From positions 96,001 through 160,000 of the IMG/VR virus record IMGVR_UViG_3300045988_179268: 64,000 nucleotides of DNA. The stretch is one strand, 5' to 3'. Shown here one piece after another: positions 1 through 64,000 of the stretch. Numbering within the stretch: position 1 is the first letter of the stretch; each line of letters begins with the position of its first letter. The notes beneath the pieces were generated by a model. The model made no database searches and had not been told where the DNA came from. It saw nothing but the letters and a program-made list of their open reading frames with translations. The position numbers were made by a program, and so were the translations under genes. The stretch is from a virus.

Positions 1-1
1 C

Positions 2-1015
2 CTCCCCACACGACTGTACGGAGGAATTACTGAGACAGAAGGCTTTCAGCTTGCACCCCTTCGCCCAGTAGCAAACCTCACACTCAAAGACGCAAACAAC
101 CTCTACAAACCAATTCAAGAAGCACTAGCAGGTATTGGTATCGTCACCACCGGACGCGACGGAAGAATTGTAGTACGCGCCGCAACTCCTGAGCCTGCAT
201 ACAGCATCATGAAGGAAATTGCCGAAAACAATAACGCACCCGAACCAGTTAGGGTTGCATACCCCGTTTTTCGACGCGAAAGCACCGATGTACCCCAAGA
301 CTTCTACAGTGGGCTCATCGAATTTTACGGAATGTTCGTACAAGGACTCATTTCACCCAGCCACCGCGAAACAGTAAACGTCCTGCTCGGCAAAAGCCCC
401 GAAGAGCAAGCCGCATACTATGTTGGAATTGCCGCCGAAGGATACTCCAAATACAGCGAATCAGGCGGCGTGCCCTACGCGGCATACCTAGCGTCATCAG
501 CGCCTAACTGGGTAAATGACCTTCCTACACACATCCTCGGTGCGCCCCTGGCAAACTTTCAACGTAACCGTAAACGCGCAATCAAGGAACTCAACCAAAA
601 ATACGGCAACCCCCAAGGACACAGGTACACGGATGAAGAGCTTGCTCAGCAGATGAACATGCCGCTGGCTGAATATCTCAGCCATAAAGAATCCAATGAA
701 AATTGGGTTAAAATGCGTACCGTGGAAGAACTAACGTGGAAAGATAATGGGCAGGAACGTATTACCCACCACCTTGACCCGTCCAAAAACCATGTGCGTG
801 ACATGGACGCGGCAACCGACATGCTTCTAGCCATCCTAGATACTGGTATCGACCTAAATGATGTAGCCACCACCGAAGAATGCCTCCTCGCACTAACAAG
901 GAACGGCGGAGCCACAGCCGACCTTATTGAGCTACGAGACATTCCAAACTCATACAAGGGTAAGCTGGTGGAAAACTACAAGGAACGCCGCAAACAGACC
1001 CTAGAAGAAGAGTGA
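2..1015 (+). CDS. hypothetical protein, probably 5'-truncated by the window edge
   Basis: The frame of tracked ORF 209-1015 stays stop-free upstream to nt 2 (..GFQLAPLRPVANLTLKDANNLYKPIQEALAGIGIVTTGRDGRIVV..). The gene therefore likely starts outside the window. No nameable motif. Confidence 0.5.
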   Translation, partial: LPTRLYGGITETEGFQLAPLRPVANLTLKDANNLYKPIQEALAGIGIVTTGRDGRIVVRAATPEPAYSIMKEIAENNNAPEPVRVAYPVFRRESTDVPQDFYSGLIEFYGMFVQGLISPSHRETVNVLLGKSPEEQAAYYVGIAAEGYSKYSESGGVPYAAYLASSAPNWVNDLPTHILGAPLANFQRNRKRAIKELNQKYGNPQGHRYTDEELAQQMNMPLAEYLSHKESNENWVKMRTVEELTWKDNGQERITHHLDPSKNHVRDMDAATDMLLAILDTGIDLNDVATTEECLLALTRNGGATADLIELRDIPNSYKGKLVENYKERRKQTLEEE

Positions 1016-1018
1016 CCC

Positions 1019-1345
1019 ATGCAAGCCCAAAAAGATGAGTATCCTCAAATCACATACCGAAGAATGGGGAAAATAGCTTTAACAGCCGTCACAATACTAG
1101 CCGTCACGCCTTTCGTCGTTACAGCTATCGTCTTAACAATTGCACAGCGTTACGAATCACTGCGCGACAGCGGACTCCTAGCCATGTCAGCATCATACGA
1201 TGCCGACCCGACACGTTTGCCCCTGCAAGAGGTATATGACGCAAGGTATGGCATAATAGGTATAGTATTCCTGTTATGCTGGATACTGATACCTGTTATC
1301 ACCACCTTGTCCACCAACCCTACACCTAAAAAGGAAATAAAATAA
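1019..1345 (+). CDS. small membrane protein (2 predicted TM helices)
   Basis: 108-aa ORF packed 3 nt after the previous stop. Hydrophobic helices IALTAVTILAVTPFVVTAIVLTIA and IIGIVFLLCWILIPVITTL. Confidence 0.5.
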   Translation: MQAQKDEYPQITYRRMGKIALTAVTILAVTPFVVTAIVLTIAQRYESLRDSGLLAMSASYDADPTRLPLQEVYDARYGIIGIVFLLCWILIPVITTLSTNPTPKKEIK

Positions 1346-2043
1346 TGGCTAAGACTAATGAACCTGACACACACGTTACACCCGTGGAAGTAGTGAAGCC
1401 ACCACTTATTCGAACAATCGGATTCCTCCTACTTGCCTTCATCCTTGGAGCAACAACCCTGGCTGGTCTTGCATATGGTGGTGTATTGCCAGCCCCACAG
1501 CAGAGCAACAACAACAGCCAAGTAACGACGCAGACCATCGTCCGAACACTAACTGGCAATGACGCAAACACCGACAAGATTGAAGCAACAAACCAGCTGA
1601 CTGAAATCCTTAAGGCTATTGCGGCATCCCCTGACCCCAACGCCATTGGTGCAGAGGTTGCAGAAGGGAACTACGAGCATGTGCCAGAAATTCTTAAAAA
1701 CTCTGTCGTCTACGGCAATGAGGAAAGCCGCCGGGCAACAATGGTTGCAGTTATTTACCTTGCCGCCGGGCTAGGTAACACCCTTGGTGGGGCTGACAAT
1801 ATTAAGCCTATCAGTGAGCAGGCAGTTATCAACTCGGTTGAGGCAATCACCAGCACTGGAACTGTACACATCCCGCAGGCAATCTACACAAAGACCAATG
1901 TCCCTGTCACTGTAACCATGCAATATGACGGTGAAACGAAGAAATGGATGATTGACGGAAATGGTCTTGTGAACATGACGCTCACTGTGGCTCTGTACCA
2001 GACCGCCGCGTCCGCAACTGCATCCGCTACACCAACCCCCTAA
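1345..2043 (+). CDS. membrane-anchored protein with extracytoplasmic domain
   Basis: The ATG overlaps the previous stop (TAATG 1343-1347). N-terminal anchor IRTIGFLLLAFILGATTLAGLAY, then a soluble domain. Confidence 0.55.
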   Translation: MAKTNEPDTHVTPVEVVKPPLIRTIGFLLLAFILGATTLAGLAYGGVLPAPQQSNNNSQVTTQTIVRTLTGNDANTDKIEATNQLTEILKAIAASPDPNAIGAEVAEGNYEHVPEILKNSVVYGNEESRRATMVAVIYLAAGLGNTLGGADNIKPISEQAVINSVEAITSTGTVHIPQAIYTKTNVPVTVTMQYDGETKKWMIDGNGLVNMTLTVALYQTAASATASATPTP

Positions 2044-2059
2044 ATAAAGTATTTAAATA

Positions 2060-2100
2060 TACCCCTTGTGCGGTACAATAAACAGTACCGGCAAGGGGTA
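2060..2100 (+). terminator. hairpin after 1345..2043, with an embedded TACAAT -10-like hexamer (2074-2079)
   Basis: taccccttg (2060-2068) pairs with caaggggta (2092-2100). Inner pair cggtac/gtaccg. Weak U-tract. Confidence 0.4.
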
Positions 2101-2138
2101 TATCTACGCCCACAACACGACCTGAGGAGTCTGAAAGA

Positions 2139-4409
2139 ATGAGCGCACTGACCATCAAAACCGTGGAAATCCACAATTTCCGCACCCACAAGAAACTTAC
2201 AGAGTCATTCCCCGAAAGCGCCATCACTCACATCACCGGAGGAAACGGCGCAGGCAAATCAAGTATCGTGAACGCAATCCCCTGGGCACTCTTCGGCACC
2301 CGACCAGCAGGAGTCACAAAAAACCTAGACCTGCGCCGCGAAGGAACCCCGAAAACAACCTCAACCACAGTCAAAGTAACGTACAGTGTAGACAATGAAA
2401 CCTACCTAGCAACACGAACTATGAACCACAGGGGTACAACTCAGGTAACATTAGAGAAAATCGCCCCTGATGGTAATGCTCACCACCTAGCAGGTCCAGC
2501 AGTAGGTGACGGAACAAAAGCTATCATCCGAACTCTCGGAATGGGTGAAGACATCTTCATGAACACCGTCTTCTTCCGCCAAAAAGAAACTGATAGGTTC
2601 ATCAACTCCAAGCCCGAAGTGCGCCGCGACATCATCGAACAGCTGACCGGCATCACCGCCAACTCTCAGGCACTAGAAGAATGTGGCATCCACCGCCGCA
2701 TCAACAAGCGAGAGCTGGATAACAAAACGGTGGATAGGGCAGGAATTGAATCCCACCGTAAGACAGTTGCCACACTATCCGAGCAAGAACGCAAACTCGC
2801 AGAAACACTCGAAGCACAGCGCGACACCTACAGGAAACTTACAGCCGAAAAGAAAATCCTCACAGCACAAGCAAAAGAGACTCGCCAGAATTATCTCACT
2901 CTAACCACTGCAAAAAGCAACCTTGAGAACTGCGAACAGCGCCTCAAGGATGCTAAAGCACGCCTCAAAGAGGCTCAGGAAGCCGCTGAGAGGATTGAAA
3001 CTCGAATCACTAACGGGGAAGGCGTAGCCCTAGATTTTACCCTTGTAGAAGCCGCCTACCAGCAGAAGCTTGAATCACTGCAAGAAGCACGTGTTACGCA
3101 GACAACACTAGAGAACAGCATCTCCCAGCTGACTGAAACCATTAAACAGGGTGAATCGAAGCTTGCCTCAAAAGAAAACCCGTACTCTACATTGGAGGAA
3201 GCGGAATCATCTTATAAAGGAAGTGAAGCGCAAGAGCTAGAACTACATGAAGCCTTGCGTTCACTTAACGAACGTATAAGTATCATTACCCAGGTTAAGC
3301 TTCCCGAAGCTGAGCACAGCTACAACGAAATTGCTAATCTGAGCGGCACATGCCCTACATGCCAGCAAATCATCGCGAACAAAGAGTCCGTGTTAAAGCC
3401 TCTCGGTGAGACTATCTCAGCGCTAAAAGAGGAGCTAACGAAGAAAACGGAGATGCACTCCTCTGCCACAGAAAAGCTGGCAGAGGCGAGGAATGTTTCG
3501 ACAGTAGCTTCTAGCATTATCGAAGCCTACCAATCGGTAGATGAAGCAACCGCGAGCCTTAAGGACGTTAAGAGAAAACTCACAACAGCGAAAAGGAAGT
3601 ACAAAAAAGCGGAGGAAGAGTATAATTCAGCACTCAACGTCTATAACGACGTGAAAGAAATTGAAAACCTCACCCGCGAACTTGAAACTCAGAACCAGGT
3701 AAAGCAAACCGCATTATCAACCATCGCGTCCCTTAACGACGAAATTACCAGAGTGAAAGAGGTTATCAAATCCACCCCAAACGTCACTGAACACGCTGTC
3801 AAAACAGTAGAAGGTAAGCTTGCAACACTGGATGAAAAAATTGCGCAGAACACCACTAGCGGGCATAGCACTAGCGCTGAACATTCGAAAGTGGCGACCG
3901 AACATGCGGCACTCGCAACACGTCTCAAGCAAGAGGAAGCAGACGCAGAAGCATACGCATCTCTTCTCCAGGAAAAAGAAAGCATCCACTATGCCGAAGC
4001 CACGCTAAAAGAGTTCCGCAAAGCTGTCGCGGCGACAACAATCCCACGCCTAACACAGTTTGCGTCCGAACTTATTGCTGGATTCACTAATGGCGCAATT
4101 ATCGGAATCACCATCACTGAGGACTTCAACATTCTCGCACACTTTGCAACAGGCGAAACCCGCGAAGTTCAGCTACTCTCAGGTGGAGAACTTTCTGCCG
4201 TATCATTAGCTATCGGACTTGGCATCGCTAAAGTATTTGGTGGAACTACCAGCGCCCTAATCCTTGATGAGGCATTCACCGCCTACGACCCAAGGAACAT
4301 GGATTCTACCATCAAAACTATCCGTAGTATCATGAACGCCCAGCAGATTATCATCATTGCTCACAATGACACGGTGGAAGCAGTTGCGGATTACCGAGTG
4401 GAACTCTGA
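2139..4409 (+). CDS. SbcC/Rad50-family SMC-like ATPase with coiled coil and CxxC hook
   Basis: Walker A GGNGAGKSS near the N-terminus. Long heptad-like coiled coil with central CPTC (3351-3362). C-terminal signature LSGGELSAVSLA and Walker B LILDEAF. Confidence 0.85.
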   Translation: MSALTIKTVEIHNFRTHKKLTESFPESAITHITGGNGAGKSSIVNAIPWALFGTRPAGVTKNLDLRREGTPKTTSTTVKVTYSVDNETYLATRTMNHRGTTQVTLEKIAPDGNAHHLAGPAVGDGTKAIIRTLGMGEDIFMNTVFFRQKETDRFINSKPEVRRDIIEQLTGITANSQALEECGIHRRINKRELDNKTVDRAGIESHRKTVATLSEQERKLAETLEAQRDTYRKLTAEKKILTAQAKETRQNYLTLTTAKSNLENCEQRLKDAKARLKEAQEAAERIETRITNGEGVALDFTLVEAAYQQKLESLQEARVTQTTLENSISQLTETIKQGESKLASKENPYSTLEEAESSYKGSEAQELELHEALRSLNERISIITQVKLPEAEHSYNEIANLSGTCPTCQQIIANKESVLKPLGETISALKEELTKKTEMHSSATEKLAEARNVSTVASSIIEAYQSVDEATASLKDVKRKLTTAKRKYKKAEEEYNSALNVYNDVKEIENLTRELETQNQVKQTALSTIASLNDEITRVKEVIKSTPNVTEHAVKTVEGKLATLDEKIAQNTTSGHSTSAEHSKVATEHAALATRLKQEEADAEAYASLLQEKESIHYAEATLKEFRKAVAATTIPRLTQFASELIAGFTNGAIIGITITEDFNILAHFATGETREVQLLSGGELSAVSLAIGLGIAKVFGGTTSALILDEAFTAYDPRNMDSTIKTIRSIMNAQQIIIIAHNDTVEAVADYRVEL

Positions 4410-4597
4410 TATAATAAAAGCATAAAGGAATGAACCCAAGAACGGCTCATCAGATACAAGCAGGGAAGTTGCCAACCAAGCCCCGAAGGGACACCTGAAT
4501 GGTACACTGGGGAATAGAAGCAATAACAACAGCAACAACCTGCTAAGCACTAAGAGCACTCGGCAAAGCTGAATATGGGTCATAACCGAAACACCCG

Positions 4598-4630
4598 AGG
4601 GGCGTACAAGTTACTATCTTGTACGCCCCT
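4598..4630. terminator. 13-bp perfect hairpin in the 328-bp gap after the SbcC-like gene
   Basis: aggggcgtacaag / cttgtacgcccct with a 7-nt loop. No U-tract on the plus strand. Confidence 0.4.
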
Positions 4631-4737
4631 TAAAACATGCCTCAGCCAAAAAGACACACAAAACCACCTTGAACATATAACATGCACCACACTAAAATAT
4701 AACCTGTCACAACCACCAAACATTAAATGAGGCACAA

Positions 4738-5328
4738 ATGGCAACAACGCTAACCCTCCCAATCACACCAATCAAACAAACCATTGACGAAATCTTCGAT
4801 GAAAAGTTTTCCCGCCACAAAGAAAACATCTACCACCTAATCCCGCCACCCCACAAAAGCGATGACCCGCGCCACGACCAAATCTTACGCACAAAAGCAA
4901 TCAAGAAAAACGCGCTAACGCAAGCAGTAGAAGCCCTACGAATCTACAGCAACGACCCAGACCTCACTGCTACCAGCAAAAAGGTTTACATCTCAATCGA
5001 AACCGAGAAACCAGTCGGTACGCAAGATGCTAGTGGGCAACCAGCACCACTCGCATTACCTGGGCTAGAAGAACCAACCTACGAGAATGACAGCCCTCAC
5101 TACATTGTGCATAACCGCACGGAGTGGAAGAAGCTAACGAGGGGGCAGTGGCTCCACTGGAACCATAACACTCTTAACCTCACGGAGAAGAAGCCTGAAC
5201 GCGGCAAAAAATTCATCACACCAGCTGAAAACATTGAACAATTCATAGCCAGTAGAGTCGATGATGCCATTGACTGCGCCATCAAGTACGGGATAACCTC
5301 GTACAAGATTCTCGACCAGAACAACTAG
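4738..5328 (+). CDS. hypothetical protein
   Basis: 196-aa ORF co-oriented with its neighbours. Only nested antisense ORFs compete. No recognisable motif. Confidence 0.5.
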   Translation: MATTLTLPITPIKQTIDEIFDEKFSRHKENIYHLIPPPHKSDDPRHDQILRTKAIKKNALTQAVEALRIYSNDPDLTATSKKVYISIETEKPVGTQDASGQPAPLALPGLEEPTYENDSPHYIVHNRTEWKKLTRGQWLHWNHNTLNLTEKKPERGKKFITPAENIEQFIASRVDDAIDCAIKYGITSYKILDQNN

Positions 5329-5349
5329 GGAAGGAAGGTCTAATCTTCT

Positions 5350-5991
5350 ATGCCACGCAAACGAAACCCCTACGGGTACACTGTTGTCGAGAACGCCATC
5401 CTCAATAACCGTCATAGATGGGAGCCGGAAGCGCCACAGATGGAAGTCCCGCTAGGTGTTCAAAAGATGAACAGTACACAACGCGGAGAATACTACCGTA
5501 TCAAGCATGACGACCTCATGAAAGCCGCCGCAAAGGAAGCCAGCCGCGTAGCCGGAGTGAGTACGGAAGACGCAATCAACGCGATTAGCGCATACAGGAA
5601 CGTGGCTACGGCGCTACTTGCAAACGGCATCAGCGTAGACATGCTAGGAATGGTGGATATACACCGAAGCGAAAGCAAGCATAAACGCCTGACCACAAAA
5701 ATTAAACCCTGGCTATCTGGATTAATTAAACTGGCAGATGAACGACCAGACCTCACATTTACCGCGAACAACTGGTACACTCAGCTTTTTGAATATGGGT
5801 CACATATTCGAAAGACTCCAGGTTGGGACTATAAACGTTATGATGAAGAGCGTGAAGCAGGTAAGAAGCACCGCCGAAATGCACGCACCTACGCAGATGC
5901 GCTACGCGACCTAAAAACAGGCGCGCCTGTGCCAGACACGGCAATGATTCGCCGCCAATCTGAGGCGCAGAGGAAACGTTCTGCTATATAA
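5350..5991 (+). CDS. hypothetical basic protein
   Basis: 213-aa ORF with K/R-rich termini. No recognisable motif. Confidence 0.5.
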   Translation: MPRKRNPYGYTVVENAILNNRHRWEPEAPQMEVPLGVQKMNSTQRGEYYRIKHDDLMKAAAKEASRVAGVSTEDAINAISAYRNVATALLANGISVDMLGMVDIHRSESKHKRLTTKIKPWLSGLIKLADERPDLTFTANNWYTQLFEYGSHIRKTPGWDYKRYDEEREAGKKHRRNARTYADALRDLKTGAPVPDTAMIRRQSEAQRKRSAI

Positions 5992-6052
5992 GACATGGTT
6001 AGTTCCCTTTGGTGGGTAGGGCGGGCTTTAATAGTCTGGTTCTCCTAAATGG

Positions 6053-6090
6053 AAGGCGGCGCGCAGTATAGATGCGCGCCGCCTTTTCTG
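6053..6090 (+). terminator. rho-independent terminator
   Basis: GC-rich stem aaggcggcgcgc / gcgcgccgcctt followed by ttctgc. Confidence 0.7.
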
Positions 6091-6139
6091 CTATATACAA
6101 ACACAGCTGAAAATTTATAACTCACGGACAGATACGCGA

Positions 6140-9100
6140 ATGGCACGTACATATACAACATGGGGTAAAAGCCCTAACCTAACTCGACCAGCAAGCAACG
6201 GAAACCTCTTCATGAGACTCGTTGCTTCCATCATGCTTGCCCTCCTTATCGCCACCAGCTTCATGCCTGCAAGCGTGAACGTAGCCTTCGCGGACGACGG
6301 CGACAAGAAAACCGTAGAAAAACTTCAAGAAGCACAGAAACAACTAGGGGTAACCGAAAGTGGCGACAAGGGCTTCACTCAAGCTTTAGATAAAGCAAAA
6401 AAGGACGGGTCAAAAACGTCCTTCGCTAAAGTGCTAAACCGCGTACTTACCCCCTCGTATATTTATCAGCACCCAAAGTCAAGCACTGATGGCTATTATA
6501 AAGACAATAAGAAATGGTCATGCGACGCTAACGACCCCAATAAAGGTCTTCTCACATATCATAACTGCGACGTTCCTAACTATATTGCCGATTTGGGTCA
6601 AAATCTGTACAGCGCTGTAGCCCCCGGCGGTATCCAGCGTGGCGGCGCGGAATCTAACAAACTTGATATGCCCTGGCTAGGTCTGCCTACCGGGGTTAAA
6701 AGCGTGCCCGCAACTGCAAGTGCCCGCGTGGAAAAATACACCGCAATGGAGCTTTACGGATACAACCTTAGGGTAACCTACTACAACGGCGAGTTTGACC
6801 ATATTCAGGTGCAAACTGAGGCGCGCCTCATGGGTAATTTCGGTGCATCTCAAACCCTCGCGCTTGGTGTAAGCGCAATCTTTAACGGAGCAACCGAAGG
6901 CGCAAGCGGCGCTGTCCAGGCGTTCAAAGACGAATGGGCGAAAGGTAACCCATTCGGGTCTGTTGCCGCCGCGTTTACTGCTGGTGCCCAGACCTCTGCC
7001 GCCGCCGCAATCGACACTATCCTAGACACCTCAGACGCTAACGTCATGGCGACCCGTGGATACACGCGCGTAGGCATCAACAACACCCTTTACAATGCAC
7101 GCGCCGCAACTAACGCGGAGATGGAACAAGAAATTATCAACACCATCGCCGCCGCAATTGCAGGTAAAACACCCGAAGAAGTTCGCCTACCCGACGACCT
7201 GAAACAGCTTCAAACCCCACCAGCGCAACCCAGCGCAGGTGGCACAACCTGTATCGTCACTAACCCAGACGGAACCAAGAGCACCATCTCTAAACTGGCG
7301 GATGAAAATGCTTGTTCCGAAGCGGCAAAGACTGCCAACATGGAGAATCCTCAATACCAGTGGGACGCATCCGACAAGCAAGCTGAAAGCATTAAAGACT
7401 GGAAGGAGCACAACAAAGGCTGGTTTGAAGCGGCTCAAAAATACAACCTTACCTGTAATGTAGATGAGGACGAAGCGAAACGCGACGAAACCCTGTCCTC
7501 GTTCTACTCCTGCGTGCCCACAGCATACACTGCCGCCGTCCAAAAATACACGAAAGAAAAAGAAGGTGAAGCAGGCAAGAAGCTTGCCGAAACCCTCAAC
7601 CAGCCTGGTTTCTTCCAAGACTTCCTTAAGAAGAACCTAGCCGCAAACTTCAATAACCCTGCAAACCAGTACTATTGTTTAAATATTGACGGCACTGACA
7701 AGCTGGATGCAAACGGTAAGCCCATGAAGCTCTTCACGGCGAACGGTGCTTACAACCCAGACTGTACACCTACCCGCGCACCAATTAAAGGAGGTATCTA
7801 CGGTACGGGGGACGGGGCTATCACTGATACCCGCCGCGAACTTTATGATTCCAACTTAGCGTCCATGCTGTTCAGCTCTGATGGAGTTTTCACCGACTTC
7901 ACTAACGCAGGCATCATGTCTGCCGCCGCTGTAACCCGCTTCGCAAATGCCGCCCTTAACATCGGTATGTCACCACTTTTGCAGACCTTCGGAGTGGACA
8001 ACCTCATTGCTGAACTTATCACCCTGTTCACTAAGAGTGCCTTCTACCCCTTCGGCATCATCGCCGCGCTTATCGGTCTGCTACTTATCGTGCGTGAATC
8101 AATCACGAAGGGTAACCGTGGCATCAAGACATTAGCAATGTTTATCCTTGGACTGCTCGTCATCTCGACCACCGCAACCCTAACCCTCAACAAGCCCCAC
8201 GAAACCATTAAGTTTGTAGACAAGAGCGTAAATGTCCTCGACAGCTTCATCGCTGACGCACTTGTATCCAAGAGTATCGGTGATGAGATTTGTAGCGCCA
8301 CCGGAAATAGTGGCGTTATCAAATACGCTACAAAACGTACAGACTCAGACCCCGCAACTCGTACACTCATGTGTGAGGTCTGGCGAATGAACGTGCTCAC
8401 CCCTTGGAGCTACGCGCAATGGGGTACTGGGTATAATAACTTATACGCAGTGGATGCTAAACGCCCAACAACAGCGCACACCCTGACCAACACCAACAGT
8501 GCGCAGGTCAGCCGCGCGCCTGTCCAGATGGGTGCAGGCATCACTGTTAATAACTGGGCGTTGTATCAGCTGGACTTGATGAGTACGGGCACTACCACAG
8601 AGGATAACCCAAACCGCCCCGCCGGTATCACTAGCCGTGACATGTACCGTATCGTAGATGTCCAAGCTGGTCTTGATAACGGCGCAGGTACGGACTCACG
8701 CTATCTGCAACATTGGGCTGGGCGTGAAGCGATGAGCCGCGCGTCCGTAGGTGCCCTCGCGCCCGTTGCCGCCATTGTTACAGGGTTTGCTGTAGGGTAC
8801 TTTGCAGTCTACAAGGCAATCATCAAAGCCATGCTCCTGCTGATGCTTGTCTTCCTGCCGTTCATCCTCCTTATGGCGCTACTGGGCAAACGCACTAAGC
8901 AAGGTACCATGCGTTACGTAACGACCATCCTTGGATTGTATGCACAGTCGGCAATCTTGACGTTCCTTCTTTGCCTCATGTCAGTGCTACTCATCAATCT
9001 GACTAGCTCCGTCACGGCGTACATCTTCGTATTCATTGCTCAAACCTTGCTGTCGCTACTGCTACTGCTAGGCGCACGCAAGATTATGAAGAAGATTATG

Positions 9101-10162
9101 GGCGGTCACGGAATTGCCGGTACCATCAACATGACCGACAGCAAGCACATCCTGTCGAAGACGAAAGTCGGTAAGCAGGTTGTCAGGTTCTTTGAAACCG
9201 CTCCGGGTAAGGCTAAGCATAACTTCGCTAAGGGCTACGCTGAGAATGGTCTACGTGGTGGCATCACCGAAGCGGCAAAAACTGTCACTCAGCTACCCAC
9301 CATGAACCCCTACAACCGTAAGGGTGCAGTGCGAACTGTCCTTACTGCCCGCTCAACTGGTCTGGAAACTGCCCGCAAGAGCGTTCAAAACATGGACGGA
9401 TTCGATGAAGCAAAGAAAATTGCCCGCGACCTCAACGAAATTAACGCCGCTGAACACGGTGTTAAAGCCTCCGATACCAGCATTGACCGCCTCCGAAGCG
9501 CAAAGGACATCCGCGACGCAAAGAACATGGTCACTGCATTGCAGGAAGCTAAAGCTGAGGAGAAAGCCGCCGCTGAAAAAACCGTCCAGGAACGCTACGA
9601 AGCACAGAAGAACTATGTCGAACGGCTGGGCGGAACATGGCAGGCACCCGAAGGTAAGGAACATGAAGCTAACGTCCAATCCGCACTTGAAGAGCGTAAA
9701 CGTTCCAGTGAAGCCTCACACAGCATGGTTCAAGAAACCGTTGAGAAGCAGTCGGCACAATCCAGAACTCCGAAGGATGAGCGTTTTGACATTCAAAACG
9801 ACATCCGCGTCACCCCCGAAGAGAAAGCTATCCATAAGGTAGCTGGCAAGGAAAACACTCTAAGGTACGCCGCTAAATCTGTTGGGACTCGGGCGGCAAA
9901 CCGATTCCATGAGCGATTCCTCGACAATAGGAATACCGAACGGATAACCGAAGCTTTCCAGAGTGGCTACCTTAACGGGATGCCAGAAGAAGTCGAAAAC
10001 GCGCTAACTCTCACCGAGGAACAGCTGAATGACCGACCTCTGGAAGAGCTTGAGCGCATCCAAACCTGGCTCCGATACCATAAGACCAGCCAATCACCTG
10101 ATGAGCATAAGCGACTTCTTGAGGTACTGGAAAAGCTCATTAGCTATAAGAAGCGTAGGTAA
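6140..10162 (+). CDS. giant polytopic membrane protein; candidate mating-channel (VirB6/TrbL/PrgH-analogue) component
   Basis: 1340-aa ORF with a signal-like MRLVASIMLALLIATSFMPASVNVAFA. It has a large Cys-containing extracytoplasmic region, two clusters of TM helices (~aa 600-700 and 880-990) and a charged coiled-coil tail. The function is inferred only from architecture and from its position next to the M23 gene. Confidence 0.55.
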   Translation: MARTYTTWGKSPNLTRPASNGNLFMRLVASIMLALLIATSFMPASVNVAFADDGDKKTVEKLQEAQKQLGVTESGDKGFTQALDKAKKDGSKTSFAKVLNRVLTPSYIYQHPKSSTDGYYKDNKKWSCDANDPNKGLLTYHNCDVPNYIADLGQNLYSAVAPGGIQRGGAESNKLDMPWLGLPTGVKSVPATASARVEKYTAMELYGYNLRVTYYNGEFDHIQVQTEARLMGNFGASQTLALGVSAIFNGATEGASGAVQAFKDEWAKGNPFGSVAAAFTAGAQTSAAAAIDTILDTSDANVMATRGYTRVGINNTLYNARAATNAEMEQEIINTIAAAIAGKTPEEVRLPDDLKQLQTPPAQPSAGGTTCIVTNPDGTKSTISKLADENACSEAAKTANMENPQYQWDASDKQAESIKDWKEHNKGWFEAAQKYNLTCNVDEDEAKRDETLSSFYSCVPTAYTAAVQKYTKEKEGEAGKKLAETLNQPGFFQDFLKKNLAANFNNPANQYYCLNIDGTDKLDANGKPMKLFTANGAYNPDCTPTRAPIKGGIYGTGDGAITDTRRELYDSNLASMLFSSDGVFTDFTNAGIMSAAAVTRFANAALNIGMSPLLQTFGVDNLIAELITLFTKSAFYPFGIIAALIGLLLIVRESITKGNRGIKTLAMFILGLLVISTTATLTLNKPHETIKFVDKSVNVLDSFIADALVSKSIGDEICSATGNSGVIKYATKRTDSDPATRTLMCEVWRMNVLTPWSYAQWGTGYNNLYAVDAKRPTTAHTLTNTNSAQVSRAPVQMGAGITVNNWALYQLDLMSTGTTTEDNPNRPAGITSRDMYRIVDVQAGLDNGAGTDSRYLQHWAGREAMSRASVGALAPVAAIVTGFAVGYFAVYKAIIKAMLLLMLVFLPFILLMALLGKRTKQGTMRYVTTILGLYAQSAILTFLLCLMSVLLINLTSSVTAYIFVFIAQTLLSLLLLLGARKIMKKIMGGHGIAGTINMTDSKHILSKTKVGKQVVRFFETAPGKAKHNFAKGYAENGLRGGITEAAKTVTQLPTMNPYNRKGAVRTVLTARSTGLETARKSVQNMDGFDEAKKIARDLNEINAAEHGVKASDTSIDRLRSAKDIRDAKNMVTALQEAKAEEKAAAEKTVQERYEAQKNYVERLGGTWQAPEGKEHEANVQSALEERKRSSEASHSMVQETVEKQSAQSRTPKDERFDIQNDIRVTPEEKAIHKVAGKENTLRYAAKSVGTRAANRFHERFLDNRNTERITEAFQSGYLNGMPEEVENALTLTEEQLNDRPLEELERIQTWLRYHKTSQSPDEHKRLLEVLEKLISYKKRR

Positions 10163-10182
10163 AAAAGAAGGAAAATGACCTG

Positions 10183-13100
10183 ATGCGTGCGCACACCACA
10201 ATCACAGCTGAATCAGCAGTGACACCCCCTAACACCAATCCGAAAGGCGTTAGGGGGGTGTGGCGCACCCTGCTTGCCCTCCTAACCGCAACACTCCTAG
10301 CGTTTAGCCTCTACCCTGCGTTCAGTGTGAGTAGTGCGAATACTCAGCCTGCCCATGCGCTTGACGTGAATAAGTGGGTGATGTGCGATGCTTTCGGCAA
10401 AGACAGCTTGCCTGCCCGCCTGTACCAATATAGTCAAAGTAACGATTTGCAGTTCATGGCGTTCAGTAAGTCTGCCGCCGCCAGTGGACGCTCTAACCCT
10501 GATAGTGGCGCTAACATGCTACTCAAAGTTGTTGGTGTAGATATTGAGAAAAATAACCAACAACTTGTTATTGGTGGCACTGACGCGACTAACGGGGCTG
10601 GCTTCAACAAAGGTAACAAGCTGAATTTTTTTGATAGGTTCGGGCTGGGTGGCTACCAATTCACTGCCTATACAGGTGAGTGGAATTACTTGCGCATTGA
10701 CGCATGTGCGGCAAAGCCGGAAGCCAAAGACCCCAAAGCTAACCACTACTACGAAACCAGGCTCGACCCTACCGCAACTTGGGATAGGGCAAGTTCCAGC
10801 CTTGACCCGCGCACACAGATTTACGCCACTGGTCAGGGCGCACGCTACGCATCAGCCGCAGGAACCTACATCGGAAACATCCTTCTTGGCGCTACCACCT
10901 GGGTATTGGGGTTTTTCCTAGCACTCCTAGTCCTCAGCTTCAAAGATATTGCTAAGCTGATGGGCTTGACTGACATTCTCGTGGGCAACAACCCAGATGT
11001 ATTGGGCGGTATTTTGCGCCCGCTTCAAGAGAATTTCTTATTCCCATTCGCATCAATCATTGTACTAGGTGGACTACTTTTCCTAGTTAAGGGCATCATT
11101 CAGAATGATGGTGCCCGCGAAAAGTGGAAACGCTTCGGCATCGCCCTTTTCACAGGTATCTTCGCAGTATCATTCATCGCACTATCACCCAAACTACTAC
11201 CCCTCCCTAACCGTGCCGCCGCATGGGTTCAAAGCATCACCATTAAAGCGACCACACAGGAACTAACTAGCATGGGGGAATGGTGCTCCACTGAGGTAGG
11301 TAGTAAAAAGAGCACCTATAAAGCTGAGCAAGAAGGAAAGAGAGACGCATTTGAGACTGTCACAGATGAAGTGGCTCAGGTAGTCAGCGAGAACTATAGC
11401 GAAATTGTGGCTTCCCAGCTATCTTGCACATTCACGAAATTATTCGTCTTTGACCCCTGGGCACAGGGGCAGTTCGGAACTAACCCCAACCACCTGTGGG
11501 CTGAGGGTAAAGAGATTCCAGAATGGGCTAAAGACGGAAAGACCCTCGGCAATCACAACAGCAAGTGGGTTGGTGACGCAGGTGTACCTATGGGCGCTGA
11601 AACCTACCTCCACAACTGGGCAATCTACCAGTTATCAACCCAGACCACAAGCCATCTACAGACTGGCAATGAAACTGCCGGGAGGTCACGTGAAGCCCAA
11701 GGTGTATCTACCGACTGGTGGCGCGTTGTAGACGCACTCAGCAACTACGACGAAAAAGACGTTGAGCTGAAAGTTCCGCAAGCCCGCGACTTGCCAAGTA
11801 ATGTTTCTAATGGTGAGTGGGCGCGCCCTGCCGAAGCCGCAATGACCTCACCCTATGGAAACCGACCTGAACTTGGTGACGTGCATAAGGGTATTGACTT
11901 TGGCGCACAGTGTGGGGCACCCATCTATTCTGCTGGTAATGGCAAAGTGGTGTTCGCTCAGAAAGCGTCTGACGGCGCTAATGGTATCATTATTCAGCAT
12001 GACGGCGTTAGTACGATGTACTGGCACATGCAAGATGGCAGTTTGCAAGTCAAGGTTGGCGACGAAGTGAAAGCTGGACAGCAAATCGCTTCTAGTGGTG
12101 ACACTGGGCACGCATACGGTTGTCACCTTCACTTTGAAGTCCGTCCTGGCACCGACTGGGGTAACCAGGATAATGTTACTGACCCGCAAGCGTGGCTCAA
12201 AGAACGCAATATTGACGTAACCAAAGAGAAAGACGGACTGTCCCCTCATGCCGCCGCCGTCAGTACAGGTAACTCCAGCTCCGCTGTTGAAATTACCCGT
12301 GGCGCACAGGATATGGACTCCAAACCTCTTGCGGCGTGGAACACCTGGGTAGGCTCTTCCAGCGGTGCCCGCGTCGGCGTAGGGCTGTCTGCCCTCATCG
12401 TCGCTATTATCGCTCTTGCAGTACCGTCAATCCTTGCGCTAATGACTGCAATCTTAAGCGTACTGATTCAGCTATACATCCTTGTTGTGCCTTTTGCCGC
12501 ACTTGCCCTAATGACCTCCACTAAGCGAGGCATCGCATTTGCCAAGAAATACGGCAAGATGGCTCTCTACCTGTACTTCGCTAGGATAGGTTTGGGTCTG
12601 CTTCTCACCCTATCGGTGGTATTCGTATTATGGGGCTACAGCATCATGGCGACAGTCGGATTCTGGCAAGGCGTAGTTGTCATAGCCCTACTCTCACTGG
12701 CTCTATGGCTGATGAAAAACCGCATCCTCGCGTTTGCAGAAACTTACGCGGGTGGTCTAGTGCGAAAGCCTATGGAAGCGCTAGACAATATCGGTCTAGG
12801 TTTCAAGAGGCTAACGGGTATCGGTACTGCATCTGTAGTAAGTGGTGTTACAGCTAAGCGTGCAGGTGGTTCATTCCTGCAAGCCGCAAGTATTGCCGCC
12901 GCTGATAAGAAACGCGATATTGCCAATGAATCCAAATTTGGTCGCCTGACACTCCGTGCATCAAACAAAGCTAACGAGTTTGCACCGTCAAGGCTCCTCA
13001 AGCCTCAAGGTCATACCCCTACGGTGGATGACGCTGAGCTACTTGTCTGCTCGAACTGTAAGCGAACCTATAAGCATGGGGAAATGAACATGTTTATGGA

Positions 13101-13662
13101 TAAGCTTACAAAGCGCATGTACTGTCAGAGGTGTAAGTCCGAAGGTCTTATCCCAAATAGTGAGCTACTTGTTCCTATTAAGAATAAGGCTGACGAGGAG
13201 AAAGCTAAGAAACGCATGAAGCCAACTAACGATACGTACCTCACAATGGCACTGGCACAGCCAGAACTGCAACGTGAAAACGTGAAGAGTGACGCTGACG
13301 CTTTCAAAGCTTACAAGACTTTGACTACAGCGGCGGCGGACAGTATGGCAAGGCATCACCGAAGCGCCCTCGATGAACGTCAAAAGAGCGTTATTGTGTA
13401 CGAGTTGCCCGAAGCATTAAAGCCATACTTCAACGTAGACGCATACAACATCGCCCGCGATAACGACGACTTCGAAAAGATGCGCCGCCATTGGGGACTA
13501 GCAATCCACAAATACATCCAGGAAGAACTCGGATACAAAATTAACCGAACCCCGGAAGAAACACTAAACGACATTGTTCGCACAAGTGACGGCTATAGTC
13601 CGTGGTGGATGCTAGACCCAAACGCTAAACGAAATGACGAAGGCAACCAGACGGATGAGTAA
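10183..13662 (+). CDS. giant membrane protein with M23 (LytM-type) peptidoglycan endopeptidase domain and C-terminal CxxC..CxxC zinc-ribbon-like motif
   Basis: M23 signatures HKGIDF (from 11884) and GHAYGCHLHFEV (~12124). Signal/TM segments flank the domain. CSNC...CQRC lies at 13048-13134. Confidence 0.85.
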   Translation: MRAHTTITAESAVTPPNTNPKGVRGVWRTLLALLTATLLAFSLYPAFSVSSANTQPAHALDVNKWVMCDAFGKDSLPARLYQYSQSNDLQFMAFSKSAAASGRSNPDSGANMLLKVVGVDIEKNNQQLVIGGTDATNGAGFNKGNKLNFFDRFGLGGYQFTAYTGEWNYLRIDACAAKPEAKDPKANHYYETRLDPTATWDRASSSLDPRTQIYATGQGARYASAAGTYIGNILLGATTWVLGFFLALLVLSFKDIAKLMGLTDILVGNNPDVLGGILRPLQENFLFPFASIIVLGGLLFLVKGIIQNDGAREKWKRFGIALFTGIFAVSFIALSPKLLPLPNRAAAWVQSITIKATTQELTSMGEWCSTEVGSKKSTYKAEQEGKRDAFETVTDEVAQVVSENYSEIVASQLSCTFTKLFVFDPWAQGQFGTNPNHLWAEGKEIPEWAKDGKTLGNHNSKWVGDAGVPMGAETYLHNWAIYQLSTQTTSHLQTGNETAGRSREAQGVSTDWWRVVDALSNYDEKDVELKVPQARDLPSNVSNGEWARPAEAAMTSPYGNRPELGDVHKGIDFGAQCGAPIYSAGNGKVVFAQKASDGANGIIIQHDGVSTMYWHMQDGSLQVKVGDEVKAGQQIASSGDTGHAYGCHLHFEVRPGTDWGNQDNVTDPQAWLKERNIDVTKEKDGLSPHAAAVSTGNSSSAVEITRGAQDMDSKPLAAWNTWVGSSSGARVGVGLSALIVAIIALAVPSILALMTAILSVLIQLYILVVPFAALALMTSTKRGIAFAKKYGKMALYLYFARIGLGLLLTLSVVFVLWGYSIMATVGFWQGVVVIALLSLALWLMKNRILAFAETYAGGLVRKPMEALDNIGLGFKRLTGIGTASVVSGVTAKRAGGSFLQAASIAAADKKRDIANESKFGRLTLRASNKANEFAPSRLLKPQGHTPTVDDAELLVCSNCKRTYKHGEMNMFMDKLTKRMYCQRCKSEGLIPNSELLVPIKNKADEEKAKKRMKPTNDTYLTMALAQPELQRENVKSDADAFKAYKTLTTAAADSMARHHRSALDERQKSVIVYELPEALKPYFNVDAYNIARDNDDFEKMRRHWGLAIHKYIQEELGYKINRTPEETLNDIVRTSDGYSPWWMLDPNAKRNDEGNQTDE

Positions 13663-13747
13663 AAACATCCCCAAATCGGTTCGACCATAAAGTAACCAAC
13701 CGGCTAAACTAAATAAGTAACATAAATTTCTACAGGAAGAGGCACCC

Positions 13748-14314
13748 TTGAGGTCATTTGCCGCACCGCTAACCGTCGTTACTGGCAACACTACCGCACC
13801 AGCAACGTTGAGGACTACCCCTAACGGGCAAAAAGTCCTTAACGTGACGGTTGCAACAACTCCACAGCGCCGCGACCAGCAGACTGGAACCTGGCACGAC
13901 AGGGGTACGTCCCAGTTCTACACTGCTACCTTCTGGAATGATGATGCAGAGGCAGTAGCGCAGACTCTAACCCATAAGGGCATCTCCGTTGTGCTTATGG
14001 GCGACTTGGTGGAAACCGAAGTTGAATCCAAGAAGAACCCTGGCACTATGGTGCGTACCAAGAACATCGAGAACCCGCTTATTGCGCCATTGTCTAATAA
14101 GCGTCAAGCAGTAGTTGTAACCCCTCTCGAATATCAAGGCGGCGGCGCACCGGGACAGTACAGCCAGCAGGCACAGCCTGCGTACCAGAACCAGGGCGCA
14201 CCCGCTCAGGGGCAGAATTACAATAACGGCTGGAACGCTAATCAGCAGGCACAGCCTAGCTACGGTGAGCAGTGGAGCAACACGCCCGCTGGCGAAGATG
14301 CACCTCCCTTCTAA
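13748..14314 (+). CDS. ssb: single-stranded DNA-binding protein
   Basis: OB-fold-like N-terminus (LTVVTGNTTAPATLRTTPNGQKVLNVTVA..W..F), a G/Q/N/P-rich linker and an acidic tip EDAPPF. TTG start follows GGAAGAGG. Confidence 0.9.
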   Translation: MRSFAAPLTVVTGNTTAPATLRTTPNGQKVLNVTVATTPQRRDQQTGTWHDRGTSQFYTATFWNDDAEAVAQTLTHKGISVVLMGDLVETEVESKKNPGTMVRTKNIENPLIAPLSNKRQAVVVTPLEYQGGGAPGQYSQQAQPAYQNQGAPAQGQNYNNGWNANQQAQPSYGEQWSNTPAGEDAPPF

Positions 14315-14346
14315 AACAAGGCGGAGAAGCATAACTTAATATAGGT

Positions 14347-14386
14347 AAGGCACCTGGCATCTGTTTTATTAGATGCCAGGTGCCTT
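14347..14386 (+). terminator. rho-independent terminator
   Basis: 16-bp stem aaggcacctggcatct / agatgccaggtgcctt with loop gttttatt. Confidence 0.75.
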
Positions 14387-14401
14387 CGCTATGTTTCCTC
14401 T

Positions 14402-15571
14402 ATGGGAAATTATACGATACCGACAATTCTGCTTGTCCTCTACCTCATGCTCCTACCCGCCGTATCTTTTGCTTTGAAACGGTGGGATAAAAGTCGTGAG
14501 ATGAAGCTTATGGTGGACAATAAGGCGAAGAAAAAATCAGACCAGAGCGTATATAACCCAATTCACCCGACCTGGAAAGAGCGTCTAAAATACGCGAATA
14601 GCGACAAGCGCCATGTCGCCTTCAAGTTACATCCCCTTGTTATTAAAATGATGCCTAAGCCAGAGGTTGAAGAGGGTAAAGAGCCTGAGAAGCCGAAAGA
14701 AACTTTTGAGCTACCTCAGGTTCAGCGGCGCATGGTTACCCTTGGGGCACTGCTTTTAGGTGCGGTGTGCGCTTTTGTAGCGGCGCTTACGCCAATTCCG
14801 CATGTCTTGCTTATCTTGTCGCTGGTTCTTTGGGGTGCATACGTCGTAATTTCCCTTATATCCCCACGATGGTTCCTCAGTGAGAAAGCGAAAGTTACAC
14901 GAAAGCTCACTGACGCGGCAGAGAAGAAACTCAAAATCCCCAAGGAACTTGCCCCCGGCTGTTGGACTGTTGAATCATGGGATGACGAGACAAACCTAGA
15001 ACCAACAAAGCTAACCTTCGACATCAGCTCTGGCTTCACGGAAGGCACTGACCAGGCACTACTAAAAAACCTGAACGCAGTGCTCACCAACACCCGAACC
15101 TATGTCCTAGATGATGAAGACGGCAAGAACCCCATCGACCAAAAAGATGGCATCCTTCGCGTCCGCGCGAAACCGCCCATGCCTGTCATGGCAACGTTCG
15201 ACCCATACTATATTTTTGCCCCTGGTATTGAAGCGGGCGCTTTCGCTATCGGATTAGGTGACTCCGGTGGCGCTCAGTTACCCATTAAAGAGGGTAGCGA
15301 CACTATGGTTCAGGTTATCTATGTGAACATGTCTGGTGAAGCCGAAAAATATGCAAGCAAGCACGGCTTAAATATGGTCGCGCCACCAACCCCAATGGTT
15401 CTTATCATGGGTCCTACCGGCTCAGGTAAAGCACAGGCAATCACTGACCTTATCGAACGTACCCAGTTCTACGTATTCATTGACGGCGTTAAGACCATCG
15501 TTGAGGACATTCCTTATGACCCAGACAACCCGACACAACCCAAACCCCAATGGTCACAGGGGCAAGCCTAA
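14402..15571 (+). CDS. FtsK/SpoIIIE/TcpA-like DNA-translocase (coupling-protein candidate), N-terminal part with TM helices and Walker A
   Basis: N-terminal and central TM helices. Walker A MGPTGSGKA at 15410-15430. The ORF stops at 15571, before any Walker B. Confidence 0.6.
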   Translation: MGNYTIPTILLVLYLMLLPAVSFALKRWDKSREMKLMVDNKAKKKSDQSVYNPIHPTWKERLKYANSDKRHVAFKLHPLVIKMMPKPEVEEGKEPEKPKETFELPQVQRRMVTLGALLLGAVCAFVAALTPIPHVLLILSLVLWGAYVVISLISPRWFLSEKAKVTRKLTDAAEKKLKIPKELAPGCWTVESWDDETNLEPTKLTFDISSGFTEGTDQALLKNLNAVLTNTRTYVLDDEDGKNPIDQKDGILRVRAKPPMPVMATFDPYYIFAPGIEAGAFAIGLGDSGGAQLPIKEGSDTMVQVIYVNMSGEAEKYASKHGLNMVAPPTPMVLIMGPTGSGKAQAITDLIERTQFYVFIDGVKTIVEDIPYDPDNPTQPKPQWSQGQA

Positions 15572-16562
15572 GAAGCGTGTTCGACCGGGCGAAACAATCA
15601 CTATCGGTGGACGAACGCTAACTGTTGCACAGCGCAAGAAACCTAAACCGCCTAAAAAGTTTACCCATATTCCAGGTAGCGCACTTGACCTTGATTTGCG
15701 CATTAACACCGGCAAATTTGCGCCTGCCGGATTCAGCATTGATGTCGTTAGCTCATCATGGGGAGGCGCTAGTGTATTCACGCCAAGCGTAGACCCGCAC
15801 TACGGCATCTTTATTGATGACGAGGAGGAAGTACTTTGCGAAATCATGGAGAACCTTGCTGTTAGCAGAAAAGCGAGGCGGGGCGCTACCACTTGGCAAG
15901 CCCCTGTACGGGTTATCGACTGCACACCTACAGGTGAGTTTAAGAAGCGCAAGTTCCCCACGTCAATTGTCAGTAACACCTACTATGCAGAAGCGGCAAA
16001 TCAAGAGCTGAGAGTTTTAAAGCATCTAGCTACAGCGATACATGCTATCACTGAGAAAAGCATTGCGGCGGGCGCTACAGCACCTCCCAATAGGCATTAT
16101 GACCTCATGCTCTTATGGCTGACACCTGAACAAGCTGAAAACCTTGCGACCCATCACTCAGACCTGCTGGCATATGTAGCTGATACTGGCGGCACCATGC
16201 ACATTCCAGTTATCTTCATGGTGATAGGCGAAGCCCGCAAAGCAGATACATTCACAAAAATGCTTTCGCGAGCAATATTCATTGGCGAAAACAATAAGTC
16301 ATACATCCATGAAACCATCAATCAGCTAGTCGAAAGTGAAACAGGTAAACCTGTCCGCATTATCGACACAACTGCCAACAGATACCCGTTGGGATACGAA
16401 CCTGTATGGAACCCTAAGAGAAATATATTTCAATTAGCCTCGCTTTACACATTCAAGAGTCATGGCGTGTCTCTCAAAGGAACCTACCAGCAAGAAGCTA
16501 AAAACCACAACAAAGACATTTGGGACAGCTTCTTATCCAGTATCAATACCAGTGAACAATAG
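15480..16562 (+). CDS. continuation of the FtsK/TcpA-like ATPase in the +1 frame (Walker B part); split gene, frameshift or pseudogene
   Basis: Walker-B-like GIFIDDEEE at 15807-15830, ~129 codons after the Walker A lysine. This frame is open from 15372. Overlaps the previous ORF by 92 nt. Confidence 0.5.
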   Translation: MTALRPSLRTFLMTQTTRHNPNPNGHRGKPKKRVRPGETITIGGRTLTVAQRKKPKPPKKFTHIPGSALDLDLRINTGKFAPAGFSIDVVSSSWGGASVFTPSVDPHYGIFIDDEEEVLCEIMENLAVSRKARRGATTWQAPVRVIDCTPTGEFKKRKFPTSIVSNTYYAEAANQELRVLKHLATAIHAITEKSIAAGATAPPNRHYDLMLLWLTPEQAENLATHHSDLLAYVADTGGTMHIPVIFMVIGEARKADTFTKMLSRAIFIGENNKSYIHETINQLVESETGKPVRIIDTTANRYPLGYEPVWNPKRNIFQLASLYTFKSHGVSLKGTYQQEAKNHNKDIWDSFLSSINTSEQ

Positions 16563-16575
16563 CTACGGAGAACCA

Positions 16576-17484
16576 ATGCCCACTCAAACAACCGACACTA
16601 AAGAGACTACCCCTGAGCCACCCCGCATCACCTGGGAAGACCTCAATAAGCTACCTCAAAAATACCAGATTCACACTTCAACCGAAGTGGTGACAGTTGG
16701 CGACCTGCGCAAAGGCGACTGGGTACGTGACGATGAGAATAACATCCAGCCAATCCTCCACCTATTCCCAATACACGTACCTGCCCGCCAATTCGAAATT
16801 CAGCTAATCACAGGAGCCAAAGGAAAATACGGCGACACACACCTCATCAAATACACTATGGAAACAGACCGCCACCTATTCCATGAACGCCTCAAACACT
16901 CCCGCCGCGCCCTAAAACAGCTCAGCAAGAAGTCAATTAGCGTCTTAGAATATATGGCTGACCTGCCAAGTGACAAGAACCCACCTTGTACGGCACACAA
17001 CCTATTTATGGCGCTTTCACCGCACACATGGGGAAGTGCCCTATCCTGGAACGGCGCTAACGACACCGCCGATATTGCCAATCTGCGCGTAACCATCAAT
17101 AGGGTACTTGAAGCAATCGGTCCCATCGCGGAAGACACCATCAACTACAGGGATTTTGCGGCTATGTTTTTCCCCGAGACACTGGAAGCCGAAGAAAACC
17201 CCCTTGAGACATCCACCACAGAGGTAGTACGGAGATACGACACACAAAAAGCGGCACAGCAACTACTGCTACTCCTAAATACTCGAAAGTATGCCAAGAA
17301 GTACGCCAAGAAGCTCCCGTGGTACTGGTATATGAACCCCGGAAGGTACAACTATGGCGGCATTGAAATCGGTCACATCGTCACAGCAGAAGAACTCTAT
17401 GAGCTGTCCAAACAACTAAAAGAAGCCGAAACTAATGACAAAGAAGCCGATAATAGCCTAGTGGATATTGAGCTTCCAAATTAA
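16576..17484 (+). CDS. hypothetical protein
   Basis: The tracked ORF starts at 16462, but ATG 16576 follows GGAG (16567-16570) and avoids the overlap. The segment VVTVGDLRKGDWVRDDENNIQPI is only weakly Hint-like. Confidence 0.5.
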   Translation: MPTQTTDTKETTPEPPRITWEDLNKLPQKYQIHTSTEVVTVGDLRKGDWVRDDENNIQPILHLFPIHVPARQFEIQLITGAKGKYGDTHLIKYTMETDRHLFHERLKHSRRALKQLSKKSISVLEYMADLPSDKNPPCTAHNLFMALSPHTWGSALSWNGANDTADIANLRVTINRVLEAIGPIAEDTINYRDFAAMFFPETLEAEENPLETSTTEVVRRYDTQKAAQQLLLLLNTRKYAKKYAKKLPWYWYMNPGRYNYGGIEIGHIVTAEELYELSKQLKEAETNDKEADNSLVDIELPN

Positions 17485-17573
17485 CCCCCAAATCTAGCAT
17501 GTGGCACTAGCAAGCCGCGTGCTAGACTTGTCTCTGCTAAGTAATTTAAGAGGCACCAGACCATGAGGACGAC

Positions 17574-19010
17574 ATGCGTAACCAAGGAAACGAACTGCAC
17601 AAAAAGTACGTTGAACTACAGCACTGGGTTATTGGGGTAACCCTAGCTGACCCAGAAAACCACGCCCACGCACTCATCAACAAGGTTCACCCTAACGCCA
17701 TTCAAGAACCATCGCTAACACCCATCAGGAACGCGATTAAGCAAATTGTTGAAGATGGAGGAGCACCACCAACAGGTAGCGACGTTGCCCTCTGGTTGCA
17801 AAGATATGACCAGGCGGGCTACAATGCCGCCGGTCAAGAAGCAGGTATTGCAAACCTTGTAGACATGGGCGAGGAAGCCATTGTTGAGCACAATAATATC
17901 TCCATCATCCATGAGACGCTAAACGCCGCCGCATTTCATTCAGAGGTGCAAGACCTCACCAGCCGCTTCTACAACAACATTGAATCGGTTCCATACAGTG
18001 AGCTTTCAAGCTTTGCAGAGCAAGCTATCCAGAAACTTCAAGACCTCCGCGTGTCCTACTCGTCAAACGTTGATGAGTACACACATACGGCGGCTGAAAT
18101 TATGGAAGACCTTGACAAAGAGCTTAAAGAGATTAAAGCTGGTGGAAAGCAACTAGGTATCCCTCTGCGCAACTTTCCGCGTCTCAGCCAATACATTGGT
18201 GGTCTACAGCCAGGCAACCTTACTGTCGTTGCCGCGCGCCCTGCAATCGGCAAGACAACTTTCTGCTGTAACATTATCGCCCCGTTGTGCGAGGCGGGTC
18301 TTAGCGTGCAATTTTTCTCTATCGAAATGGGTTCGAAAGAGATTATGAAAAACATTCTGTCCTGCCGTTATGGAATCCCCCGCCCAGACTTCCATAAAGA
18401 AGAAGGGCTGACCCCTCAGATGGAAGAAGTCTTTGATGCGGCAAAGCCAAAAATCTCGCACTGGAAGTTCAGGACTGTCGAAAAAAGCGGCATCAACGTC
18501 ATGGAAATTCGACAGAAAGCAAAAGAGCTTGCAGAATCCGAAGATGGGCTGGATGTCGTAGTCGTAGACTACATCCAAATCGTTAAGCCTGACCAAGACA
18601 AAGGAACGACGCAGGACAACCTAGCTTACGTAACATACCAACTGAAATTCCTTGCAATGGAACTAGGTGTGCCAGTAGTAGCCACATGTCAGCTTGCTCG
18701 ACCGGCAACGAACGAGAAAGAGCAACCGCCCACAGCGTCCAGTATTCGAGGCTCTGACGCAATCTTCCAAGCGGCGAACCACCTTATTGGTCTGCATCGT
18801 GACCGTGAAGAGATGCCTGACACTACAGACATGCTTATTCTTAAGAACCGCTCAGGTCCCGCCGACATCACTATCCCCGTCGATACAGCGCTAAATATCT
18901 GTTTCTTCGCGGAAGATATGAACGAAATCTTAGCGGCACAGCGACGCGAAGATATTGCCAGCCCAGCACCTATCGAACCATCAAGGGCGTACAGTATTGA
19001 CGACTACTAA
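17574..19010 (+). CDS. dnaB: replicative DNA helicase DnaB
   Basis: Walker A ARPAIGKTTF, Walker B VVVDYIQIV and CQLAR/arginine-finger-like motifs. N-terminal DnaB-type helical domain. ~478 aa. Confidence 0.9.
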   Translation: MRNQGNELHKKYVELQHWVIGVTLADPENHAHALINKVHPNAIQEPSLTPIRNAIKQIVEDGGAPPTGSDVALWLQRYDQAGYNAAGQEAGIANLVDMGEEAIVEHNNISIIHETLNAAAFHSEVQDLTSRFYNNIESVPYSELSSFAEQAIQKLQDLRVSYSSNVDEYTHTAAEIMEDLDKELKEIKAGGKQLGIPLRNFPRLSQYIGGLQPGNLTVVAARPAIGKTTFCCNIIAPLCEAGLSVQFFSIEMGSKEIMKNILSCRYGIPRPDFHKEEGLTPQMEEVFDAAKPKISHWKFRTVEKSGINVMEIRQKAKELAESEDGLDVVVVDYIQIVKPDQDKGTTQDNLAYVTYQLKFLAMELGVPVVATCQLARPATNEKEQPPTASSIRGSDAIFQAANHLIGLHRDREEMPDTTDMLILKNRSGPADITIPVDTALNICFFAEDMNEILAAQRREDIASPAPIEPSRAYSIDDY

Positions 19011-19026
19011 GAGAAAGAAAGAATAA

Positions 19027-19386
19027 ATGCTAGTGCCCGGTATTGACTACCAGCCACTTAAAGAACTTGACGACCCTAAACACCGCACGACGGAACAACG
19101 TCTAGCAATTTTTAAAACAGTCTATGCTGACAGAGTGCGCCCCCAAGCGACCTATGGAAATTATTTCAGGAGATGGGGTCACGGAAGAATCTTCGGCACG
19201 ATTTTCCGAATCTACGAAAAGAAAATTATGCCCCAAAACGAGGTGAAACCCGAAGACTTTTCCGCTATCCTTGAAAGCATGTATAAGAAAGGCGTGCTCA
19301 TTACAGAGCAGTCATACGAAACGTTCCAGCGGGACTACCTAAAGAAGCGTGAAAGTGAGGTTGAATATGGCGACTGGGAAACGTAG
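19027..19386 (+). CDS. hypothetical protein
   Basis: 119-aa ORF directly after dnaB. Confidence 0.5.
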   Translation: MLVPGIDYQPLKELDDPKHRTTEQRLAIFKTVYADRVRPQATYGNYFRRWGHGRIFGTIFRIYEKKIMPQNEVKPEDFSAILESMYKKGVLITEQSYETFQRDYLKKRESEVEYGDWET

Positions 19387-20233
19387 CAAAAAGGCTGTAC
19401 ACAGCCTACAGGCTCTAACAGACTCCCTCGCGGCAGAACGCAATAACGCGCCTCACAATGCGGACGGTTTCAATAAGCCCATTTATAGGCATAATGAAAT
19501 CAACTACGACGCGCTTAATAACGTGGTTAATGAGATGGGCGAACGTGGCGGCGAACGCATCAAAGTGAATAACCGTGAACTTATTGAAGCGACTCTTGAT
19601 AAATTCGAGACGACGCTCATGCCTAAGCTTTACCGAGGGAAAAGCAGTCTCGTAACACTTTCAAGAAGTGACCATAACGGCGTTTCGGGCTTGGCTAAGA
19701 AAATAATGAGCACTCTTGATAAAGCGCCTAACCAGCGTGTCCCCTTGTTCATTCACATGCCAGATGTGATGGTCGATGCAAATATGCACGCATGGGGTGC
19801 AATTATGCGGTACGTTGCGAGAGGGCTACTCATCTCTTCACGATTTGTGAAAGTAGATGAGAGTGAGCTTCTTACCAAGAACAGGTCAGGTTTTACCGGC
19901 ACTCAGAAAAACGCGAGCCTTACGGAACAGAAAGCTGACGTGGTACTTTTTTCTGCCGCTGACATTGATGCGTACAACCCAACAGAAGCGGCAACCCTGG
20001 CAATGCTTTTCCGCCACTGGGCTGAGAGTGAAACAGCGGTTATAGTTGTATCGCCTCGACCCTTTGAAACCTGGCTAAGTCGCTTACCTCGCGAGGTTCA
20101 ACCAATGGTTGCTACACTGTTTGCAGGGAACATTATAGAACCCCCACGGAAGGCAAATGGCAACCGTAGGGCAGGCGCTAAATCTCAGGCTTCCACGCAG
20201 GGACTTAACCACGCCGCCCTACAGGGTCTTTAA
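19367..20233 (+). CDS. hypothetical protein
   Basis: ATG 19367 after GTGAGG is preferred over the tracked start 19349. No P-loop seen. Confidence 0.5.
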   Translation: MATGKRSKKAVHSLQALTDSLAAERNNAPHNADGFNKPIYRHNEINYDALNNVVNEMGERGGERIKVNNRELIEATLDKFETTLMPKLYRGKSSLVTLSRSDHNGVSGLAKKIMSTLDKAPNQRVPLFIHMPDVMVDANMHAWGAIMRYVARGLLISSRFVKVDESELLTKNRSGFTGTQKNASLTEQKADVVLFSAADIDAYNPTEAATLAMLFRHWAESETAVIVVSPRPFETWLSRLPREVQPMVATLFAGNIIEPPRKANGNRRAGAKSQASTQGLNHAALQGL

Positions 20234-20265
20234 CCATATTTCACCCAACTAAGGAGAACTAACCC

Positions 20266-21492
20266 ATGTCCACGAAGATTACCCTCACCGCAACTATTCA
20301 GAACGTATCTACTGCCCTCAAATGGATTCTTGACATGAGGGCTACAAGTGTTACCCTCACCATCGACCCCGACAACAACAAAGCGGAGTTCCGCCACACC
20401 AGTAAAATGGGTGAGCTAATCCCCGGATACCGTGAGCACCCTATCACATGCGAAAAAATTACCGGCGACAGGAAAGTGTCTGTCTACCTCGACAGTCCCG
20501 ACCAGCTGAGCAAGGCATTGAAACTTGCAAACATCGAGAAGACCGATAATAAGCTGTGTACTATTATTGTGAAGCTTACGGACACTGGCTCTGTGGATTC
20601 AGTGAAGATGACCGCAGGCGCGAACAATGCAGTGTTGGACACGTCTAAGCTTTCTCGTTCAAAGAAGCCGCATATCTCTGTTATTGGGTCTGTGCCTAGT
20701 TCCAATATTAATAACAGCATCAGGATTGCGCGTTCTATTAACTATAGGGATGACCCGTCTGGTCGATACGTTATTTTTAAGCTCAATGAGGAAAACCAGC
20801 TTGAGGTGATGACTTCCGCTAGTGTGCCTATGAACTCGGTGGCGCTTATCTACACGGCTCCATTCATTGCGCCTCTAAGCAACACGGACGAAGGGTTGGC
20901 GGCAACAGAAAACCTCAAAGTTGGTATTTCCATCACGCCAGAGCTTCATAACTTCACCGCTGAGCACACTGAGCTTATTTGCGGCTCCAACGAGAACTTC
21001 CTCGCCTTTGGATTCCGAGACACGGAGACTGGCGCTATCGCCCTCTACACTGACCGTGACGTTAAGCCGGAAGCAATTCAGTCGTTCAGGTCATTCTTCA
21101 CGAAGCTGAGCTCCCTTGAGCTTTCCCGTCAGCTGGAGATTGACATGGGGCACCTCAAGGAAACCCTTCTCACTATGTCCTCTGTTAATAACGATGTAAC
21201 GGAAGCAGACATTGACATGTTGGAGGACGGAAAAGTCCTTGTCCGTCTGGGTGACTGGGTGACGGAACTTACTGCAACAAATAAGGATGAGTCTCCAAAG
21301 GCGATTACTGCCCGAGTAGACTACCGCGCCTTCACTCAGTTTGTGACTGCAAGGACTGGCAGGACAGCAACTATTGGATTCCAGCCTACACCGCCCAGCC
21401 CAAGTACAGCCGACCTTGCTATTCATACATCAGATGACGGTGGCGGACACCTCTTCGTTGTAAGCCAGTGCCACAAGGTACAGGATAAGTAG
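20266..21492 (+). CDS. hypothetical protein (size and position compatible with a sliding-clamp-like fold; unproven)
   Basis: 408 aa. Strong RBS AAGGAGAAC. Alternating beta-like pattern. No diagnostic motif. Confidence 0.5.
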   Translation: MSTKITLTATIQNVSTALKWILDMRATSVTLTIDPDNNKAEFRHTSKMGELIPGYREHPITCEKITGDRKVSVYLDSPDQLSKALKLANIEKTDNKLCTIIVKLTDTGSVDSVKMTAGANNAVLDTSKLSRSKKPHISVIGSVPSSNINNSIRIARSINYRDDPSGRYVIFKLNEENQLEVMTSASVPMNSVALIYTAPFIAPLSNTDEGLAATENLKVGISITPELHNFTAEHTELICGSNENFLAFGFRDTETGAIALYTDRDVKPEAIQSFRSFFTKLSSLELSRQLEIDMGHLKETLLTMSSVNNDVTEADIDMLEDGKVLVRLGDWVTELTATNKDESPKAITARVDYRAFTQFVTARTGRTATIGFQPTPPSPSTADLAIHTSDDGGGHLFVVSQCHKVQDK

Positions 21493-21526
21493 CTCATATA
21501 AGATGCTTTAGGCACCAAGGGATAAG

Positions 21527-22174
21527 ATGACAGCAAATTATAACTATCTGCCAATCATTATCCCTTGGTGCCTTTTCCTTATTAGTGCATTCACTCAGCC
21601 CCCAGAATGGCTGAAACCTCGAAATAAAGCACGTAAACTATGGGTGCAAGCCCACCTGCTTGCCGTTTTACCCGCCACTATAATTGCCGTAGCTTTACAA
21701 ACCCACCCCTGGTATGCCAATAATATTCCAGCTACAGCAGGTGCTTCAATTCTCACCTACATGTACATCCAATCATCTTGGACAGATATGCAGTACCGCA
21801 AAGCAAGCGAATCACACCTTATGCATGGGTGGGCGCTATTTGTTGTTACAGCCGCCCTATACCATGATGCTAACACAGTAGCGTCTTCATTAGCCGCCCT
21901 ATTCCTAACGGCTTTAATGCGCCGATGGTGGGCTGGAGATGCCACGGCACTATGTGTCGCCGTAACCTGCGTTTCCCCAATCCTCATGGCGAACCCTGAC
22001 TCAATGGTAGCGTTTGGGGCATCAATGCTTTTTGTGGTCATTACTGCGCTAATCACGGCGGTACTTTCTTCAAGCAAAAAGCCGATTAAAATACCTCTAA
22101 TACCCATTGCACTTGCGCCTTTCTTGCTCATGCCTGCGATATATATGCTCACCCCTGCTATGGTTCAAGCGTAA
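21527..22174 (+). CDS. polytopic membrane protein, A24 prepilin-peptidase-like (CpaA/TadV-type) candidate
   Basis: ~6 TM helices. Two candidate catalytic Asp contexts: SWTDMQYRK, and WWAGDATAL (compare GxGDxKL). C-terminal IPLIPIALAPF. Confidence 0.4.
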   Translation: MTANYNYLPIIIPWCLFLISAFTQPPEWLKPRNKARKLWVQAHLLAVLPATIIAVALQTHPWYANNIPATAGASILTYMYIQSSWTDMQYRKASESHLMHGWALFVVTAALYHDANTVASSLAALFLTALMRRWWAGDATALCVAVTCVSPILMANPDSMVAFGASMLFVVITALITAVLSSSKKPIKIPLIPIALAPFLLMPAIYMLTPAMVQA

Positions 22175-22207
22175 ATATGCTAACCCGCTAGTAAGGACGT
22201 GCAACGC

Positions 22208-23113
22208 ATGGTCGAAGTGCCCACCGAAGAAATTGAAGTTGTTAGCAATGGTGATACGGCAGATACCGTAGAGCTTTTTCATAAAGGGGAAGAGCTTACC
22301 GCTGACGACGGCGCAAAACTAACCAAAGCCATCTCTGCAACTTCCGAAGCGCTATGGAGGCTCCTATATCTCGCGCACAGTTCAGAAGTTTACAAGAAGC
22401 AGGGCTTTAAAACGTGGAAAGAATACATTGAAAAGAACTTTAGTGGTTCTTTATCCTCAGCCAATGCTTTAGTGACGCAGGGCGCTGTTATTGAAGGAAT
22501 CACGCAAGCCGCCCCCGAGGGTGTAGACATTCACATCACTCAGGCTCAAGCGCGGAACCTGAAAAAGGTTATTGAAGAAGTTGCCGCTGTAGTTGCTGAA
22601 CGCACAGCAGGTAAAACCGCCGAAGAAGCCGAAGAAATTATCCGCGAAACAGTGGATGAAAAGCTGGAAGAAATTAACGCCGCAAAGGAAGCTGAGAAGG
22701 CGAAAAAAGCCGAAGAGCAAAAGAAAATTGAGGCGGAACAGCAAATGTATGAAGCCGCCGCAACAGAAATTATCCGCCAAGCCGAAGCTGAACATGGCAT
22801 CTACACGGTAGACGGCATAGACGGTGACTCATCCGAAGAACCTGAATACGAATACACCCTGGACGAAGAAGACGACTACGCGCTAGAAGCTGAGACTGAA
22901 CATAAGGCGAAAGCCCTAAAGAACCTTTACACCACTATTGGTAAAGCAAGCTCATTGCCAGACGGTAAAGAAGCGCTAGAACTCATACCGCATGAAAGAG
23001 TCACCAAGACCCACACGGAATTGTCTGAGCTTGAACAGAAAATCCACGACATCATCGTAGCGATTGAAAGCCGCTATGGTAACAGTATCCTGCGCAACAC
23101 TATGAGCAACTAA
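22208..23113 (+). CDS. hypothetical protein with HTH-like N-terminal region and acidic coiled coil
   Basis: KQGFKTWKEYIEKNFSGSLSSANALVTQG resembles ParB/KorB-type HTH contexts only loosely. E/K-rich coiled coil. Confidence 0.45.
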   Translation: MVEVPTEEIEVVSNGDTADTVELFHKGEELTADDGAKLTKAISATSEALWRLLYLAHSSEVYKKQGFKTWKEYIEKNFSGSLSSANALVTQGAVIEGITQAAPEGVDIHITQAQARNLKKVIEEVAAVVAERTAGKTAEEAEEIIRETVDEKLEEINAAKEAEKAKKAEEQKKIEAEQQMYEAAATEIIRQAEAEHGIYTVDGIDGDSSEEPEYEYTLDEEDDYALEAETEHKAKALKNLYTTIGKASSLPDGKEALELIPHERVTKTHTELSELEQKIHDIIVAIESRYGNSILRNTMSN

Positions 23114-23130
23114 CTAGAGGAGAACCCAAT

Positions 23131-24120
23131 ATGCCACGCATGAACTTTGGTGGGGATAAGCCCGCTGGACGTTACGGTAACCTGTTCAGCAACATGGGGT
23201 CCTATGCGGAAAGTGAAACTCCAGTAGAAGAAGTAATTGAAACGGTTGCTGAGGAAACGGTTGAGCCAGCGGCACCACCTGCGCCTCAAGCAGTACCCAC
23301 AGTAGAAGTAGAGATGCAACAAACCGCTGAGGAGGTGGAAGCTACCGAGGAACAGGTTCTAGCGGCACTGCAAAGCAAGCTGAACGCCCCCACCTCGACT
23401 ACCCCGGAAGATGAAGCCCCCGAACCATTAGACACGGTGGACGAAGAAGAGGAAACCGAGTTTGAAGCTGAACCATCACCTGCTAACGAAGAAGATGCCA
23501 TTGAAACTACATATGGCTATGACCCAGGTGTAGCAGACGAAGATGAAGGCGGAGTTAGCTACACTGCACCCGAAGAGCCTATCTCATCTACCAGCTTTGA
23601 CGAAAGCGATGAAGAAGCTACCATTGCAGAGGTGCCAGGCGAACTTGTAGACGCAGACGAAGAAGCTTCTGAGTCACCCATGACGGAACCTTCGGAGGCA
23701 CCTATCACTCATGGCGTGGTTGCTCTTATTGTTAGCCTCTACGAAGCAATCAGCCCCCTAGAGTCAAACGAGCTAGAGGCTCTTAATATTCTTCTAGGCA
23801 ACCATACGGATACCAGGGTTGTTGAAATCATCGAGAGTATCATTAGTGATACTGACCAAACTAAGAGTCTACTTGATACTGTGGCTCAGCTTTCCGCTGT
23901 AGACACCAGTGACAGCACTAAAGCCGCCGTAAGGTACACCATGCTACTGTTCCGTTATGACGAAACAACTCTTAGGAACCTTGCAACAATACTTGGAGTA
24001 GACGGGCTAGGTGACGACGCAAGCACCGAGGATATTGTCGAAACCCTGGCAACAACTCTTGCAAGCACTCCCGCCGCCGTATTCAACGTCGCGAAAACTA
24101 TTAACAGCATCATTCCATAA
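23131..24120 (+). CDS. highly acidic, partly disordered protein
   Basis: 329 aa with a long E/D/T/P-rich N-terminal half and a structured C-terminal third. Confidence 0.55.
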   Translation: MPRMNFGGDKPAGRYGNLFSNMGSYAESETPVEEVIETVAEETVEPAAPPAPQAVPTVEVEMQQTAEEVEATEEQVLAALQSKLNAPTSTTPEDEAPEPLDTVDEEEETEFEAEPSPANEEDAIETTYGYDPGVADEDEGGVSYTAPEEPISSTSFDESDEEATIAEVPGELVDADEEASESPMTEPSEAPITHGVVALIVSLYEAISPLESNELEALNILLGNHTDTRVVEIIESIISDTDQTKSLLDTVAQLSAVDTSDSTKAAVRYTMLLFRYDETTLRNLATILGVDGLGDDASTEDIVETLATTLASTPAAVFNVAKTINSIIP

Positions 24121-24134
24121 AAACCCTTTTAAAA

Positions 24135-24179
24135 TATGGGGACAGTAACCAGTAGGAAACTTGGTTACTGTCCCCATAT
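24135..24179 (+). terminator. rho-independent terminator
   Basis: 17-bp stem atatggggacagtaacc / ggttactgtccccatat. Confidence 0.7.
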
Positions 24180-24180
24180 T

Positions 24181-24189
24181 TGGTACAAT
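24181..24189 (+). promoter_or_regulatory. extended -10 promoter (TGgTACAAT) for recG-like gene
   Basis: tggtacaat lies immediately after the terminator, 47 nt before ATG 24236. Confidence 0.5.
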
Positions 24190-24235
24190 AGAAGGAGTTT
24201 TTTATTACCATAAAGCAGAGCAAAACGGAGCGATT

Positions 24236-26962
24236 ATGACGTTAGAAATTCCCAAAAACTTACCCACCGTGAACCCTGCAACACTTATGCCATACGATGT
24301 CTATGTAGTCATAGACGGAACCGACATTCATCTCACCGCGTCTTCGAATCATAACTTCACAGGTGCGGAATTTCTGCGTTCACTCTACCGCCGTGCATAC
24401 ACTTCCGAAACTATGCGTGTCACCACTAGCGGAACCATCATCACACTCAGCACCACGGCTCTGCACGCCCCAACCATGCACGCACTGGCTGAGCTACTGA
24501 GCTACACGCTGTCAATCCCCGCTATTCGACTAACGGGCGACTCTAAAGCGTTATATAACGTGATGCCCTGGAAGGCGGCGGCTTTCTACGCACCCTCAAC
24601 TACAGAAAAGCATGGCGCAAGCTTCTTCAAAATTGCGCCTCTAAGCCCTCGGGGTGTCAATGATGAGACATTTAAGTATCTGCGTCACCTTGGAGGCTGG
24701 AAATCCGCTGACGATAATACGTGGCGCGTCCCCATGAATAAAATATTTAAGTTCATCCAGAGCAATACTCCCGGCGAACGCGGCATTGCAATTACCCGTT
24801 CCCTAGCAAGCCTGCTAGTGGAACCAATTGGTGCGCCATTTGACGGAAACGTACTCAGCCTCAAAGATACCCCCATTAGCGCACTGCATTTCGCTAAGTA
24901 TGACACACGCCCACAGAATAGTAAGCGCGAAAAAGGTAAAACCCTCGCGGAAAGCCTCACGTCCTTTGGGTATAAGACCATTTTTGATGTTCTATACAAT
25001 CTGCCTCGTAGGTACCTCGACCTCAGCAACCCTGTAACCTCACTGCGTGGACTCGACGCAGGGGAAAACGCATACATTGTTGGTCGAGTTAGCAACTGGC
25101 ACCCTATGAAAGAAAAGAAGGGTGCATGGTGTACCATTAAGACCTCTGAGAGGAACATTAAGGTAGCTTTTTGGGGTCCATACCAGTGGCGAGAAAAGAA
25201 ATTCCCCGTAAGCACGGAAGTTATCGTTGGGGGAAAGGTTACTTTCTACAATGGTCTAACTCTGACCGCTGACTTTATCGACACCCTAGATGTGTCATCG
25301 ACAGACAACCCGTATGTCCCTATCTATGCGCAGTCGCCCGCCCGAGGCATCATGACGAACCTCATCTCAAACCTTGTGCGTGAAGCCTTGACTCGCCTCA
25401 CCATCGACGGAAACCCTGGCATTGAGCAGAACGACTATTGGGCTACTGAAACGCTCCCTGATGGCATCCTGCCCATCAATGAAGCTTTGATGCGCCTACA
25501 CTTCCCTGAAAAAGAAGATGACGTTGTTGAAGCAATCGACTCTTTAGCTTGGTACGAACTTGTGCTTATGCAAGTTATTGTGAAAACCTCTGCCGCCGCT
25601 GGCAAAGATGCAAAAGGCATCAAAAACTCAGGGCGAAAAAGTAACTACGCTCAGCAAGTTATTCAAGGGCTACCATACACCCTGACGAATGACCAGCAGA
25701 CCGCCTACAAAACGCTAACGGAACGCATGGGGGAAAGCGCCCCTATGGATGCGCTACTATCTGCTGACGTGGGCGCAGGCAAGACTATCATCCAGATTTT
25801 AGCCGCACTCACCGCTGTAGATTCGGGGAGACAGGCTGTAATTGTTGCGCCTACAGAGATTCTGGCGCGCCAAATTTATGCCGCCGCGCAGACTGCAATA
25901 GGTGAAGTTGAGGGCTGTGAGCCACTGTACCTGTCTGGCTCAATGAAAGCGGCAGAACGTAAGCAAGCTATCCAAGACATTAAAGACGGAACCGCAAAGC
26001 TGATTATAGGTACCCACACCCTTCTAAACGCAACAGAGTTTCACGATTTAGGGTTTGTGTGCTTTGACGAACAGCAAAAATTTGGCGTAGAACAGCGTGA
26101 CCGACTGCTCAGCGTCCGCCCAGACGGAGCTATCCCCGATTTTCTCCTGGCAACTGCAACACCTATCCCGCGAACCATCGCGCAAATTGAATACGGCGAA
26201 GTGGACTTCATTCAGATGCAAGAAAAGCCTGCTGGTCGTAAGCCTGTCGAAACGGAATGGGTGGAATCTAAATATGACCACCTACTCCATCACCCTAAGC
26301 ACGCCGTATGGCACGACTTGAACAAGGAAATCAAAGCAGGGCACCAAGCATTCATTGTCGCCCCCCTGGTGGAAGAGAATAATGACTTGGAAGCACCCAG
26401 CGTTAAAGAACTTGCAAAAGACCTGCATGGAGTACTCCCCAAGGCTAAAATTGGTGTCCTACACGGCAAAATGAAACCTAAGGAACAAGAAGAAGCAATG
26501 AACTCTTTCCGCTCAGGCGAGACAGACGTTCTTGTCGCATCCACCATCGTAGAAGTCGGCGTAGACGTACCTAACGCTACACGCATCGTCATCATGGGTG
26601 CTGAACGGCTAGGTGCATCATCTCTACACCAGCTAAGAGGACGTGTCGGACGTAGCGACCTTCACGCGAAGTGCTGGCTTGTCAGCCCAGCAGAAACCAA
26701 AAGTGCCCAAGCGCGCATGGAAGCCCTAGTGAACTATGATGACGGATTCACCATCGCAGAAGCAGACACTGACACACGTGGTGAAGGTGACATTCTCACC
26801 AGCACACAGCACGGCATCACCCGCAACAGGTTCCTGCGTCTCAGCAAACACCGCCACATCATCCCTAGCGCCATTGAACACGCGGAAGCTATTGTATCTA
26901 ACCCAGAATACCGTGCCGAAGCACTGCATGACGCAAAAAAGTTCTTTAGCGATATGCACTAG
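24236..26962 (+). CDS. recG: RecG-like branched-DNA helicase
   Basis: Wedge/OB-like segment, then DVGAGKT, DEQQKFGV, TATPIPRT, VEVGVDVPNAT and QLRGRVGR. Start moved to ATG 24236 (after GGAG) because 24161-24235 covers the terminator and promoter. Confidence 0.9.
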   Translation: MTLEIPKNLPTVNPATLMPYDVYVVIDGTDIHLTASSNHNFTGAEFLRSLYRRAYTSETMRVTTSGTIITLSTTALHAPTMHALAELLSYTLSIPAIRLTGDSKALYNVMPWKAAAFYAPSTTEKHGASFFKIAPLSPRGVNDETFKYLRHLGGWKSADDNTWRVPMNKIFKFIQSNTPGERGIAITRSLASLLVEPIGAPFDGNVLSLKDTPISALHFAKYDTRPQNSKREKGKTLAESLTSFGYKTIFDVLYNLPRRYLDLSNPVTSLRGLDAGENAYIVGRVSNWHPMKEKKGAWCTIKTSERNIKVAFWGPYQWREKKFPVSTEVIVGGKVTFYNGLTLTADFIDTLDVSSTDNPYVPIYAQSPARGIMTNLISNLVREALTRLTIDGNPGIEQNDYWATETLPDGILPINEALMRLHFPEKEDDVVEAIDSLAWYELVLMQVIVKTSAAAGKDAKGIKNSGRKSNYAQQVIQGLPYTLTNDQQTAYKTLTERMGESAPMDALLSADVGAGKTIIQILAALTAVDSGRQAVIVAPTEILARQIYAAAQTAIGEVEGCEPLYLSGSMKAAERKQAIQDIKDGTAKLIIGTHTLLNATEFHDLGFVCFDEQQKFGVEQRDRLLSVRPDGAIPDFLLATATPIPRTIAQIEYGEVDFIQMQEKPAGRKPVETEWVESKYDHLLHHPKHAVWHDLNKEIKAGHQAFIVAPLVEENNDLEAPSVKELAKDLHGVLPKAKIGVLHGKMKPKEQEEAMNSFRSGETDVLVASTIVEVGVDVPNATRIVIMGAERLGASSLHQLRGRVGRSDLHAKCWLVSPAETKSAQARMEALVNYDDGFTIAEADTDTRGEGDILTSTQHGITRNRFLRLSKHRHIIPSAIEHAEAIVSNPEYRAEALHDAKKFFSDMH

Positions 26963-26989
26963 AAGTAACTACCTGCAAGGAGACAAACA

Positions 26990-27688
26990 ATGGGGAAACT
27001 AGCAGAACGCCTTCAAGATTTTGGAGACTACCTAGACCAGAACCTTGAAGACAGAGGGCGAACACACCTTAGCTTCATCAAAGCAACATGGAACACTAAG
27101 GACAAAAAACAAATCCTCACGTGGGTGACCATCCTCATAGTAGGGCTTATCGCCGGAGTAGCAGTTGATTTAACGTTACCCAACATCCTACTAGTCACTA
27201 TCCCTAAATGGGTGTTTATCGGCGCGCCTGTCATGTACACCGGCGGCACATTAACATACCTTGCCGCATATGCAACAGGTCAGTGGCTCACAGATAAAAC
27301 CGGCGGACAGTGGGTGCCCGTAAAGATGCAACCTTGGGCAAGTCCCAGGCTTAGATTATGGGCAGTAGTCATGTTTGCTGTACTAATGACCGTATGGGTG
27401 TTCTATGCGGCGGCGGCAGACAACCCCTTATGGACTTTCAACGGCTTCCTCCCCATCACATTCATGCTGACCTTCACCTCATTCCTACTAAGGACAGAGG
27501 ACGAAAAAGAAGCTGAATCGTTCGGGATTAGAGACGAGCGAACCCGCGAACATGACGAAGCCGCGAAAAAACGTGCAGAAAAAATAGCTGAACGAAAAGA
27601 AAAAGCGAAAGCTAAAGCCGCTAAACGAGGCTCCTTCACCGACAGGTTGTTAGGAAATCAACCTAACAAAAACACATCAGCAGAATAA
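26990..27688 (+). CDS. membrane protein with basic C-terminal tail
   Basis: 4-5 TM helices, then an EKEAESF..KKRAEKIAERKEKAKAKAAKR tail. Confidence 0.55.
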   Translation: MGKLAERLQDFGDYLDQNLEDRGRTHLSFIKATWNTKDKKQILTWVTILIVGLIAGVAVDLTLPNILLVTIPKWVFIGAPVMYTGGTLTYLAAYATGQWLTDKTGGQWVPVKMQPWASPRLRLWAVVMFAVLMTVWVFYAAAADNPLWTFNGFLPITFMLTFTSFLLRTEDEKEAESFGIRDERTREHDEAAKKRAEKIAERKEKAKAKAAKRGSFTDRLLGNQPNKNTSAE

Positions 27689-27698
27689 ATCTAAGCAA

Positions 27699-27747
27699 TA
27701 TAGCGAGGCACCCCACATGTTTTGAGTTGTGGGGTGCCTCGCTATAG
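27699..27747 (+). terminator. rho-independent terminator
   Basis: 19-bp stem tatagcgaggcaccccaca / tgtggggtgcctcgctata. Confidence 0.8.
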
Positions 27748-27796
27748 AAATACTATACACTCCCTAAACTAACCTAAACGCTAAAGGAGAACTAAG

Positions 27797-28711
27797 TTGT
27801 CCCCACCTGAACATGTTTGCTGGACGCACGGGATTACCCAAACCGTCGGTGAACAAGACGACGCGCTGATGGGTCAGGCACACGCCTCAACAGGATTAGC
27901 CGCTTTCCTAGCTTTCCTAGCTTTCGCAGGGAGTGGCGCTGTGAATCTAGTCCTTGGAAATGAGCCTAGCATGGGGCAATACGTGCTTTCAGCCGTAGCG
28001 TTTGTCGCCGGGGCGTTAATTCCAGACTTCGATAACACGTCATCGACAGCGAAGTCGTCTATGGGGATCTTTGGCGGGCCTATCACCTTCGCATTCCGTG
28101 AAAGTTCCAGACTTGTACAGACCATTCATACGAAGCAAGATGCCAAATCCCGCGCTAAGGCACACGATGTCGTACACCGTGGTTTCTGGCACTCGCTGGT
28201 GGGCGCTGTAGCCTTAGCACTTATTGTAAATTTCCTAACGAGTAACCCTCTAATGACGGCAATCACGCTTCCACTCGGGTTTCTAGGAATCGGAAATCTT
28301 GGTGCCCTCATTGCCGCCGTGATTTGCTTAGCGGCGTTACATATCGCAGTTTCAGGTCTTAACCTCGGTGCGTTAAAGGCGGCGAAAAGCACTAAAAATC
28401 TTGGCTCAACGCTCATGTTCTTAGTGTCCGTGGCAGTGACGCTGATGTTCTTTAACAGCATCCCCGCTGGGCAGTACGTGTGGCTAGGATATAGTCTTGG
28501 TATAGGCGCTGTCGTCCATATTATTGGTGACGCATTCACCAAGGCAGGAGTCCCGTTATTCTCCCCAATTATTCCACGCAAAGGTAAATTATGGTACACC
28601 TACAGGTTCGCAACCTTCGAAGCTAAAAGTGAAGCCCTTAATAGTGGCGTGCTGTGGGGGAGTGTCGCAGTCATAGTCATATCGACCCTCATACTACTAC
28701 AACGACTCTAG
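27797..28711 (+). CDS. YdjM/DUF457-like membrane-bound metal-dependent hydrolase
   Basis: Motifs LIPDFDN, HRGFWHSL and HIIGDAFTKAGVPLFSP within a polytopic membrane protein. TTG start follows AAGGAGAAC. Confidence 0.65.
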   Translation: MSPPEHVCWTHGITQTVGEQDDALMGQAHASTGLAAFLAFLAFAGSGAVNLVLGNEPSMGQYVLSAVAFVAGALIPDFDNTSSTAKSSMGIFGGPITFAFRESSRLVQTIHTKQDAKSRAKAHDVVHRGFWHSLVGAVALALIVNFLTSNPLMTAITLPLGFLGIGNLGALIAAVICLAALHIAVSGLNLGALKAAKSTKNLGSTLMFLVSVAVTLMFFNSIPAGQYVWLGYSLGIGAVVHIIGDAFTKAGVPLFSPIIPRKGKLWYTYRFATFEAKSEALNSGVLWGSVAVIVISTLILLQRL

Positions 28712-28721
28712 GAGTATAAAG

Positions 28722-29210
28722 ATGAACCTTTTCACCAGCGTTATTCTCATTGCTATTACCGTAGCGTCACTTGCATCAGCGTACATTGCCGCCAAGAAGC
28801 TAAACCGCCTCAACGAGGCGCTAGAACTTATCGCGGAGCTGGACGTTTCCATCAACCTATTCATGTGGAAAATTTCAGATAAGGCAGAGAAGAACCTCCC
28901 CTCTGACCCTGACGAGGATGGTAACTACCCAGCGTGGTACACCCTTGCAAACTACCCGTATAGCGCAGGTGGTTCTAGTACTTACGCCCTACACAAGAAC
29001 GCAGTACACACCGTACTGCTGTCCATTAACGATGAGCATCTAACGGGCGACGCTAAGCGTAAGTATGATGAAGAAATCGCACCAGTTATCTTGCAATTCA
29101 AAGAGCAAGTTGAACGTCGCGACCAGCTTGCGCTAGAACTATCGCAAGACCCAGTGATTAGCCGCTTTGTGAAGCATCTGCCTAAGCCCCTCATGCCTCA
29201 GGCGTACTAA
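28722..29210 (+). CDS. membrane-anchored hypothetical protein
   Basis: N-terminal TM LFTSVILIAITVASLASAYIAA, then a soluble domain. Confidence 0.5.
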   Translation: MNLFTSVILIAITVASLASAYIAAKKLNRLNEALELIAELDVSINLFMWKISDKAEKNLPSDPDEDGNYPAWYTLANYPYSAGGSSTYALHKNAVHTVLLSINDEHLTGDAKRKYDEEIAPVILQFKEQVERRDQLALELSQDPVISRFVKHLPKPLMPQAY

Positions 29211-29241
29211 GCGGTAAAGCTTTTACTTAAGGAACGGATAC

Positions 29242-29862
29242 ATGGCGCAAGCACCTAAAAACAGCGCGAAATCATCAGATAATAAGCCTCCTGCAAGAGC
29301 CTACTATACAGACTATATTGACCCGACAGACGTGGAAGCCGCCCTAGGCCGAAACCCTGACTTAGTGCTATTCTCGGAGATGTCCAAACTTGCACGAAGC
29401 AACGCCATCCGCAAGTTTAAACGCTCCCAAGCAATTAACAAGGAAGCGGTTCTTGACCTCGCTAGGTTGCTCAAATCTGGTGCGCCTGTCCTGTATAACA
29501 CTCGAAAGAAACGTATCGAGATTCCGATTTCAGCGTCCAAAGTTCGAAGCACAGGGCATAGCAACGTCACTATCAGTACAGACCTGACTAAAGCAGGTGG
29601 GTTAGAAGCCGCCGCATCTATCTACCTCTCACATTTGCAAGAGTCGTACACTCCGGCAGAACTTGCTGAGTTCAAAGCTCAGCAAAAAGCTGAGCAGGAA
29701 GCCGCCGCTAAACTTACACAGGCTGAGCTTGAAGCAATCGACAATGCGGAATACGAGCATTGGCTGGGTCTTGAACGTAGCGCAGACGGAGGCGCAGACC
29801 TCATCGCACTTGTTAAAGAAGCACGTCAAGAAGGAAAAGAATATCAGGAGGCAATTAAATAA
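29242..29862 (+). CDS. hypothetical protein
   Basis: 206-aa ORF with an E/A/K-rich C-terminal helix. Confidence 0.5.
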   Translation: MAQAPKNSAKSSDNKPPARAYYTDYIDPTDVEAALGRNPDLVLFSEMSKLARSNAIRKFKRSQAINKEAVLDLARLLKSGAPVLYNTRKKRIEIPISASKVRSTGHSNVTISTDLTKAGGLEAAASIYLSHLQESYTPAELAEFKAQQKAEQEAAAKLTQAELEAIDNAEYEHWLGLERSADGGADLIALVKEARQEGKEYQEAIK

Positions 29863-30002
29863 TGGATGGGTTTCAGAACATCATCATTTTCCTGTTTGCT
29901 CTCGTGGTTGTAGCCGCTGTAGGTATCTTGACCCCCTTTGGGCGTGAAATCCTGCACAATTTCCTCATGTTTCTACAAGGGGTTCAGGTCGGAAATTCTT
30001 AA
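29862..30002 (+). CDS. 46-aa small membrane protein (below the ORF-track cutoff)
   Basis: The ATG overlaps the previous stop (TAATG). MDGFQNIIIFLFALVVVAAVGILTPFGREILHNFLMFLQGVQVGNS. Followed by a terminator. Confidence 0.4.
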   Translation: MDGFQNIIIFLFALVVVAAVGILTPFGREILHNFLMFLQGVQVGNS

Positions 30003-30016
30003 AATTTAGTATTATT

Positions 30017-30057
30017 TAGCACGCCGGGCGGCACCAAAAAGACTGCCCGGCGTGCTA
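30017..30057 (+). terminator. rho-independent terminator
   Basis: 13-bp GC-rich stem tagcacgccgggc / gcccggcgtgcta. Confidence 0.75.
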
Positions 30058-30107
30058 TCATTATGGGGTACTAGTGACCTGAATCTATCAAGAAAGCGGA
30101 ATACCGA

Positions 30108-30734
30108 ATGCGCGTATCTATCCAGGGATATGAAGCCCCTGTCTACCAGCCATACAACGGCGACGGCTCCCATAACGCCGCCGCCGGACATGCATCAACA
30201 GCACTCTACACGGGCAATGATATTGAGCGTAAAGTGTTTGAAGTGTTGCCTGATGAGTTGAAAGAAGCAGACACATTCCCAGATGAAACCGTCTACTGCA
30301 TCACCAACGCTTTCATCCAGATTATCGCAGAACTGCAACTTGCCTACCAGTTCTACCTTAATGAAACTCACGCACTTCCCATCACTACAGAACAGCAACG
30401 CGGGTTTAAGACCTCAGTATCTAACATGCGAGTCCAAGCAGTTGTTCGTCAAACTCAGGAACTTTTCTACCCACTGACCTACGACATTATTGAGCCACAC
30501 ATTGTGGAGCATGATATGGAAGCTATCACTGATTGGGTGCAGAAAATTAAGTCACGCGCGAACGTTGCTCTCGGCAGGATAGCCCAGAATTTCAGCCACA
30601 CATTTGCTGGTGTCCCAAGCCCACCCGAAGGGTACTATGTAGGTGAGGATGCTGAACACTATGAAACATTCGTGCAGGGCGAAAATAGCCACGACTATGC
30701 TCCCGTAGAAATCATCTCCCTCAACGCCTTATAA
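30108..30734 (+). CDS. hypothetical protein
   Basis: 208-aa ORF. No motif recognised. Confidence 0.5.
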   Translation: MRVSIQGYEAPVYQPYNGDGSHNAAAGHASTALYTGNDIERKVFEVLPDELKEADTFPDETVYCITNAFIQIIAELQLAYQFYLNETHALPITTEQQRGFKTSVSNMRVQAVVRQTQELFYPLTYDIIEPHIVEHDMEAITDWVQKIKSRANVALGRIAQNFSHTFAGVPSPPEGYYVGEDAEHYETFVQGENSHDYAPVEIISLNAL

Positions 30735-30755
30735 TCAGATAGAAAGACAACACAT

Positions 30756-31475
30756 ATGCAAGATAACCCACGGACAATAGATGTAGTTTTGGACATCCCT
30801 ACGCATCTAGTCTTGACCGAGAACTTGCGACTCACCCCTTTTGTGCGTGCCGCAATCGTGAAGTCGCTACGCGGAATAGCGTCTAGTCACGCCTCAAAAT
30901 TTGTTGAAGACAACCCTGAGTTCACCCCATTCAGACATTACATCGTCAGATTCGAAGTCCTGGGAATGAATAAAGGGCTTAGACTCGACCCAACTAACTA
31001 TGCGCCAACGCTAAAGCCCATTATCGACGGCTTCACTGGGCGCTGGTGGGATGATGACGACGCAGGGCACCTACTGGAAACCACATTCGCGTATGGCGGG
31101 CTATGGAAAAGCCCCCCTGAGGAACTTATCAAATATCGAAGGTTCCGAATCCGCATTACCGAGGTAAACCCGGAGCATTACACCGCAGAACCAATAGAGC
31201 GACCGTATCTTGAAGAAATAGCTTCGCAATGGGAGCTAGACCCTGCATATAGCATCCCCAAAGTCCCCCAAGACGGGAAAACAGACCCCAACGACGGAGT
31301 GAAACAATACTTTAAACTTATCACCCGTGAGGAACGGAAAAAGGAAGCGAAGAAACTCAAAACAGCCGCTTCGAAGCTACTCAACGAACCCGAAGAAGAC
31401 TCAGAAATCAAAATTGAAGTAACCATACCGGCACCAGATGAAACACCGCCAGACCCAGTAGAACTTGACTGGTAG
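30756..31475 (+). CDS. RusA-like Holliday-junction resolvase domain protein (tentative) with acidic C-terminal extension
   Basis: LDPTNYAPTLKPIIDGFTGRWWDDDDAGHL resembles the RusA D.DN..K...Dal....DD core. Confidence 0.4.
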   Translation: MQDNPRTIDVVLDIPTHLVLTENLRLTPFVRAAIVKSLRGIASSHASKFVEDNPEFTPFRHYIVRFEVLGMNKGLRLDPTNYAPTLKPIIDGFTGRWWDDDDAGHLLETTFAYGGLWKSPPEELIKYRRFRIRITEVNPEHYTAEPIERPYLEEIASQWELDPAYSIPKVPQDGKTDPNDGVKQYFKLITREERKKEAKKLKTAASKLLNEPEEDSEIKIEVTIPAPDETPPDPVELDW

Positions 31476-31481
31476 CCAGGC

Positions 31482-31546
31482 AAATAGAACCTCTCAGATA
31501 TGTAGTATATAAAGCCTAAATACTACACGCTTGAGAGGTTCTATTT
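31482..31546 (+). terminator. long two-tier hairpin plus T5 tract
   Basis: Outer 15-bp stem aaatagaacctctca / tgagaggttctattt. Inner stem gtagtat / atactac. Followed by ttttt. Confidence 0.7.
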
Positions 31547-31548
31547 TT

Positions 31549-32052
31549 GTGCGCATTGAAATAACTAACGCGACCGACGTTTTTGCTCGCGACAACCAAT
31601 TCTGGGAATTTGGCGGCTTCACATTCAGCAAACCCATTACACAGACCCAGTTCATCTGGGTAGGAGGCATACTCGCCGCCGCATATTTCCTATTCACCAT
31701 TCTCGCAAGCGTATTGCTAGGAATGTCTTTCATCATTTCCCTGCTGTGGACATGGGCACCCGCACTCGTCTTAGCCTACCCGCTGGGCAAAAAATTAGGC
31801 GACACATCAGAAAAATTTGACGGCATGACTGCCGGTAAATACCTCCTCGCTAAGCGCCGCTGGAAGAACCAAGCACGCGGATACCTTGACTGCGTAGAAT
31901 ACGACCCTAACGCTAAGCGAATCTACCGAATCGCAAGCGCAATTCAGGTATCAAACCGTGCTGACGACGCATTAGCAGAACTGCGAAAAACCGAAGAAGC
32001 CTACACGAAGAAGCCATTCATCGGCAAAAAGAAAGGTGCGCCTAAGAAATGA
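31549..32052 (+). CDS. TcpE/PrgI-like small conjugation membrane protein (VirB3 analogue candidate)
   Basis: Start taken at GTG 31549 after GAGAGG, because the tracked TTG 31531 lies inside the terminator stem. FWEFGGFTFSKPITQTQFIWVGG, then 2 TM helices. Stop overlaps the next ATG (ATGA 32049-32052). Confidence 0.45.
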   Translation: MRIEITNATDVFARDNQFWEFGGFTFSKPITQTQFIWVGGILAAAYFLFTILASVLLGMSFIISLLWTWAPALVLAYPLGKKLGDTSEKFDGMTAGKYLLAKRRWKNQARGYLDCVEYDPNAKRIYRIASAIQVSNRADDALAELRKTEEAYTKKPFIGKKKGAPKK

Positions 32053-33284
32053 GTCCCGAAGTCTACCGCCACGGTCAGCCAATGACAATTGGCATTAATG
32101 AACGCGCCGCCATTCCCGTCTTTTTCGACCTTCACTCAGCAAATAGGAATGACGAACCGCCCGTCACGCTATTTACAGGGAAACCAGGTAGCGGTAAAAC
32201 TTTTAGTATTCTCTGGACGTTATCTCTCGCCGCCCTCCAAGGTGCCGCCGTGGTAGGTATCGACTGGAAAGGCGACCTCCTGAAAATCCTCAATATCGAG
32301 GAAGTCTTAGGTGTCCCCACTAACGTCAAAACTATTGACGCAACCAAGGAAGAGAACATTGGTATTCTCGACCCCTTCGTCATCTTCGATAACCATGACA
32401 ACGAAAAAGAAGCCGCCGCTGACATTCAAACAGCTGTAAACGCACTCATTCACGCACTTATGCCGGGCGCACTTGCGGATGGGGAAATTAAGCCTTGGGT
32501 TGCGGCAACAATCAGCGACGTTATCAAAGCATACCCCAAAGAAAAAAGCATGAACGTGTTCTTTAACATGCTTCTAGACGTAGCTAGTGCCAATGGCAAC
32601 CAGAAACTCAAAGGTTTTGCACTCAGCCTCCAAAACACCCTTAACGAAGGTGCCGGAGTTATCCTGTGCGCCGAACCTGACCGAAAACCAGCACGCTACT
32701 TTGACTTCACACCTGGCGCTACCGTCATCGACCTATCCCGCCTACACGAGCTACCGAAGACAGTAGAAGACCTCAACGACCCTAGCAAAGCAGTCGGACA
32801 AGCAATCCTAACAATGGTCACACTACTCGTCCGCCAAAGTATGCTAAGAATGCCTAAGAACATTAAAAAAGTTCTCGCAATTGACGAAGCATGGGCAATT
32901 CTCGGCAACGAATCCGGCATGTCCCTAGTTAAATCAACCTCAAAACTAGGACGCTCCATGAACCTAGCAGTCATACTAGGTAGCCAGAGCTACAAAGACG
33001 TTTTCAACAACACAACAGGTCTTGACACCTCCCTAGCAAGCACACATTTCGCCTTCGCCAACTCACGCCAAGACGCAGAAATAGGTGCCCTCGCAATGGG
33101 GCTACAAGGAGACGACGCAGAACAGGTCATTAGTGCTATAACTCAATTACAGCAGGGACACTGCATCATGCAGGACATCCGCAAACGTCGAGGACACGTA
33201 CACATGATTGTGTGGCTAGAAGAACTAGTCAAAGCGTTCAGCACTAACCCATTCGACGAAACCCACCAACAGCAAGAAATTTAG
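32049..33284 (+). CDS. VirB4/TraC-superfamily (AAA_10/DUF87-like) conjugation ATPase, short form
   Basis: Walker A GKPGSGKTF. Walker B with the characteristic AIDEAWAILG. Translationally coupled to the TcpE-like gene. Confidence 0.65.
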   Translation: MSPEVYRHGQPMTIGINERAAIPVFFDLHSANRNDEPPVTLFTGKPGSGKTFSILWTLSLAALQGAAVVGIDWKGDLLKILNIEEVLGVPTNVKTIDATKEENIGILDPFVIFDNHDNEKEAAADIQTAVNALIHALMPGALADGEIKPWVAATISDVIKAYPKEKSMNVFFNMLLDVASANGNQKLKGFALSLQNTLNEGAGVILCAEPDRKPARYFDFTPGATVIDLSRLHELPKTVEDLNDPSKAVGQAILTMVTLLVRQSMLRMPKNIKKVLAIDEAWAILGNESGMSLVKSTSKLGRSMNLAVILGSQSYKDVFNNTTGLDTSLASTHFAFANSRQDAEIGALAMGLQGDDAEQVISAITQLQQGHCIMQDIRKRRGHVHMIVWLEELVKAFSTNPFDETHQQQEI

Positions 33285-33306
33285 CAACTAACCAAGGAGA
33301 ACACCT

Positions 33307-35061
33307 ATGGCACAGGACTCAACGTTAAGCCGTAAAAAGCGCTACCTGCCGCCAAACATTGTCTATGTTTCAGGCACAGAACAGTTTAATAAGTTGCAGA
33401 ACCCTAATAAGCCCCTTAAATCCGAGGCTATAGAAGGTGTTTATGATGCGGCTTTCTACCGCGAGTTCCTGAAATACCTCATGCCGCCCATCACCCCCGG
33501 CGAGGGTCCACGCATCCCAACTAAAGACTCCACAAGCATCTACGGCGTAACCGAAGATGAAGTGAACGAACTGTTATTCCCTGAAATTATTGGCATCTGC
33601 CCAACCATCGAATACCTATGGAATGACATCACCTCAGACCTGCCGTCCATCCCTAACACAATGGACGCTATCGTAGTACACTCAGACTACTATGCGGAAC
33701 TGCGCCGCAATAGCTTGAGGAACCCTCAGCAGGTACCTAACGTACTGCGAATCATGACTACCATCATGGAGACTACGCCCATCTTCGTCCTTGAAGATGC
33801 AAAAGATGCGCTGGAACACAGCCAATATCAGGCTATCCAAGTGGAGATGCAGAACCTACTGTTCACTAAGCAACTGCCGTACACCACTTACAACATTGAA
33901 ATCACCCGCATGGTGCCCAATAACCCCGAAGCGCCTTGGGATACCCTGCCGGAAAACTTCATTGCCTTACAGTTTTACGAAAAAATTCAGCTATTTCTTG
34001 CAAACCCGCCTGAATTTGGCGACCCGGTATTATCGTTCAGAGGCACACTAGAGTCGCGTGTAGACCCTGAGCTTGCCGCAATTCAAGAGGACATCGACCC
34101 TGACGCTACGCATATCAACGGTTCACCGTACCTTGGGCGCGTCATCACAGTAACATCTAAAAAAGGTGGTACTGGTAAGACAACAACCTCGCTAGGTATC
34201 GCACACGCACTCACCACATGGGGTAAAGAAGCTGTGGCGTACAACTATGCAGAGCACGCACTGAAAGTTATTGTGGTAGACCTTGACCTGCAAGACGGTC
34301 AGGTTGGTCTTAACACTAGCGACCAAAGCAAAACTGTTATCGGTATTTTCAACGATTTTCGTGAGTCTACCATCACTAGTGGGCATCGTGTGCTAGGTGA
34401 AGATAAGAAAAAAGACTGGGGCATTATTGAAAAGTACATTATCCGTAACGACCGAGTAGGTTACGACACGCTTCTTGCACCAGAAGACCCGCGTGACTTG
34501 AACGACCTAGACCCTCACTTCTATCGAGCTATAATCAGCACCTTACGTGAGCACTACGACGTAATCATTATTGACACGTCTGTTCAATTAACAGACCCAT
34601 ACATGGTGTTCTGCGCATACCCACTTACCTACAAACTGTATTATGTTGCTGAGCCTTACCCCGGTCCTTTGGACACTATGAAACGACAGTTTAACTATGG
34701 GTTAGGGTCTACACGCAACGGCGGTGGCGGCATGAACCCTCAGCGTATCAGCATCTTTGTAAACAAGATGGAACCTGACCATATCGTTAAGAAAGGCTCC
34801 GCTTTTGCGTTCTGGGACGTTGCAGACTACTCCGTCGGCGGAATCCCAGTGCTTACGGGTGTACCTTATTTACATGAAGCCGCACTAGACGCGGTGAATG
34901 TCAGCTTACCAGGCGGATTCAACTACCTACTGAATAACAAAGGCTACTCCGAAGGCATGTCCCTGTTAGCATACGACATTGTACGCGGCACAGGATATAA
35001 CCTGTTCAGCCCTGAACAGACAAACGATTTGGAAGACTATTTCGCCATGTCAAACCTATAA
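33307..35061 (+). CDS. ParA/MinD-superfamily ATPase of the CpaE/TadZ type with long N-terminal domain
   Basis: Deviant Walker A SKKGGTGKTTTS. VIVVDLDLQDGQV and DVIIIDTS motifs. RBS AAGGAGAAC. Confidence 0.7.
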   Translation: MAQDSTLSRKKRYLPPNIVYVSGTEQFNKLQNPNKPLKSEAIEGVYDAAFYREFLKYLMPPITPGEGPRIPTKDSTSIYGVTEDEVNELLFPEIIGICPTIEYLWNDITSDLPSIPNTMDAIVVHSDYYAELRRNSLRNPQQVPNVLRIMTTIMETTPIFVLEDAKDALEHSQYQAIQVEMQNLLFTKQLPYTTYNIEITRMVPNNPEAPWDTLPENFIALQFYEKIQLFLANPPEFGDPVLSFRGTLESRVDPELAAIQEDIDPDATHINGSPYLGRVITVTSKKGGTGKTTTSLGIAHALTTWGKEAVAYNYAEHALKVIVVDLDLQDGQVGLNTSDQSKTVIGIFNDFRESTITSGHRVLGEDKKKDWGIIEKYIIRNDRVGYDTLLAPEDPRDLNDLDPHFYRAIISTLREHYDVIIIDTSVQLTDPYMVFCAYPLTYKLYYVAEPYPGPLDTMKRQFNYGLGSTRNGGGGMNPQRISIFVNKMEPDHIVKKGSAFAFWDVADYSVGGIPVLTGVPYLHEAALDAVNVSLPGGFNYLLNNKGYSEGMSLLAYDIVRGTGYNLFSPEQTNDLEDYFAMSNL

Positions 35062-35507
35062 TTTGCGGGCAAGGGAACAGTCTTCTCCAACCCGTCATAA
35101 AGAAGTGGGACGGTAGGTTCAGTATCTACAGTATCAACTTTATCTGACACGGGTTTAATAACGGATTTAGAAGGTTTAGATTTAACGCTCTTCACCTTAC
35201 CAGACGGTTTCTTAGCCCCGCCAGGAGGTACGTTCACTTCTTCGGCGGGGCTAAACCATAATCCAATCACAACCATCAAGAAAGAAACCGTAAAAATAGC
35301 TACACTAAGCCCACCAAAAGAATCCCATAAGCCAATCATCCCAGCAAAACCAGCTAAACGACCGACCACACCTATGATTAAAGCCGCACCAAAGCCTACA
35401 AAAAGACCCAACCTAGCAACATAACCAGCCCAACCCTCACCATTTTTACGCACAAAAAATAGGGCACCCGAACGCACCCACCATAGCCCTAAAAACTTCT
35501 TCAACAT
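35037..35507 (-). CDS. membrane protein with K/S/P-rich tail
   Basis: The only long ORF in 35.06-35.5 kb. 3 TM helices. Convergent with 33307..35061 and overlapping it by 25 nt. Confidence 0.45.
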   Translation of the reverse strand: MLKKFLGLWWVRSGALFFVRKNGEGWAGYVARLGLFVGFGAALIIGVVGRLAGFAGMIGLWDSFGGLSVAIFTVSFLMVVIGLWFSPAEEVNVPPGGAKKPSGKVKSVKSKPSKSVIKPVSDKVDTVDTEPTVPLLYDGLEKTVPLPANYRFDMAK

Positions 35508-35625
35508 AACCTCAAAACACCTGCAAAATCAAGGGAAAACATACATAAAAGGCATAGCGCAAAACGCGCACAGCTATACAGTACTTAGACCTAAAATAAC
35601 CGCCCCTATTCGAAGGAAATCTGAT

Positions 35626-37191
35626 ATGCCTGCCGGACTGTCACTATCAGCGCTCAAACAGAACAACCACAACCCTGCCAGCCGTGAAAAAGACGAAGAA
35701 AACCGACTAAAAAACCTCAGCGCAAGCATCACCCAATACGCAGAAGACCAGCTTCCACCACCGGCACCTGAGCCTGACGTAGCGGAAGCTGAGCCGCCCG
35801 TGCCTGCCATTGACCAAGAAGCGTTAATGGCAGAAATTCTGCGTCAAGTACGAGAAGAACACAATAAAGCATCTGTCCCGCAAACGGCAGTCGTCACCAG
35901 TGACGACCTTGCCGCCGCATCAAAAGAAAAATACGGCTCCGTGGAACCAGCAGGGGAGTACAGCGCCCTCCGTAAATCCACACCCACCAGCCTCATAGAA
36001 CCCGACAACTTCCCGCTCAGTAGCATCATCACAGACGCATACGACATGGGAGCAAGCGACGTTTACATCCAACCCGAAACACCTATTCGATTCAAGGTGG
36101 GTGGCGGCTTAGCGCCCTACTACCAGCAACCTACACCTACCCGCAACGATGTTTCACGTCTACTTGAAAAAGTTACTCAGACTACCTCTTCTACAACGTT
36201 CCGCGCTGAAAAAGAACTAGACATTTCCTACACCATCCCTAAAGGAAAATACGCTGGCAGAAGGTGCCGTCTTAACGTAACATACGTTTCACCGGGTCTG
36301 TCGAACATCAATATGGTGTTCCGACTACTCGCTACCGACATTCAAGACCCATCCTACTACAACGTACCCAAAGCTTTCATTGATGCACTTCATCAAAAAG
36401 CAGGGCTTATCGTAGTCGCAGGCGTTACAGGTAGCGGTAAAACAACCACCATCGCATCAGGTCTATACTACGCGCAATGCAACGTCACAACACCACACCC
36501 CGTCACCGGCGAACCAATGGGCGTAACTATCGTCACCATCGAACAGCCAATCGAGTACCTATTCGACAACAACAACCCCAACTCAAACGGTAGCCTATTC
36601 ATCCAGCGAGAAGTGAACACCGACACACGCTCATTCCTCAACGGCATCAAATCAGCGCTACGCCAAAACCCGAACATTATGCTTATCGGTGAGGTGCGTA
36701 ACGAGCTGGAAATCCAAGCCGCGTTACGCGCCGCTGAAACAGGTCACCTTACCCTAACCACCGTCCACGCACAGGACTGTGCAGGCATCATTGAACGCTT
36801 AGCGACCAATGATGACGGTACGCTACGCGCAAATTCATTAGCTTCCATCGCATCTAGCGGGCGCGTATTCATGACGCAGGCACTAGTCAAGCGCATGGAT
36901 GGCGGGCTAATTCCTGCACATGAAGTCTTAGAGATTAGGCAATCGGACAGAGTGCTTATTGAAGACATCAAAACAGGCAATATTTCCGACATTCGCCAAC
37001 GCCTACAAGATGAAGGCGAAGACATGTGCTCCACTCTTATGAATTTGTGCCGTGCTGAAACGGGTCCCTGTTACGTTAAGGATGCGCTAGAACACGCGCC
37101 TGACCCGCACAGGTTCCTCACCCTTATCCGCACAGCCGAGGCAAACGGCGAACAGTTCAACTACCACCCAGACGAACTAAAAAACATTTAG
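35626..37191 (+). CDS. PilT/PilB/GspE-family secretion ATPase (type II/IV secretion NTPase)
   Basis: ASDVYIQPETPIRFKVGG, Walker A AGVTGSGKTTT, LIGEVRNELE and AAETGHLTLTTVHA. Confidence 0.85.
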   Translation: MPAGLSLSALKQNNHNPASREKDEENRLKNLSASITQYAEDQLPPPAPEPDVAEAEPPVPAIDQEALMAEILRQVREEHNKASVPQTAVVTSDDLAAASKEKYGSVEPAGEYSALRKSTPTSLIEPDNFPLSSIITDAYDMGASDVYIQPETPIRFKVGGGLAPYYQQPTPTRNDVSRLLEKVTQTTSSTTFRAEKELDISYTIPKGKYAGRRCRLNVTYVSPGLSNINMVFRLLATDIQDPSYYNVPKAFIDALHQKAGLIVVAGVTGSGKTTTIASGLYYAQCNVTTPHPVTGEPMGVTIVTIEQPIEYLFDNNNPNSNGSLFIQREVNTDTRSFLNGIKSALRQNPNIMLIGEVRNELEIQAALRAAETGHLTLTTVHAQDCAGIIERLATNDDGTLRANSLASIASSGRVFMTQALVKRMDGGLIPAHEVLEIRQSDRVLIEDIKTGNISDIRQRLQDEGEDMCSTLMNLCRAETGPCYVKDALEHAPDPHRFLTLIRTAEANGEQFNYHPDELKNI

Positions 37192-37399
37192 TTAGCATTA
37201 AAAAGTGCTAAAATGTTCCGCAAAAAGTTTGGAAAATCAGACCTGGAAATACGTCCCACAAGCGGCGTAAACTCTAGGCGCTTGATATATAACTACACAG
37301 ATAAATAAAAACCTCTCCAGCACCCCATACGCGGGCACATAGGGCAAGGAAGTCGAGCGCCAAGCCCTATAAAATCAGAGAGACTAACGGAAACAAAAT

Positions 37400-37447
37400 G
37401 GTAAGCCCCTAACCTTTTATTATGAAGGTTAGGGGCTTACCATTTTT
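37400..37447. terminator. bidirectional rho-independent terminator; left edge of the skewed module
   Basis: 15-bp stem ggtaagcccctaacc / ggttaggggcttacc. Flanked by aaacaaaa (U-tract for the minus strand) and attttt. Confidence 0.8.
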
Positions 37448-37458
37448 AGTCCCAAAAA

Positions 37459-39102
37459 CTAAAACTCAAAAGCTGAAACGCCATCAAAAACAGACCCATC
37501 AGGGCGACACAAACGAATAGCGCGGATACGGTCATCACAACCATTCGCCAACGCCCACTCATTCACCTTACGCATCATACGGTCACCAGTACACAACCAC
37601 AATACCTGACCAAACACGCTCCTATCATCCTTATACTGCCCCAAAATAGTCTCCAAACGACCAGGCTTCTTACCGAAGCCACGCTCAATCTCAACAGCAA
37701 CACTGCGAGGCTCCCCATCCTCGCCACGCGGAACCATGCACACAATATCCGGCACATGGTACTTCGTCTCAGACGCACCACTCATTACCGCCCACATCCA
37801 CTCATTACCGCCGTAACACTCAGGAGAAACCCCAACACCACCAGCCGCACGCCAACTACGCAACACCTCACCACGGCGCGCAATCAAAACATCGCGCACG
37901 TCAAACCCAGCACGACCCCTAAACATTCCATGAATAGCGCCATTAATCACACGGTCAGGAATCACACTGAAACCACGAGCAACCTGCCCACCAACAACAC
38001 GACCACCAGATACTAAACCACCCAACCCCAAAACATCAACCGCACCATTCACCAACATCGCCCCCACATAATGAATAAGAGTACGATGCTGAAACTCGCT
38101 ATTACCCAGCGTCTTACGCGACACAGTAGCCCCACCAACACCAAACTCATCCAAACCCACACGTGTACCAACCCATACCGTATGACGCAAACCAGGAATG
38201 TCCACCGCCTCCAAACAGCCACGCCCCTGCAACCCCTTCAAATACTTCAACGCCGTAACCCTAGTAGAAACCCCCAACAACAACATCACAGCACGCACAT
38301 CAACCCAGCCAAACAGCCCAACAAACCCCATAATCTCAACCTCACGGCGCGAACCCATCAAACGCGGCGCAACACCACCATCCCCCTTGGAAGCCCTACG
38401 CACACGCTTCAAGCGCTCAGCCACAACATCCGGCGACTCACCAACCAACGGCGGAGACACAACATCAACCTCCCCAACACGAGACAGCCAATAAGAAGCC
38501 TGCTCCAACGCCAAACCATTAGAAACCTCAGTAGAACTCATACGCGAACCTCTCCCATCGTAATCAAAACGAAAACATGACAACTCACCAACACCAGCAC
38601 CTAGCCCCAAACCTCCCGGCGGCGCAACCAACCCACCTAACTCAACACCAACAGCATCACCTAAAGCCTCAACCCCCACACCAGACGCAGGAACAACAAA
38701 CCCATCCTGAATCGCCTCAAAATCAACACCATTCACGCCACCAAAAGACCACCTAGCGCGCGGAGTAACACCAAAAGAAAACCCGCCATGCACAAAAACA
38801 CCACCAACCGTAGAAACAACAGACCCATCCCAAACATACCCAGCACACTCCGCCGCAAAAGACCTAAACGCAACAGGAACCTGCGAAAAATCACGCACAC
38901 CCCGCGCACGCTCCAACACAGACCCATCCTCAACCGCAACACCAGACCCCAACACAAAACCATTCACCAAATGCCCAACACTGAACCCCGCATCACCCAA
39001 CTCACGAATAGACCCAGACCCAGAAAAAACATCCGGCGCTAAACCCTCAACAACCTTACGACCAACATTAACAACAGCCGAAGAAACAGACCCATCAACC
39101 AT
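37459..39102 (-). CDS. Replic_Relax (plasmid replication-relaxation)-like protein with G/V-rich N-terminal extension
   Basis: Start moved to ATG 39102 (GGAGG 7 nt upstream). wHTH-like VRAVMLLLGVSTRVTALKYLKGLQGRGCLEAV, HRTLIHYVGAML, and a PD-(D/E)xK-like VPDIVCMV...AVEIERGFGKK..LGQY. Confidence 0.55.
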   Translation of the reverse strand: MVDGSVSSAVVNVGRKVVEGLAPDVFSGSGSIRELGDAGFSVGHLVNGFVLGSGVAVEDGSVLERARGVRDFSQVPVAFRSFAAECAGYVWDGSVVSTVGGVFVHGGFSFGVTPRARWSFGGVNGVDFEAIQDGFVVPASGVGVEALGDAVGVELGGLVAPPGGLGLGAGVGELSCFRFDYDGRGSRMSSTEVSNGLALEQASYWLSRVGEVDVVSPPLVGESPDVVAERLKRVRRASKGDGGVAPRLMGSRREVEIMGFVGLFGWVDVRAVMLLLGVSTRVTALKYLKGLQGRGCLEAVDIPGLRHTVWVGTRVGLDEFGVGGATVSRKTLGNSEFQHRTLIHYVGAMLVNGAVDVLGLGGLVSGGRVVGGQVARGFSVIPDRVINGAIHGMFRGRAGFDVRDVLIARRGEVLRSWRAAGGVGVSPECYGGNEWMWAVMSGASETKYHVPDIVCMVPRGEDGEPRSVAVEIERGFGKKPGRLETILGQYKDDRSVFGQVLWLCTGDRMMRKVNEWALANGCDDRIRAIRLCRPDGSVFDGVSAFEF

Positions 39103-39165
39103 CAGGAAACCTCCAAAACTTATAAAGAAACTCGCAATCCACATAGCCGAAAACCCACGGCAATG

Positions 39166-39176
39166 TGTGATACAAT
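39166..39176 (+). promoter_or_regulatory. extended -10 promoter (tgTGaTACAAT) for the lipoprotein cassette
   Basis: tgtgatacaat matches the element-wide consensus. It interlocks back-to-back with the minus-strand -10. Confidence 0.45.
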
Positions 39177-39183
39177 CATACCA
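39175..39183 (-). promoter_or_regulatory. extended -10 promoter (TGgTATGAT) for 37459..39102
   Basis: The minus strand reads ttggTATGAT. ~70-nt leader to ATG 39102. Confidence 0.45.
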
Positions 39184-39216
39184 ACCAAACCCCCACCACA
39201 TCAAAGGAAAATCCCC

Positions 39217-39429
39217 ATGAAGAAGCTGTACAACATCGCAGGACTCACCTTAATCGCCACGCTTACCCTCACCGGATGCGGCAATAGTGAGAACACCCAA
39301 AAACCAGATACCACCAAGACATCCCAATCCGAAACAGACAGCCCACGCCGCGTAGTGAAACCCTGCGGGGCAGACACCACCGGCGACATTGAAATGGGTC
39401 AGGGACTCTGCGACCACGAAGAAAGGTAA
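39217..39429 (+). CDS. small lipoprotein
   Basis: MKKLYNIAGLTLIATLTLTGCGNSEN has a signal peptide plus the lipobox LTGC. RBS AAGGAAA. The tracked start 39163 would overlap the promoters. Confidence 0.6.
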   Translation: MKKLYNIAGLTLIATLTLTGCGNSENTQKPDTTKTSQSETDSPRRVVKPCGADTTGDIEMGQGLCDHEER

Positions 39430-39441
39430 CGAACAAACACT

Positions 39442-39720
39442 ATGGAATCATTCATCTACGGAGTTGTTAAAGTAACTCTCGAATACCACACGTACCCCAA
39501 TAACCCGGAAAAGAACCATATTGAAACCCGTGCATGGTACCTAGACGATAATAACAACAAAATTAAAACTGTCAGCACTAGTGACAACCCCCAAATGGAA
39601 GTAGTTCACGCCCTCTCAGAACACAACAAGCCAGTATACCAGAACGGTTTAGTGGGTGAGATGCTAGTCATTAATACAAATGACTACTCAATCTTCGAAA
39701 CCAAATACATTACCCACTAA
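39442..39720 (+). CDS. hypothetical protein (ordinary, AT-leaning composition)
   Basis: 92-aa ORF followed directly by a strong terminator. Confidence 0.55.
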   Translation: MESFIYGVVKVTLEYHTYPNNPEKNHIETRAWYLDDNNNKIKTVSTSDNPQMEVVHALSEHNKPVYQNGLVGEMLVINTNDYSIFETKYITH

Positions 39721-39726
39721 CAAAAA

Positions 39727-39773
39727 AGTATCCCTTAAACTCTCTACAGAGAAGAGTTTAAGGGATACTTTTT
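39727..39773 (+). terminator. rho-independent terminator
   Basis: 17-bp stem agtatcccttaaactct / agagtttaagggatact, then ttttt. Confidence 0.8.
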
Positions 39774-39787
39774 GCCCTATATTTTAA

Positions 39788-40588
39788 CTAACGCCAAGAC
39801 TCCGCGTGGTTCAAATCGCCTTCACAATACGCATAAACAACATCAAACATCTCAGGATACTGCTTAATAAACTCCGCCGGACTCATGCCAGCATACGCCA
39901 AACTAGGACCACCAATCAAAAGCGCCGTCTGAGTCGAACTAAAAGCATCGGAAGACCCATACACCCCCAAAAGCTTCACAATATCCTCCCTCACAGAACC
40001 GCCCTCAAACTGGAAACCAGGGTACCCCATGACACCCACCCACGCCGGATGCTTCGAAAAATCGGACAAAGGGAACCTAAGCACACGATTACTCTTAACC
40101 ATCTCCTCCAACTCACCCGAAGTCACACCCAAATACTCACAGACAGCACGCTCCGTATAGACACCCTGCAAATCTTCACCAAACACCGACTCCACGGCAG
40201 TAAGACCCCTTGAACCCTTGGCGACGGCAGTGTCAATCCCCTCACAAATGTAAGAAGTAAGCTTCTCCCCGTCACCCTCAGCGACATCAAGATACCCCGC
40301 CTCGCACAAGTCATCAACAGCCTTGCAAAGCATCTCCTTAACCCCCTCAACAGTTAGCGGGAACTTGCCTCTACCACCATAAGCAGAATAATAAGGCTGA
40401 GAACCCTCACGTTCACGAAGCATAAACAGCCCAACAGCCGCACAACAATGAAACAGCAAAACACGTTGAAGAGACTCAGTAATCACAACATCACCAGAGC
40501 CAACCTTCACATCAACATACTCACAAACCTCCTGCTTCACACCAGCAAGAACCTCAGCCTGCGCACTAGAAATAACACGAGAAGACAT
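39788..40588 (-). CDS. hypothetical protein, HTH-like plus C-terminal 'FQF...SP' module (family 2)
   Basis: 266 aa. ERAVCEYLGVTSGELEEMVKSNRVL, GYPGFQFEGG and LIGGPSLAYAGMSPAEFI. Confidence 0.55.
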   Translation of the reverse strand: MSSRVISSAQAEVLAGVKQEVCEYVDVKVGSGDVVITESLQRVLLFHCCAAVGLFMLREREGSQPYYSAYGGRGKFPLTVEGVKEMLCKAVDDLCEAGYLDVAEGDGEKLTSYICEGIDTAVAKGSRGLTAVESVFGEDLQGVYTERAVCEYLGVTSGELEEMVKSNRVLRFPLSDFSKHPAWVGVMGYPGFQFEGGSVREDIVKLLGVYGSSDAFSSTQTALLIGGPSLAYAGMSPAEFIKQYPEMFDVVYAYCEGDLNHAESWR

Positions 40589-40629
40589 TAAGCAACCCCC
40601 ACAATAGAAAGAAAAATAAGTGCAAAACT

Positions 40630-40638
40630 ATGATACCA
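40630..40638 (-). promoter_or_regulatory. extended -10 promoter (TGgTATCAT) for 39788..40588
   Basis: The minus strand reads tttggtatcat ~40 nt upstream of ATG 40588. Confidence 0.45.
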
Positions 40639-40713
40639 AACAAGGCAACACAAACACTAAAAACTGGGAGGGGTGAAACAAAAAACTTCACCCCTCCCAG
40701 CACCTACAAACGG

Positions 40714-41910
40714 CTACCCGCAATACCGCACAACCGCAAGAACCGCATCCACATACTCATCACCAAGACGCGCATACTCAACAGGCGCAACCAACCCAAA
40801 CCACGGCGACGGACTCTCCAAAAACTCAACAATACGGTCATCACCCCAACCCCAATCACGCAACTCACCCACAAGACGCACAGACCCAGAGAAAAACACC
40901 CAATCAATCACTAACCCATCATCCCCATAAACAGGCATCAGATGCACACCCTCAACAATATAATCGCCATCCCCATACTTCCCCGCCAGCAACTCGCCAG
41001 ACTCACACATACCCGCCACTACATCCTCAGGAACCCCCAACCCCTTAGCTACCTTGTGGGGTGGCAAACCAGCCCAACGGACACCATTAGAACGCTCATC
41101 AATACTAGCGAAACGGTGAACCAAAACACCCCACGGGACACGCAAAACCTCAGCCAAAGCCCCCAAATCAGCCAAAGAACCGCCACCCACAGACGGAACA
41201 ACACCTGCCACCGTCAAAGCAACAACATTCCCCGGCACTGGAACATTACCCACACCAGCACGCCCCCACGCACGCCCAACAACCTCAGCGCGCCGCCCCA
41301 ACGCACATTCACGCGCATCATCCAACACAAGAGCAACCAGAGCCTCATCACCCGACATCAACAACTCAGCCGCCGACAAAAACCCATACTCAAACGACGG
41401 CGTGAACAAAAAATCATCAGTAATATGAGGCTTCACACCAACAGCCCTGAACATCTTCACACACTCAAAAAACTCAGGGTTAAACCTCAAAGCGCCCTCA
41501 CCAGACACACTCCAAACTCCCTTACCGGCACCACCCCAAAACTGGGCACGAGTAAACAGCAAAGCACCCTCCCAGATGCCACCATTAAGGTAACCCTCCT
41601 CATACAGGCGCATCACCTCAGTGCCCGGCAACCCCTTATCCTCCAGCTCAGCCAAAGACAACCCGTCACCCCACTCACAATAAATACCCCACCCGGCAGA
41701 ACCGCCTCCAAACGCTTCCTCCAAACGCTCATACATGAACTCAGTAGAGACACCAAGAACACTAGAAACTAGCTCAAAATGCTCATTCTCCCAATCATAA
41801 GTAGACTTGGGAAGCCCTAAAGAACGAACCCTCAACACATCCTCAGCAGAGAAAAACTTGAAGCCAGGGTACTCATCAAAAACATTGTGCAACATGGAAG
41901 TAGCCTCCAA
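40714..41910 (-). CDS. hypothetical protein (family 2, duplicated module)
   Basis: 398 aa. GGAGG RBS before ATG 41910. G/V/W-rich. C-terminus FLESPSPWFGLVAPVEYARLG. Confidence 0.55.
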   Translation of the reverse strand: MEATSMLHNVFDEYPGFKFFSAEDVLRVRSLGLPKSTYDWENEHFELVSSVLGVSTEFMYERLEEAFGGGSAGWGIYCEWGDGLSLAELEDKGLPGTEVMRLYEEGYLNGGIWEGALLFTRAQFWGGAGKGVWSVSGEGALRFNPEFFECVKMFRAVGVKPHITDDFLFTPSFEYGFLSAAELLMSGDEALVALVLDDARECALGRRAEVVGRAWGRAGVGNVPVPGNVVALTVAGVVPSVGGGSLADLGALAEVLRVPWGVLVHRFASIDERSNGVRWAGLPPHKVAKGLGVPEDVVAGMCESGELLAGKYGDGDYIVEGVHLMPVYGDDGLVIDWVFFSGSVRLVGELRDWGWGDDRIVEFLESPSPWFGLVAPVEYARLGDEYVDAVLAVVRYCG

Positions 41911-42054
41911 AAGAAAAACAAAAATACTTGCACTCCCTATAATACCCCCCCCCTCAAAAAATCAAGAAAACACGCCGGTAAACATCTCTAGATACAATAC
42001 ATCCCACGCATAGAAGAGAATTAGAACACCCCTAAAGAGCATCCATCGCAAATA

Positions 42055-42065
42055 TGTGGTACAAT
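42055..42065 (+). promoter_or_regulatory. extended -10 promoter (tgTGgTACAAT) for 42179..43000
   Basis: Exact match to the island consensus. The ~110-nt leader contains the perfect hairpin ggttgagg-tgag-cctcaacc (42077-42096). Confidence 0.5.
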
Positions 42066-42178
42066 CTAAACATGAAAGGTTGAGGTGAGCCTCAACCCAC
42101 CACCCCACCCTAACCATACAGGGAACCCAAAAAAGGGGCGAACACCCAATCATTAAACACAGAAAGAGAGCATCAACA

Positions 42179-43000
42179 ATGCGAAACATCACCCCCTTCC
42201 TCTACTGGGAAACCCTCAACACCAACGACGGTATCCTCCTCATCCCCACCGACAACACCACCAACGACCGCATGGCAATCTACACCATCGACCAGGTAAC
42301 CAACACCGACCACGCCACCGCACGCCTGCGCCACGCAAGCTTCAACGCACCCAAGACCATCACCCTCACCCGCACCAACGGACAGCTCACCACCAACGAC
42401 CTACCAGACCTCAAAGCCGTAAACATCGGCACCCGAGGCGACGCTATCGAACCCACCTACTACGCCGTCGAAAACGACGACAACATCACCATCTGGTACA
42501 GCACCGAACACTACAACGACATCGCCATCGCACACACCCTCAAAGCCAACGGAGAAACCCGCGTAATCTTCCACGAACCCGACGAATACGATACCCCCGA
42601 AGGCGGGTACAACATCTGGACAGTCCTCCAAGCAACCGAAAACTACGAAGACACCGACACCCTCCCCGAAACCTTCAACATCCCAGAAGCCAACACCGCA
42701 CCTCTCACCCCCGAAACCGCACTAGCACTCCACGACACCCTCAACCACCCCGAATACCACACCCTCAACGACAAAGAAACCCTCGAAGAAGAACTAATCT
42801 CCCTCTGGCAAAACATCTCAGACTACTACGCAATCCCTGGCGAAATGCACTGGGTATCCGACACTGAAATCCTCTGGCGCGCCAAAGACTACCTCACCAC
42901 CGTACACGACATCGCAATCAAAGAAGGACGCGCCAACCTAGCCAACCAAACCCTCCACCACATCAACACCATCACCACCCACACCAACTACGAAGAATAA
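42179..43000 (+). CDS. hypothetical T/N/D/H/E-rich protein (A+C-rich coding strand)
   Basis: 273-aa ORF with diverse, protein-like sequence (..ILWRAKDYLTTVHDIAIKEGRANL..). It has its own promoter. Only one short mirror ORF lies antisense. Confidence 0.55.
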   Translation: MRNITPFLYWETLNTNDGILLIPTDNTTNDRMAIYTIDQVTNTDHATARLRHASFNAPKTITLTRTNGQLTTNDLPDLKAVNIGTRGDAIEPTYYAVENDDNITIWYSTEHYNDIAIAHTLKANGETRVIFHEPDEYDTPEGGYNIWTVLQATENYEDTDTLPETFNIPEANTAPLTPETALALHDTLNHPEYHTLNDKETLEEELISLWQNISDYYAIPGEMHWVSDTEILWRAKDYLTTVHDIAIKEGRANLANQTLHHINTITTHTNYEE

Positions 43001-43021
43001 CCCCCAAAACACCAAAAGATA

Positions 43022-43057
43022 CCCCTGGCAACCCGCACAAACACGGGAAACCAGGGG
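43022..43057 (-). terminator. hairpin terminator, U-tract only on the minus strand
   Basis: cccctgg / ccagggg with inner cccg / cggg. The minus strand continues tatcttttggtgtttt. Lies 27 nt after the stop of minus ORF 43084..45360. Confidence 0.55.
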
Positions 43058-43083
43058 CATCTTCCTATACCACCAACAACACA

Positions 43084-45360
43084 CTAACCACCCAAAACCG
43101 ACACAACCTCACCCACCGAAACACCCAACCCCAACACCGGCGAACCAACCGGCACATCAACCCAACCACCAGAAACACCCCAACCAGAACGACCAAACAA
43201 CCCAGCAGACCCACCACCACCAGAAACAACCCCCACCGGCGAACCAAACCCCTCACTACCAGCCACAAACCCCAAACCCAACCCACCATCCAAACCACCA
43301 CGCCCAGAAACAACCGAACCAACAACACCAGACAAAACACGCCCACCAACAGACCCCAAAACACCATCCAAACCACCACGCAACAACCCCCACAAAACAC
43401 CAGAACCCAAACCCGCAACCCTACCAAACACCGGACAAACCCCCGACAACCCCAAACCACCACCAACACCAGACACCACATCAACCAACCCCACCACAGA
43501 CGAAACACCCCTCAAACCACCAACCAAAGAACCCACCGGCGACCCACCAGGCAAAACACCACCACCAAACACACCCGACAAACCCCCAACACCCCACAAA
43601 CCAGACACACCATCAACCACACCACCACAAGAACCAGCAACCCCCACCGACAAAACACCACCACCAAACACCGACCCAAACCCCACAGGAACAAGCCCCG
43701 CCCCAAACACAAGAGAACGCCACAACCACCCATCAACATCAACCACAGCCCCAACACCCCCATCAACAAAACCACCATCAACATCAAAACCCTCAACAGC
43801 ACCAACAACACCAGACACACCCGGCACAAAACCACCAGCCCCAACACCCCAAACACCAACCCTACGCCCAAAACCAGCCCCAACACCACCACCACCCAAA
43901 ACACCCAAACCAGCAGACGACAAACCCCAAGAACAAGACAACCCGCCAACACCAGAAACACCCCCACCAACCGGCAACCCAAAAACCCCAACAACACCCG
44001 ACAAATCAACACCAAACCCCGAAACAGAACCCAAACCAGCCAACGCATCCAACCCAGACACCCCCGACACCAACCACGGCACAGCAACCCCAACACCACC
44101 AGAAACCCCACCAACATCCGCCGCACCAGCACCCACACCACCAAACCCAGCAGAGCCAACCCCACCAAAATCAACCCCACCGACAAAATCACCAACGGGC
44201 AAACCAATCGGCAAACCGCACACCCCAGACCCCATAAACAACCCCACTGGCGAACAACCCAACATGCCCAATAACCCATCAACCCCACCAGCCACAGAAC
44301 CACCAAACCCAGACGAAGAACCAAACCTCACGCCAGAACCACCCACAACACCAAACAAACCCGAACCTCTAGAAGCCCCCACAGACCTATTAAAACTAGT
44401 AGAAGGTAAAACAGTACCGCCAATAGACAAAACACCCTCAGAAGCCCCCTCAAGCCCCGTAGAAACCCCCTCTATAGTAACCCCATCAGTAGCAGGCTCA
44501 GAAAACTCCTCGCCACCACCCCAAAAACCCTCAACAAAACCGCCACCAACACCAACCCCCACAAAACCCCCAACACCATCCACAACACCAGACGAGCCCC
44601 ACCCCACCGACACACCAACCCCCACAGGCTCAACAAAACCGGCACCACGAAGCGAACCACCCCAAACACCAACCCGCCCATCAACCCCCAACAACCCAAC
44701 AACACCAGAATCAACGCCCCACAACTCAACACCAACCCCACCCGGAACAAACACCCCACACACACCACCAGACAACCCATCCCCCAACAACCCAGAACCC
44801 AAACCACCAACACCAACACCAGACTCCAAAACACCACGCCCAACAACCACAACAACCACACTCCAAAAAAGAAAAAACAAAAAAATAGTACACCACAAAC
44901 ATAGCCACAAAAACACCCCCACCCAGACAACCCCCAAAAAACAAAACCCCCAACACCCACCCAACAAACAAAAACCCCACAAAAACACCCCCACAACAAA
45001 AAAAACCAAACCAACCACCCCAAGCAAACCCCAAAAAACAACGCACCACAAACCCAAAACCACACAAAGAACTTGGGCAACACTAAAAATAAACACCAAA
45101 AACACGAATAACCAAGACACAAGACACAAGAGAAAAGGAAAAAGCAACAAGACATAACAGACACAGACACGCAAAGAGGAAAGCAATAACACTACAAAGA
45201 AAGAAGTACCCAGGATAAACAGATACACAAAATAAACACCAATACACGACAGACATAGAGGATAAGCGCAGACACATACACCATAAACAGAAAGAAGCAC
45301 AGGCACACAATACGCAAGCACAGAAAAACACGAAGGCAACAACAGATACAAGAGACACAC
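43084..45360 (-). CDS. candidate G/V/S-rich low-complexity protein (start uncertain; coding strand unresolved)
   Basis: 758-codon stop-free frame, with a minus-strand terminator just downstream. Composition resembles the G/V-rich N-terminus of 37459..39102. The N-terminal C/W/F-rich 170 aa look unnatural. Confidence 0.3.
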   Translation of the reverse strand: MCLLYLLLPSCFSVLAYCVPVLLSVYGVCVCAYPLCLSCIGVYFVYLFILGTSFFVVLLLSSLRVCVCYVLLLFPFLLCLVSWLFVFLVFIFSVAQVLCVVLGLWCVVFWGLLGVVGLVFFVVGVFLWGFCLLGGCWGFCFLGVVWVGVFLWLCLWCTIFLFFLFWSVVVVVVGRGVLESGVGVGGLGSGLLGDGLSGGVCGVFVPGGVGVELWGVDSGVVGLLGVDGRVGVWGGSLRGAGFVEPVGVGVSVGWGSSGVVDGVGGFVGVGVGGGFVEGFWGGGEEFSEPATDGVTIEGVSTGLEGASEGVLSIGGTVLPSTSFNRSVGASRGSGLFGVVGGSGVRFGSSSGFGGSVAGGVDGLLGMLGCSPVGLFMGSGVCGLPIGLPVGDFVGGVDFGGVGSAGFGGVGAGAADVGGVSGGVGVAVPWLVSGVSGLDALAGLGSVSGFGVDLSGVVGVFGLPVGGGVSGVGGLSCSWGLSSAGLGVLGGGGVGAGFGRRVGVWGVGAGGFVPGVSGVVGAVEGFDVDGGFVDGGVGAVVDVDGWLWRSLVFGAGLVPVGFGSVFGGGVLSVGVAGSCGGVVDGVSGLWGVGGLSGVFGGGVLPGGSPVGSLVGGLRGVSSVVGLVDVVSGVGGGLGLSGVCPVFGRVAGLGSGVLWGLLRGGLDGVLGSVGGRVLSGVVGSVVSGRGGLDGGLGLGFVAGSEGFGSPVGVVSGGGGSAGLFGRSGWGVSGGWVDVPVGSPVLGLGVSVGEVVSVLGG
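44264..45157 (+). CDS. alternative reading: P/T/K/N-rich disordered protein (frame open from 43088)
   Basis: By hand translation the plus frame is stop-free over 43088-45157, but there is no ATG/GTG/TTG before 44264 and no RBS. Shares wobble positions with the minus ORF. Confidence 0.2.
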   Translation: MPNNPSTPPATEPPNPDEEPNLTPEPPTTPNKPEPLEAPTDLLKLVEGKTVPPIDKTPSEAPSSPVETPSIVTPSVAGSENSSPPPQKPSTKPPPTPTPTKPPTPSTTPDEPHPTDTPTPTGSTKPAPRSEPPQTPTRPSTPNNPTTPESTPHNSTPTPPGTNTPHTPPDNPSPNNPEPKPPTPTPDSKTPRPTTTTTTLQKRKNKKIVHHKHSHKNTPTQTTPKKQNPQHPPNKQKPHKNTPTTKKTKPTTPSKPQKTTHHKPKTTQRTWATLKINTKNTNNQDTRHKRKGKSNKT

Positions 45361-45709
45361 AAAAGAAGATAAGAGGCAACACAGTACGTATACACAAGAA
45401 AGGCAAAAGAAGCATAAAGAGAGGACATAAGAGCGGAAGGCACATATATGCTAGAAACACATAGGGATACACGCAGACTAAGTAATACACGACAGGTATA
45501 GAGAGGGTAGGTAGATAGGGTAAGCACGCATAGGATGGCACACGGTATATACGGAGGGGCTAGAAACGGTTAGTGGGTGTGAGTGGTGGTAGGTTGGGCA
45601 GGGTGGAAGGTGGTGTGGTGGTTGGGTGTGGTGTGGGTCATATTGCTCACGCGGTTGGTTGCTCTTTCCCTTTTTTCTTTCTCCTTTTCTTGTGTTTTTG
45701 GTAGCGTGC

Positions 45710-45772
45710 TGTGGCGCGGGGTATTTTTGGGTGTTTCGGTATGTGGGGGAATGTATCATTTGCCCTAGTCAG
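45710..45772 (+). repeat. 63-bp direct repeat, copy 1
   Basis: tgtggcgcggggtatttttgggtgtttcggtatgtgggggaatgtatcatttgccctagtcag is identical to 45955-46017. Confidence 0.9.
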
Positions 45773-45811
45773 GACGTTTTTGCGTTTTGGGTGACAGGGC
45801 TGTAGTAGTGG

Positions 45812-45843
45812 CTTAAAATCAACCTGTAGAAGTTGATTTTAAG
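45812..45843 (+). terminator. hairpin 40 nt after repeat copy 1
   Basis: cttaaaatcaac / gttgattttaag, then gtgtttt. Confidence 0.4.
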
Positions 45844-45954
45844 GTGTTTTATATAGATTTTTGAGGTGAATTGGGTTGTCTGCGTCTTTGGCGCAGGGGT
45901 TTTGGTGGTAATTATGACGTTTTTTAGGTTTTTTGGGTGGGTTTTTGTGTGCAT

Positions 45955-46017
45955 TGTGGCGCGGGGTATTTTTGGGTGTTTCGGTATGTGGGGGAATGTA
46001 TCATTTGCCCTAGTCAG
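45955..46017 (+). repeat. 63-bp direct repeat, copy 2
   Basis: Identical to 45710-45772. The two tracked ORFs read the repeat in different frames, so it is probably non-coding. Confidence 0.9.
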
Positions 46018-46058
46018 CGCGTTATGCACTTTGGTACAGATTCTCATTTTCAGGGGTT

Positions 46059-46086
46059 AAAAATCAACCTCCAGGGGTTGATTTTT
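46059..46086 (+). terminator. hairpin 42 nt after repeat copy 2 (same stem core as 45812-45843)
   Basis: aaaaatcaacc / ggttgattttt. Confidence 0.4.
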
Positions 46087-46220
46087 GGTAAGCGCATGGT
46101 GCGAGCGCGATTTTAAGCCTTGGTGCCGGGGTGTCGAAGGATGGTTTTTATTGCTTTGCGGGTGCCAGGTGTGGTAGGTTGCGCCATTGTGTATCACAAG
46201 CTTGCGTGTCGTCTATTTTC

Positions 46221-46231
46221 TGTGGTATAGT
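46221..46231 (+). promoter_or_regulatory. extended -10 promoter (tgTGgTATAGT)
   Basis: tgtggtatagt lies 77 nt before ATG 46308. The leader has hairpin ggcgggtaa-tcg-ttacctgcc. Confidence 0.5.
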
Positions 46232-46307
46232 TATAGGGTAATCATATGGCGGGTAATCGTTACCTGCCGTTATTCTTCATCTTGTTCCTATGGAGGGATT
46301 GTTAGTT

Positions 46308-46661
46308 ATGGCTTTTAGTGTTGAGATTCAGGTTAGGGCTAAGAACACTTATGCCCGGTTGGTGTGTTCTTTGTCTGAGATTGGTGCGCTGTTCTCTACG
46401 GGCAGTTTTGTGAAGGCGGCGGTTTTGAATTTGGCGATGTTTGATGCGAGCGCTTCGTCTGCTAATCCTAGTGTGTGGGATGGGGTGGATGAGAAAGAGC
46501 GTCGCTTGCAGTGGTCGTACAATGAGTTGCGTAACCTTGCGTCTTCTTTTGCCCCCGATTGGGCTGAGGCTGTTGCTAAGGATGATGAGGCGCTGGCTTT
46601 GGAGATTTTGAACGCTGTGGATGATGTGGTTTCTTATGCGCGTGAGCGTGTATTTGGTTAG
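46308..46661 (+). CDS. hypothetical protein
   Basis: ATG 46308 after GGAGGG is preferred over the tracked start 46290. 117 aa. Confidence 0.55.
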   Translation: MAFSVEIQVRAKNTYARLVCSLSEIGALFSTGSFVKAAVLNLAMFDASASSANPSVWDGVDEKERRLQWSYNELRNLASSFAPDWAEAVAKDDEALALEILNAVDDVVSYARERVFG

Positions 46662-46675
46662 CACTGTCTTGTGTT

Positions 46676-46732
46676 AGCGAAGGGGCGGGTTCCTGTTTGG
46701 GTTCCCGCCTCGCTTCTCTACTTTTGGTTTTC
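46676..46732 (+). terminator. hairpin plus T-rich tail
   Basis: agcga..ggcggg / cccgcc..tcgct, then tctctacttttggtttt. Confidence 0.6.
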
Positions 46733-46830
46733 TGCTTGGGTGAGTGTGTGCTTGCTTGGGTGGCATGTTTTGTTTTTGTGGGTGGGTGTTCTGCCTGCTT
46801 CATTGAGTTTATTGAAAGGGAGTTTTGTTG

Positions 46831-47916
46831 ATGTCTGTTTTTCCTGGTGATGTTGTGTCTACTGTTGTGGGTGTTCTGCATGTGCAGACTATTGTTATGG
46901 AGCGTTCGCGTGAGGATGTGTCTTTCGCGGTGTCTGGTGTTGATGGTGGGGGTGTGGTTCACTCGAACATTCCTATTGGTGAGGGTGTGGTTCCGTTGGC
47001 TGTTGATGTGCCTGAGTCTGAGGCGTTGGTGTGGTTTGACCGTGAGCGTCGCTTGAAGCGTTTGGGGGATGCTGTGTTTAGTCCTGGTGATGGTGTTAGG
47101 GCTTTGGGTAAGCTGATGGAGGGGCAGGGTGTTGAATTGTCGTTGTCTGACTGTGAACCTGCTGAGGCTGTTGTTAGGTGGCTGGGTGAGGTTGAGGCTT
47201 CTCTGGTTGGGGCGAGGGCGTGGGTTACAGGGAAGCGTATGGAGTGCCTGCGTGCGTTTGAGGATTTTCATGCGGGCTGGTTGAAGTATCATAGTCGCCC
47301 TTGGGGTGAGCCGTCTTTGGGTGAGCGTTGTGATGTGCGACCTGGTATTGGGTTTAGGTCTGGTGGTGTGTATCGGTTCCGACGTGAGGGTGCGCCTATT
47401 GAGGATGGGTATGAGTATTTCAAGGTTGTTCGTACTGTCGGTCAGCCTGAGATTGTTATTTATGGTGCGTCTACTGAGGTAAGTGAGTGTCTGGGTTTTA
47501 TTCATGGTGTTAAGTATGGTCCTAACTATGATTATCTTCTCCTGCTGGCTGAGGTTGGCGGTAAGAAGATTTCGATGCTGGCGGATACTGTGAAGCTTCT
47601 GCCTATTGGTTCTTTTGAGGATATTGAGTCTTACCTTGAGTTGAGTGAGTATGAGGACGTTTCTCTTCCTGGCGCATTGCGCAACATTTTCCTTGACCTG
47701 TTTGCCGCTGGTGACGGTAAGCCTAAGTGCCTGCCCTCCCGTGAAGAGCTTAACGGTGGCTACTACGGTTGGGGTGATGACTACGGTAAGCGTTGTGGTG
47801 AGTTGATGGAGGCAAGTGCTGACATTCTGTTCGATATTGAGAAGAGTATCGGGTATGTCCGGTGGTTGCGTGAACAGCTGGTAGGCTTCTATCGTGAGCT
47901 AGGGTTCACTATCTAG
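46831..47916 (+). CDS. family-1 paralog (V/G-rich, G+T-recoded copy)
   Basis: Aligns with 52996..54063 and 60347..61120 (VSGV, WFD, ARAWV..KR.ECL, VYRF, GKPKCLPS, FDIEKSIGYVRW). RBS GAAAGGG. Confidence 0.65.
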   Translation: MSVFPGDVVSTVVGVLHVQTIVMERSREDVSFAVSGVDGGGVVHSNIPIGEGVVPLAVDVPESEALVWFDRERRLKRLGDAVFSPGDGVRALGKLMEGQGVELSLSDCEPAEAVVRWLGEVEASLVGARAWVTGKRMECLRAFEDFHAGWLKYHSRPWGEPSLGERCDVRPGIGFRSGGVYRFRREGAPIEDGYEYFKVVRTVGQPEIVIYGASTEVSECLGFIHGVKYGPNYDYLLLLAEVGGKKISMLADTVKLLPIGSFEDIESYLELSEYEDVSLPGALRNIFLDLFAAGDGKPKCLPSREELNGGYYGWGDDYGKRCGELMEASADILFDIEKSIGYVRWLREQLVGFYRELGFTI

Positions 47917-48161
47917 GGGGGTCGCCGCCTAGGGAGGGGTGGCGTATGGGAGCCGCTGAATCCTCCGGCTACTAGGTTTGGGTGACCGCTCTTGTAGTTG
48001 ATGGCGAGCGCTCTCTTGGGCGGCTATGTCTTAGTGGTGGTTGTTTGCTGGTTGCTTCGCTAAGTGTGGTGATGGGTGTGAGTGCTTGAAGGGTGCTCAT
48101 GCCCATCATTTGTTTCTGCTGGGGTGAGCCACACACTATAGCTTGCGCCCCCGTCTGAATC

Positions 48162-48172
48162 TGTGGTATAAT
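48162..48172 (+). promoter_or_regulatory. extended -10 promoter (tgTGgTATAAT)
   Basis: tgtggtataat lies 70 nt before ATG 48242 (RBS GAGGAG). Confidence 0.55.
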
Positions 48173-48241
48173 TAAATTGTTCAATCGGGGGTGTTTCCCG
48201 TAAAGCCAATGACCAATACGCATGTTTGAGGAGTCACACAA

Positions 48242-48640
48242 ATGTCCTGCGCTGTTAAGATGATGAAGCCCTACACTTACACCACCCTTCCCTTTACCGC
48301 TACCAGCACTGCCCACATGGGCGATGTTGAGTCATGGGTTTCTTCTAAGATGACTCTTGAGTTCGTATCCTGGGATTCAGGTGAGGAGGCTCACGTTACT
48401 TATGGGGTGCAGGCGACTAACCCGGCTAAAGAGCCTGGCGATGACGGCTGGTTGATTGGTCGTGTGACTATGAGTGTTGATGTTGAGGGTGAGGTTGCTC
48501 TGAGTGATGCTCTTATGCGTCGTATGGTGGAAGACTTTAAGGTTGTGATGCGTAATCGTGTAGCGCAGGGTCAGGCTCTTGTGGACTTTGAGGGTGGGGT
48601 TCCGGTCTTTAAGCAGACTGTGACGTTCGCTACCGTGTAG
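48242..48640 (+). CDS. small acidic hypothetical protein
   Basis: 132-aa ORF with promoter, RBS and a downstream hairpin (aaagccg..cggcttt). Confidence 0.6.
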   Translation: MSCAVKMMKPYTYTTLPFTATSTAHMGDVESWVSSKMTLEFVSWDSGEEAHVTYGVQATNPAKEPGDDGWLIGRVTMSVDVEGEVALSDALMRRMVEDFKVVMRNRVAQGQALVDFEGGVPVFKQTVTFATV

Positions 48641-48775
48641 TAGGTGGCATGTGTTAGCTTTAAGCCGTGGGGTGGCTTCCTGTACAGGGGTTGCTTTGCG
48701 GCTTTATTTATGTTTCCTGTGACTTATATGTGGTTGTGGTGTTTCCACCTCGTAGGTTGCCTCAATGTTTCACTG

Positions 48776-48786
48776 TGTGAGATAAT
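48776..48786 (+). promoter_or_regulatory. extended -10 promoter (tgTGaGATAAT)
   Basis: tgtgagataat. The transcript would begin at the RBS-loop hairpin 48793-48812. Confidence 0.45.
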
Positions 48787-48855
48787 GGGTATGAGTACTT
48801 AGGAGGGTGCTCATGTTAATTATTTATTTTCTTGTGAAAGGAAGGTGTGCCTGTT

Positions 48856-49032
48856 ATGGGTGTTGTGAAGGGTGGTCGCTCTTTGGTTCGTGAGTCTGGT
48901 GTGGTTCGTTGGGATGATGGTTCGCGCCTGTTTGGTGAACGGTTTGCGAGCGCCAACTATAAGGTCACTATCGGGCGCGTTAATGTTGGTACTGCTGAGG
49001 TTGGCATTGGGTCGTCTGAGGGGCGGAGGTAA
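48856..49032 (+). CDS. small hypothetical protein (58 aa)
   Basis: ATG after GAAAGGAAGG. Its stop lies next to the GGAGG of the following small gene. A micro-ORF (48813-48893) overlaps it in another frame. Confidence 0.4.
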   Translation: MGVVKGGRSLVRESGVVRWDDGSRLFGERFASANYKVTIGRVNVGTAEVGIGSSEGRR

Positions 49033-49035
49033 GGC

Positions 49036-49209
49036 GTGCCTATTTGGGTTATTGCTTTAGAATCCTATGTCCTAATTATGGTTCTAGTTTTCAGTCTTGG
49101 CATTGCTCTTGATGTGAACATGAGGAGTCTTGTTGAGATGCTTGCAGTGATTCATATACCTGTTCTTATTGCCGCCGGTGTAGCTCACTTTGGGCTACAC
49201 ATAATCTAG
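49036..49209 (+). CDS. 57-aa small membrane protein (below track cutoff)
   Basis: GTG 6 nt after GGAGG (49025-49029). VPIWVIALESYVLIMVLVFSLGIAL...IPVLIAAGVAHFGLHII. Confidence 0.45.
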   Translation: MPIWVIALESYVLIMVLVFSLGIALDVNMRSLVEMLAVIHIPVLIAAGVAHFGLHII

Positions 49210-49247
49210 GTGACTTTCGATTGCCACTTATAACAGGAAGGTGAAGT

Positions 49248-49409
49248 ATGGGTCTGCTGATTATTGTCTTGGTTTTTGTTTTGATTGAGGCTTTACTTTC
49301 TCTTGTTGGGGTGTGTCTTGGTTGGGGTGCCTATGAGTACTTAATGATACATGTTGTACTGTATGGCGTTACGTTTGTTGTGGCAGGTTCCAGTATGACC
49401 TCTGTGTAG
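49248..49409 (+). CDS. 53-aa small membrane protein (below track cutoff)
   Basis: ATG after AGGAAGG. MGLLIIVLVFVLIEALLSLVGVCLGWG...VVLYGVTFVVAG. Confidence 0.45.
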   Translation: MGLLIIVLVFVLIEALLSLVGVCLGWGAYEYLMIHVVLYGVTFVVAGSSMTSV

Positions 49410-49503
49410 ATGACGGCTAGGTGTTGTACGTGGTGTGCGGCTAACTAATATAGTTCTTTGTGTCCCACTTCACACATATTTGGCTTGCATACAGTTTTAA
49501 ATC

Positions 49504-49514
49504 TGTGATAGACT
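49504..49514 (+). promoter_or_regulatory. extended -10 promoter (tgTGaTAGACT), with TTGCAT -35 at 18-nt spacing
   Basis: aatctgtgatagactata is nearly identical to the boxes at 55920 and 57231. Confidence 0.55.
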
Positions 49515-49586
49515 ATAAATATAAGGCAAGCGGGAAAGAAACCCGAAAGCCACGAAGCATCAACCAACTACCGAAGGGTGGCAACC

Positions 49587-49901
49587 ATGTCCGTCGCAAC
49601 TTTCAACTTTGAGCTTTCCGCTGAGGAACTTGCAGAGCTTGCACCCCACGCAAACTACGAGTACTCCAACTGCTGTGAAGTCAAGGTAGACCACATCGAC
49701 ATTAACGACTACGATAACACCATCACCCTTACTCTAGGAAATGACCACGGTGCGCATGAGGTGGATGCTACCCCTGAGTCTGCTGAGGACTTCGAGGCAC
49801 TTACCTCTCGTTACGAGGGAGACGAGATTGCCGGGTACCGTCTCGACAAGGCTATCTACAGCCTCGACCCCGAAGATGGAGAGGTTGAAATCAACATCTA
49901 A
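49587..49901 (+). CDS. small highly acidic protein
   Basis: ATG 49587 follows GAAGGG + 8 nt. By my count 26 D/E versus 4 K/R in 104 aa. Confidence 0.65.
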   Translation: MSVATFNFELSAEELAELAPHANYEYSNCCEVKVDHIDINDYDNTITLTLGNDHGAHEVDATPESAEDFEALTSRYEGDEIAGYRLDKAIYSLDPEDGEVEINI

Positions 49902-49908
49902 ACATTGA

Positions 49909-49945
49909 CAAACCCCCTATGGAGTTAGTACCCATAGGGGGTTTG
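49909..49945 (+). terminator. rho-independent terminator
   Basis: caaaccccctatgg / ccatagggggtttg. Confidence 0.8.
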
Positions 49946-50024
49946 TGTTATATGCTTGTCTTAGCGGTGGAACGGCATTCTCTGTGGCATAGTTAGATAA
50001 TCTTCATAGTGAACCTTTGGCGCG

Positions 50025-50033
50025 TGTTACAAT
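50025..50033 (+). promoter_or_regulatory. extended -10 promoter (TGtTACAAT)
   Basis: gtgttacaat lies 68 nt before ATG 50101. Confidence 0.45.
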
Positions 50034-50100
50034 TGTTGTGTATGGGTTGGGTAGTCCGCCTAGCCGCATAATCCACATTTATTAGCTGGAGAGGGATACT

Positions 50101-50853
50101 ATGACTGAGAATAGCCACAAGGAAGCGCCCGCATGGGTGGAGGTCACTCCTGATACTGTTACTGCGCCCGCTGACTTGTTGCGTGTGGCTAACGTTGTGT
50201 TCGACCTGTTGAGGGCGTTTCGTGTTGATGAAGACCCGGACTTGAAGGAAGCTATTGAGAGGGCTTTAGATTGGGATACGAACGCGGCTAAGGGTAAGGT
50301 GCCCTATCATATTCTGGAGCCTCTAAAGGCTTTGCCTAGCCGTGAGGTCATTGATGCCCGCATTGACTATTATAGGCATGAGATGCAGGCGGGGCGTGTA
50401 GATAACATGTGCGGTATTCCTGCGTTCCTTAGTGGTTCTATGCTTACGGCTGATGAGGTGTCCCGCAATACTGGAATCCCGGAAGATGAGCTTCTACGTG
50501 AAGCGGATTCGTTTGCTTCACGGTTTGTTACAGACCTTGAGTATGAGGATGCTGATGGTAATGAGTCGCCGCGTTTCTACTCAGAACAATTTAAGCCGGA
50601 TGGGACGCTTGATGACCGTAAAGCTGACTATATTTCTGCGGCTGGGAATTACTTTAACGATGCGCCGGGGTTCTTCCATGACGTGTTTTCACCTCAGCTG
50701 ATTTTGGGTTATGTTAGCCCGGTGGCTTATGCCGCTTTGAGCGATGAGCATCTGGAGGCGTGCAAAGAGACGAACCGCCTGTACATGGAGTGCTGGGACA
50801 TCACCGCTGACGACGACATCGAAGACCTAATGTTCCCCTACGAAGAAGAGTAG
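50101..50853 (+). CDS. hypothetical acidic protein, family 2 (HTH-like plus FQF/SP module)
   Basis: LTADEVSRNTGIPEDELLREA, PRFYSEQFKPDG and ILGYVSPVAYAAL parallel 39788..40588. Confidence 0.6.
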   Translation: MTENSHKEAPAWVEVTPDTVTAPADLLRVANVVFDLLRAFRVDEDPDLKEAIERALDWDTNAAKGKVPYHILEPLKALPSREVIDARIDYYRHEMQAGRVDNMCGIPAFLSGSMLTADEVSRNTGIPEDELLREADSFASRFVTDLEYEDADGNESPRFYSEQFKPDGTLDDRKADYISAAGNYFNDAPGFFHDVFSPQLILGYVSPVAYAALSDEHLEACKETNRLYMECWDITADDDIEDLMFPYEEE

Positions 50854-50899
50854 CTGTTTGCACCCTGCATCAACATTCCAATATAGAGTGACTTTAAGG

Positions 50900-50908
50900 T
50901 GTTATACT
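50900..50908 (+). promoter_or_regulatory. extended -10 promoter (TGtTATACT)
   Basis: ggtgttatact lies 40 nt before ATG 50948. Confidence 0.4.
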
Positions 50909-50947
50909 GGTTAGCACGTTTCTCGATATTGCTAGGAGTGGCACGTA

Positions 50948-51142
50948 ATGACTTTCCATATTGATAGTTCGGTACTGTCCGTGCTTTGTGCATGTTCCCT
51001 TGTGCTTTGCCTTTTTGGATTTTTTCGCGCAATGTCTAAGTTTATAGGCGCTACGGATGCGCGTGAAGCTCCCGTTTGGGTTCTTTGGATGGGTGTTTGC
51101 GCGGTTGGTGTTATCCTATCTGTGATGTCCATGATTCTCTAG
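50948..51142 (+). CDS. small membrane protein (64 aa)
   Basis: GGAG RBS. Two hydrophobic helices. Confidence 0.45.
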   Translation: MTFHIDSSVLSVLCACSLVLCLFGFFRAMSKFIGATDAREAPVWVLWMGVCAVGVILSVMSMIL

Positions 51143-51338
51143 CGCATGGGGTTATATCCGCCATCTTTGGGGGCTAATGTTGCCGTGTCTACTTTCACCA
51201 CTGTGGCGGCTATCTATGTGGTGATGTGGTAAAGAAAAGAGTAGAACGGCGTTAAGTTCACACGTTACACCACAGCTACATTCACCTCTTCAAGCCATTG
51301 CCGCCGTTTATCCGCTAATTTCTTTTTAGGAGTAATCT

Positions 51339-51629
51339 ATGTACATAAATATGGATGCCGTGGTTCATTCAGCAATTTTCTTAGCGTTTGCAGGAGTTGG
51401 TGCAATGATGGTGTACCAGGGGTTTGTGACTATCGGGCAAGCTAAGAATAAATTCCAAGCCTTTATAGGGTTCCTTACTGGTATTGTCGGTATCTTCACG
51501 GTGTGTTGGGGTTTGGCGAACGCATTTCCGCATAACCCGAACGCGGGTACACTTCCAGCTAGTACAGGTGACACTAGTTCAGTGAATACTAATAACAGCG
51601 GTGGCGGCGACATCATTAATGGGTTGTAG
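51339..51629 (+). CDS. small membrane protein (96 aa)
   Basis: AGGAG RBS. 3 hydrophobic segments and a G/N/S-rich tail. Confidence 0.5.
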   Translation: MYINMDAVVHSAIFLAFAGVGAMMVYQGFVTIGQAKNKFQAFIGFLTGIVGIFTVCWGLANAFPHNPNAGTLPASTGDTSSVNTNNSGGGDIINGL

Positions 51630-51635
51630 TGCGCC

Positions 51636-51857
51636 ATGTTGGAGGTAGCTGTTACGGGGGCTAATATTGCTTCCGTGTTCCATGTGGTATTTTTCTTGCT
51701 AATTGCGGGCATTGGTCTGTTGTTGGTGATGTTGGCTGTCGGGGTTACTTCATCTCCTCTTGATACTGCAATGGACGCTATTCTAGGTGTAGCTATTGGC
51801 GTTATTGGGATAAGCATGTTCTGCTTTGGGGTGCAGATGGTGTTTCCGCTTAATTAG
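51636..51857 (+). CDS. small membrane protein (73 aa)
   Basis: Starts 7 nt after the previous stop. 2-3 TM helices. Confidence 0.5.
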   Translation: MLEVAVTGANIASVFHVVFFLLIAGIGLLLVMLAVGVTSSPLDTAMDAILGVAIGVIGISMFCFGVQMVFPLN

Positions 51858-52022
51858 AGTTTGGGCACGATTCCCGCTAGTGGGGGGGGTGGTAGTTCGG
51901 TGAGTGTTGAGTTGATGGTGGTTGCTTCGCAATGGTTTGCAACTTATTTGTTGCTTGACAGCGCCACGGCATCCTGTATATTCTAGATACTAATCATTGT
52001 TTTCTATAGGAGTGTGCTTATC

Positions 52023-52445
52023 ATGTTTTTTAGTTCTGTCGCCACTGACTCTTTGTTGCTTTTTGCGATGTTTGGTAGCTTTTTCACGGTATTACCTGGA
52101 ATTGTTCTACAGCTGTTCGCGCTAATGGATGAAGATGAGGAGCCATTCGGTAAGCGACAGTATTTCAACTTGGCAAAAATGACGTTTATGACCGGGGTGC
52201 TGTTTGCTGGCATTGCGGTCTGTATTCATATCTTTGCCCCGGATAATGTGGTTCCTAATAGAAGCTCTGTGCCTGAGTTGTGGGCGATGTTGTGGGTCGC
52301 GCCGGTCATGTCCCTTGTATTATGCTTTGTCACTACTGGGCTAACTGCTTTGGTCGCGGTTCTGTGGCGTGTTCTTGATGCGCTGTTGAAGTACCCTGTC
52401 GGTTGGTGGTGCGCACTAATGGGGCGTACTGGCGACAGTGAATAG
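52023..52445 (+). CDS. membrane protein (140 aa)
   Basis: ATG 52023 is 10 nt after TAGGAG. 4 TM helices. Confidence 0.55.
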   Translation: MFFSSVATDSLLLFAMFGSFFTVLPGIVLQLFALMDEDEEPFGKRQYFNLAKMTFMTGVLFAGIAVCIHIFAPDNVVPNRSSVPELWAMLWVAPVMSLVLCFVTTGLTALVAVLWRVLDALLKYPVGWWCALMGRTGDSE

Positions 52446-52478
52446 TTGCATAACTCGCGATTGATGTCGCGGTAAATT

Positions 52479-52489
52479 TGTGGTACACT
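52479..52489 (+). promoter_or_regulatory. extended -10 promoter (tgTGgTACACT), with TTGATG -35 at 17-nt spacing
   Basis: tttgtggtacact lies 62 nt before ATG 52551. Confidence 0.55.
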
Positions 52490-52550
52490 ATTTTTAAATA
52501 CGAGGCGTTAAGTATCACGCCCAACACATCAACCCCTAAGGGAGTCCCCC

Positions 52551-52946
52551 ATGCGTTTCACGTCTAACTTCAAGTTCAAGGCTGTCACTCCTAGTCCCGA
52601 TAAGCTTGCCGACTTTTGGTGGCATGACGAGTTCGCCGTCGAGAATGTCGAGATTAAGCAGGCGAACGACCCGCAGGAACAAGGCAACTATGTCGTAAAG
52701 TTCACTATTGAAGAGCCTTTCTATCTCCCCTCTAATGATGAGGATGATGACTATGTGCCGGATAACTGGGAACCTTCCAAGATGACTTTTATGCAGTGCG
52801 AACCCGTTCCCTACGGTTTGGCTGTACGCATTAAGGATGAAATTATCCGAATGACGGCAAACGGATATATTGACGCGCCTGACGTTATTAATGGCATGGA
52901 TATGTACGACTTGGAGATTGCCTACGGCGGCATCTCTGGCATGTAG
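52551..52946 (+). CDS. small acidic protein
   Basis: 131 aa. D/E-rich (..PSNDEDDDYVPDNWEP..). Confidence 0.6.
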   Translation: MRFTSNFKFKAVTPSPDKLADFWWHDEFAVENVEIKQANDPQEQGNYVVKFTIEEPFYLPSNDEDDDYVPDNWEPSKMTFMQCEPVPYGLAVRIKDEIIRMTANGYIDAPDVINGMDMYDLEIAYGGISGM

Positions 52947-52995
52947 CATCCCGTGGGCACCCAATACCCAACCAACACCCCTAGAAGGAGGAATC

Positions 52996-54063
52996 ATGGA
53001 TATTTCTGCTGTAAATCGAGGCGACATCCTCATTGATGAACCATACGTCTACCGCGTCCTGACTGTAACGACTGATGGTAAGGCGCGACTACTGCGACCT
53101 AATGGCGACATTGGAACCGCAACCATTACCCCTGATGAGCCTTGGGAGCATGTGCCTAATGCCACGGCTGAGGATTGGCTGTTGTACTGCGCTAAGAGTC
53201 GCGCCGCCCAGCAAATCATCACGAACCTTAGCGGTACTGACCTTAAAGACCCTATTAGCGCATACAACGCCGAACATGGGGCGCTAGGCGTGGAAGTAGG
53301 TCTACAGCTGACCCAACAGCAGAAGCAGGCTATCTGCAAGCGCCTAGACGAATACGCTGAGGCGGTAAGTGAGGCGCGCGCCTGGGTTGCAAAGCAACGC
53401 ATCCGATACAGTGAAGCGACCGCAACGCTGTTTGAGAAGATGCCCGAAGATACCTACAGTATCGCGGAGCCTCGTTACTTCGAGTCACTAACCCACCCTC
53501 AGGTGGAATTGAGGGGTGCAACTCTCGCTGTCGGGCGCGTCTACCGATTCAACTGCAAGAAGAGCAGTAACTCTGCTGGGCGTTCGCGAGGCTATTTCCG
53601 TGTAGACAGCATCAAGGGGAAGAAGGCACATGTAACCCTAGATGACGGTACTACCGGCTACATGTGCATTTCAGACTGGAACGCATGGGAATACCCCCTA
53701 CAGCTAGTAACCAGCACCGAAACCTACGACTGCTCAAACAGGTTCTCGCCTGTAAATGTAGATGACCCCACGGAGGGTTTCGCATACGCCAAATATCTGG
53801 GAACGATGCGTCACCTCGGCGTGGAAGCCGCTAAAGCATACCAGAACCTATTTGAGAAGCCGGAACGTCCCGCAATGCTAACCGGACTGTTCCGTAAAGA
53901 TTTCTACTCGCCTCTCTACACGGGTTCACGCCGCAACCCCAACAACATTCAGGAAGCATACAAGGCGGCTAACCAGGAAATTGAGCAGGTCTATGACCGC
54001 CTCGCAGATACTGAACACGAACTGCGTGACACGCGGGAACTTGTGAGCTTCCTAACAGTGTGA
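52996..54063 (+). CDS. family-1 paralog
   Basis: ATG 52996 follows GGAGG; the tracked start 52870 overlaps the previous gene. EARAWVAKQR and GRVYRFN..GYFRV motifs are shared with 46831..47916. Confidence 0.65.
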   Translation: MDISAVNRGDILIDEPYVYRVLTVTTDGKARLLRPNGDIGTATITPDEPWEHVPNATAEDWLLYCAKSRAAQQIITNLSGTDLKDPISAYNAEHGALGVEVGLQLTQQQKQAICKRLDEYAEAVSEARAWVAKQRIRYSEATATLFEKMPEDTYSIAEPRYFESLTHPQVELRGATLAVGRVYRFNCKKSSNSAGRSRGYFRVDSIKGKKAHVTLDDGTTGYMCISDWNAWEYPLQLVTSTETYDCSNRFSPVNVDDPTEGFAYAKYLGTMRHLGVEAAKAYQNLFEKPERPAMLTGLFRKDFYSPLYTGSRRNPNNIQEAYKAANQEIEQVYDRLADTEHELRDTRELVSFLTV

Positions 54064-54135
54064 ACCGAAGCGAAAAAGTTGCTTTTAGTATCAACGCCTG
54101 ATATACTGTAAGCATCAGACGCACCATAGTGTGAA

Positions 54136-54178
54136 ATACCCCCAAGCCTATAGGGACAGGTTTGGGGGTATTTTTTTT
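54136..54178 (+). terminator. strong rho-independent terminator
   Basis: atacccccaa / ttgggggtat followed by T8. Confidence 0.85.
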
Positions 54179-54652
54179 GTTTGCTTGCAGGTTTCCCAGA
54201 GGTTTGCGACAGTAAGCAACGATGCAACGTGTCGCATTTATCCTCATCTTATTTTCTTAGTTTGCCAATTGTCGCCGTCTCGCAACACTATTATTGCAGT
54301 CGGTTACTCTATAACTCCCTTATGTTGCTTGTAGGTACTGGCTTCTACGCGGTTTTCATGCCAGGTGTTTGCCCCAGGCATTGTTCAGGTGAATACCCCA
54401 GGCATCACGCCCTAGAATTGTGCAGGCGTAGTTCGCGGTTAGTTCATAGTTTATGTCAAGCAATATTCATCTCACCCCGCAAAGGCGACCTTTTGAGCTG
54501 TTCTAGATTGCGATATACGGGTTACATGCATTGCTGAAATGGTGCATGTGAAATATACTCCCGCTATCCCCATGCTGGTTGCCTAGCACTCATAATGGCA
54601 TGGCGTTACCAATTGCTGATAGTGGGAACAATAGAATAGGAGGAACCTACAT

Positions 54653-55831
54653 ATGGTTTCTATTAAATCGTTTGTTGCGCGTGCAAGCGCAGGTGTTCGC
54701 TCTGACATTCTTTCCCTGAGTAACGAGTGTAAGATGCTACTCCCGGATGGGGCTACTTTACGTAGTGCTAAGTACGAGATTTTGACTACCGATAAGCATA
54801 GTGTCGCTATTGGCGACACAAGGTATTATCGTATTCGTGCTTTGCGTAGGATTGAGCGTCCGTTTGGGTTGCCGCCGGTTGAGCCGGGTGACCTTGGCGG
54901 GTATGTTACTTTTGATACTGGAAACTCGCTTTCTAACGAAGGTGATTGCTGGGTCGCTGATGAAGCGTTTGTGTCAGGTTATGTTTCGGGTGATTCTCAG
55001 GTGACTGGTCACGCCCATGTTGGTTACCCATCTACAGTTAGCGGTAAGTCGCTCATTTCTGATTTTGCGCAGGTGATTGACGGTGCCCATGTGGATGAAT
55101 CGTTAGTTACTGGTTTTGCACAGGTGGTTGGTCGTAATTTTGAGGGGCTATACCTTGAAGAGCCTTCGCTTGAACTTCTTGGTGAACAGACGCAGGTGGT
55201 CAATCACTCGTGGGTTTCGGGTCGTGCCCGTGTTTCTGATGGTGCGTATGTGCATAGGTTTAGTTCTATTAAGGGTTCATCTGTTGTGTCTGGTCCCATC
55301 TTTTTGACGAATGGCTCAAGTGTTGCGGGTGTTGTGCTTACAAGCGAGTGTGACATGGTGCTTATTCGTGGTGAGTTTATTGATGAGCCTATGAACATGT
55401 GGGGTTGCCCGAAGGGTATTGTTGTCCACGAGGGTGATGGTAAGATTGAGACTTTGCAGGCGCTTGGTGACATTGACCGTGGAGCTGTCTTACCTTACTT
55501 TGGCGGGGACTATTTACGTTGTGCTAGGACTCCTAAAGAGATAGGTAAGATTTACGGCATTGAGGAACTTGAGTTTCACGATACTGGCAATGGGACATGG
55601 GCAAGCTCTTTTGACAAGAGTATCGAAGCGCCACGCAAGATACTCGTTTCTTCTGCGACTGGCATCGAGTATTTCGAGCCTGCATCCAAAGAGGAAAAGG
55701 CAGAGTATCGCGATAAGATGGTCGAGAAAGCTGAAAGTATGCGTGAGGTTCTTAAAGGGCAACGAGACATAAGGGATACTATTCAGTCTGATGAACGAGC
55801 GGCTTGGCACGCCGAACACCCGGAAGAGTAA
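54653..55831 (+). CDS. beta-helix-like repeat protein with acidic C-terminal coiled coil
   Basis: AGGAGG RBS. Degenerate repeats of the type VSG.S.V.G.A.V (GYVSGDSQVTGHAHVGYPSTVSGKSLISDFAQVIDGAHV..). Confidence 0.6.
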   Translation: MVSIKSFVARASAGVRSDILSLSNECKMLLPDGATLRSAKYEILTTDKHSVAIGDTRYYRIRALRRIERPFGLPPVEPGDLGGYVTFDTGNSLSNEGDCWVADEAFVSGYVSGDSQVTGHAHVGYPSTVSGKSLISDFAQVIDGAHVDESLVTGFAQVVGRNFEGLYLEEPSLELLGEQTQVVNHSWVSGRARVSDGAYVHRFSSIKGSSVVSGPIFLTNGSSVAGVVLTSECDMVLIRGEFIDEPMNMWGCPKGIVVHEGDGKIETLQALGDIDRGAVLPYFGGDYLRCARTPKEIGKIYGIEELEFHDTGNGTWASSFDKSIEAPRKILVSSATGIEYFEPASKEEKAEYRDKMVEKAESMREVLKGQRDIRDTIQSDERAAWHAEHPEE

Positions 55832-55919
55832 GGAATACTAGCATATAAGAGAAGAATGCATCTATGGTAGTATGGATGTTCCACCTCGCCTATATTTGCT
55901 TTGCGCATGGTTTAGAATC

Positions 55920-55930
55920 TGTGATAGACT
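55920..55930 (+). promoter_or_regulatory. extended -10 promoter (tgTGaTAGACT), with TTGCGC -35 at 18-nt spacing
   Basis: aatctgtgatagactata is the same 18-mer as at 49501-49518. Confidence 0.55.
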
Positions 55931-56001
55931 ATAGGTGTAGCAAGGAAGATGATTTCCAATGAAAAGCTACAGCCACTTTCCTAGACTGAGAGGTTGTCGT
56001 T

Positions 56002-56325
56002 ATGCAGACCATTTACAACACTGACCGCCACTTCATTTCCTCTGTGGACATTGCACTTACTGAGGGTGCCATTACTAACGTGGATGAACTGATTGCCGGT
56101 ATTAAGGGCTTCAAGCGTGCCGCCGATGGCTCTGTTGTCTACGGTCCGTATATTGTTCAGAGTGACACGGTGCGCGTTGAGCTTGATGCAGGTATCGAGG
56201 CAACCCTTATTCTTAGCGAGAATGCTGTAGAGATTTCTGCTATTGACCTCGAAGATGGATTTGCTGTTGATATGGTAACGACTCCTGAGGCGAAGGAGTT
56301 GATGGAGTACTTCGAAACTATCTAG
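56002..56325 (+). CDS. small acidic protein
   Basis: 107 aa. ~20 D/E versus 6 K/R by my count. RBS GAGAGG. Confidence 0.6.
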   Translation: MQTIYNTDRHFISSVDIALTEGAITNVDELIAGIKGFKRAADGSVVYGPYIVQSDTVRVELDAGIEATLILSENAVEISAIDLEDGFAVDMVTTPEAKELMEYFETI

Positions 56326-56337
56326 TGCTTAAATACA

Positions 56338-56378
56338 TAAACCCCCTTATTGCAGAGGGCTTGCAACGAGGGGGTTTA
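56338..56378 (+). terminator. rho-independent terminator
   Basis: taaaccccct / agggggttta with an inner ttgca / tgcaa pair. Confidence 0.75.
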
Positions 56379-56659
56379 TGTGCGCCTACTACGGCGTATG
56401 CTCAGTGAATTACTATAAATGGACGTGTTACCCACTATGGATTTTCGCACTACACATGCGGCGTATCATTGGCAAAGCTTCATCGCCTGTAACCTATTGA
56501 AAAAAGGGGGTGTACAAGAAGCTGACATTATGCTATGATTGTAACAACGTTGAATCCTGGGGAGGATGGGACGTTGAAGAGCCTTAGGGTGGGTACCCTA
56601 AGGCTCTTCTTTTTGCCCACTCAGGCATAGTAAGTCAATGTTCGCTACATGTTTATTTC

Positions 56660-56670
56660 TGTGGTACACT
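56660..56670 (+). promoter_or_regulatory. extended -10 promoter (tgTGgTACACT)
   Basis: ttctgtggtacact. TTCGCT -35 at 18-nt spacing. Confidence 0.5.
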
Positions 56671-56707
56671 TGGTTTAATAAGTTTTCTACCGAAAGGGGT
56701 TCACATC

Positions 56708-57136
56708 ATGGCACAGGTTATCAACATCATCAACTTCATGGGCCGCCAGCTTCTTGAAGAGGTCGAGGAAGGTCGCTTCAAGCTTGGTGAAATGACTGAG
56801 CTTAACCGTCAGGCAACCCTCAATGCACTTACTGAGAACGAAATTGCTAAGGTTGAGGCGATTGAGGAAAATGAAGATGGCACCTTCCTGCTGGCTCTGG
56901 AAGGGCGAGAGATTAGCGCGTTGATGGGCAACTACTTTGCAGACTATGGACCCCTAGTTGCAACCATCAGGGAGCCTAGTAACTTCCTCTTTAAGGCTAA
57001 TGACTATCTTCTCTTCGCTACCGTAAAGGCTGACGGTGAGCTTGCCGATAAGTTCCGGGAGATGGTAGAAAGCGATTGGTCTTACTCAACCTACGTGGAT
57101 GAGTTCGACGACCGGGAGGGCACCCTTACCATCTAA
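56708..57136 (+). CDS. small acidic protein
   Basis: 142 aa. RBS GAAAGG. E/D-rich. Confidence 0.6.
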   Translation: MAQVINIINFMGRQLLEEVEEGRFKLGEMTELNRQATLNALTENEIAKVEAIEENEDGTFLLALEGREISALMGNYFADYGPLVATIREPSNFLFKANDYLLFATVKADGELADKFREMVESDWSYSTYVDEFDDREGTLTI

Positions 57137-57145
57137 CGACATGCT

Positions 57146-57178
57146 GAAAGCCCCTCAGTAATAAGCTGAGGGGCTTTC
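57146..57178 (+). terminator. rho-independent terminator
   Basis: gaaagcccctcag / ctgaggggctttc. Confidence 0.8.
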
Positions 57179-57230
57179 TCTATTCCTTAAAGGTGTGACA
57201 GATTCCGTTTCGGGTGTATGACGCTAAATC

Positions 57231-57241
57231 TGTGATAGAAT
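57231..57241 (+). promoter_or_regulatory. extended -10 promoter (tgTGaTAGAAT)
   Basis: aatctgtgatagaatata. Confidence 0.5.
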
Positions 57242-57307
57242 ATATGTGTAGGGCAAGCAGATTGGAAACCTGATGTCCATTTAAACCCACTGAAAGGATT
57301 GTTAATC

Positions 57308-57700
57308 ATGGCAACCCCGTTCCTAACCTTTGCAAACGAACAGAATTTGACTATCGAGTTCATGTTCGACTCTTGGGAGAAACTTCGTTACGTTGCGGAA
57401 AATAAGCCGCCGGTCTTACTCAAAGGTTATATGCACACTGAATCGGAAGACCACGGCGGCGGATTCGTAAGCCATATCGCCACAATCGACCCCGACGTTG
57501 CATTTATTACCGGCGACAACAAAGTTAGCTACGGCACTGCCGTAAAGAAGAAGACTAATCATTTCATGATGCACCTTTTAGCCGGTGGCTCAGCCGCAAA
57601 GCTCTACATTAAGGATTACACCATTGAAGTGGACGAAGAAGAGGGCGGTATTACACTAAGGTTCACTGAGCTTTTCCAGGAAAACCCTTACGAGTGCTAG
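57308..57700 (+). CDS. small hypothetical protein
   Basis: ATG 57308 follows GAAAGG + 10 nt. 130 aa. Confidence 0.6.
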   Translation: MATPFLTFANEQNLTIEFMFDSWEKLRYVAENKPPVLLKGYMHTESEDHGGGFVSHIATIDPDVAFITGDNKVSYGTAVKKKTNHFMMHLLAGGSAAKLYIKDYTIEVDEEEGGITLRFTELFQENPYEC

Positions 57701-57759
57701 ATTGATAGTAATATAGGTTCAGCTTGTGGGTTTTATGGCAATTAGCGGGATGTGTAGCA

Positions 57760-57939
57760 ATGCGGAAGAAGTACGTTATAGCTTCCCTGTCGGTATTCTT
57801 ACTCGCTGGCGCTTATTCTGGGCTATGGGTTGCAAGCGTTTCTGACGGATATGTTCGCCTGTGGTGGTTCGCTCTTTCGGTAGTAATGGGGAGTATTGGC
57901 GGTATATTTTCCGTGTGGTCAGATTCTCTACGCAGGTAG
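57760..57939 (+). CDS. small membrane protein (59 aa)
   Basis: MRKKYVIASLSVFLLAGAYSGLWV...WWFALSVVMGSIGGIF. The tracked start 57724 is less likely. Confidence 0.45.
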   Translation: MRKKYVIASLSVFLLAGAYSGLWVASVSDGYVRLWWFALSVVMGSIGGIFSVWSDSLRR

Positions 57940-58022
57940 TTGGCTTACTTGCGCAACGGTCACCATAAAAGGCATCTACTTTCGATGTAGTAGATGCCCT
58001 TGCCTGCATTTTGGAGTTAATT

Positions 58023-58223
58023 ATGATGTTCTTAAAAGCTGTCGTAGCTGTCATTCCATTCATCATTTCGGTGTTTATGGGGATAGGCGGTGCCCTCATC
58101 ATTGAGGAATGCCAGGACAAGGGCAAACCTGGTTCACCTTTGGGGCATATGCTTATAGCGGTGGGCATGATTGGCGTTGTAGTAACACCCGCGTTAGCTA
58201 TCCTATGGTTGCGACATTACTGA
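58023..58223 (+). CDS. small membrane protein (66 aa)
   Basis: ATG after GGAG. Two TM helices flank EECQDKGKPGSP. Confidence 0.45.
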   Translation: MMFLKAVVAVIPFIISVFMGIGGALIIEECQDKGKPGSPLGHMLIAVGMIGVVVTPALAILWLRHY

Positions 58224-58323
58224 GTGTGCGACTACGCAGGCGGCGCATCTGGCTACACACCCTGACCTAACTACCTTACAGTGATGCGGCACATACCGCT
58301 TTAATAATTCCCCCGTTATCGCT

Positions 58324-58334
58324 AGTGGTAGAAT
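58324..58334 (+). promoter_or_regulatory. extended -10 promoter (TGgTAGAAT)
   Basis: agtggtagaat lies 67 nt before ATG 58401. Confidence 0.45.
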
Positions 58335-58400
58335 GGTAGAGATACTATCTGTTCTTGTGGCGCGCAACGTCACACGCAAACTCTCTACAGGAAGGTTCTC

Positions 58401-59264
58401 ATGATTGCCCCATACACGTTCTTAATTCCGCTAGTTGTCGGCGGTATTGGTATCCTCGCCTCAGTCTGGCTATTTAAGACGTTTGTCAGTAATGATGCTG
58501 ACGGCGGCGATTCTCGCCACTGGTGGATGAATTGCACCCATGTAGGTGTCTGGGTCGTACTGCTACTGTCCCTGCTGATTGTTGGTGTGGTAACCAAGCC
58601 TGGAGAGGCGGCATTCGGGAACCTGCTGACTGGTTGGGGTGTTGGAGGGTTTATCGCCCTTGTCGTTAGCGTGCTTCTCCTGATGCTATTTGATGCTTTC
58701 GATGAGGATGACGGGTTGTGGGCTGGTCGTGTGCTTCGCACCTGGTCTACCGTAGGTCTGCTTCTCCTGACGCAAGGCTTGTGGAGTGCTAGTGCTTCAC
58801 CGTCCAGGTTTGGTTCAAACCCGGTGTCGCTAGAGTATGCGGTTGCCGCCGATGGCTCCAAAACATCTGTGGTGTCTGAAAAATATCAGCTAGTGAAAGG
58901 TGAATCTGAGACGTGGGTTTCTGTAGGTAAAGAAGACCGTGGTAGTAAAGAACCTGTTCAGGTATATTCATGGGTTGAGGCTCGTGAACTATCCTCCTCA
59001 GGCGAGGTGCTGGTTGCCTCTAAGGTAATCTATAAGTCGGATGAGGATGAGGTTGCCGTGATTGATGATGTCCCAGCAAACGGCAAAGCCTGGGTTGAGT
59101 ACAGAGACATGTTCTACCTCGCCCCCGCCGGTCTCCTAGATTCTTCCCGCCCAGACCCCCTACAGGGTAAGCTGTGCGTACAGGGTCGAGATAGCGGATG
59201 CGCGGTGAACGCGAAGCCCGCATACAAGAAGATTATGATTCACGTACCAATGGGCGGAAAGTAG
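58401..59264 (+). CDS. membrane protein with C-terminal extracytoplasmic domain
   Basis: 287 aa. 4 N-terminal TM helices, then a soluble beta-rich domain. RBS AGGAAGG. Confidence 0.6.
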   Translation: MIAPYTFLIPLVVGGIGILASVWLFKTFVSNDADGGDSRHWWMNCTHVGVWVVLLLSLLIVGVVTKPGEAAFGNLLTGWGVGGFIALVVSVLLLMLFDAFDEDDGLWAGRVLRTWSTVGLLLLTQGLWSASASPSRFGSNPVSLEYAVAADGSKTSVVSEKYQLVKGESETWVSVGKEDRGSKEPVQVYSWVEARELSSSGEVLVASKVIYKSDEDEVAVIDDVPANGKAWVEYRDMFYLAPAGLLDSSRPDPLQGKLCVQGRDSGCAVNAKPAYKKIMIHVPMGGK

Positions 59265-59363
59265 GGCACTATGGCTAACTTCTTTGTAGGTCTGTTTCTA
59301 CTATTGGTTTTATTGTTCTTCTGATCGCGGACTTTTTGGCTCATTGTTGCCTGGTTCGCAGGA

Positions 59364-59561
59364 ATGTTCTTATGGGTAAGCGCCTTTGGTTATGCCCTAT
59401 CCTTAATGTTTAGTGATTCATCGGCAACCCCGTATGTGTGGGGCGCTATCCTGGGCATACCCCTGTGGTGTATCGGCAGTCTCTTCTACTCGACATTTGA
59501 GTTTTGCGGGGAAAGCCGTGATTCGCAGTGGGAACCACATTACCCACGTTATAGGCGTTGA
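59364..59561 (+). CDS. small membrane protein (65 aa)
   Basis: Two hydrophobic helices. Weak RBS. Confidence 0.4.
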   Translation: MFLWVSAFGYALSLMFSDSSATPYVWGAILGIPLWCIGSLFYSTFEFCGESRDSQWEPHYPRYRR

Positions 59562-59598
59562 GCTGTCGTATGGCTATTCGTTGCTTGGAAAGGTGTAA

Positions 59599-59913
59599 GT
59601 GTTGCCTGATTCACATTTTATACTTAGTGTATTGGCGTTCATCGTGATTGCTTGGGTCTGGAGCACGCTCTGGTTCTCACCCTTTAAAAAAGGTTGGCGC
59701 GGCTTCGTTGAGTGCGCTGGTTGGTCCGGGTTTGCGGCAATGTTCCTGAGCCTCTTTATGCTTTTTGCGGCGCAGATGATAAATCGCCCCATCCGTGATG
59801 GCGAGTTTCTGACTGTAGCTCTGATTGAACTAGTGGTGTTCGTCATATCCACCGTGTGCATATGTATCCCCGATTGGTTGCCTGCCGGTAATGATGTGAA
59901 CGATGCAGAATAG
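59599..59913 (+). CDS. small membrane protein (104 aa)
   Basis: GTG start after GGAAAGG. 3 TM helices. Confidence 0.5.
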   Translation: MLPDSHFILSVLAFIVIAWVWSTLWFSPFKKGWRGFVECAGWSGFAAMFLSLFMLFAAQMINRPIRDGEFLTVALIELVVFVISTVCICIPDWLPAGNDVNDAE

Positions 59914-59975
59914 CGGTATGATAGAAAGCGTAGGGTAACTCTACCTCACTATCTCATTCCATTTAGGAGGCACAT

Positions 59976-60095
59976 ATGGCTTACAATGCTTCACGCGGTT
60001 TCTTGCGTTCTTTCGGAATTTCCACGGCAGGTTATTTTATGGGGTTCGCTTTGGCTGACCTAATTTTCACCTTTATCTCTAGAGGTGGCTTCTAG
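59976..60095 (+). CDS. 39-aa small membrane protein (below track cutoff)
   Basis: ATG 6 nt after AGGAGG. MAYNASRGFLRSFGISTAGYFMGFALADLIFTFISRGGF. Confidence 0.4.
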   Translation: MAYNASRGFLRSFGISTAGYFMGFALADLIFTFISRGGF

Positions 60096-60148
60096 AGGTA
60101 CGAAATAGCCCTGCTGACCAGTGAGTAATTACTGCTCGATACAAGCAC

Positions 60149-60192
60149 GTATTGAATGAAGAGCCTTCTAAGTGTAGAAATGCAGTTAGAAG
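60149..60192 (+). terminator. rho-independent terminator
   Basis: aagagccttctaa / ttagaaggctctt, then tgtgt. Confidence 0.8.
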
Positions 60193-60279
60193 GCTCTTTG
60201 TGTACCTGCCGCTACAGCTGTCCGCGCTTCAACACTGCGTTTCAGTAAGAGCATTAATCCCATAAGCAACCCTGAAATA

Positions 60280-60290
60280 TGTGGTAAACT
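60280..60290 (+). promoter_or_regulatory. extended -10 promoter (tgTGgTAAACT)
   Basis: atatgtggtaaact. Confidence 0.5.
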
Positions 60291-60346
60291 ATGAATAGTC
60301 AATAAGTCCTGTGTTCACAATGACCACCTATAGAAAGGTTGCAAAT

Positions 60347-61120
60347 ATGCCTGTTTCTCCCCGCGATATTATTTATATTCACTCTCCCTTTTACGTTCAC
60401 GCCGTAAAGTCGGAAAAGAATCTTGACGGTGAATTTCTCACCGTGTCCGGTGTAGAATATGATGGCGAATATTGGAGGGACTTTCCGGTTCAGGAAGGCA
60501 ATTATGTCACCCTGGCAGAAAATGCCTCTGAGTGTGATGTTTGCAAGTGGTTTGACTATGCGCACCGCCTCCACAGCATCACCCGCGCTATCTTCGTTCC
60601 CCGCGAAGATGAGGGGGCGGCTTACCGTAACTACTGCCAGAACAGCGATATACCTCGATACCATCTGTGTTTGTCGCTGACTGACCGTAACCCCGCCAAT
60701 ACCGTCTCTAAACTCTTGCTTGATGCTAAGGATGCTCTTGCTGAGGCGCGCGATTGGGTACTGAAAAAGCGCCGCGAGTGTCTAGATGTTTTTGCTGAGC
60801 GCTACGCTGATTATCAGAAAGAACCCTCTGATGAGCCTCTTAATGAGGTGTTAGGTAGTGTCTATGCTGAAATGTTCAGCTTCGGGGGAGGTAAGCCTCT
60901 ATGCCTCCCCTCCCCGGCTGAGGGATACGTTATCTATGGCAAGACCTATGACGAATGCGCCGCCCGGTTGATGGAGGTCACCTTCGAAATGATGTTCGAT
61001 ATTAGTAAGAGCATTAGCTATATCGAGTGGGTGCATAGTGAGCTTGATTCCCTCTATAATGAACTGGCGCGTAAGTTCGACCCTGCCTGCTGGGAAGTAG
61101 TAGAGAAGCTTTCCATCTAA
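60347..61120 (+). CDS. family-1 paralog (short form)
   Basis: ATG 60347 follows GAAAGG + 8 nt. Aligns end to end with 46831..47916, apart from a ~130-aa insert present in the latter. Confidence 0.65.
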   Translation: MPVSPRDIIYIHSPFYVHAVKSEKNLDGEFLTVSGVEYDGEYWRDFPVQEGNYVTLAENASECDVCKWFDYAHRLHSITRAIFVPREDEGAAYRNYCQNSDIPRYHLCLSLTDRNPANTVSKLLLDAKDALAEARDWVLKKRRECLDVFAERYADYQKEPSDEPLNEVLGSVYAEMFSFGGGKPLCLPSPAEGYVIYGKTYDECAARLMEVTFEMMFDISKSISYIEWVHSELDSLYNELARKFDPACWEVVEKLSI

Positions 61121-61125
61121 TAATC

Positions 61126-61166
61126 GCGTTGCCTCTTAGCCATATGCTTTAGCTGAGGGGCAACGC
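61126..61166 (+). terminator. hairpin terminator
   Basis: gcgttgcctcttagc / gctgaggggcaacgc (one mismatch, one G-U). Confidence 0.65.
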
Positions 61167-61189
61167 AATGTTTAGATGACGGTGTTGAT

Positions 61190-61438
61190 ATGGATTTTTA
61201 TTTTGCTGAGTTAGGGAACGTACTCCTTGCTGTGCTGGTTGTGGTTGCACTCGCGATACACAGCATCCTCTTTCTGGTAGGATTTGCTACTATTATCGCT
61301 CTGTCTTGCCGTGTGGCAAATTTTATCCTTGTAGACCTTTCACCTGGTAAGCGTAAGCTGGCTTTGACGGCGCTTATTACCGTCGATATTGTTTTAGTTA
61401 TTGCCGCGATAGCGGCGACAGTATCCCTAATGCGTTGA
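61190..61438 (+). CDS. small membrane protein (82 aa)
   Basis: 3 hydrophobic helices. Confidence 0.5.
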   Translation: MDFYFAELGNVLLAVLVVVALAIHSILFLVGFATIIALSCRVANFILVDLSPGKRKLALTALITVDIVLVIAAIAATVSLMR

Positions 61439-61485
61439 GGCGTATCCCTGCTGTACGTCAAGCTTAATTTGTTAGGTAGTGTTTT

Positions 61486-61731
61486 ATGACTCCTTATGCT
61501 TCCTATGTCGCAATGGCTATTATGAACTCTTTGTCACTTGCGATTAATGGCTTTCTCATTGGTTTTGCAGGGTATATTTTAGTTGTGCGTTTTTCAAGTA
61601 GTGTGACTAAGGTGCTTGGATGCTTGCTTATGGTTGGCGGGTTCATTGTGACTCTTCTGGGTATCTTTTTGACGCTTTCGCCGCATGTACCGGAAAGTTC
61701 AACGTTTACAATTTCTGGTTATAGCAAGTAG
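61486..61731 (+). CDS. small membrane protein (81 aa)
   Basis: 3 hydrophobic helices. Confidence 0.5.
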   Translation: MTPYASYVAMAIMNSLSLAINGFLIGFAGYILVVRFSSSVTKVLGCLLMVGGFIVTLLGIFLTLSPHVPESSTFTISGYSK

Positions 61732-61757
61732 TTACAATTTGCGTACTGTCTAAAATA

Positions 61758-61768
61758 TGTGCTACACT
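61758..61768 (+). promoter_or_regulatory. extended -10 promoter (tgTGcTACACT)
   Basis: atgtgctacact lies 75 nt before ATG 61843. Confidence 0.5.
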
Positions 61769-61842
61769 GTAAATGTAGCGAGGAAGAAGGCTTCTAGAAA
61801 AGCTACAGACCATCCACTGCTTACCGAAAGGCTATCTCCATC

Positions 61843-62232
61843 ATGTGTGAATCCATTCTCAACTTCCAGGGCGAAACCCAGACCTTCAAGGCATACATCG
61901 ACCCCATCGACAGCTTCACCGCCGACAGCCTTGCAGGAACCCTTAACGAGAAGGCACGCACCATCTCCATTGCTTGCGGTGAAGGTGACACGGAGGCAAC
62001 CCTCTACTTCTTTGATGAAGACCAGCGCGCAATCGAAGTTGAGGACGAAGACGGCAACATTTCGACCGTAACCGCAACCGTAGACTTGAGCCGCCTCGAA
62101 TACGACGACAAGCTCATCCTACAGCTCATGGGCGCGCGTGACTTGCTGGGCGAACAGGTGTCCATCTTCCAGGGCATTAACTTTATTGATGTGTCCATTG
62201 AGGAGGCTGTGTCTAACCAGCTTGGAATCTAG
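61843..62232 (+). CDS. small acidic protein
   Basis: 129 aa. RBS GAAAGG. D/E-rich (..YFFDEDQRAIEVEDEDGN..). Confidence 0.6.
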   Translation: MCESILNFQGETQTFKAYIDPIDSFTADSLAGTLNEKARTISIACGEGDTEATLYFFDEDQRAIEVEDEDGNISTVTATVDLSRLEYDDKLILQLMGARDLLGEQVSIFQGINFIDVSIEEAVSNQLGI

Positions 62233-62252
62233 CTAACACCCGGAGAGGTGGT

Positions 62253-62282
62253 CGCCCGCGTATCGCCAAGGACACGCGGGCG
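62253..62282 (+). terminator. GC-rich hairpin after 61843..62232
   Basis: cgcccgcgt / acgcgggcg. No U-tract. Confidence 0.5.
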
Positions 62283-62706
62283 GTTCCATACCCAATACAT
62301 CCCAGCAATATGCGGGGCAACTATCTGGTGCCACCATCATTAATTAGGACAAGTTGCTTTTCTATCGGCGTGAAGACATGATGCTCCCTATATTCTTCTT
62401 CCAGATGATAACCCCTTAGTGGATGAGGTCTATACCCCATCTCAGTAAGGGGTTATCTCTATACCGATGTCCCCCGCTAGTCGTTGGCGCGGCTATTGCC
62501 AGGCTGGGTCTGTCTCTAAGGGCGTCCTCACTGAATGATGCGCGCCCTTAAGATTCTCCCCTGAGAGATTGAAGATACTCTCAACAATGAAGCACTGATT
62601 GTCGAGAGTATCGGTGTCACCAAGAAACTTTCCCAGTCCCTTAAGCTGGTTGCCGAATAAGGCTTTCATTGCATCAAGAAGAGCCGCCCATCAGTAAGAG
62701 ATATTG

Positions 62707-62712
62707 TACAAT
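62707..62712 (+). promoter_or_regulatory. -10 hexamer TACAAT upstream of structured-RNA copy 1
   Basis: ttgTACAAT ends 10 nt before the conserved acctcgcc, the same spacing as in copy 2. Confidence 0.4.
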
Positions 62713-62721
62713 ATAAATAAC

Positions 62722-62911
62722 ACCTCGCCTGTGAGAGATGGGAGAGGTGTTGAATCTAAACGGATAGGTGACTCTGGTTGCCTGTCAAGACCAGGATAGC
62801 TGGCTCAGGTCGGCTTGAGGGTCACCGTTAGGGAGAATCCCTGACCCACCCAGACATGGAAGAGTAGATATATTATCATGTCTTCTCTTGCGTGTTTTGA
62901 GGTGGCTCTAC
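62722..62911 (+). ncRNA. putative structured RNA, copy 1 (~190 nt; family not recognised)
   Basis: No ORF. Conserved blocks shared with 63545-63752. Hairpins supported by compensatory changes between the copies. Confidence 0.5.
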
Positions 62912-63061
62912 GAAAAAATTGTGTTGCACGTACCTGCTGGAACCACAAAGTAAAAGGTGCCCTGCTGATATTTATCCTCTAACCGTGGGCGCGTATCGTA
63001 GATAGTGTGGCTAAAGCCGCTCAGGTTTGCGAGGGCTGGCAGTTGTGCCACCTATTAAAGT

Positions 63062-63072
63062 TGTGATAGAAT
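63062..63072 (+). promoter_or_regulatory. extended -10 promoter (tgTGaTAGAAT)
   Basis: gttgtgatagaat matches the consensus. Confidence 0.45.
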
Positions 63073-63078
63073 GGATTT

Positions 63079-63184
63079 GTCCTCCTTAAGGGGTGGATGT
63101 CATTGTGGATGGGGCTCCCCGGCAATTCACTATGTGACCTGCGGATGTTTGGTCATATGGCGGCTTGCCGGGGTGTTTCTTTAT
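63079..63184 (+). ncRNA. candidate ~105-nt sRNA with 5' CCUCC motif
   Basis: Promoter at 63062. Terminator ccccggcaa / ttgccgggg (63117-63173) plus tgtttcttt. The 5' region reads tgtcctccttaagggg. Confidence 0.3.
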
Positions 63185-63526
63185 GCTCGGCAATATCTTT
63201 ATTACATAACGGTTGCCTGCATTATAATTGCTATGGGTGACGGAATGGTTTCCTTGGTTGATGTGGGCGTGTCGCTTGCAAAATTACACGTTGCTGTGTT
63301 ATATTTAGAAATGACTGCCTCCTGTTGGCAATTCTTTCTTTCTGGGTGACCCCAAGTTTCATTATGCGGATTCTGCTTACTCGCGTAATGGGGCTTGGGG
63401 TTTCTTCTTTGTAGGCATCTCCCTTATAGACAATATGGCATTAGGTTCGAAACCCCTGCCTGGGCAAGCGGGCGACCCCCTTATTTGCGCCGCCTGCATC
63501 CCTAACTCGCAGATAGTTAAAAGATA

Positions 63527-63535
63527 TGGTATAAT
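63527..63535 (+). promoter_or_regulatory. extended -10 promoter (TGgTATAAT) upstream of structured-RNA copy 2
   Basis: tatggtataat ends 10 nt before acctcgcc. Confidence 0.55.
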
Positions 63536-63544
63536 CCAAGTATT

Positions 63545-63752
63545 ACCTCGCCTGTGAGAGACGGGAGAGGTCGTTAAAATAAACGGACACTACTAAGCTC
63601 AGATGGGTTACGGTGGTGTCAAGACCAGGAGGGCTGACCCTTTGTTGGGTTGGCTTGAGGGTTACCGTCAGGGAGAATCCCTGACCCACCCAGCCGTTGG
63701 GAGAGTAGGCATACCATCATGCCTTTTCTCGCGTGTTTTGAGGTGGCTCTAC
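63545..63752 (+). ncRNA. putative structured RNA, copy 2 (~208 nt)
   Basis: Same conserved 5' end (acctcgcctgtgagaga), core (gtcaagaccagga; ggcttgagggt.accgt.agggagaatccctgacccacccag) and 3' end (gcgtgttttgaggtggctctac) as copy 1. Confidence 0.5.
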
Positions 63753-63780
63753 TTTGAGAGCATCTAGCCCCTAGTTACGT

Positions 63781-63811
63781 AAACCCCCTACAGGAAGCCC
63801 ATAGGGGGTTT
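63781..63811 (+). terminator. rho-independent terminator
   Basis: aaacccccta / tagggggttt, a 10-bp perfect stem. Confidence 0.75.
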
Positions 63812-64000
63812 ATTGGTATTCACTATCACCTTATCGCGCTTCTTTTCAGCCTTGAAAGCCCCTCAGTCGCCACGTAAGCCAGGAAAACCAATGATTACTA
63901 AAATCCCCCATAGTACACAGTAAAAGGTGTTAGAATCGCTTTCAACGGCTTTCTAGGCGTGTCGCCACACCATTTGCGTAACCCGTAATCTTTATGCTAA

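Follow-up and report, generated by a model that had tools for sequence, protein, structure and literature searches.

Two perfect 63-bp direct repeats in a giant element of the human mouth have, in our judgement, about an even chance of being the promoter-like box and transcript start of two sibling small non-coding units, read rightwards. The units look like an undescribed cassette family that is specific to these oral elements. The window (the whole stretch of DNA analysed, 64,000 nucleotides) is part of an element of ~319 kb, found in human oral metagenomes, with Gram-positive-type conjugation genes aboard, and about 40 related loci with the same layout were compared, from at least eight lineages. 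The elements at the loci examined measure 190-375 kb, with a G+C content of ~49%, and are an undescribed group of giant conjugative-plasmid-like elements of the human mouth; their contigs are stored in IMG/VR as viral genomes. The window has no nucleotide similarity to known phages or plasmids and contains no tRNA or tmRNA, and a host search in the GTDB species genomes found neither the protein family of the first rightward gene (117 amino acids) nor the signature of the second unit type, described below.

The layout common to these loci is a 1.46-kb non-coding gap between divergent genes and a composition switch, followed by the cassettes. The left part of this region in the window contains the following features:

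43084..44850, minus strand: Gly/Val-rich gene, 588 aa; indels between it and relatives have lengths divisible by 3 over 43065-44823, not beyond 44917
44851..46307, no strand: non-coding gap of 1457 nt between divergent genes; indels not multiples of 3 from 44917, no conserved ORF
44851..45540, plus strand: T-poor tract by composition, A/C to ~45080, then A-rich A/G/C
45450 and 45559 (span 45450..45564), plus strand: two GCTAGAAAC motifs at the switch edge
45571..45650, plus strand: G/T block with GGG runs, by composition
45621..45660, plus strand: highly conserved GTTGGGTGTGGTGTGGGTCATATTGCTCACGCGG, separating the G block from the T/C block; column conservation 0.95-0.97 in a 16-sequence alignment
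45661..45700, plus strand: polypyrimidine T/C block, by composition

The A/C-only block of the plus strand arises because the 588-aa gene on the minus strand has a coding strand of ~90% G+T. This gene is real, given that its indels against relatives come in multiples of three; the ENA gene call places its start at window position 44850, and a GTG start with GGAG upstream can be read there. The gap itself is non-coding, as indicated by the frame-breaking indels rightwards of 44917, by 1-nt gaps between the units of relatives and by the lack of any conserved ORF. Base counts confirm the succession of two- and three-letter blocks that the earlier note had described around the switch: A+C makes up about 0.85-0.93 and T 0.03-0.05 of 43001-45080; A 0.49, G 0.22, C 0.19 and T 0.09 of 45161-45540; G 0.51 and T 0.31 of 45571-45650; and T 0.65, C 0.25 and A 0 of 45661-45700. 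The blocks of the T-poor tract recur in relatives L003, L016, L017, L059 and L015, and being nearly A-free on the minus strand, the tract could hardly accommodate a sigma-70-type -10 element in either orientation. The GCTAGAAAC motif is present in relatives in 3-4 copies within ~150 nt. In the L059 lineage, the counterpart of the T/C block runs directly into a canonical extended -10 promoter.

Both composition and skew reverse sign at ~45490-45570, and the cumulative GC skew of the 64-kb window has its minimum at ~45 kb. Skew is strongest within a few kilobases of the switch, where absolute GC skew is 0.3-0.7, and decays outwards, and the near two-letter strand composition spans several kilobases on both sides, with T down to 3% on one strand. 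The switch is the point where the gene arms diverge and, judged by skew in the 64-kb window, plausibly also a replication origin. Such extreme strand asymmetry is unusual for any replicon and offers a natural system for the effects of replication, transcription and single-strand exposure on base composition. The G-quadruplex suggested earlier for the G block finds no counterpart, as the plus strand of 45-47 kb has no canonical motif (G3+, loops of up to 12 nt); the nearest one on this strand is at 47099. The H-DNA and R-loop structures proposed along with it are speculative.

To the right of the blocks, the repeats, the units and the first rightward gene are arranged as follows:

45710..45772, plus strand: 63-bp repeat copy 1, comprising the promoter-like box and the first 14 nt of the conserved core
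45754..45759, plus strand: -10-like hexamer TATCAT of unit 1; predicted start 45767/45768
45759..45778, plus strand: core TTTGCCCTAGTCAGGACGTT of unit 1; all lineages conserve the core
45767..45850, plus strand: predicted unit 1 RNA, ~84 nt, type A, from the -10-like hexamer and the terminator-like hairpin
45815..45840, plus strand: hairpin 2 of unit 1 (extends to 45812-45843), then GTGTTTTATA
45955..46017, plus strand: 63-bp repeat copy 2
45999..46004, plus strand: -10-like hexamer TATCAT of unit 2; predicted start 46012/46013
46004..46023, plus strand: conserved core TTTGCCCTAGTCAGCGCGTT of unit 2
46012..46087, plus strand: predicted unit 2 RNA, ~75 nt, type B; covariance model 98.7 bits
46025..46038, plus strand: hairpin 1 of unit 2, TGCAC-TTTG-GTACA
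46060..46085, plus strand: hairpin 2 of unit 2, AAAATCAACC-TCCAGG-GGTTGATTTT
46101..46108, plus strand: GCGAGCGC motif, found 3′ of type-B units in most lineages
46202..46231, plus strand: canonical promoter of the first rightward gene, TTGCGT, 18 nt, TGgTATAGT; conservation 0.97
46246..46270, plus strand: conserved 5′-UTR hairpin of the first rightward gene
46308..46661, plus strand: first rightward gene, 117 aa, family-specific; GGAGGG at 46292-46297

The 63-bp sequence is indeed a perfect repeat, with exactly two occurrences in the 64-kb window and 0 mismatches; a 63-bp match arose in 0/100 dinucleotide-preserving shuffles, and the surrounding similarity reaches 69 nt at 97%. Because the repeat is perfect, short-read assemblies of these elements break exactly there. 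Searches of the window with nhmmer and a covariance model returned no box or hairpin copies beyond the known two, and no shorter internal periodic repeat was reported in the 63-mer. The earlier note had considered the repeat unlikely to be coding on the ground that ORFs read it in different frames. The conclusion stands, but the argument was wrong in detail, since the two copies share one reading frame in ORFs 45626..45805 and 45937..46116, and each translation has CGAGYFWVFRYVGECIICPSQ. A small ORF at the conserved ATGCAC (30 aa in the window) was rejected, being 16 aa and 7 aa in relatives and not conserved.

Each repeat contains a minimal -10-like element whose pattern is kept across the family. 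A hexamer of the form N-A-N-N-N-T precedes the core in 73/78 distinct units, 14-9 nt upstream of GTCAG, with A at position 2 in 73/78 and T at position 6 in 78/78; among type-B units alone the pattern is found in 44/46. Positions 1 and 3-5 vary, giving eight common types, with G as the first base in 30/78 units, and lineage variants of TATCAT include TAATGT, TATTAT, TAGCCT and GAGCCT. The units have no recognisable -35 element or TGn extension, in contrast to the strong TTGCGn-17/18-TGnTAnnnT promoters found elsewhere in the element, and a consensus scan calls no promoter inside the repeat. Several other promoter assignments were discarded. The sigma-70 scan matches at 45791-45819 (plus strand) and 46137-46110 (minus strand) are not kept in relatives; Bacteroidetes-type and sigma-54 fits to the box fail across lineages when the aligned units are read by eye; an ECF fit (GGAAT ... 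GTT) has a spacing of 23 nt, which is too long, and is not valid across lineages; and a sigma-B/F-type fit (GTTTcg-N12-GGGTAa) occurs only in the L003 clade.

Downstream of the hexamer, the part conserved family-wide is a 20-nt core, TTTKCC(C)TWGTCAG-N-GCGTT. In type A, represented by unit 1 (covariance-model score 41.7 bits), the core is followed by a T-rich stretch, GTTTTTGCGTTTT, with no hairpin 1. In type B, represented by the second copy in the window, it is followed by a short hairpin 1, a variable linker and hairpin 2. Hairpin 1 of unit 2 has one C.A mismatch in the window; relatives read GTGCA or GTGTA there. A 10+10 palindrome, its arms separated by 6 nt, makes up hairpin 2 and occurs twice in the window as AAAATCAACC-N6-GGTTGATTTT, at 46060-46085 and, with 1 mismatch, at 45815-45840, offset by the same 245 nt as the repeats; hairpin 2 is A/U-rich, the base of the stem included. 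The spacers between repeat and hairpin do differ in sequence, as first described, and are equal in length (42 nt). Of the two hairpins, each first described with a T-run, only that of copy 1 passes a terminator scan; in copy 2 the T-run belongs to the hairpin stem. Some lineages have a full palindrome, GCGAGCGCTCGC, in place of GCGAGCGC. Each unit contains two short local hairpins only, with no long-range inverted repeats.

Taken together, these elements outline how a unit might work. A T-tract and a lineage-specific box would be followed by the minimal hexamer N-A-N-N-N-T, and transcription would begin ~8 nt 3′ of it, at 45767/8 and 46012/3. Strong conservation marks the 5′ core with which the transcript would open, (A)GUCAG-N-GCGUU. 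Unit 2 would continue with a 5-bp hairpin, a U-rich linker that varies and the second hairpin; unit 1 with a T-rich stretch and, in the window lineage, the same terminal hairpin. Hairpin 2, running into a T-run in most copies, would end the RNA at about 75-85 nt. From these sequence features we infer that the units could well be transcribed from the hexamer into short RNAs, which may act through the conserved 5′ core as regulators of right-arm (early/establishment) genes or of replication.

Comparison across lineages fits the proposal, already made in the earlier note, of tandem small-RNA cassettes with shared promoter and terminator, in its hexamer, its unit-2 body and its stem changes. Every relative examined carries the repeats, whose absence from relatives had been named as evidence to the contrary. 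Relatives have from one to five or more cassettes, on the same strand and on the G/T-rich side, with the first unit always 175-670 nt right of the switch and at least one within 700 nt of it in every lineage. Several lineages have extra cassettes 1.5-6 kb from the switch, ahead of individual right-arm genes, and all units are oriented as the right-arm genes are. Even at L015, the locus furthest removed, two 90-nt direct repeats share 76% identity and carry GGGGTATGAT or GGGGGTATTAT before a TTT(A/G)CTCTAG core. Concerted evolution links the upstream boxes of one genome, whereas the bodies follow orthology: identity over the upstream 65 nt is 0.75-0.97 within a genome and 0.69-0.77 between orthologues of different clades, while the unit-2 body, at 0.75-0.88 between clades, is the best-conserved non-coding piece between lineages.

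Substitutions in the stems are compatible with folding of the plus strand alone. Pairing in the hairpins stands at 90% and falls to 53% or less once the 3′ partners are slid, and one-sided changes turn G-C into G-U or C-G into U-G, which on the minus strand would be A.C mismatches. The -10-like hexamer, the G-U changes and the T-runs all lie on the plus strand. In a hand-made type-B alignment (A3), the stems are near-invariant and covariation does not exceed that of shuffles; in a larger alignment (A5), 10 pairs are changed on both sides against 4.1 when shuffled, with 0/500 shuffles reaching 10, an excess that comes from an alignment fitted to the covariance model. Some lineages have hairpin 2 replaced by a different hairpin sequence.

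Searches for kin and targets of the units gave no hits beyond chance: Rfam returned 0 matches in the window at gathering thresholds and chance-level ones only at relaxed thresholds in 45400-46400 (E=2.9-6), and antisense targets in the window for the unit bodies or the core stayed at chance level. Three specific identities were set aside. An antisense copy-control RNA does not agree with the absence of any gene or canonical promoter opposing the units, the promoter at 46202-46231 being co-directional; ToxI-like repeats of a type III toxin-antitoxin system, which are tandem, 30-50 nt long and followed by a terminator and a ToxN-family gene, do not agree with a period of 245 nt and a downstream 117-aa protein that lacks a family match; and a Frpo/ssi single-strand promoter, as in conjugative leading regions, would take an imperfect hairpin of ~300 nt with a -35/-10 duplex re-formed in its stem on the transferred strand, not short local ones.

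Among the alternatives to small-RNA units, the one that survives best, though we consider it unlikely, is that the cassettes are cis-acting leaders or attenuators. Transcription from the box, or from a promoter near the T/C block, would run into hairpin 2 and either stop there or read through to the right-arm genes, depending on a factor that binds the core and hairpin 1. The units always lie upstream of right-arm genes and point at them, and L059 has its canonical extended -10 promoter ~190 nt upstream of the first unit. In the window, TGGTAGCGT at 45697-45705 is immediately ahead of copy 1 but is not kept in the closest relative, L012. A T-run 3′ of hairpin 2 is present in 26/43 type-B units; the 17/43 with no free T-run, or ~40%, after a longer hairpin 2 would permit read-through. 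Missing T-runs show no correlation with missing downstream promoters across units. An alternative AGUGC-GCACU pairing competes with hairpin 1 in some lineages, yet it hinges on a variable base of the core. Against the leader reading, most units are followed by a separate canonical promoter of the downstream gene, in many cases 35-55 nt or ~195 nt away, so that the units stand alone and are not 5′ untranslated regions; this promoter type, TTGCGn-17/18-TGnTAnnnT, is found at six places in the window. In addition, no antiterminator-like gene was identified. Comparable arrangements would be the nut-site-plus-terminator layouts of phages and prgQ/IRS1 attenuation in plasmid pCF10.

Double-stranded DNA sites are a less probable explanation still. 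Here the core, the palindrome AATCAACC-N6-GGTTGATT or both would serve an element-encoded protein as operators, initiator sites or centromere-like sites, clustered around the origin-like switch. Sequence itself is conserved in the core and both hairpin arms, where type-B units covary little; the spacing between the arms of hairpin 2 never departs from 6 nt, the boxes show concerted evolution and each lineage keeps a unit close to the switch. The dyad, however, is broken in type-B units by GTGTA in hairpin 1 (10/27) and by GGTTGTTTT in hairpin 2 (15/27), changes that nevertheless keep RNA pairing or create a U-tract, and the exchange of hairpin 2 for another sequence also argues against a binding site. 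The earlier idea of iterons or partition repeats fares poorly, as there are two strictly co-oriented copies 245 nt apart rather than an array in helical phase, and the cassette recurs kilobases from the switch. The switch region has neither a DnaA-box cluster nor a conserved AT-rich unwinding element, its sole AT-rich patch (45830-45866) not being conserved.

Possible binders of such sites would be the neighbouring 547-aa protein (37459-39102), with its predicted MarR-like winged helix, or a partner of the ParA-like ATPase encoded at 33307-35061, 10 kb from the repeats, for which no ParB/ParR-type adaptor protein was identified. The 547-aa protein is only 32-67% identical among loci that keep the cassette layout. 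One member has a sub-threshold match to HTH_IclR and there is otherwise no Pfam match; a comparison with PDB sequences gave nothing significant (best E = 0.1), and the AlphaFold model is poor (mean pLDDT 46), with Foldseek returning only MarR-type winged helices for it. We had presumed a resemblance to Replic_Relax/InoC, and confirmation failed. In the genes at 37459-45360, from the conjugation module to the switch, Pfam searches detected no family, and hence neither Rep_3 nor Replic_Relax; genes neighbouring the repeats have no Rep match in Pfam, NCBIfam or PHROG.

Two related readings place the repeats in replication. It is very unlikely, in our estimate, that the switch is a transcription-primed bidirectional origin at which concerted tandem promoters launch short G/U-rich transcripts that open or prime it, the two-letter composition being due to mutation of the displaced strand or to selection. 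Under selection, a strand of two letters could hold no palindromes and could not fold, and the origin and early region would be free of restriction sites and structure. The least probable reading is that the tandem promoters fire G/U-rich transcripts rightwards that form hybrids priming the leading strand, the A/C versus G/T asymmetry being what mutation left behind on single strands that stay displaced for long: the units come first to the right of the cumulative skew minimum, near the skew peak, the non-template strand is G-rich and the tandem promoter-like box is kept even in diverged L015, but the terminator-like hairpin would stop the RNA at ~80 nt, extra copies lie ahead of genes far from the switch, only the skew of a 64-kb window points to the origin, no RNase H, Pol I or PriA-site signature was seen, and the left arm yielded no mirror-image unit across lineages. 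A minus-strand core-like island, GTTGCCCAAGTTC at ~45075, is present in the W and L003 clades only and is not detected by the models.

If the small-RNA units are transcribed, they represent a new family of small RNAs that neither Rfam nor 185,579 reference genomes contain and that marks the control region of widespread, undescribed 190-375-kb oral plasmid-like elements. The signature TTTKCC(C)TWGTCAG-N-GCGTT, then ATGCAC-N4-GTGCA, can serve to find and orient such elements.

Small-RNA genes in sibling sets are known from LhrC1-4 of Listeria and Qrr1-5 of Vibrio, paralogues that each have their own promoter and terminator, some of them head to tail. These siblings have a conserved short motif in common and differ elsewhere, and their promoters answer a common input. 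The units described here differ from them in having no sequence or Rfam kinship and no target or seed complementarity found, in lying on a giant mobile element beside a skew switch, and in having a promoter with no recognisable -35 element or regulator site. Copy-control RNAs such as ColE1 RNA I, R1 CopA, pT181 RNA I/II and pIP501 RNA III are likewise short, structured and terminator-ended and lie beside an origin or replication module. They are transcribed in antisense to the leader of a rep mRNA or to a primer, whereas the units are co-oriented with the downstream genes, with no opposing transcript, rep gene or complementary partner evident.

Among origins, those with iterons (P1, RK2, pSC101 and F) share identical direct repeats, a large non-coding region, a putative origin and concerted evolution with the window; they differ in having at least three units of 17-22 bp in helical phase, where the window has two 63-bp copies and searches revealed no Rep gene next to them, no DnaA boxes and no unwinding element. 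Transcription-primed origins are exemplified by the T7 primary origin (phi1.1A/phi1.1B), ColE1 RNA II and T4 oriF/oriG. Like T7, the window has two identical promoter-like boxes in tandem, with a G-rich non-template strand, where skew would put the origin. T7 has an AT-rich stretch 3′ of its promoters, unlike the window, which has none that is conserved. Unlike transcription-primed origins in general, each box is followed by a terminator-like hairpin and some lineages have extra copies away from the switch.

The host elements resemble Inocles, which have 24-32% G+C and a marker, InoC, with a Pfam Replic_Relax domain (PMC12340149), and Hodor megaplasmids, which have Rep_3 beside an AT-rich oriV of more than 2 kb and are called viral by virus-finding pipelines (PMC12934698). 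All are circular at 200-400 kb, come from human-associated metagenomes, are mostly unannotatable and plasmid-like, and have origins inferred from skew or non-coding regions. The present family differs from both in its G+C content of ~49% and in having no Rep_3 or Replic_Relax detected in 37459-45360, and where the oriV of Hodor is AT-rich, the switch region of the window is not, being built of two-letter blocks.

The repeat described in the earlier note, the 63-mer TGTGGCGCGGGGTATTTTTGGGTGTTTCGGTATGTGGGGGAATGTATCATTTGCCCTAGTCAG, is present in the window as two copies with 0 mismatches; no further site was found there when up to 3 mismatches were allowed, and no shuffled sequence gave a match. 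Similarity continues for 6 bases past the 63-mer (69 nt, 97%). A related hairpin, AAAATCAACC-N6-GGTTGATTTT, had been placed roughly 40 nt after each repeat and begins exactly 42 bases after it; both hairpins share the 245-nt register of the repeats, and the intervening spacers, reported as dissimilar, are indeed equal in length but different in sequence. The perfect identity is a lineage-specific extreme, as the copies in the closely related locus L012 share only 43 identical bases.

Features of the window around the repeats
37459-39102 (-), 547-aa family-specific protein whose N-terminal half is Gly/Val-rich and predicted with low confidence
43084..44850 (-), gene of 588 aa, Gly/Val-rich, with GGAG upstream
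45710-45772, repeat copy 1
45815-45840, hairpin after copy 1
45955-46017, repeat copy 2
46060-46085, hairpin after copy 2
46202-46231 (+), canonical promoter of the first rightward gene, TTGCGT-18-TGgTATAGT
46246-46270 (+), conserved 11-bp hairpin in the 5' UTR of that gene
46308 (+), start of the first rightward gene

Open reading frames in the two-letter stretch are uninformative alone because both strands lack stop codons. Coding was instead judged from indel lengths against relatives at about 64-74% DNA identity, which are divisible by three between 43065 and 44823 and arbitrary from 44917 rightwards, a pattern that fits the minus-strand gene 43084..44850; the ENA gene call is the same gene. 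The promoter, 5' UTR hairpin and ribosome-binding site (GGAGGG) of the first rightward gene are all highly conserved. With gene limits at 44850 and 46308, the divergent genes leave 1457 nt of non-coding sequence between them (44851-46307), and it is there that the repeats sit. The claim that open frames read the two copies differently was mistaken: two 59-aa ORFs, 45626-45805 and 45937-46116 (+), cover both copies in one frame. These ORFs are not conserved, and units of relatives differ from one another by gaps of one base; the ORFs are probably artefacts of a G/T-rich sequence with few stops. Similar ORFs are annotated by gene callers in some relatives (locus L007, 7232-7543 and 7733-7924).

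A metagenome pattern scan, filtered for composition and a second motif, enlarged the set to about 40 related loci with 79 distinct units. At every locus that includes the switch in strand composition, the G/T-rich strand carries the first unit 175-670 nt right of that switch. The part conserved across lineages is a 20-nt core, TTTKCC(C)TWGTCAG-N-GCGTT, and not the 63-mer. In type A (window unit 1) a T-rich stretch comes after the core; in type B (window unit 2) the core leads into hairpin 1 (ATGCAC-N4-GTGCA), a variable U-rich linker and hairpin 2 (AATCAACC-N6-GGTTGAT). The window holds exactly two units by nhmmer and covariance model. All relatives in its own clade and in the L003 clade have two, 245-257 nt apart, and the L016 and L017 clades, with a 547-aa protein 61-67% identical, have two about 197 nt apart. 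At the most distant locus, L015 (547-aa protein 32% identical), a different pair of direct repeats, each of 90 nt and 626 nt apart, has a core that is recognizably related. In the clade of L021, L043, L059, L091 and L115, the covariance model finds 3-4 type-B units per 13-15-kb locus, spaced 0.7-6 kb in intergenic regions of the right arm, and whole contigs of the L003 clade (307 kb and 361 kb) have two copies of the box and a single type-B signature.

We give about even chances to the reading we favour, that each repeat is a promoter together with the opening bases of a small, ~75-85-nt transcription unit; the window would then have two siblings, one type A and one type B, heading the rightward arm. 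The earlier note saw a -10-like sequence at the repeat end. The hexamer 14-9 nt upstream of GTCAG is TATCAT in the window and varies by lineage (TAATGT, TATTAT, TAATAT, CAATGT, TAGCCT, GAGCCT, GAGCTT); position 2 is A in 73/78 distinct units and position 6 is T in 78/78, in a context of ~15% A; the pattern holds in 44/46 type-B units alone. A2 and T6 are the two indispensable bases of the -10 element of sigma-70-type promoters. The box lacks a -35 or TGn element, unlike the canonical promoters of the element. Strong promoters of that kind, TTGCGn-17/18-TGnTAnnnT, are found at 46202-46231, 48143-48172, 42057, 39168, 39183(-) and 63527. The box would imply transcription starts at 45767/8 and 46012/3, so that the conserved GUCAG-N-GCGUU would be the RNA 5' end. 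The 65 nt upstream, including the start of the core, are 0.97 identical within the window and 0.75-0.97 within other genomes, above the 0.69-0.77 found when orthologous units are compared across clades. The boxes thus show concerted evolution, which would be expected of two promoters answering one input. Downstream bodies behave as orthologues, the type-B body being 0.75-0.88 identical between clades. A search within the window found no targets of the predicted RNAs.

Pairing reaches 90% in the hairpins, compared with 53% at most for slid partners. A terminator scan passes window unit 1 and fails unit 2, because the T-run there is taken up in the stem; 26/43 type-B units have a T-run after hairpin 2. 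A cis-acting leader or attenuator, a reading that overlaps with a small transcription unit, is possible but clearly less probable. Many units are followed, 35-55 nt or ~195 nt past hairpin 2, by the canonical extended -10 promoter of the next gene, and the units are therefore separate from the leaders of those genes.

A type-B alignment made by hand shows little variation in the stems and the same covariation as shuffles. The stem changes seen, G-C to G-U and C-G to U-G, keep the plus-strand hairpin, whereas the minus strand would acquire A.C mismatches and dyad symmetry is broken. A larger alignment, fitted to the model and biased towards the structure, has 10 double-change pairs against 4.1 expected (0/500 shuffles reach 10), part of the excess coming from lineages with a different hairpin at the hairpin-2 position.

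The two-letter composition blocks around the switch are as the earlier note described, and their order is unchanged in all lineages compared. On the plus strand, T makes up 3-5% of 43.0-45.08 kb and 9% of the A-rich tract up to 45.54 kb; 45571-45650 is 82% G+T, and 45661-45700 is 90% T+C with no A. GC skew is -0.70 at 43-45 kb versus +0.35 at 46-48 kb, with the cumulative minimum at about 45 kb. Extreme asymmetry spans 42000-45100 and is strongest at 43000-45080; over 2 kb, T accounts for 3-5% and G for 8-9% of the plus strand, with a GC skew of -0.70 and an AT skew of +0.84. This stretch contains the real minus-strand gene 43084..44850, whose coding strand is ~90% G+T, and the asymmetry over it is present in all relatives. 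Plus-strand genes have C>G and A>T at 0.2-37 kb, and G>C and T>A right of 46 kb, so the skew does not simply follow transcription. From the skew over 64 kb, a replication origin at the switch is plausible; no initiator gene was found among the neighbouring genes, and no DnaA boxes or unwinding element in the switch region. As readings of the repeats, double-stranded protein-binding sites are unlikely, and promoters that supply primers or R-loops at a transcription-primed origin are improbable. Iterons, proposed in the earlier note, do not fit, and neither do antisense copy-control RNAs, Frpo-like single-strand promoters or ToxI-like repeats, each lacking a feature that defines its class; parS-type sites also appear to lack one.

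Other motifs lie near the switch. GCTAGA(A/C)A clusters just left of the G block, with 2 copies in the window (45450-45455 and 45559-45564), whereas relatives pack 3-4 into about 150 nt (L003 8491-8647; L016, reverse strand, about 19116-19249). These rare T-containing islands in the T-poor tract may act as sites for a protein or as -10-like TAGCnT elements of the minus strand. A motif written GCGAGCGC(TCGC) or (T)TGCGAGCGCG occurs right of type-B units, and sometimes before them, at many loci (window 46101-46108); in several lineages it is a perfect 12-bp palindrome, GCGAGCGCTCGC, a candidate operator. In L059 (reverse strand, about 8949-9230), two copies of GTGTGGTATGGTGGT, a canonical extended -10 in that lineage, stand immediately right of the switch at a spacing of 130 nt, followed by a strong terminator, CCCCGTGTCTGG...CAGGTGCGGGG then TTTT, whose G-U pairs are valid on the plus strand only; by its sequence this stretch is a putative further short promoter-to-terminator unit before the first cassette. 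A conserved minus-strand island in the T-free tract, GTGTTGCCCAAGTTCTTTGTGTGG (window 45060-45085), loosely resembles the cassette core (TTGCCC-nAGT), occurs in the W and L003 clades only and is not detected by the cassette models.

Exact protein look-up places the window on a ~319-kb element (contigs of 319,371 bp at JGI and 319,425 bp at ENA). One end of the ENA scaffold, which is 54 bp longer, is exactly the first 55 nt of copy 1 (L002:1-55 = window 45710-45764), as expected if a circular assembly had been opened at the repeat and kept a k-mer overlap. The related loci stem from metagenomes of the human mouth and sit on contigs of 190-375 kb; IMG/VR lists two of them as viral genomes. Conjugation genes of Gram-positive type are encoded in the left 37 kb of the window: a VirB4/TcpF-like ATPase, a CD3337/EF1877-family membrane protein, an M23 peptidase, PilT/VirB11-like and ParA-like ATPases, and DnaB-, RecG- and SbcC-like proteins, with TcpE seen in relatives. 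Promoter type and ribosome-binding sites suggest a Gram-positive host. In the 547-aa protein, residues ~250-312 form a predicted MarR-like winged helix, and there is a C-terminal beta/alpha domain with an H-x-PD ... E-x-E-x-G ... K motif; the protein has no Pfam match except a sub-threshold HTH_IclR in one family member, and nothing significant among PDB sequences (best E = 0.1). A 117-aa neighbour protein and the cassette signature are absent from 185,579 GTDB reference genomes. With a G+C content of about 49%, against 24-32% in Inocles, the element is not an Inocle; nor, as far as the window shows, is it a Hodor, a megaplasmid with Rep_3 beside an AT-rich oriV.

Follow-up and report, generated by a model that had tools for sequence, protein, structure and literature searches.

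The stretch of DNA analysed here (64,000 nt, hereafter the window) carries three plus-strand genes, c1, c2 and c3, whose coordinates coincide with the JGI and ENA gene calls. c1 (46831..47916) encodes a recoded 361-aa protein and lies in a G+T-rich right arm; c2 (52996..54063; 355 aa), a remote full-length relative, and c3 (60347..61120; 257 aa), which lacks a middle beta domain, are both of ordinary composition. The initial annotation had aligned these genes by eye as a three-member family, and profile comparisons bore this out. c1 and c3 matched in BLASTP (E = 1e-18, 31% identity over 168 aa; E = 4e-16, 38% over 86 aa) and in hhalign (probability 100%, E = 1.2e-48), with c3 having no counterpart of c1 residues ~157-272. 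c2 showed a weak pairwise similarity to c1 (E = 0.003; hhalign 93.7%, E = 1.9e-7, 108 columns) and a marginal direct one to c3 (E = 0.004; hhalign 11%), but aligned over 333 columns with the profile of the broader family (A5; hhalign 99.0%, E = 2.5e-18). The shared motifs listed in the initial annotation are visible in the alignments, and family HMMs searched against the 494 ORFs of the window matched c1, c2 and c3 and no others. In a neighbor-joining tree c3 forms the sister clade of c1, and seven distant full-length members keep the c1 architecture.

The predicted family fold starts with a small beta-barrel and a long helix, followed by a middle beta domain and a C-terminal part made of helices; the AlphaFold2 model of c1 has a pLDDT of 77. 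No member had a motif that could be named by eye, and the database searches agreed: Pfam and PHROGs gave no match to the family, a PDB sequence search returned coiled-coil noise and nothing else, and the best Foldseek hits (E = 0.048 in PDB, 0.005 in BFVD) had TM scores of at most 0.2, with no significant match. The three paralogues belong to a lineage-restricted protein family with no assigned function; circular elements of ~320-376 kb, which form a clade and come from human oral metagenomes, carry it in several copies. The element represented by the window, a circle of 319 kb, can be described as a giant mobile element of human mouth bacteria.

c1 has a G+T content of.66/.56/.85 at its first, second and third codon positions, as compared with.59/.44/.57 in c3 and.50/.41/.47 in c2, and A occupies 3% of the third positions of c1. 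The bias in c1 and its neighbours follows the order third > first > second codon position. In c1, Gly (12.7%, vs 4.3% in c3 and 5.6% in c2) and Val (10.8%, vs 7.4% and 5.9%) are enriched, Asn is depleted (1.1%, vs 3.5% and 4.2%), and Lys, Thr and Tyr are likewise scarcer. The earlier description of c1 as rich in V/G/R and poor in I/T/K/N/Y holds for these six residues, but not for Arg (6.9, 5.4 and 7.0 in c1, c3 and c2, respectively) or total Ile (4.4, 4.3 and 4.2). We summarized this tendency as a keto/amino ratio, dividing the residues whose first two codon positions are keto only (G, V, F, W, C) by those in which they are amino only (K, N, T, H, Q, P). This ratio spans 1.83-3.12 in 120 listed c1 orthologues, all of them rich in Gly and Val, without overlap with c3 (0.74-1.11) or c2 (0.60-1.48). 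Since the seven distant full-length members are also ordinary (0.46-1.23), c1 represents the derived state, in line with the proposal that the skew was imposed on an ordinary gene.

A sharp switch in keto/amino skew (45480..45560) lies to the left of c1, which is 1.3-2.4 kb away from it, with c2 and c3 at distances of 7.5 and 15 kb. At the switch, which coincides with the local minimum of the cumulative GC skew of the window (~45000), the G+T content of the plus strand rises from.31 (45251-45500) to.74 (45501-45750); across ~45.5 kb the GC skew turns from -0.69 to +0.34 and the AT skew from +0.80 to -0.44, the local extremes per kb being -0.71 and +0.89. The right arm (45500..49500, ~4 kb), with 58-76% G+T on the plus strand, contains a 123-aa gene (46290-46661), c1, a 132-aa gene (48242-48640) and small ORFs. 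Its third-position G+T runs from.88 through.85 in c1 to.76 in the 132-aa gene and then.42, and the arm ends abruptly, with plus-strand G+T falling from.68 to.39 at 49501-49750. In the left arm (37459..45450), the plus strand is 64-94% A+C and the minus strand G+T-rich, and most genes lie on the minus strand, where their third-position G+T is.95,.93,.88,.87 and.91. The skew therefore does not belong to the plus strand of a single module, as first described, but to two arms of opposite sign that recode genes of either orientation. It forms a plateau that changes in steps where genes begin or end, rather than a smooth gradient; the extremes are local to 37.5-49.5 kb, where third positions are 85-98% keto, and a milder skew of the same sign runs through the rest of the window.

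Next to the switch lies a 245-bp tandem duplication (45710..46085, plus strand; 0 matches expected by chance), in each unit of which a 69-nt element (97% identical) is accompanied by a hairpin whose stem measures 12 bp. Promoter-like hexamers are also present at the switch; beyond the repeats and hairpins, neither a replication initiator nor a known origin motif was identified in this region. Six-base palindromes occur at about half of expectation throughout the window, and the arms show no added avoidance beyond that explained by their composition.

Genes lying on the plus strand within the left arm separate strand from gene direction. A 273-aa gene (42179..43000, plus strand) is mirror-coded, with a third-position G+T of.07 (92% A/C), and its protein is rich in Thr, Asn, His and Glu; its indels with respect to relatives are multiples of 3, and its orthologue in a related genome, L003, has a third-position G+T of.05. 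Other plus-strand genes of the left arm have values of.10-.34, and across three genomes the plus-strand genes of this arm span.05-.34, as against.85-.98 for those on the minus strand. Outside the arms, plus-strand genes have values of.42-.43 at 17-35 kb (.32 in p35626) and.42-.72 at 49.5-61 kb. That plus-strand genes of the left arm are mirror-coded indicates that the pressure follows DNA strand and position, and neither protein nor mRNA.

Relatives of the element provided natural comparisons. The same switch was found in L003 and in the more distant L011; in the latter, two family genes located 6-8 kb from the switch are ordinary (third-position G+T.61-.66). A third relative, L008, carries a natural chimera of c1 and c3 (P0137): L008 3851-10325 corresponds to window 40723-47159 and L008 10303-11864 to window 60670-62232, with the crossover at 47137..47159 on the c1 side and at 60670..60692 on the c3 side (both plus strand), and window 47160-60669 is missing. 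At the junction, the third-position G+T of P0137 drops from.90-.96 to ~.5, and in the recently translocated c3-derived segment amino-to-keto changes do not predominate (13 vs 27). Together, the L011 copies and the L008 chimera show that composition is set by position rather than by family. A strand-acting, position-dependent pressure brought every resident gene of the arms to the local composition, most strongly at synonymous sites and more weakly at codon positions 1-2; it moved c1 towards Gly/Val and away from Asn/Lys/Thr/Tyr, and genes on the opposite strand towards Thr/Asn/His.

The c1 protein tolerated this recoding, as had been anticipated. Its ORF is intact in at least 248 homologues (60-100% identity), 113 columns are invariant among 24 c1 orthologues (61-89% identity), and columns invariant across the family are kept in c1. 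The dN/dS of c1 (0.48-0.66) is three times that of c2 (0.16-0.18) and c3 (0.16), a difference partly inflated by depressed synonymous divergence in c1 (pS.30 vs.59 for the same genome pair). With its reading frame intact, its conserved blocks kept and its dN/dS in this range, c1 stayed under purifying selection; a decaying pseudogene was considered and rejected on these grounds.

Replacements polarised with outgroups comprised 19 amino-to-keto and 7 keto-to-amino nucleotide changes on the c1 branch, with A>G accounting for 12 of the 19, and 15 and 19, respectively, on the c3 branch (Fisher p = 0.036). The A>G and C>T signature suggested initially is supported only in part, as the c1/c3 differences are not purely transitional: the amino-to-keto asymmetry extends to all four classes (A/G 58:20, C/T 53:24, A/T 25:12, C/G 44:9) and, at 31-38% identity between c1 and c3, reflects equilibrium composition rather than a mutation spectrum. 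A relative with 62% amino-acid identity to c1 has the same architecture and is equally G+T-rich at third positions (.85), indicating an ancient recoding that has reached equilibrium and not a recent event. Recent substitutions, polarised by parsimony and expressed per base, were T>C.115 vs C>T.0165 and G>A.057 vs A>G.013 on the plus strand of the left core, and C>T.063 vs T>C.033 in the right arm; the flank was symmetric. Read on the keto-rich strand, C>T and A>G exceed the reverse changes 2-12 fold per base, from small counts, and at four-fold sites C>T reaches.67-.86 vs.07-.10 for T>C. The four-fold sites of the arms, read on the same strand, hold 0-4% A and 3-10% C, and G<->T transversions account for 37-51% of the four-fold events there.

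Overall, the explanation that we consider probable is a recoding of c1 driven by strand and position, in which single-strand exposure from the switch is, as we infer, the most likely cause of the skew. In this scheme, DNA synthesis or an R-loop would begin at the switch, an origin or initiation zone working in both directions, and leave the outward-running strand on each side single-stranded. Damage of the C>T and A>G types would accumulate in excess on this strand, similarly to the vertebrate mitochondrial heavy strand or bacterial leading strands, but with far greater intensity and within a confined region.

In vertebrate mitochondrial DNA, the asymmetry between heavy and light strands is associated with C>T and A>G deamination that depends on the time spent single-stranded. 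The zone described here resembles that case in having one G+T-rich strand, a bias that peaks at four-fold sites and reaches the amino-acid composition, mirror-coded genes on the opposite strand, and C>T and A>G changes that exceed their reverse per base. It differs in its confinement to 12 kb of a ~320 kb element, where two arms have opposite signs, in that A and C are both at 0-10% of four-fold sites, and in its step-plateau profile and prominent G<->T exchange; strand-displacement replication is here only conjectural. In bacterial and phage replicons, the leading strand has G > C and T > A, and the cumulative skew has its minimum at the origin. As in such replicons, both skews invert at one point, the outward 5'-3' strand is keto-rich on each side irrespective of gene orientation, and the rest of the window is mildly skewed in the same direction; the magnitude, however, is far beyond the usual, the origin is putative, and rather than a moderate skew across the replicon we found extremes confined to 37.5-49.5 kb, with ~8 kb lying left of the switch and ~4 kb right of it. 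According to a concept attributed to Lawrence and Ochman, gene composition reportedly ameliorates towards the resident genomic context. The arms fit this in their convergence on the local context, in the order third > first > second codon position, and in the retention of donor composition by newly arrived DNA (the c3 half of the L008 chimera), but here the context is a position within one replicon and the pressure consists in a strand skew of keto vs amino bases, not in G+C content.

Several observations count against exposure at an origin as the cause: the step-plateau profile, the G<->T share, the absence of a keto excess in the c3-derived segment of L008, and the failure to recognise an initiator or known origin motif at the switch. 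In addition, four-fold transition divergence per site is.045-.054 in the arms vs.074 in the flank, which argues against pure excess deamination, since that predicts the reverse; selection or biased repair explains this pattern no less well. The directional mutation postulated at the outset would account for the keto-biased changes, and so would DNA-level selection or biased repair.

Under selection at the DNA level, the arms would be maintained as a strand-segregated duplex (G/T vs A/C) because the zone requires that property, and residents such as c1 would be forced into a two-letter third position; one strand may need to be unable to fold when single-stranded, or the zone may have a structural or recognition role at a site of initiation or transfer. 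We regard this as the foremost alternative, if an unlikely one. Class-preserving G<->T changes match transitions in frequency at four-fold sites (29/57 and 15/41 events), and, per G/T site, G<->T reaches.040-.058 in the arms vs.028-.036 in the flank with transitions lower in the arms, as purging of A/C alleles would give, although the counts are small, mosaic recombination blurs any comparison of rates across regions, and strand-asymmetric deamination with lowered reverse rates fits the same numbers. In the left core, A>C and C>A together number 25/74 and A>T 0. The zone architecture is conserved among relatives as far as L011, and a protein that is 99-100% identical is held in an arm at a third-position G+T of.91; against this stand the lack of any known function for such a zone and palindromes avoided no more than composition explains. 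We put forward only tentatively that the two-armed G/T-vs-A/C zone serves a function for these giant oral elements and is actively maintained, overriding codon and amino-acid choice in its residents, with c1 as the family member located inside it.

Strong divergent transcription from 45.5-46.2 kb is a less probable source of the asymmetry. It would expose the non-template strands to deamination in bubbles or R-loops, which a G-rich non-template strand favours, and embedded antisense genes would be recoded passively. The genes of each arm mostly point away from the switch, where the duplicated 69-nt element, its hairpin and the promoter-like hexamers lie, but the 93-95% A/C at third positions of plus-strand left-arm genes would need a wholly dominant antisense read-through. 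Moreover, outside the arms the mild skew flips at the switch without a flip in gene orientation (.42-.43 at 17-35 kb;.32 in p35626), a pattern of the replication type and not of the transcription type. A coding strand that is keto-rich on both sides of the switch was not observed, as plus-strand genes on its left are A+C-rich at third positions.

A conjugative leading region, in which the switch is an oriT and the right arm with c1 enters the recipient first, single-stranded and deaminated, is very improbable: conjugation transfers a single strand, so that no inversion of skew sign is expected at nic, and here the sign inverts, leaving two opposite arms unexplained, while no relaxase, oriT or anti-defence family was recognised and one 360.6 kb relative is listed as viral in IMG/VR, even though the window encodes a TcpF/VirB4-like ATPase (AAA_10, 5.6e-34; NCBIfam TcpF, 1.7e-21), a PrgI/TcpE-like protein, a CD3337/EF1877 mobilome membrane protein domain, a 1159-aa M23 peptidase protein, a T2SSE ATPase, a ParA-like protein and an SSB, and the right arm resembles a leading region of conjugative plasmids in its small co-oriented genes, which have no known homologues and of which some occur as paralogous copies, beside a structured non-coding region. 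The conjugation genes are of the Gram-positive type.

A search of the literature for this two-armed zone found no description of it. The zone shows that working genes tolerate third codon positions reduced to two bases, with one neighbour of c1 remaining 99-100% identical across relatives and another recoded in the opposite way because it sits on the other strand. The c1/c3 pair, the distant ordinary members, the relative with copies outside the zone and the recent chimera offer natural comparisons of how a DNA-level pressure acts on proteins. If single-strand exposure at an origin is the true cause, the zone marks the origin in a large family of uncultured oral elements; if selection is, it would represent a functional DNA domain of a novel type.

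The genes c1 (46831-47916), c2 (52996-54063) and c3 (60347-61120), all on the plus strand and encoding 361, 355 and 257 aa in gene calls that match these coordinates, proved homologous, as the initial annotation had proposed from alignment by eye. BLASTP aligned c1 and c3 in two blocks (E = 1e-18 and 4e-16), and profile-profile comparison gave a probability of 100% (E = 1.2e-48); residues ~157-272 of c1 are missing from c3, which has lost the middle domain. Pairwise similarity of c2 to c1 and c3 is remote (E = 0.003 and 0.004). Against the c1 family, hhalign recovered c2 at 93.7% (E = 1.9e-7), covering the ‘ARAWV’ helix and the ‘GGVYRF...YFKV’ domain, and alignment became end-to-end once the profile took in distant members (99.0%, E = 2.5e-18, 333 columns). 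HMMs of the three sub-families detected no fourth copy among the 494 ORFs of the window, and when 1.84 billion representatives were searched by profile, only 27 members emerged. Seven distant, full-length members keep the four-part architecture of c1 and have an ordinary composition.

The composition of c1 departs from that of its paralogues at all three codon positions, with G+T fractions of.66/.56/.85 at positions 1/2/3, as compared with.59/.44/.57 in c3 and.50/.41/.47 in c2; A makes up 3% of its third positions. Glycine accounts for 12.7% of c1 residues (4.3% and 5.6% in the others), valine is enriched, and Asn, Lys, Thr and Tyr are depleted, so that the residue bias first described held in these respects and failed for Arg and for total Ile. 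The ratio of keto-encoded (G/T) to amino-encoded (A/C) amino acids is 1.83-3.12 in 120 c1 orthologues versus 0.46-1.23 in the seven distant members; because the latter are ordinary, the c1 composition is the derived state. With distant family members of ordinary composition as outgroups, replacements on the c1 branch comprised 19 amino-to-keto and 7 keto-to-amino nucleotide changes, as opposed to 15 and 19 on the c3 branch (Fisher p = 0.036). The initial annotation had attributed the recoding to A->G and C->T changes on the plus strand. Twelve of the c1-branch changes are indeed A>G, but in the codon alignment of c1 with c3 all four amino-to-keto classes are asymmetric, transversions included (A/G 58:20, C/T 53:24, A/T 25:12, C/G 44:9). 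At this divergence, the asymmetry reflects an equilibrium composition rather than a transition-only spectrum.

The right arm in which c1 lies (45.5-49.5 kb; plus-strand G+T 58-76%) is one of two that meet at a switch at ~45.5 kb, where the composition flips within ~100 bases; in the left arm (~37.5-45.45 kb), A+C reaches 64-94% of the plus strand and T falls as low as 2%. Beyond the arms a mild skew continues with the sign of each side, placing the minimum of cumulative GC skew at the switch. The same architecture is found again in relatives with 75-99% nucleotide identity, as well as in L011, a far more distant related element. Directly at the switch lies a 245-bp tandem duplication (45710-46085), each unit of which contains a hairpin, CTTAAAATCAAC-N8-GTTGATTTTAAG, as well as a 69-nt element (97% identical). 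In ENA, one independently assembled version of the large element stops at ~45710, at the first 69-nt element. Rfam and tRNA scans detected no RNA genes in the region. The right flank (including 49578-49901 and 52996-54063) is a patchwork, with gene-by-gene position-3 G+T of.42,.70,.59,.47,.72,.65,.53,.57 and.57, which could represent mosaic genes of differing residence time under one mild pressure. A lone A+C-rich patch ~10 kb to the left of the switch (35251-35750; G+T.23-.30) is flanked by two plus-strand genes and overlaps a 156-aa minus-strand ORF (35037-35507) with a position-3 G+T of.70.

In the left arms of three genomes, every plus-strand gene has a position-3 G+T of.05-.34, and minus-strand neighbours have.85-.98, an opposition that ties the bias to the strand of the DNA and to location with respect to the switch, and not to coding strand, mRNA or protein. 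At four-fold sites of arm genes, the keto strand holds only 0-4% A and 3-10% C, indicating a pressure on DNA that the proteins resist. The 273-aa left-arm gene at 42179-43000 (+) has 92% A/C at position 3, encodes a Thr/Asn/His-rich product and differs from its relatives by indels in multiples of three. On the minus strand, the 561-aa protein of 37459-39144 shows 99-100% identity across four relatives (dN/dS.01-.03), even though 91% of the third positions in its gene are G/T; the protein matched no family and no PDB entry, and its C-terminal ‘PDIV...VAVEIERGFGKK’ resembles, by eye, a PD-(D/E)xK nuclease motif. The ORF at 43084-45360 (-; 745-758 aa) consists almost entirely of Gly, Val, Leu, Ser, Phe, Trp and Cys, and its length varies among relatives (568-745 aa). 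Every frame is open across this DNA (plus-strand A+C 86-94%), since the bases required for stop codons are missing; differences from relatives are ~1.8x commoner at position 3 than at 1 or 2, suggesting that the ORF is probably coding. Six-base palindromes occur across the whole window at about half of the local-composition expectation (232 observed vs 503 expected in 1-35 kb), a deficit typical of restriction avoidance; the arms have no extra deficit, and we rejected palindrome avoidance as a role of the skew.

The expectation that the protein had tolerated the skew was borne out: c1 is intact in at least 248 homologues, shows 113 columns without variation across 24 orthologues (61-89% identity), and keeps all family-wide invariant columns. 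Its dN/dS is 0.48-0.66 versus 0.16-0.18 for c2 and c3, a value inflated by the depressed synonymous divergence where position 3 has only two usable letters (in one genome pair, pS is.30 for c1 vs.59 for c3); its dN is 1.4-2x that of the paralogues. Decay to a pseudogene was rejected on these grounds; c1 is a functional gene under purifying selection. The AlphaFold2 model is of usable quality (pLDDT 77, pTM 0.60) and predicts a five-strand N-terminal barrel, helices spanning 62-154, then a beta domain (166-256) followed by further helices (262-356). Consistent with the earlier failure to name a motif, neither sequence searches nor Foldseek with this model found significant relatives of c1 in Pfam, PHROG, PDB or BFVD; in Foldseek, weak Tudor/SH3/KOW-like matches were confined to the barrel.

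Two related elements strengthen the case for recoding of c1. In L011 the switch is present, yet both family genes lie 6-8 kb away and are ordinary (position-3 G+T.61-.66). In L008, recombination between c1 and c3 removed the stretch corresponding to window 47160-60669, 13.5 kb in all, leaving a chimeric gene, P0137 (L008 10001-10753; ERZ27319536 k141_484291). Its junction (window 47137-47159 and 60670-60692) falls in the LSL(S/T)D block common to both parents, and position-3 G+T drops from.90-.96 before it to ~.5 right after it. The c3-derived segment thereby moved into the arm shows no surplus of changes toward G/T (13 amino-to-keto vs 27 keto-to-amino), but the translocation is probably too young for this comparison to be informative. 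Another protein, P0158, joins the c1 N-terminus (residues 1-141) to an unrelated C-terminus, and c3 is followed by an 82-aa gene, immediately downstream of which the related element L009 carries a 534-aa Cas12f1/TnpB-like gene as an insertion (L009 11317-12921).

The source is a ~319 kb circular element, represented by the 319,371-bp circle JGI 3300053491 Ga0557493_018680, that recurs in several independent human oral assemblies and has relatives of 258-376 kb. In its leftmost 37 kb the window has genes for SbcC-like, DnaB, SSB and helicase proteins, together with Gram-positive conjugation-type genes (6140-13662 and 31531-37191: CD3337/EF1877 membrane domain, 1159-aa M23 peptidase, PrgI/TcpE-like, TcpF/VirB4-like ATPase, ParA-like and T2SSE ATPase); no virion genes were seen within the 64-kb window. 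One relative, a 360.6 kb contig, is classed as viral in IMG/VR and is the sole c1 match there; c2 peptides matched nothing in that database, INPHARED held no DNA or protein match to the region or to c3, and GTDB genomes gave no match and hence no host link. Instead of a jumbo phage, the element may represent a conjugative megaplasmid. Its oral source and a size of ~350 kb suggested an Inocle, an identity we rejected because the G+C of the window is ~49%, as compared with 24-32% in Inocles (PMC12340149).

Recent substitutions, called against the related element L005 (94-99% relative) and polarised by two outgroups, have per-base rates biased in the direction of the skew: on the plus strand of the left core, T>C (.115) exceeds C>T (.0165) and G>A (.057) exceeds A>G (.013), and in the right arm C>T (.063) exceeds T>C (.033) and A>G (.043) exceeds G>A (.031). 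Rates in the flank are symmetric, and the raw numbers of opposing changes come out roughly equal, which is what compositional equilibrium predicts. At four-fold sites C>T reaches.67-.86 per site vs.07-.10 for T>C, and G<->T transversions make up 37-51% of events. Per four-fold site, the arms have fewer transitions (.045-.054) than the flank does (.074), which fits a purging of A/C alleles, or else a process that differs between the strands and slows the reverse changes as well. The data are compatible with mutation bias and with DNA-level selection and do not separate the two; we consider selection for strand segregation rather unlikely as the origin of the arms. In the mutational reading, the likeliest one, we infer that the switch would be an initiation zone, with the strand running outward on either side being the one exposed single-stranded, a geometry shared with leading-strand and mitochondrial heavy-strand skew. 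Divergent transcription or R-loops at the switch seem improbable as a source of the asymmetry, and a conjugative leading region, which leaves the sign inversion unexplained, highly improbable.

Precedents exist for strand skew, for amelioration and for the mirror-coding of genes on the opposite strand. A local two-armed zone with 85-98% keto third positions and conserved working genes, found in hundreds of giant oral elements, seems to be previously undescribed, a literature search having turned up no account of one. Within it, resident genes have been recoded according to their position and strand, a recoding that is ancient and at equilibrium, with c1 maintained under purifying selection.

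Follow-up and report, generated by a model that had tools for sequence, protein, structure and literature searches.

A hypervariable array of co-oriented expression cassettes for small acidic and membrane proteins on a probable gut megaplasmid

The question raised by this locus is what a long run of small, mostly unfamiliar genes, many of them with a promoter of their own, does for the element that carries it. An earlier note had described positions 49440-62232 of the window (the whole 64,000-nucleotide stretch of DNA analysed here) as an accessory or anti-defence island. Its borders at 49440 and 62232 proved arbitrary, as co-oriented units continue on both sides, from ~46.2 to ~65.8 kb in window coordinates, giving an array of 20 kb or longer. 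The left edge adjoins a switch of extreme strand composition; this replication-origin-like skew switch is the nearest landmark, and the array genes are directed away from it. Between 49440 and 62232 we count 23 plus-strand ORFs, 17 of which are 142 aa or shorter, so that the earlier figure of more than 25 genes was slightly too high whereas the dominance of small genes stands; a few further mini-ORFs are possible. Compared with orthologues from other samples, all 23 ORFs have pN/pS values of 0.08-0.50 and are therefore real coding genes, which evolve under purifying selection. Values for the ORFs with acidic products are 0.08-0.25, and those for the flanking genes at 46290-49209 are as high as 0.72. 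The units of the array are listed in Table 1.

Table 1. Units of the array and associated elements, in window coordinates.
Feature	Position	Strand	Remarks
First TGTG-extended -10 promoter of the array	46221..46231	+	motif; just right of the strand-composition switch
First array gene, 123-aa acidic protein, pI 4.5	46290..46661	+	pN/pS 0.57
361-aa protein, three-copy paralogue family	46831..47916	+	other copies 52996-54063, 60347-61120
Promoter 48162 and 132-aa acidic protein 48242-48640	48162..48640	+	87% identical copy in a divergent relative
Three small genes, 58, 57 and 53 aa; the 57- and 53-aa products are membrane proteins	48856..49409	+	in some relatives only
Complete cassette: promoter 49504, 104-aa protein 49587-49901, hairpin 49908-49946	49504..49946	+	26 D/E, 4 K/R
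TG-extended promoter 50025 and 250-aa acidic protein	50023..50853	+	net charge -32
Small membrane proteins, 64, 96, 73 and 140 aa	50898..52445	+	50948-51142, 51339-51629, 51636-51857, 52023-52445
Promoter 52479, 131-aa acidic protein 52551-52946, 355-aa paralogue 52996-54063, hairpin 54133-54174	52479..54174	+	one unit
392-aa protein, bactofilin-like beta-helix N-terminal domain	54653..55831	+	phrog_5070/7964; extra paralogues in a relative
Cassette: promoter 55920, 107-aa acidic protein 56002-56325, hairpin 56334-56382	55920..56382	+	
Cassette: promoter 56660, 142-aa acidic protein 56708-57136, hairpin 57146-57178	56660..57178	+	TnpB-interrupted in some relatives
Promoter 57231, 130-aa acidic protein 57308-57700, membrane proteins of 59 aa (57760-57939) and 66 aa (58023-58223)	57231..58223	+	
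Membrane-protein operon, 287, 17, 65, 104 and 39 aa	58324..60200	+	TG-extended promoter 58326; hairpin 60156-60200
Cassette: promoter 60280, 257-aa paralogue, hairpin 61126-61166	60280..61166	+	likely start 60347, GAAAGG RBS
Two small membrane proteins, 82 and 81 aa	61190..61731	+	
Cassette: promoter 61758, 129-aa acidic protein 61843-62232, hairpin ~62248-62284	61758..62290	+	
Structured RNA-like element, promoter-driven, copy 1, interspersed in the array	62722..62907	+	
Structured RNA-like element, copy 2	63545..63748	+	

Promoter motifs set the array apart from the backbone. The plus strand of 45.5-64 kb carries 12 copies of T(A/G)TGnTAnAnT as against none in 37 kb of backbone, and the strict form TGTGnTAnAnT occurs 13 times in the whole window, where 2.5 copies are expected and none of 100 shuffles reaches 13; all 13 lie on the plus strand beyond 39 kb. 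The strict box, with which the earlier note had credited at least 12 genes of the island, is found seven times between 49440 and 62232, and the relaxed form TGnTAnAnT occurs 12 times in the same range, 11 of them intergenic. These intergenic sites lie 30-75 nt 5' of a start codon, except for that at 54099, which is 546 nt from the next gene. Relatives have an equal density of the motif, including one that is just 31-87% identical at the protein level. The string aatctgtgatagac/a, said to be common to 49501, 55917 and 57228, was found at all three, and a longer promoter-plus-leader module is common to four units. GAAAGG stands 9-12 nt 5' of seven array starts (56708, 57308, 60347, 61843, 59599, 46831 and 48856) and AAGGAG(AAC) in front of backbone genes, in agreement with the two types of ribosome-binding site noted before, and the six GC-rich hairpins of the earlier note all hold up on folding (-26.8 to -30.4 kcal/mol, z -4.3 to -9.9). 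Together these data support strong, host-type promoters, one per unit, with termination unit by unit. Strong constitutive-type promoters are expected equally of immunity or exclusion genes.

The T(A/G)TG '-16' box is typical of Gram-positive promoters. A unit of the array would be laid out as a promoter for the host sigma-A, with a TTGC-like -35 and the T(A/G)TG box directly 5' of the -10, followed by a leader of ~25-70 nt that in four units is the common module, opening with a short stem-loop. The Shine-Dalgarno of the unit is predicted to base-pair with the extreme 3' terminus of 16S rRNA, and this would explain the longer spacing in the array. The body would be a single small ORF or short operon, closed by a strong terminator hairpin.

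Cassettes are gained, lost and swapped as whole units among related elements. Units are present or absent whole between samples, with inter-sample breakpoints at unit borders (49459, 50859, 51164, 52451-52471, 52963-52971, 54163 and 62232), and in one relative (L002) they stand in a different order. The only repeated element associated with borders is the RNA-like repeat, and a search for signs of an integron-like or recombinase-associated array revealed no recombinase among the 85 pan-array families, which represent the array across relatives. Array units are also restricted to this element lineage: three array proteins have 8, 6 and 11 clusters among 5.8 billion, and 27 representatives out of 1.84 billion belong to the paralogue family.

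The products fall largely into acidic and membrane proteins. Soluble island products all have a pI of 4.1-5.6 compared with a backbone median of 6.2, so that relative to the backbone the acidity is confined to the array. Six of them have net charges of -14 to -32 and pI 4.1-4.3, small and strongly negative as in DNA mimics, which upholds the earlier observation of several small acidic products; our recount for the 49587..49901 product, 26 D/E and 4 K/R, was identical. In other sub-lineages the 250-aa acidic protein (50023..50853) is conserved, with 56-64% identity. Membrane proteins, 39-140 aa in length, account for half of the array products. That none of the proteins belongs to a recognisable family holds for all except 54653-55831, with its bactofilin-like N-terminal domain; apart from it, the array proteins of the window had no match in Pfam, PHROGs or PADLOC, and the only Pfam matches among the 85 pan-array families are TnpB and bactofilin. 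As judged by these comparisons every array protein family appears to be new, the bactofilin-like domain and TnpB apart. Nor do the same 85 families contain any known gene for anti-defence or establishment, any SSB, methyltransferase, toxin-antitoxin or umuCD gene, or any immunity family of Pfam, toxin domain or marker of a secretion system. Sequence searches of the PDB were negative. The HMM and structure search for anti-restriction, anti-CRISPR and DNA-mimic families that the earlier note had proposed gave no match in Pfam, PADLOC or Foldseek on two models, one of which is moderately confident (pLDDT 63). The model of 52551-52946 had no fold match in the PDB and BFVD (best E 0.25, TM <0.33) and that of 49587-49901 none in the PDB (best E 0.12), and neither of these two models, from a set of at least six acidic proteins, resembles Ocr, ArdA or anti-CRISPRs in fold.

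The nature of the carrier bears on how the array should be read. The parent contig measures 319,371 bp, and sister contigs that encode the same proteins span 290-412 kb; the carrier is probably a ~320-kb plasmid-like element from human-gut bacteria. G+C content in 2-kb windows is 46-55%, mostly 47-52%, and throughout the window 6-bp palindromes are present at about half the expected number, an avoidance across the element that implies pressure from restriction systems. Phage_lysozyme2, TnpB and PrgI-like proteins and an AAA_10 ATPase that is VirB4- or TraG-like are present, as are a RecG-like helicase, M23 and lysozyme hydrolases and, in the window, a ParA-like AAA_31 protein; the PrgI/TcpE-like protein scores under the Pfam cut-off. 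An SSB gene lies in the backbone, 32 kb off. We found no Rep_3 within the window and recognised no HD relaxase. Hodors, described by Yuan et al. (bioRxiv 2026, PMC12934698), have genomes >300 kb with 44.6-47.1% G+C and encode Rep_3, ParA, ParB, ParM, sortases and giant surface proteins, the T4SS genes VirB4, VirD4 and VirB6 plus an HD relaxase, upstream of whose gene the oriT is placed, and a helicase; they often carry TnpB and Phage_lysozyme2, are found in many Logan assemblies and, having Rep/Par/T4SS genes and no terminase, are routinely miscalled viral. Our carrier resembles them in size class, G+C content, Phage_lysozyme2, TnpB, putative Gram-positive type IV secretion parts, misfiling as viral and wide occurrence in Logan/ENA assemblies. 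By these features shared with the published description it is most likely a Hodor-type conjugative megaplasmid of gut Bacillota, and a plasmid frame for the array is therefore reasonable. Neither the array and its promoters nor the strand-composition switch is mentioned in the main text of the Hodor paper, which is likewise silent on any anti-defence and leading-region content (PMC12934698).

The reading that we favour, and to which we would give an even chance of being right, is that these are hypervariable, co-oriented host-sigma-A expression cassettes on a Hodor-type megaplasmid with establishment or conflict functions. A true leading-region anti-defence island, which would enter the recipient first and be expressed zygotically to supply acidic DNA mimics or inhibitors of restriction, CRISPR and related systems, seems unlikely to us even though much of the layout recalls one. 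Like the islands described by Samuel et al. (Nature 2024, PMC11541004), the array consists of uniformly oriented small, often acidic accessory genes, here each acidic gene with its own promoter, and its content varies among related elements; the carrier is probably conjugative, and palindrome avoidance points to restriction pressure. Adjoining the array at 45.7-46.1 kb is a 245-bp tandem duplication with hairpins that could be an origin of transfer. However, such islands, which often end at umuCD, are defined by anti-restriction, anti-CRISPR, SSB, orphan methyltransferase, toxin-antitoxin and umuCD genes (PMC11541004), and these markers are absent from the pan-array families; the array is also at least 20 kb long, half of its products are membrane proteins and its families are all new. 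Its promoters appear to be ordinary double-strand sigma-A promoters and not Frpo hairpins: eight promoter regions folded as ssDNA gave no Frpo-like single-strand promoter fold (z -1.19 to +1.22 against shuffles). The genes of such islands are oriented to have the transferred strand as template; transfer from 45.6-46.2 kb with the array first would make it the sense strand. No oriT was located, no relaxase was identified beside the 45.7-46.1 kb repeat, the HD relaxase that neighbours the published Hodor oriT was not found beside the array, and the two modelled proteins did not match known mimics by fold. What survives of the anti-defence proposal is thus individually promoted small acidic and membrane genes, cassette variation and a probable conjugative carrier; marker genes, a mimic fold and Frpo were not found.

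Small acidic proteins are typical nuclease inhibitors, as in the colicin and CDI immunity proteins, which together with the high share of small membrane proteins, the strong constitutive-type promoter and terminator of each unit and a repertoire that differs among strains argues for an immunity or exclusion array, in which acidic proteins neutralise basic nuclease toxins of competitors, membrane proteins protect against membrane-acting bacteriocins or keep related plasmids out and constant expression benefits the host. We nonetheless consider this improbable, as Pfam immunity families, toxin domains and markers of secretion systems are all missing from the 85 families, cognate toxin genes were not seen, and the only structural resemblance, to CdiI or antitoxin chains, falls short of significance (E 0.75-1.9). 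In phages such as SPO1, with its host-takeover module, T4 and T5, early regions comprise many small lineage-restricted genes, each with a strong extended -10 promoter for the host sigma factor, strong ribosome-binding sites and terminators, and the SPO1 and T4 layout is much like that of the array, which likewise has small genes that each carry a strong host-sigma promoter. If the 320-kb element were a jumbo virus whose first genes are read by host polymerase, this layout would fit, as would the listing of relatives as viral genomes in IMG/VR, the tRNA arrays on one related element and a bactofilin-like family that is common across phages. Yet capsid, portal, terminase and tail genes are absent from the window and the 10 kb on its left side, putative components of a Gram-positive conjugation system are present along with other plasmid features, and terminase-free Hodors are regularly called viral (PMC12934698), which leaves a phage early or host-takeover cluster very unlikely. 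Most improbable by far is that the array is non-functional filler of spurious ORFs in fast-evolving, intergenic-like DNA. Homologues beyond the lineage are lacking and very short ORFs numerous, but promoters, ribosome-binding sites and terminators are kept, one array protein has a confident predicted fold (pLDDT 79), and pN/pS below 1 in all ORFs, lowest for the acidic ones, largely refutes this reading.

On the favoured reading of establishment or conflict cassettes, host RNA polymerase would read the units from double-stranded DNA, unaided by the element. The small acidic proteins may bind or inhibit proteins of the host or of competitors stoichiometrically, and the small membrane proteins may work at the envelope, in exclusion or immunity for instance, so that the array as a whole would serve establishment or conflict. 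Its design fits genes for establishing the element or countering host defences, and anti-defence is the leading single candidate, a putative one, among the array functions. Orphan immunity-gene arrays on mobile elements are known from gut Bacteroidales as recombinase-associated acquired interbacterial defence clusters. They share with the array co-oriented small unrelated genes, repeated promoter-bearing intergenic modules and a strain-variable repertoire, but differ in host phylum and in having a recombinase, known immunity families and a toxin context, none of which is found here. In Bacillus, conjugative plasmids of the pLS20 family have dedicated establishment genes (Val-Calvo et al., PMC6294495, PMC8708921). 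Set against the abstract-level descriptions of these genes, the array differs in having a promoter and terminator per unit, with no homology found, and would be alike in its Gram-positive conjugative carrier.

The best-supported reading of the plus-strand small-gene region first noted at 49440–62232 is a hypervariable array of cassettes, each an autonomous sigma-A expression unit, that encode small proteins of two kinds, acidic soluble and membrane, and are carried on a probable Hodor, that is, a conjugative megaplasmid of gut Bacillota. The architecture is directly visible, each unit comprising a promoter, a leader, a ribosome-binding site (RBS), one or more small ORFs and a terminator hairpin. 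Between 49440 and 62232 we counted 23 plus-strand ORFs, fewer than the more than 25 of the earlier note, which was right that most are small (17 are ≤142 aa); 11 of the products are soluble and 12 have predicted membrane helices. The pI of every soluble product lies between 4.1 and 5.6 (median 6.2 in the backbone, window 1–37 kb), and the tally of 26 D/E versus 4 K/R for the product of gene 49587 (genes are named by start coordinate) was reproduced exactly. Pooled pN/pS against orthologues in 8–10 other samples was 0.08–0.25 for the acidic proteins and 0.09–0.50 for the small membrane proteins, values from which we take the array ORFs to be real genes; the overall range of 0.08–0.50 largely refutes junk DNA. 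The borders originally drawn at 49440 and 62232 proved arbitrary, as the array starts by 46221 and goes on rightward through two RNA-like elements and at least two further plus-strand genes to ~65.8 kb, and in sister contigs it extends at least 10 kb beyond the 61486 gene.

The extended -10 box reported to recur in front of these genes was borne out. The window has 13 sites of its strict form, TGTGnTAnAnT, where 2.5 are expected; none of 100 shuffles had as many as 13, and all 13 sites are on the plus strand and beyond 39 kb. The plus strand of 45.5–64 kb has 12 sites of the form T(A/G)TGnTAnAnT, and neither strand of the 37-kb backbone has any; this form is also absent from 22 kb of backbone in two related loci (L016 and L017), and most related islands, including that of the divergent relative L002, carry ~0.6 per kb, with one exception (L003, 0.14 per kb). 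Right of 45.5 kb, 17 of 18 TG-extended boxes are intergenic, those with a downstream gene lie 30–75 nt 5' of its start codon (one exception at 546 nt), and many also have a -35 like TTGC(G/A). A longer promoter-plus-leader module is common to four units (49504, 55920, 57231 and 61758), in two of which a GTAGC...GCTAC stem opens the leader. T(A/G)TG directly 5' of the -10 is reportedly the "-16 region" of Gram-positive sigma-A promoters described by Voskuil and Chambliss in 1998, and on that ground the array promoters are probably strong but ordinary host promoters, consistent with a Bacillota host. The previously noticed RBS contrast also stood, with GAAAGG 9–12 nt from the start in the array and AAGGAG(AAC) in the backbone. 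Both motifs pair with the 3' end of 16S rRNA, GAAAGG with its outermost bases, which accounts for the greater spacing without any exotic mechanism. All six GC-rich hairpins proposed to end units do fold (-26.8 to -30.4 kcal/mol, z -4.3 to -9.9).

Comparison of the window with ten other island-bearing loci revealed 88–98% identity over most units, yet whole units differ. The three small genes at 48856–49409 and the 49587 cassette are present in some loci and absent in others; insertions of extra genes (298, 93 and 101+67 aa) occur at unit borders; a TnpB (Cas12f1-like_TNB) gene of 535 aa sits at the equivalent of 56999, inside the 56708–57136 cassette, in three loci (L006, L007 and L013); one locus (L008) lacks 57437–57991; and in four sister loci 59487–61098 (window genes 59599–61120) is exchanged for one copy of the RNA-like element. 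Breakpoints are mostly intergenic (49459, 50859, 51164, 52451–52471, 52963–52971, 54163 and 62232), and L002 holds homologues of eight window genes, at identities of 31–87%, in a changed order. With whole units varying in this way, the term "standardised cassette" used at first is justified.

The content of the array would appear to be entirely new families. Searches of its soluble and membrane proteins against Pfam, PHROGs and PADLOC gave no match except for the product of 54653–55831, so that the earlier statement that no family could be recognised stands for every array protein but this one. When 85 representative families drawn from eleven island loci were scanned with Pfam, only TnpB and bactofilin were matched. 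The 49587, 52551 and 50101 families are represented by 8, 6 and 11 clusters, respectively, among 5.8 billion, all on contigs of the 290–412 kb class, and the paralogue family 46831/52996/60347 has 27 representatives among 1.84 billion proteins; no homologue of the array families was found outside the lineage. AlphaFold2 gave a fairly confident model for 52551–52946 (pLDDT 79, pTM 0.74), a beta-sheet fold that includes a single long helix, for which Foldseek found no match in PDB and BFVD (best E 0.25–0.59, TM <0.33). The weaker 49587 model (pLDDT 63) was likewise unmatched in structure search, and PDB sequence searches were negative. A single superfamily of acidic proteins was rejected, as all-against-all BLAST gave no convincing paralogy, relating only the 260–360-aa family (E 6e-16) and two membrane proteins (E 0.006).

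Coordinates of features in and next to the window
Feature	Position	Strand	Remark
Phage_lysozyme2 protein	immediately left of window		
Backbone genes	1–37 kb	all +	
SbcC-like ATPase	backbone, 1–37 kb	+	
Two proteins of 1,150–1,340 aa	backbone, 1–37 kb	+	one with M23 peptidase domain
SSB, DnaB, RecG-like helicase	backbone, 1–37 kb	+	
PrgI/TcpE-like membrane protein	backbone, 1–37 kb	+	weak match; immediately 5' of AAA_10/TraG-like ATPase
ParA/TadZ-like AAA_31 protein beside T2SSE (TadA/VirB11-like) ATPase	33307–37191	+	right end of conjugation-like backbone
Tandem duplication, 245 bp	45710–46085		candidate origin of replication or transfer
First array promoter of the TG-extended type	46221		
First array genes	46290–46661, 46831–47916, 48242–48640	+	
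Bactofilin-like gene	54653–55831	+	residues 40–230 = beta-helix domain, common in phages and some plasmids
RNA-like element, two copies	62722–62907, 63545–63748	as neighbour genes	each directly 3' of a TG-extended -10

By exact-protein look-up the window belongs to the 319,371-bp JGI metagenome contig Ga0557493_018680, its position 1 being record position 96,001. Dozens of contigs in JGI, ENA and Logan assemblies carry island proteins at ≥90% identity and are tightly grouped in size (290–412 kb); near-identical DNA was found in neither the GenBank phage nor the PLSDB plasmid collection, and GTDB representative genomes, scanned twice, yielded no relative. IMG/VR holds two relatives, one of them a 360,643-bp "viral" contig. 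Hodors, described in a preprint of February 2026, average 357 kb with a G+C of 44.6–47.1%, have a Gram-positive type IV secretion system and frequently TnpB and Phage_lysozyme2, and are consistently mis-called as viruses; thousands of Logan assemblies have yielded them, their reported occurrence extends to thousands of human-gut metagenomes, and transfer between distant Bacillota has been proposed (PMC12934698). The profile of the element agrees with this description, and it is probably of this type, an assignment that we make with good confidence from shared features. A motif search of backbone proteins for an HD relaxase gave nothing convincing. A Gram-positive type IV secretion system would not usually have the AAA_31 and T2SSE pair. 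The Inocle giant elements of oral streptococci were ruled out by G+C (24–32% versus ~49% here). An Actinobacterial host, considered from promoter shape and from RecG matches to Corynebacteriales plasmids, was dropped because the T(A/G)TG -16 box is a motif standard in Gram-positives (Bacillota) and the Hodor description is the better fit.

Just left of the array the strand composition switches. The plus strand of 37–45.5 kb is almost pure A+C (GC skew to -0.70, AT skew to +0.84, peaking at 43–45 kb) and that of 45.5–49 kb is G+T rich, the sign flipping at the cumulative GC skew minimum, ~45500. The bias fades with distance from the switch and is independent of gene direction, since the left arm holds genes on both strands. 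By the usual rule the switch looks like a bidirectional replication origin, in which case the island genes would run with the fork; the skew far exceeds normal replication skew. At the switch lies the tandem duplication, each copy of which has a 69-nt repeat (97% identical) followed by a AAAATCAACC...GGTTGATTTT hairpin. The Hodor oriV adjoins a Rep_3 gene (PMC12934698), and no Rep_3 was found in the window. On the minus strand of the A+C arm, which is G+T rich, a 758-aa ORF at 43084–45360 is composed nearly entirely of Gly, Val, Trp, Leu, Ser and Phe; the JGI annotation has a 745-aa gene there, and the ORF may encode a genuine glycine-rich protein or be artefactual, in DNA free of stop codons.

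The cassette design would fit establishment or conflict functions, with anti-defence the leading single candidate. SPO1-type phage host-takeover clusters are the closest analogues in design, whereas plasmid leading-region islands are closest in proposed role. The latter adjoin oriT, contain known anti-defence, SSB, methyltransferase and toxin-antitoxin genes, are oriented on the transferred strand, and have Frpo-type single-strand promoters, often with umuCD at the boundary (Samuel et al., PMC11541004). No oriT was found here; were transfer to begin at the 45.6–46.2 kb repeats and the array to enter first, the sense strand would be the one coming in. Leading-region marker genes are absent among the 85 pan-array families (Pfam), and array promoter regions folded as single-stranded DNA have no more structure than shuffles, so the leading-region-like reading first offered failed on the features tested; the search it called for, against anti-defence families by HMM and structure, was run with Pfam, PADLOC and, for two models, Foldseek and returned no match. 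A defence island was rejected on the same negative PADLOC result. Six-base palindromes number 6.5 per kb in the backbone versus 14.8 expected (z -13.7) and 8.0 versus 15.2 in the island (z -6.1). Being about half of expectation in both, they suggest that the whole element avoids restriction sites and may be under restriction pressure, the island not being special; extra depletion as a mark of first-entering DNA was rejected because the backbone is equally depleted. The switch core has 1.4 per kb, as A+C / G+T DNA can hold almost none.

An array of immunity or exclusion genes is a serious rival to anti-defence, because membrane proteins make up half of the products and the promoters have a constitutive look; the array would then be informative about the ways in which the plasmid helps its host or polices it. 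The early region of a jumbo phage is a minor rival; capsid, portal and terminase genes were not seen in the window or the adjoining 10 kb to the left. The array is a well-delimited set of ~85 families, conserved in sequence and variable in repertoire, with high expression predicted from cassette design. The main text of PMC12934698, the only paper on Hodors, makes no mention of this array and does not treat Hodor survival of host defences. An ambitious reading, which we regard as rather unlikely, is that the array is an unrecognised 20–30 kb arsenal, with dozens of new anti-defence or counter-immunity proteins and a new multi-copy structured RNA, found also within tRNA arrays, as interchangeable sigma-A cassettes next to an origin-like locus whose strand composition is extraordinary, the carriers being megaplasmids that move between gut Bacillota. 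If true, this would be the means by which a 350-kb plasmid establishes itself in distant hosts. Should even a few of the proteins prove to inhibit defence systems of Gram-positive gut bacteria, or their toxins, they would represent new families, and the design (T(A/G)TG -16 promoter, shared leader and terminator hairpin) is a search rule for more such genes.

The structured RNA-like element (~180–205 nt) is multi-copy, occurring twice in the window and also in related loci L005–L015 and L018–L029, on the same strand as neighbouring genes. Across five variants, 9 of 62 predicted pairs have compensatory changes; a known RNA family was rejected, Rfam giving no match at the gathering threshold nor at E≤1. 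In IMG/VR the exact motif was matched on five contigs, two of which have most of the matches (307 kb, at least 9 copies; 361 kb, at least 4). Two short loci of the related element IMGVR_UViG_3300045988_174689 (306,861 bp), L020 and L025, hold large tRNA arrays of 13 and 7 tRNAs, and in L025 copies of the element alternate with tRNA genes; no tRNA was found in the window. A gene-free stretch of roughly 480–590 nt (54175–54652) lies 5' of the bactofilin-like gene and is mostly 91–96% conserved in sister loci. At 56511–56609, a perfect 15-bp terminator hairpin stands within ~40 nt 3' of a promoter-like site with a TG-extended -10; the stretch has no ORF of >3 codons and may specify a small RNA of ~60 nt.
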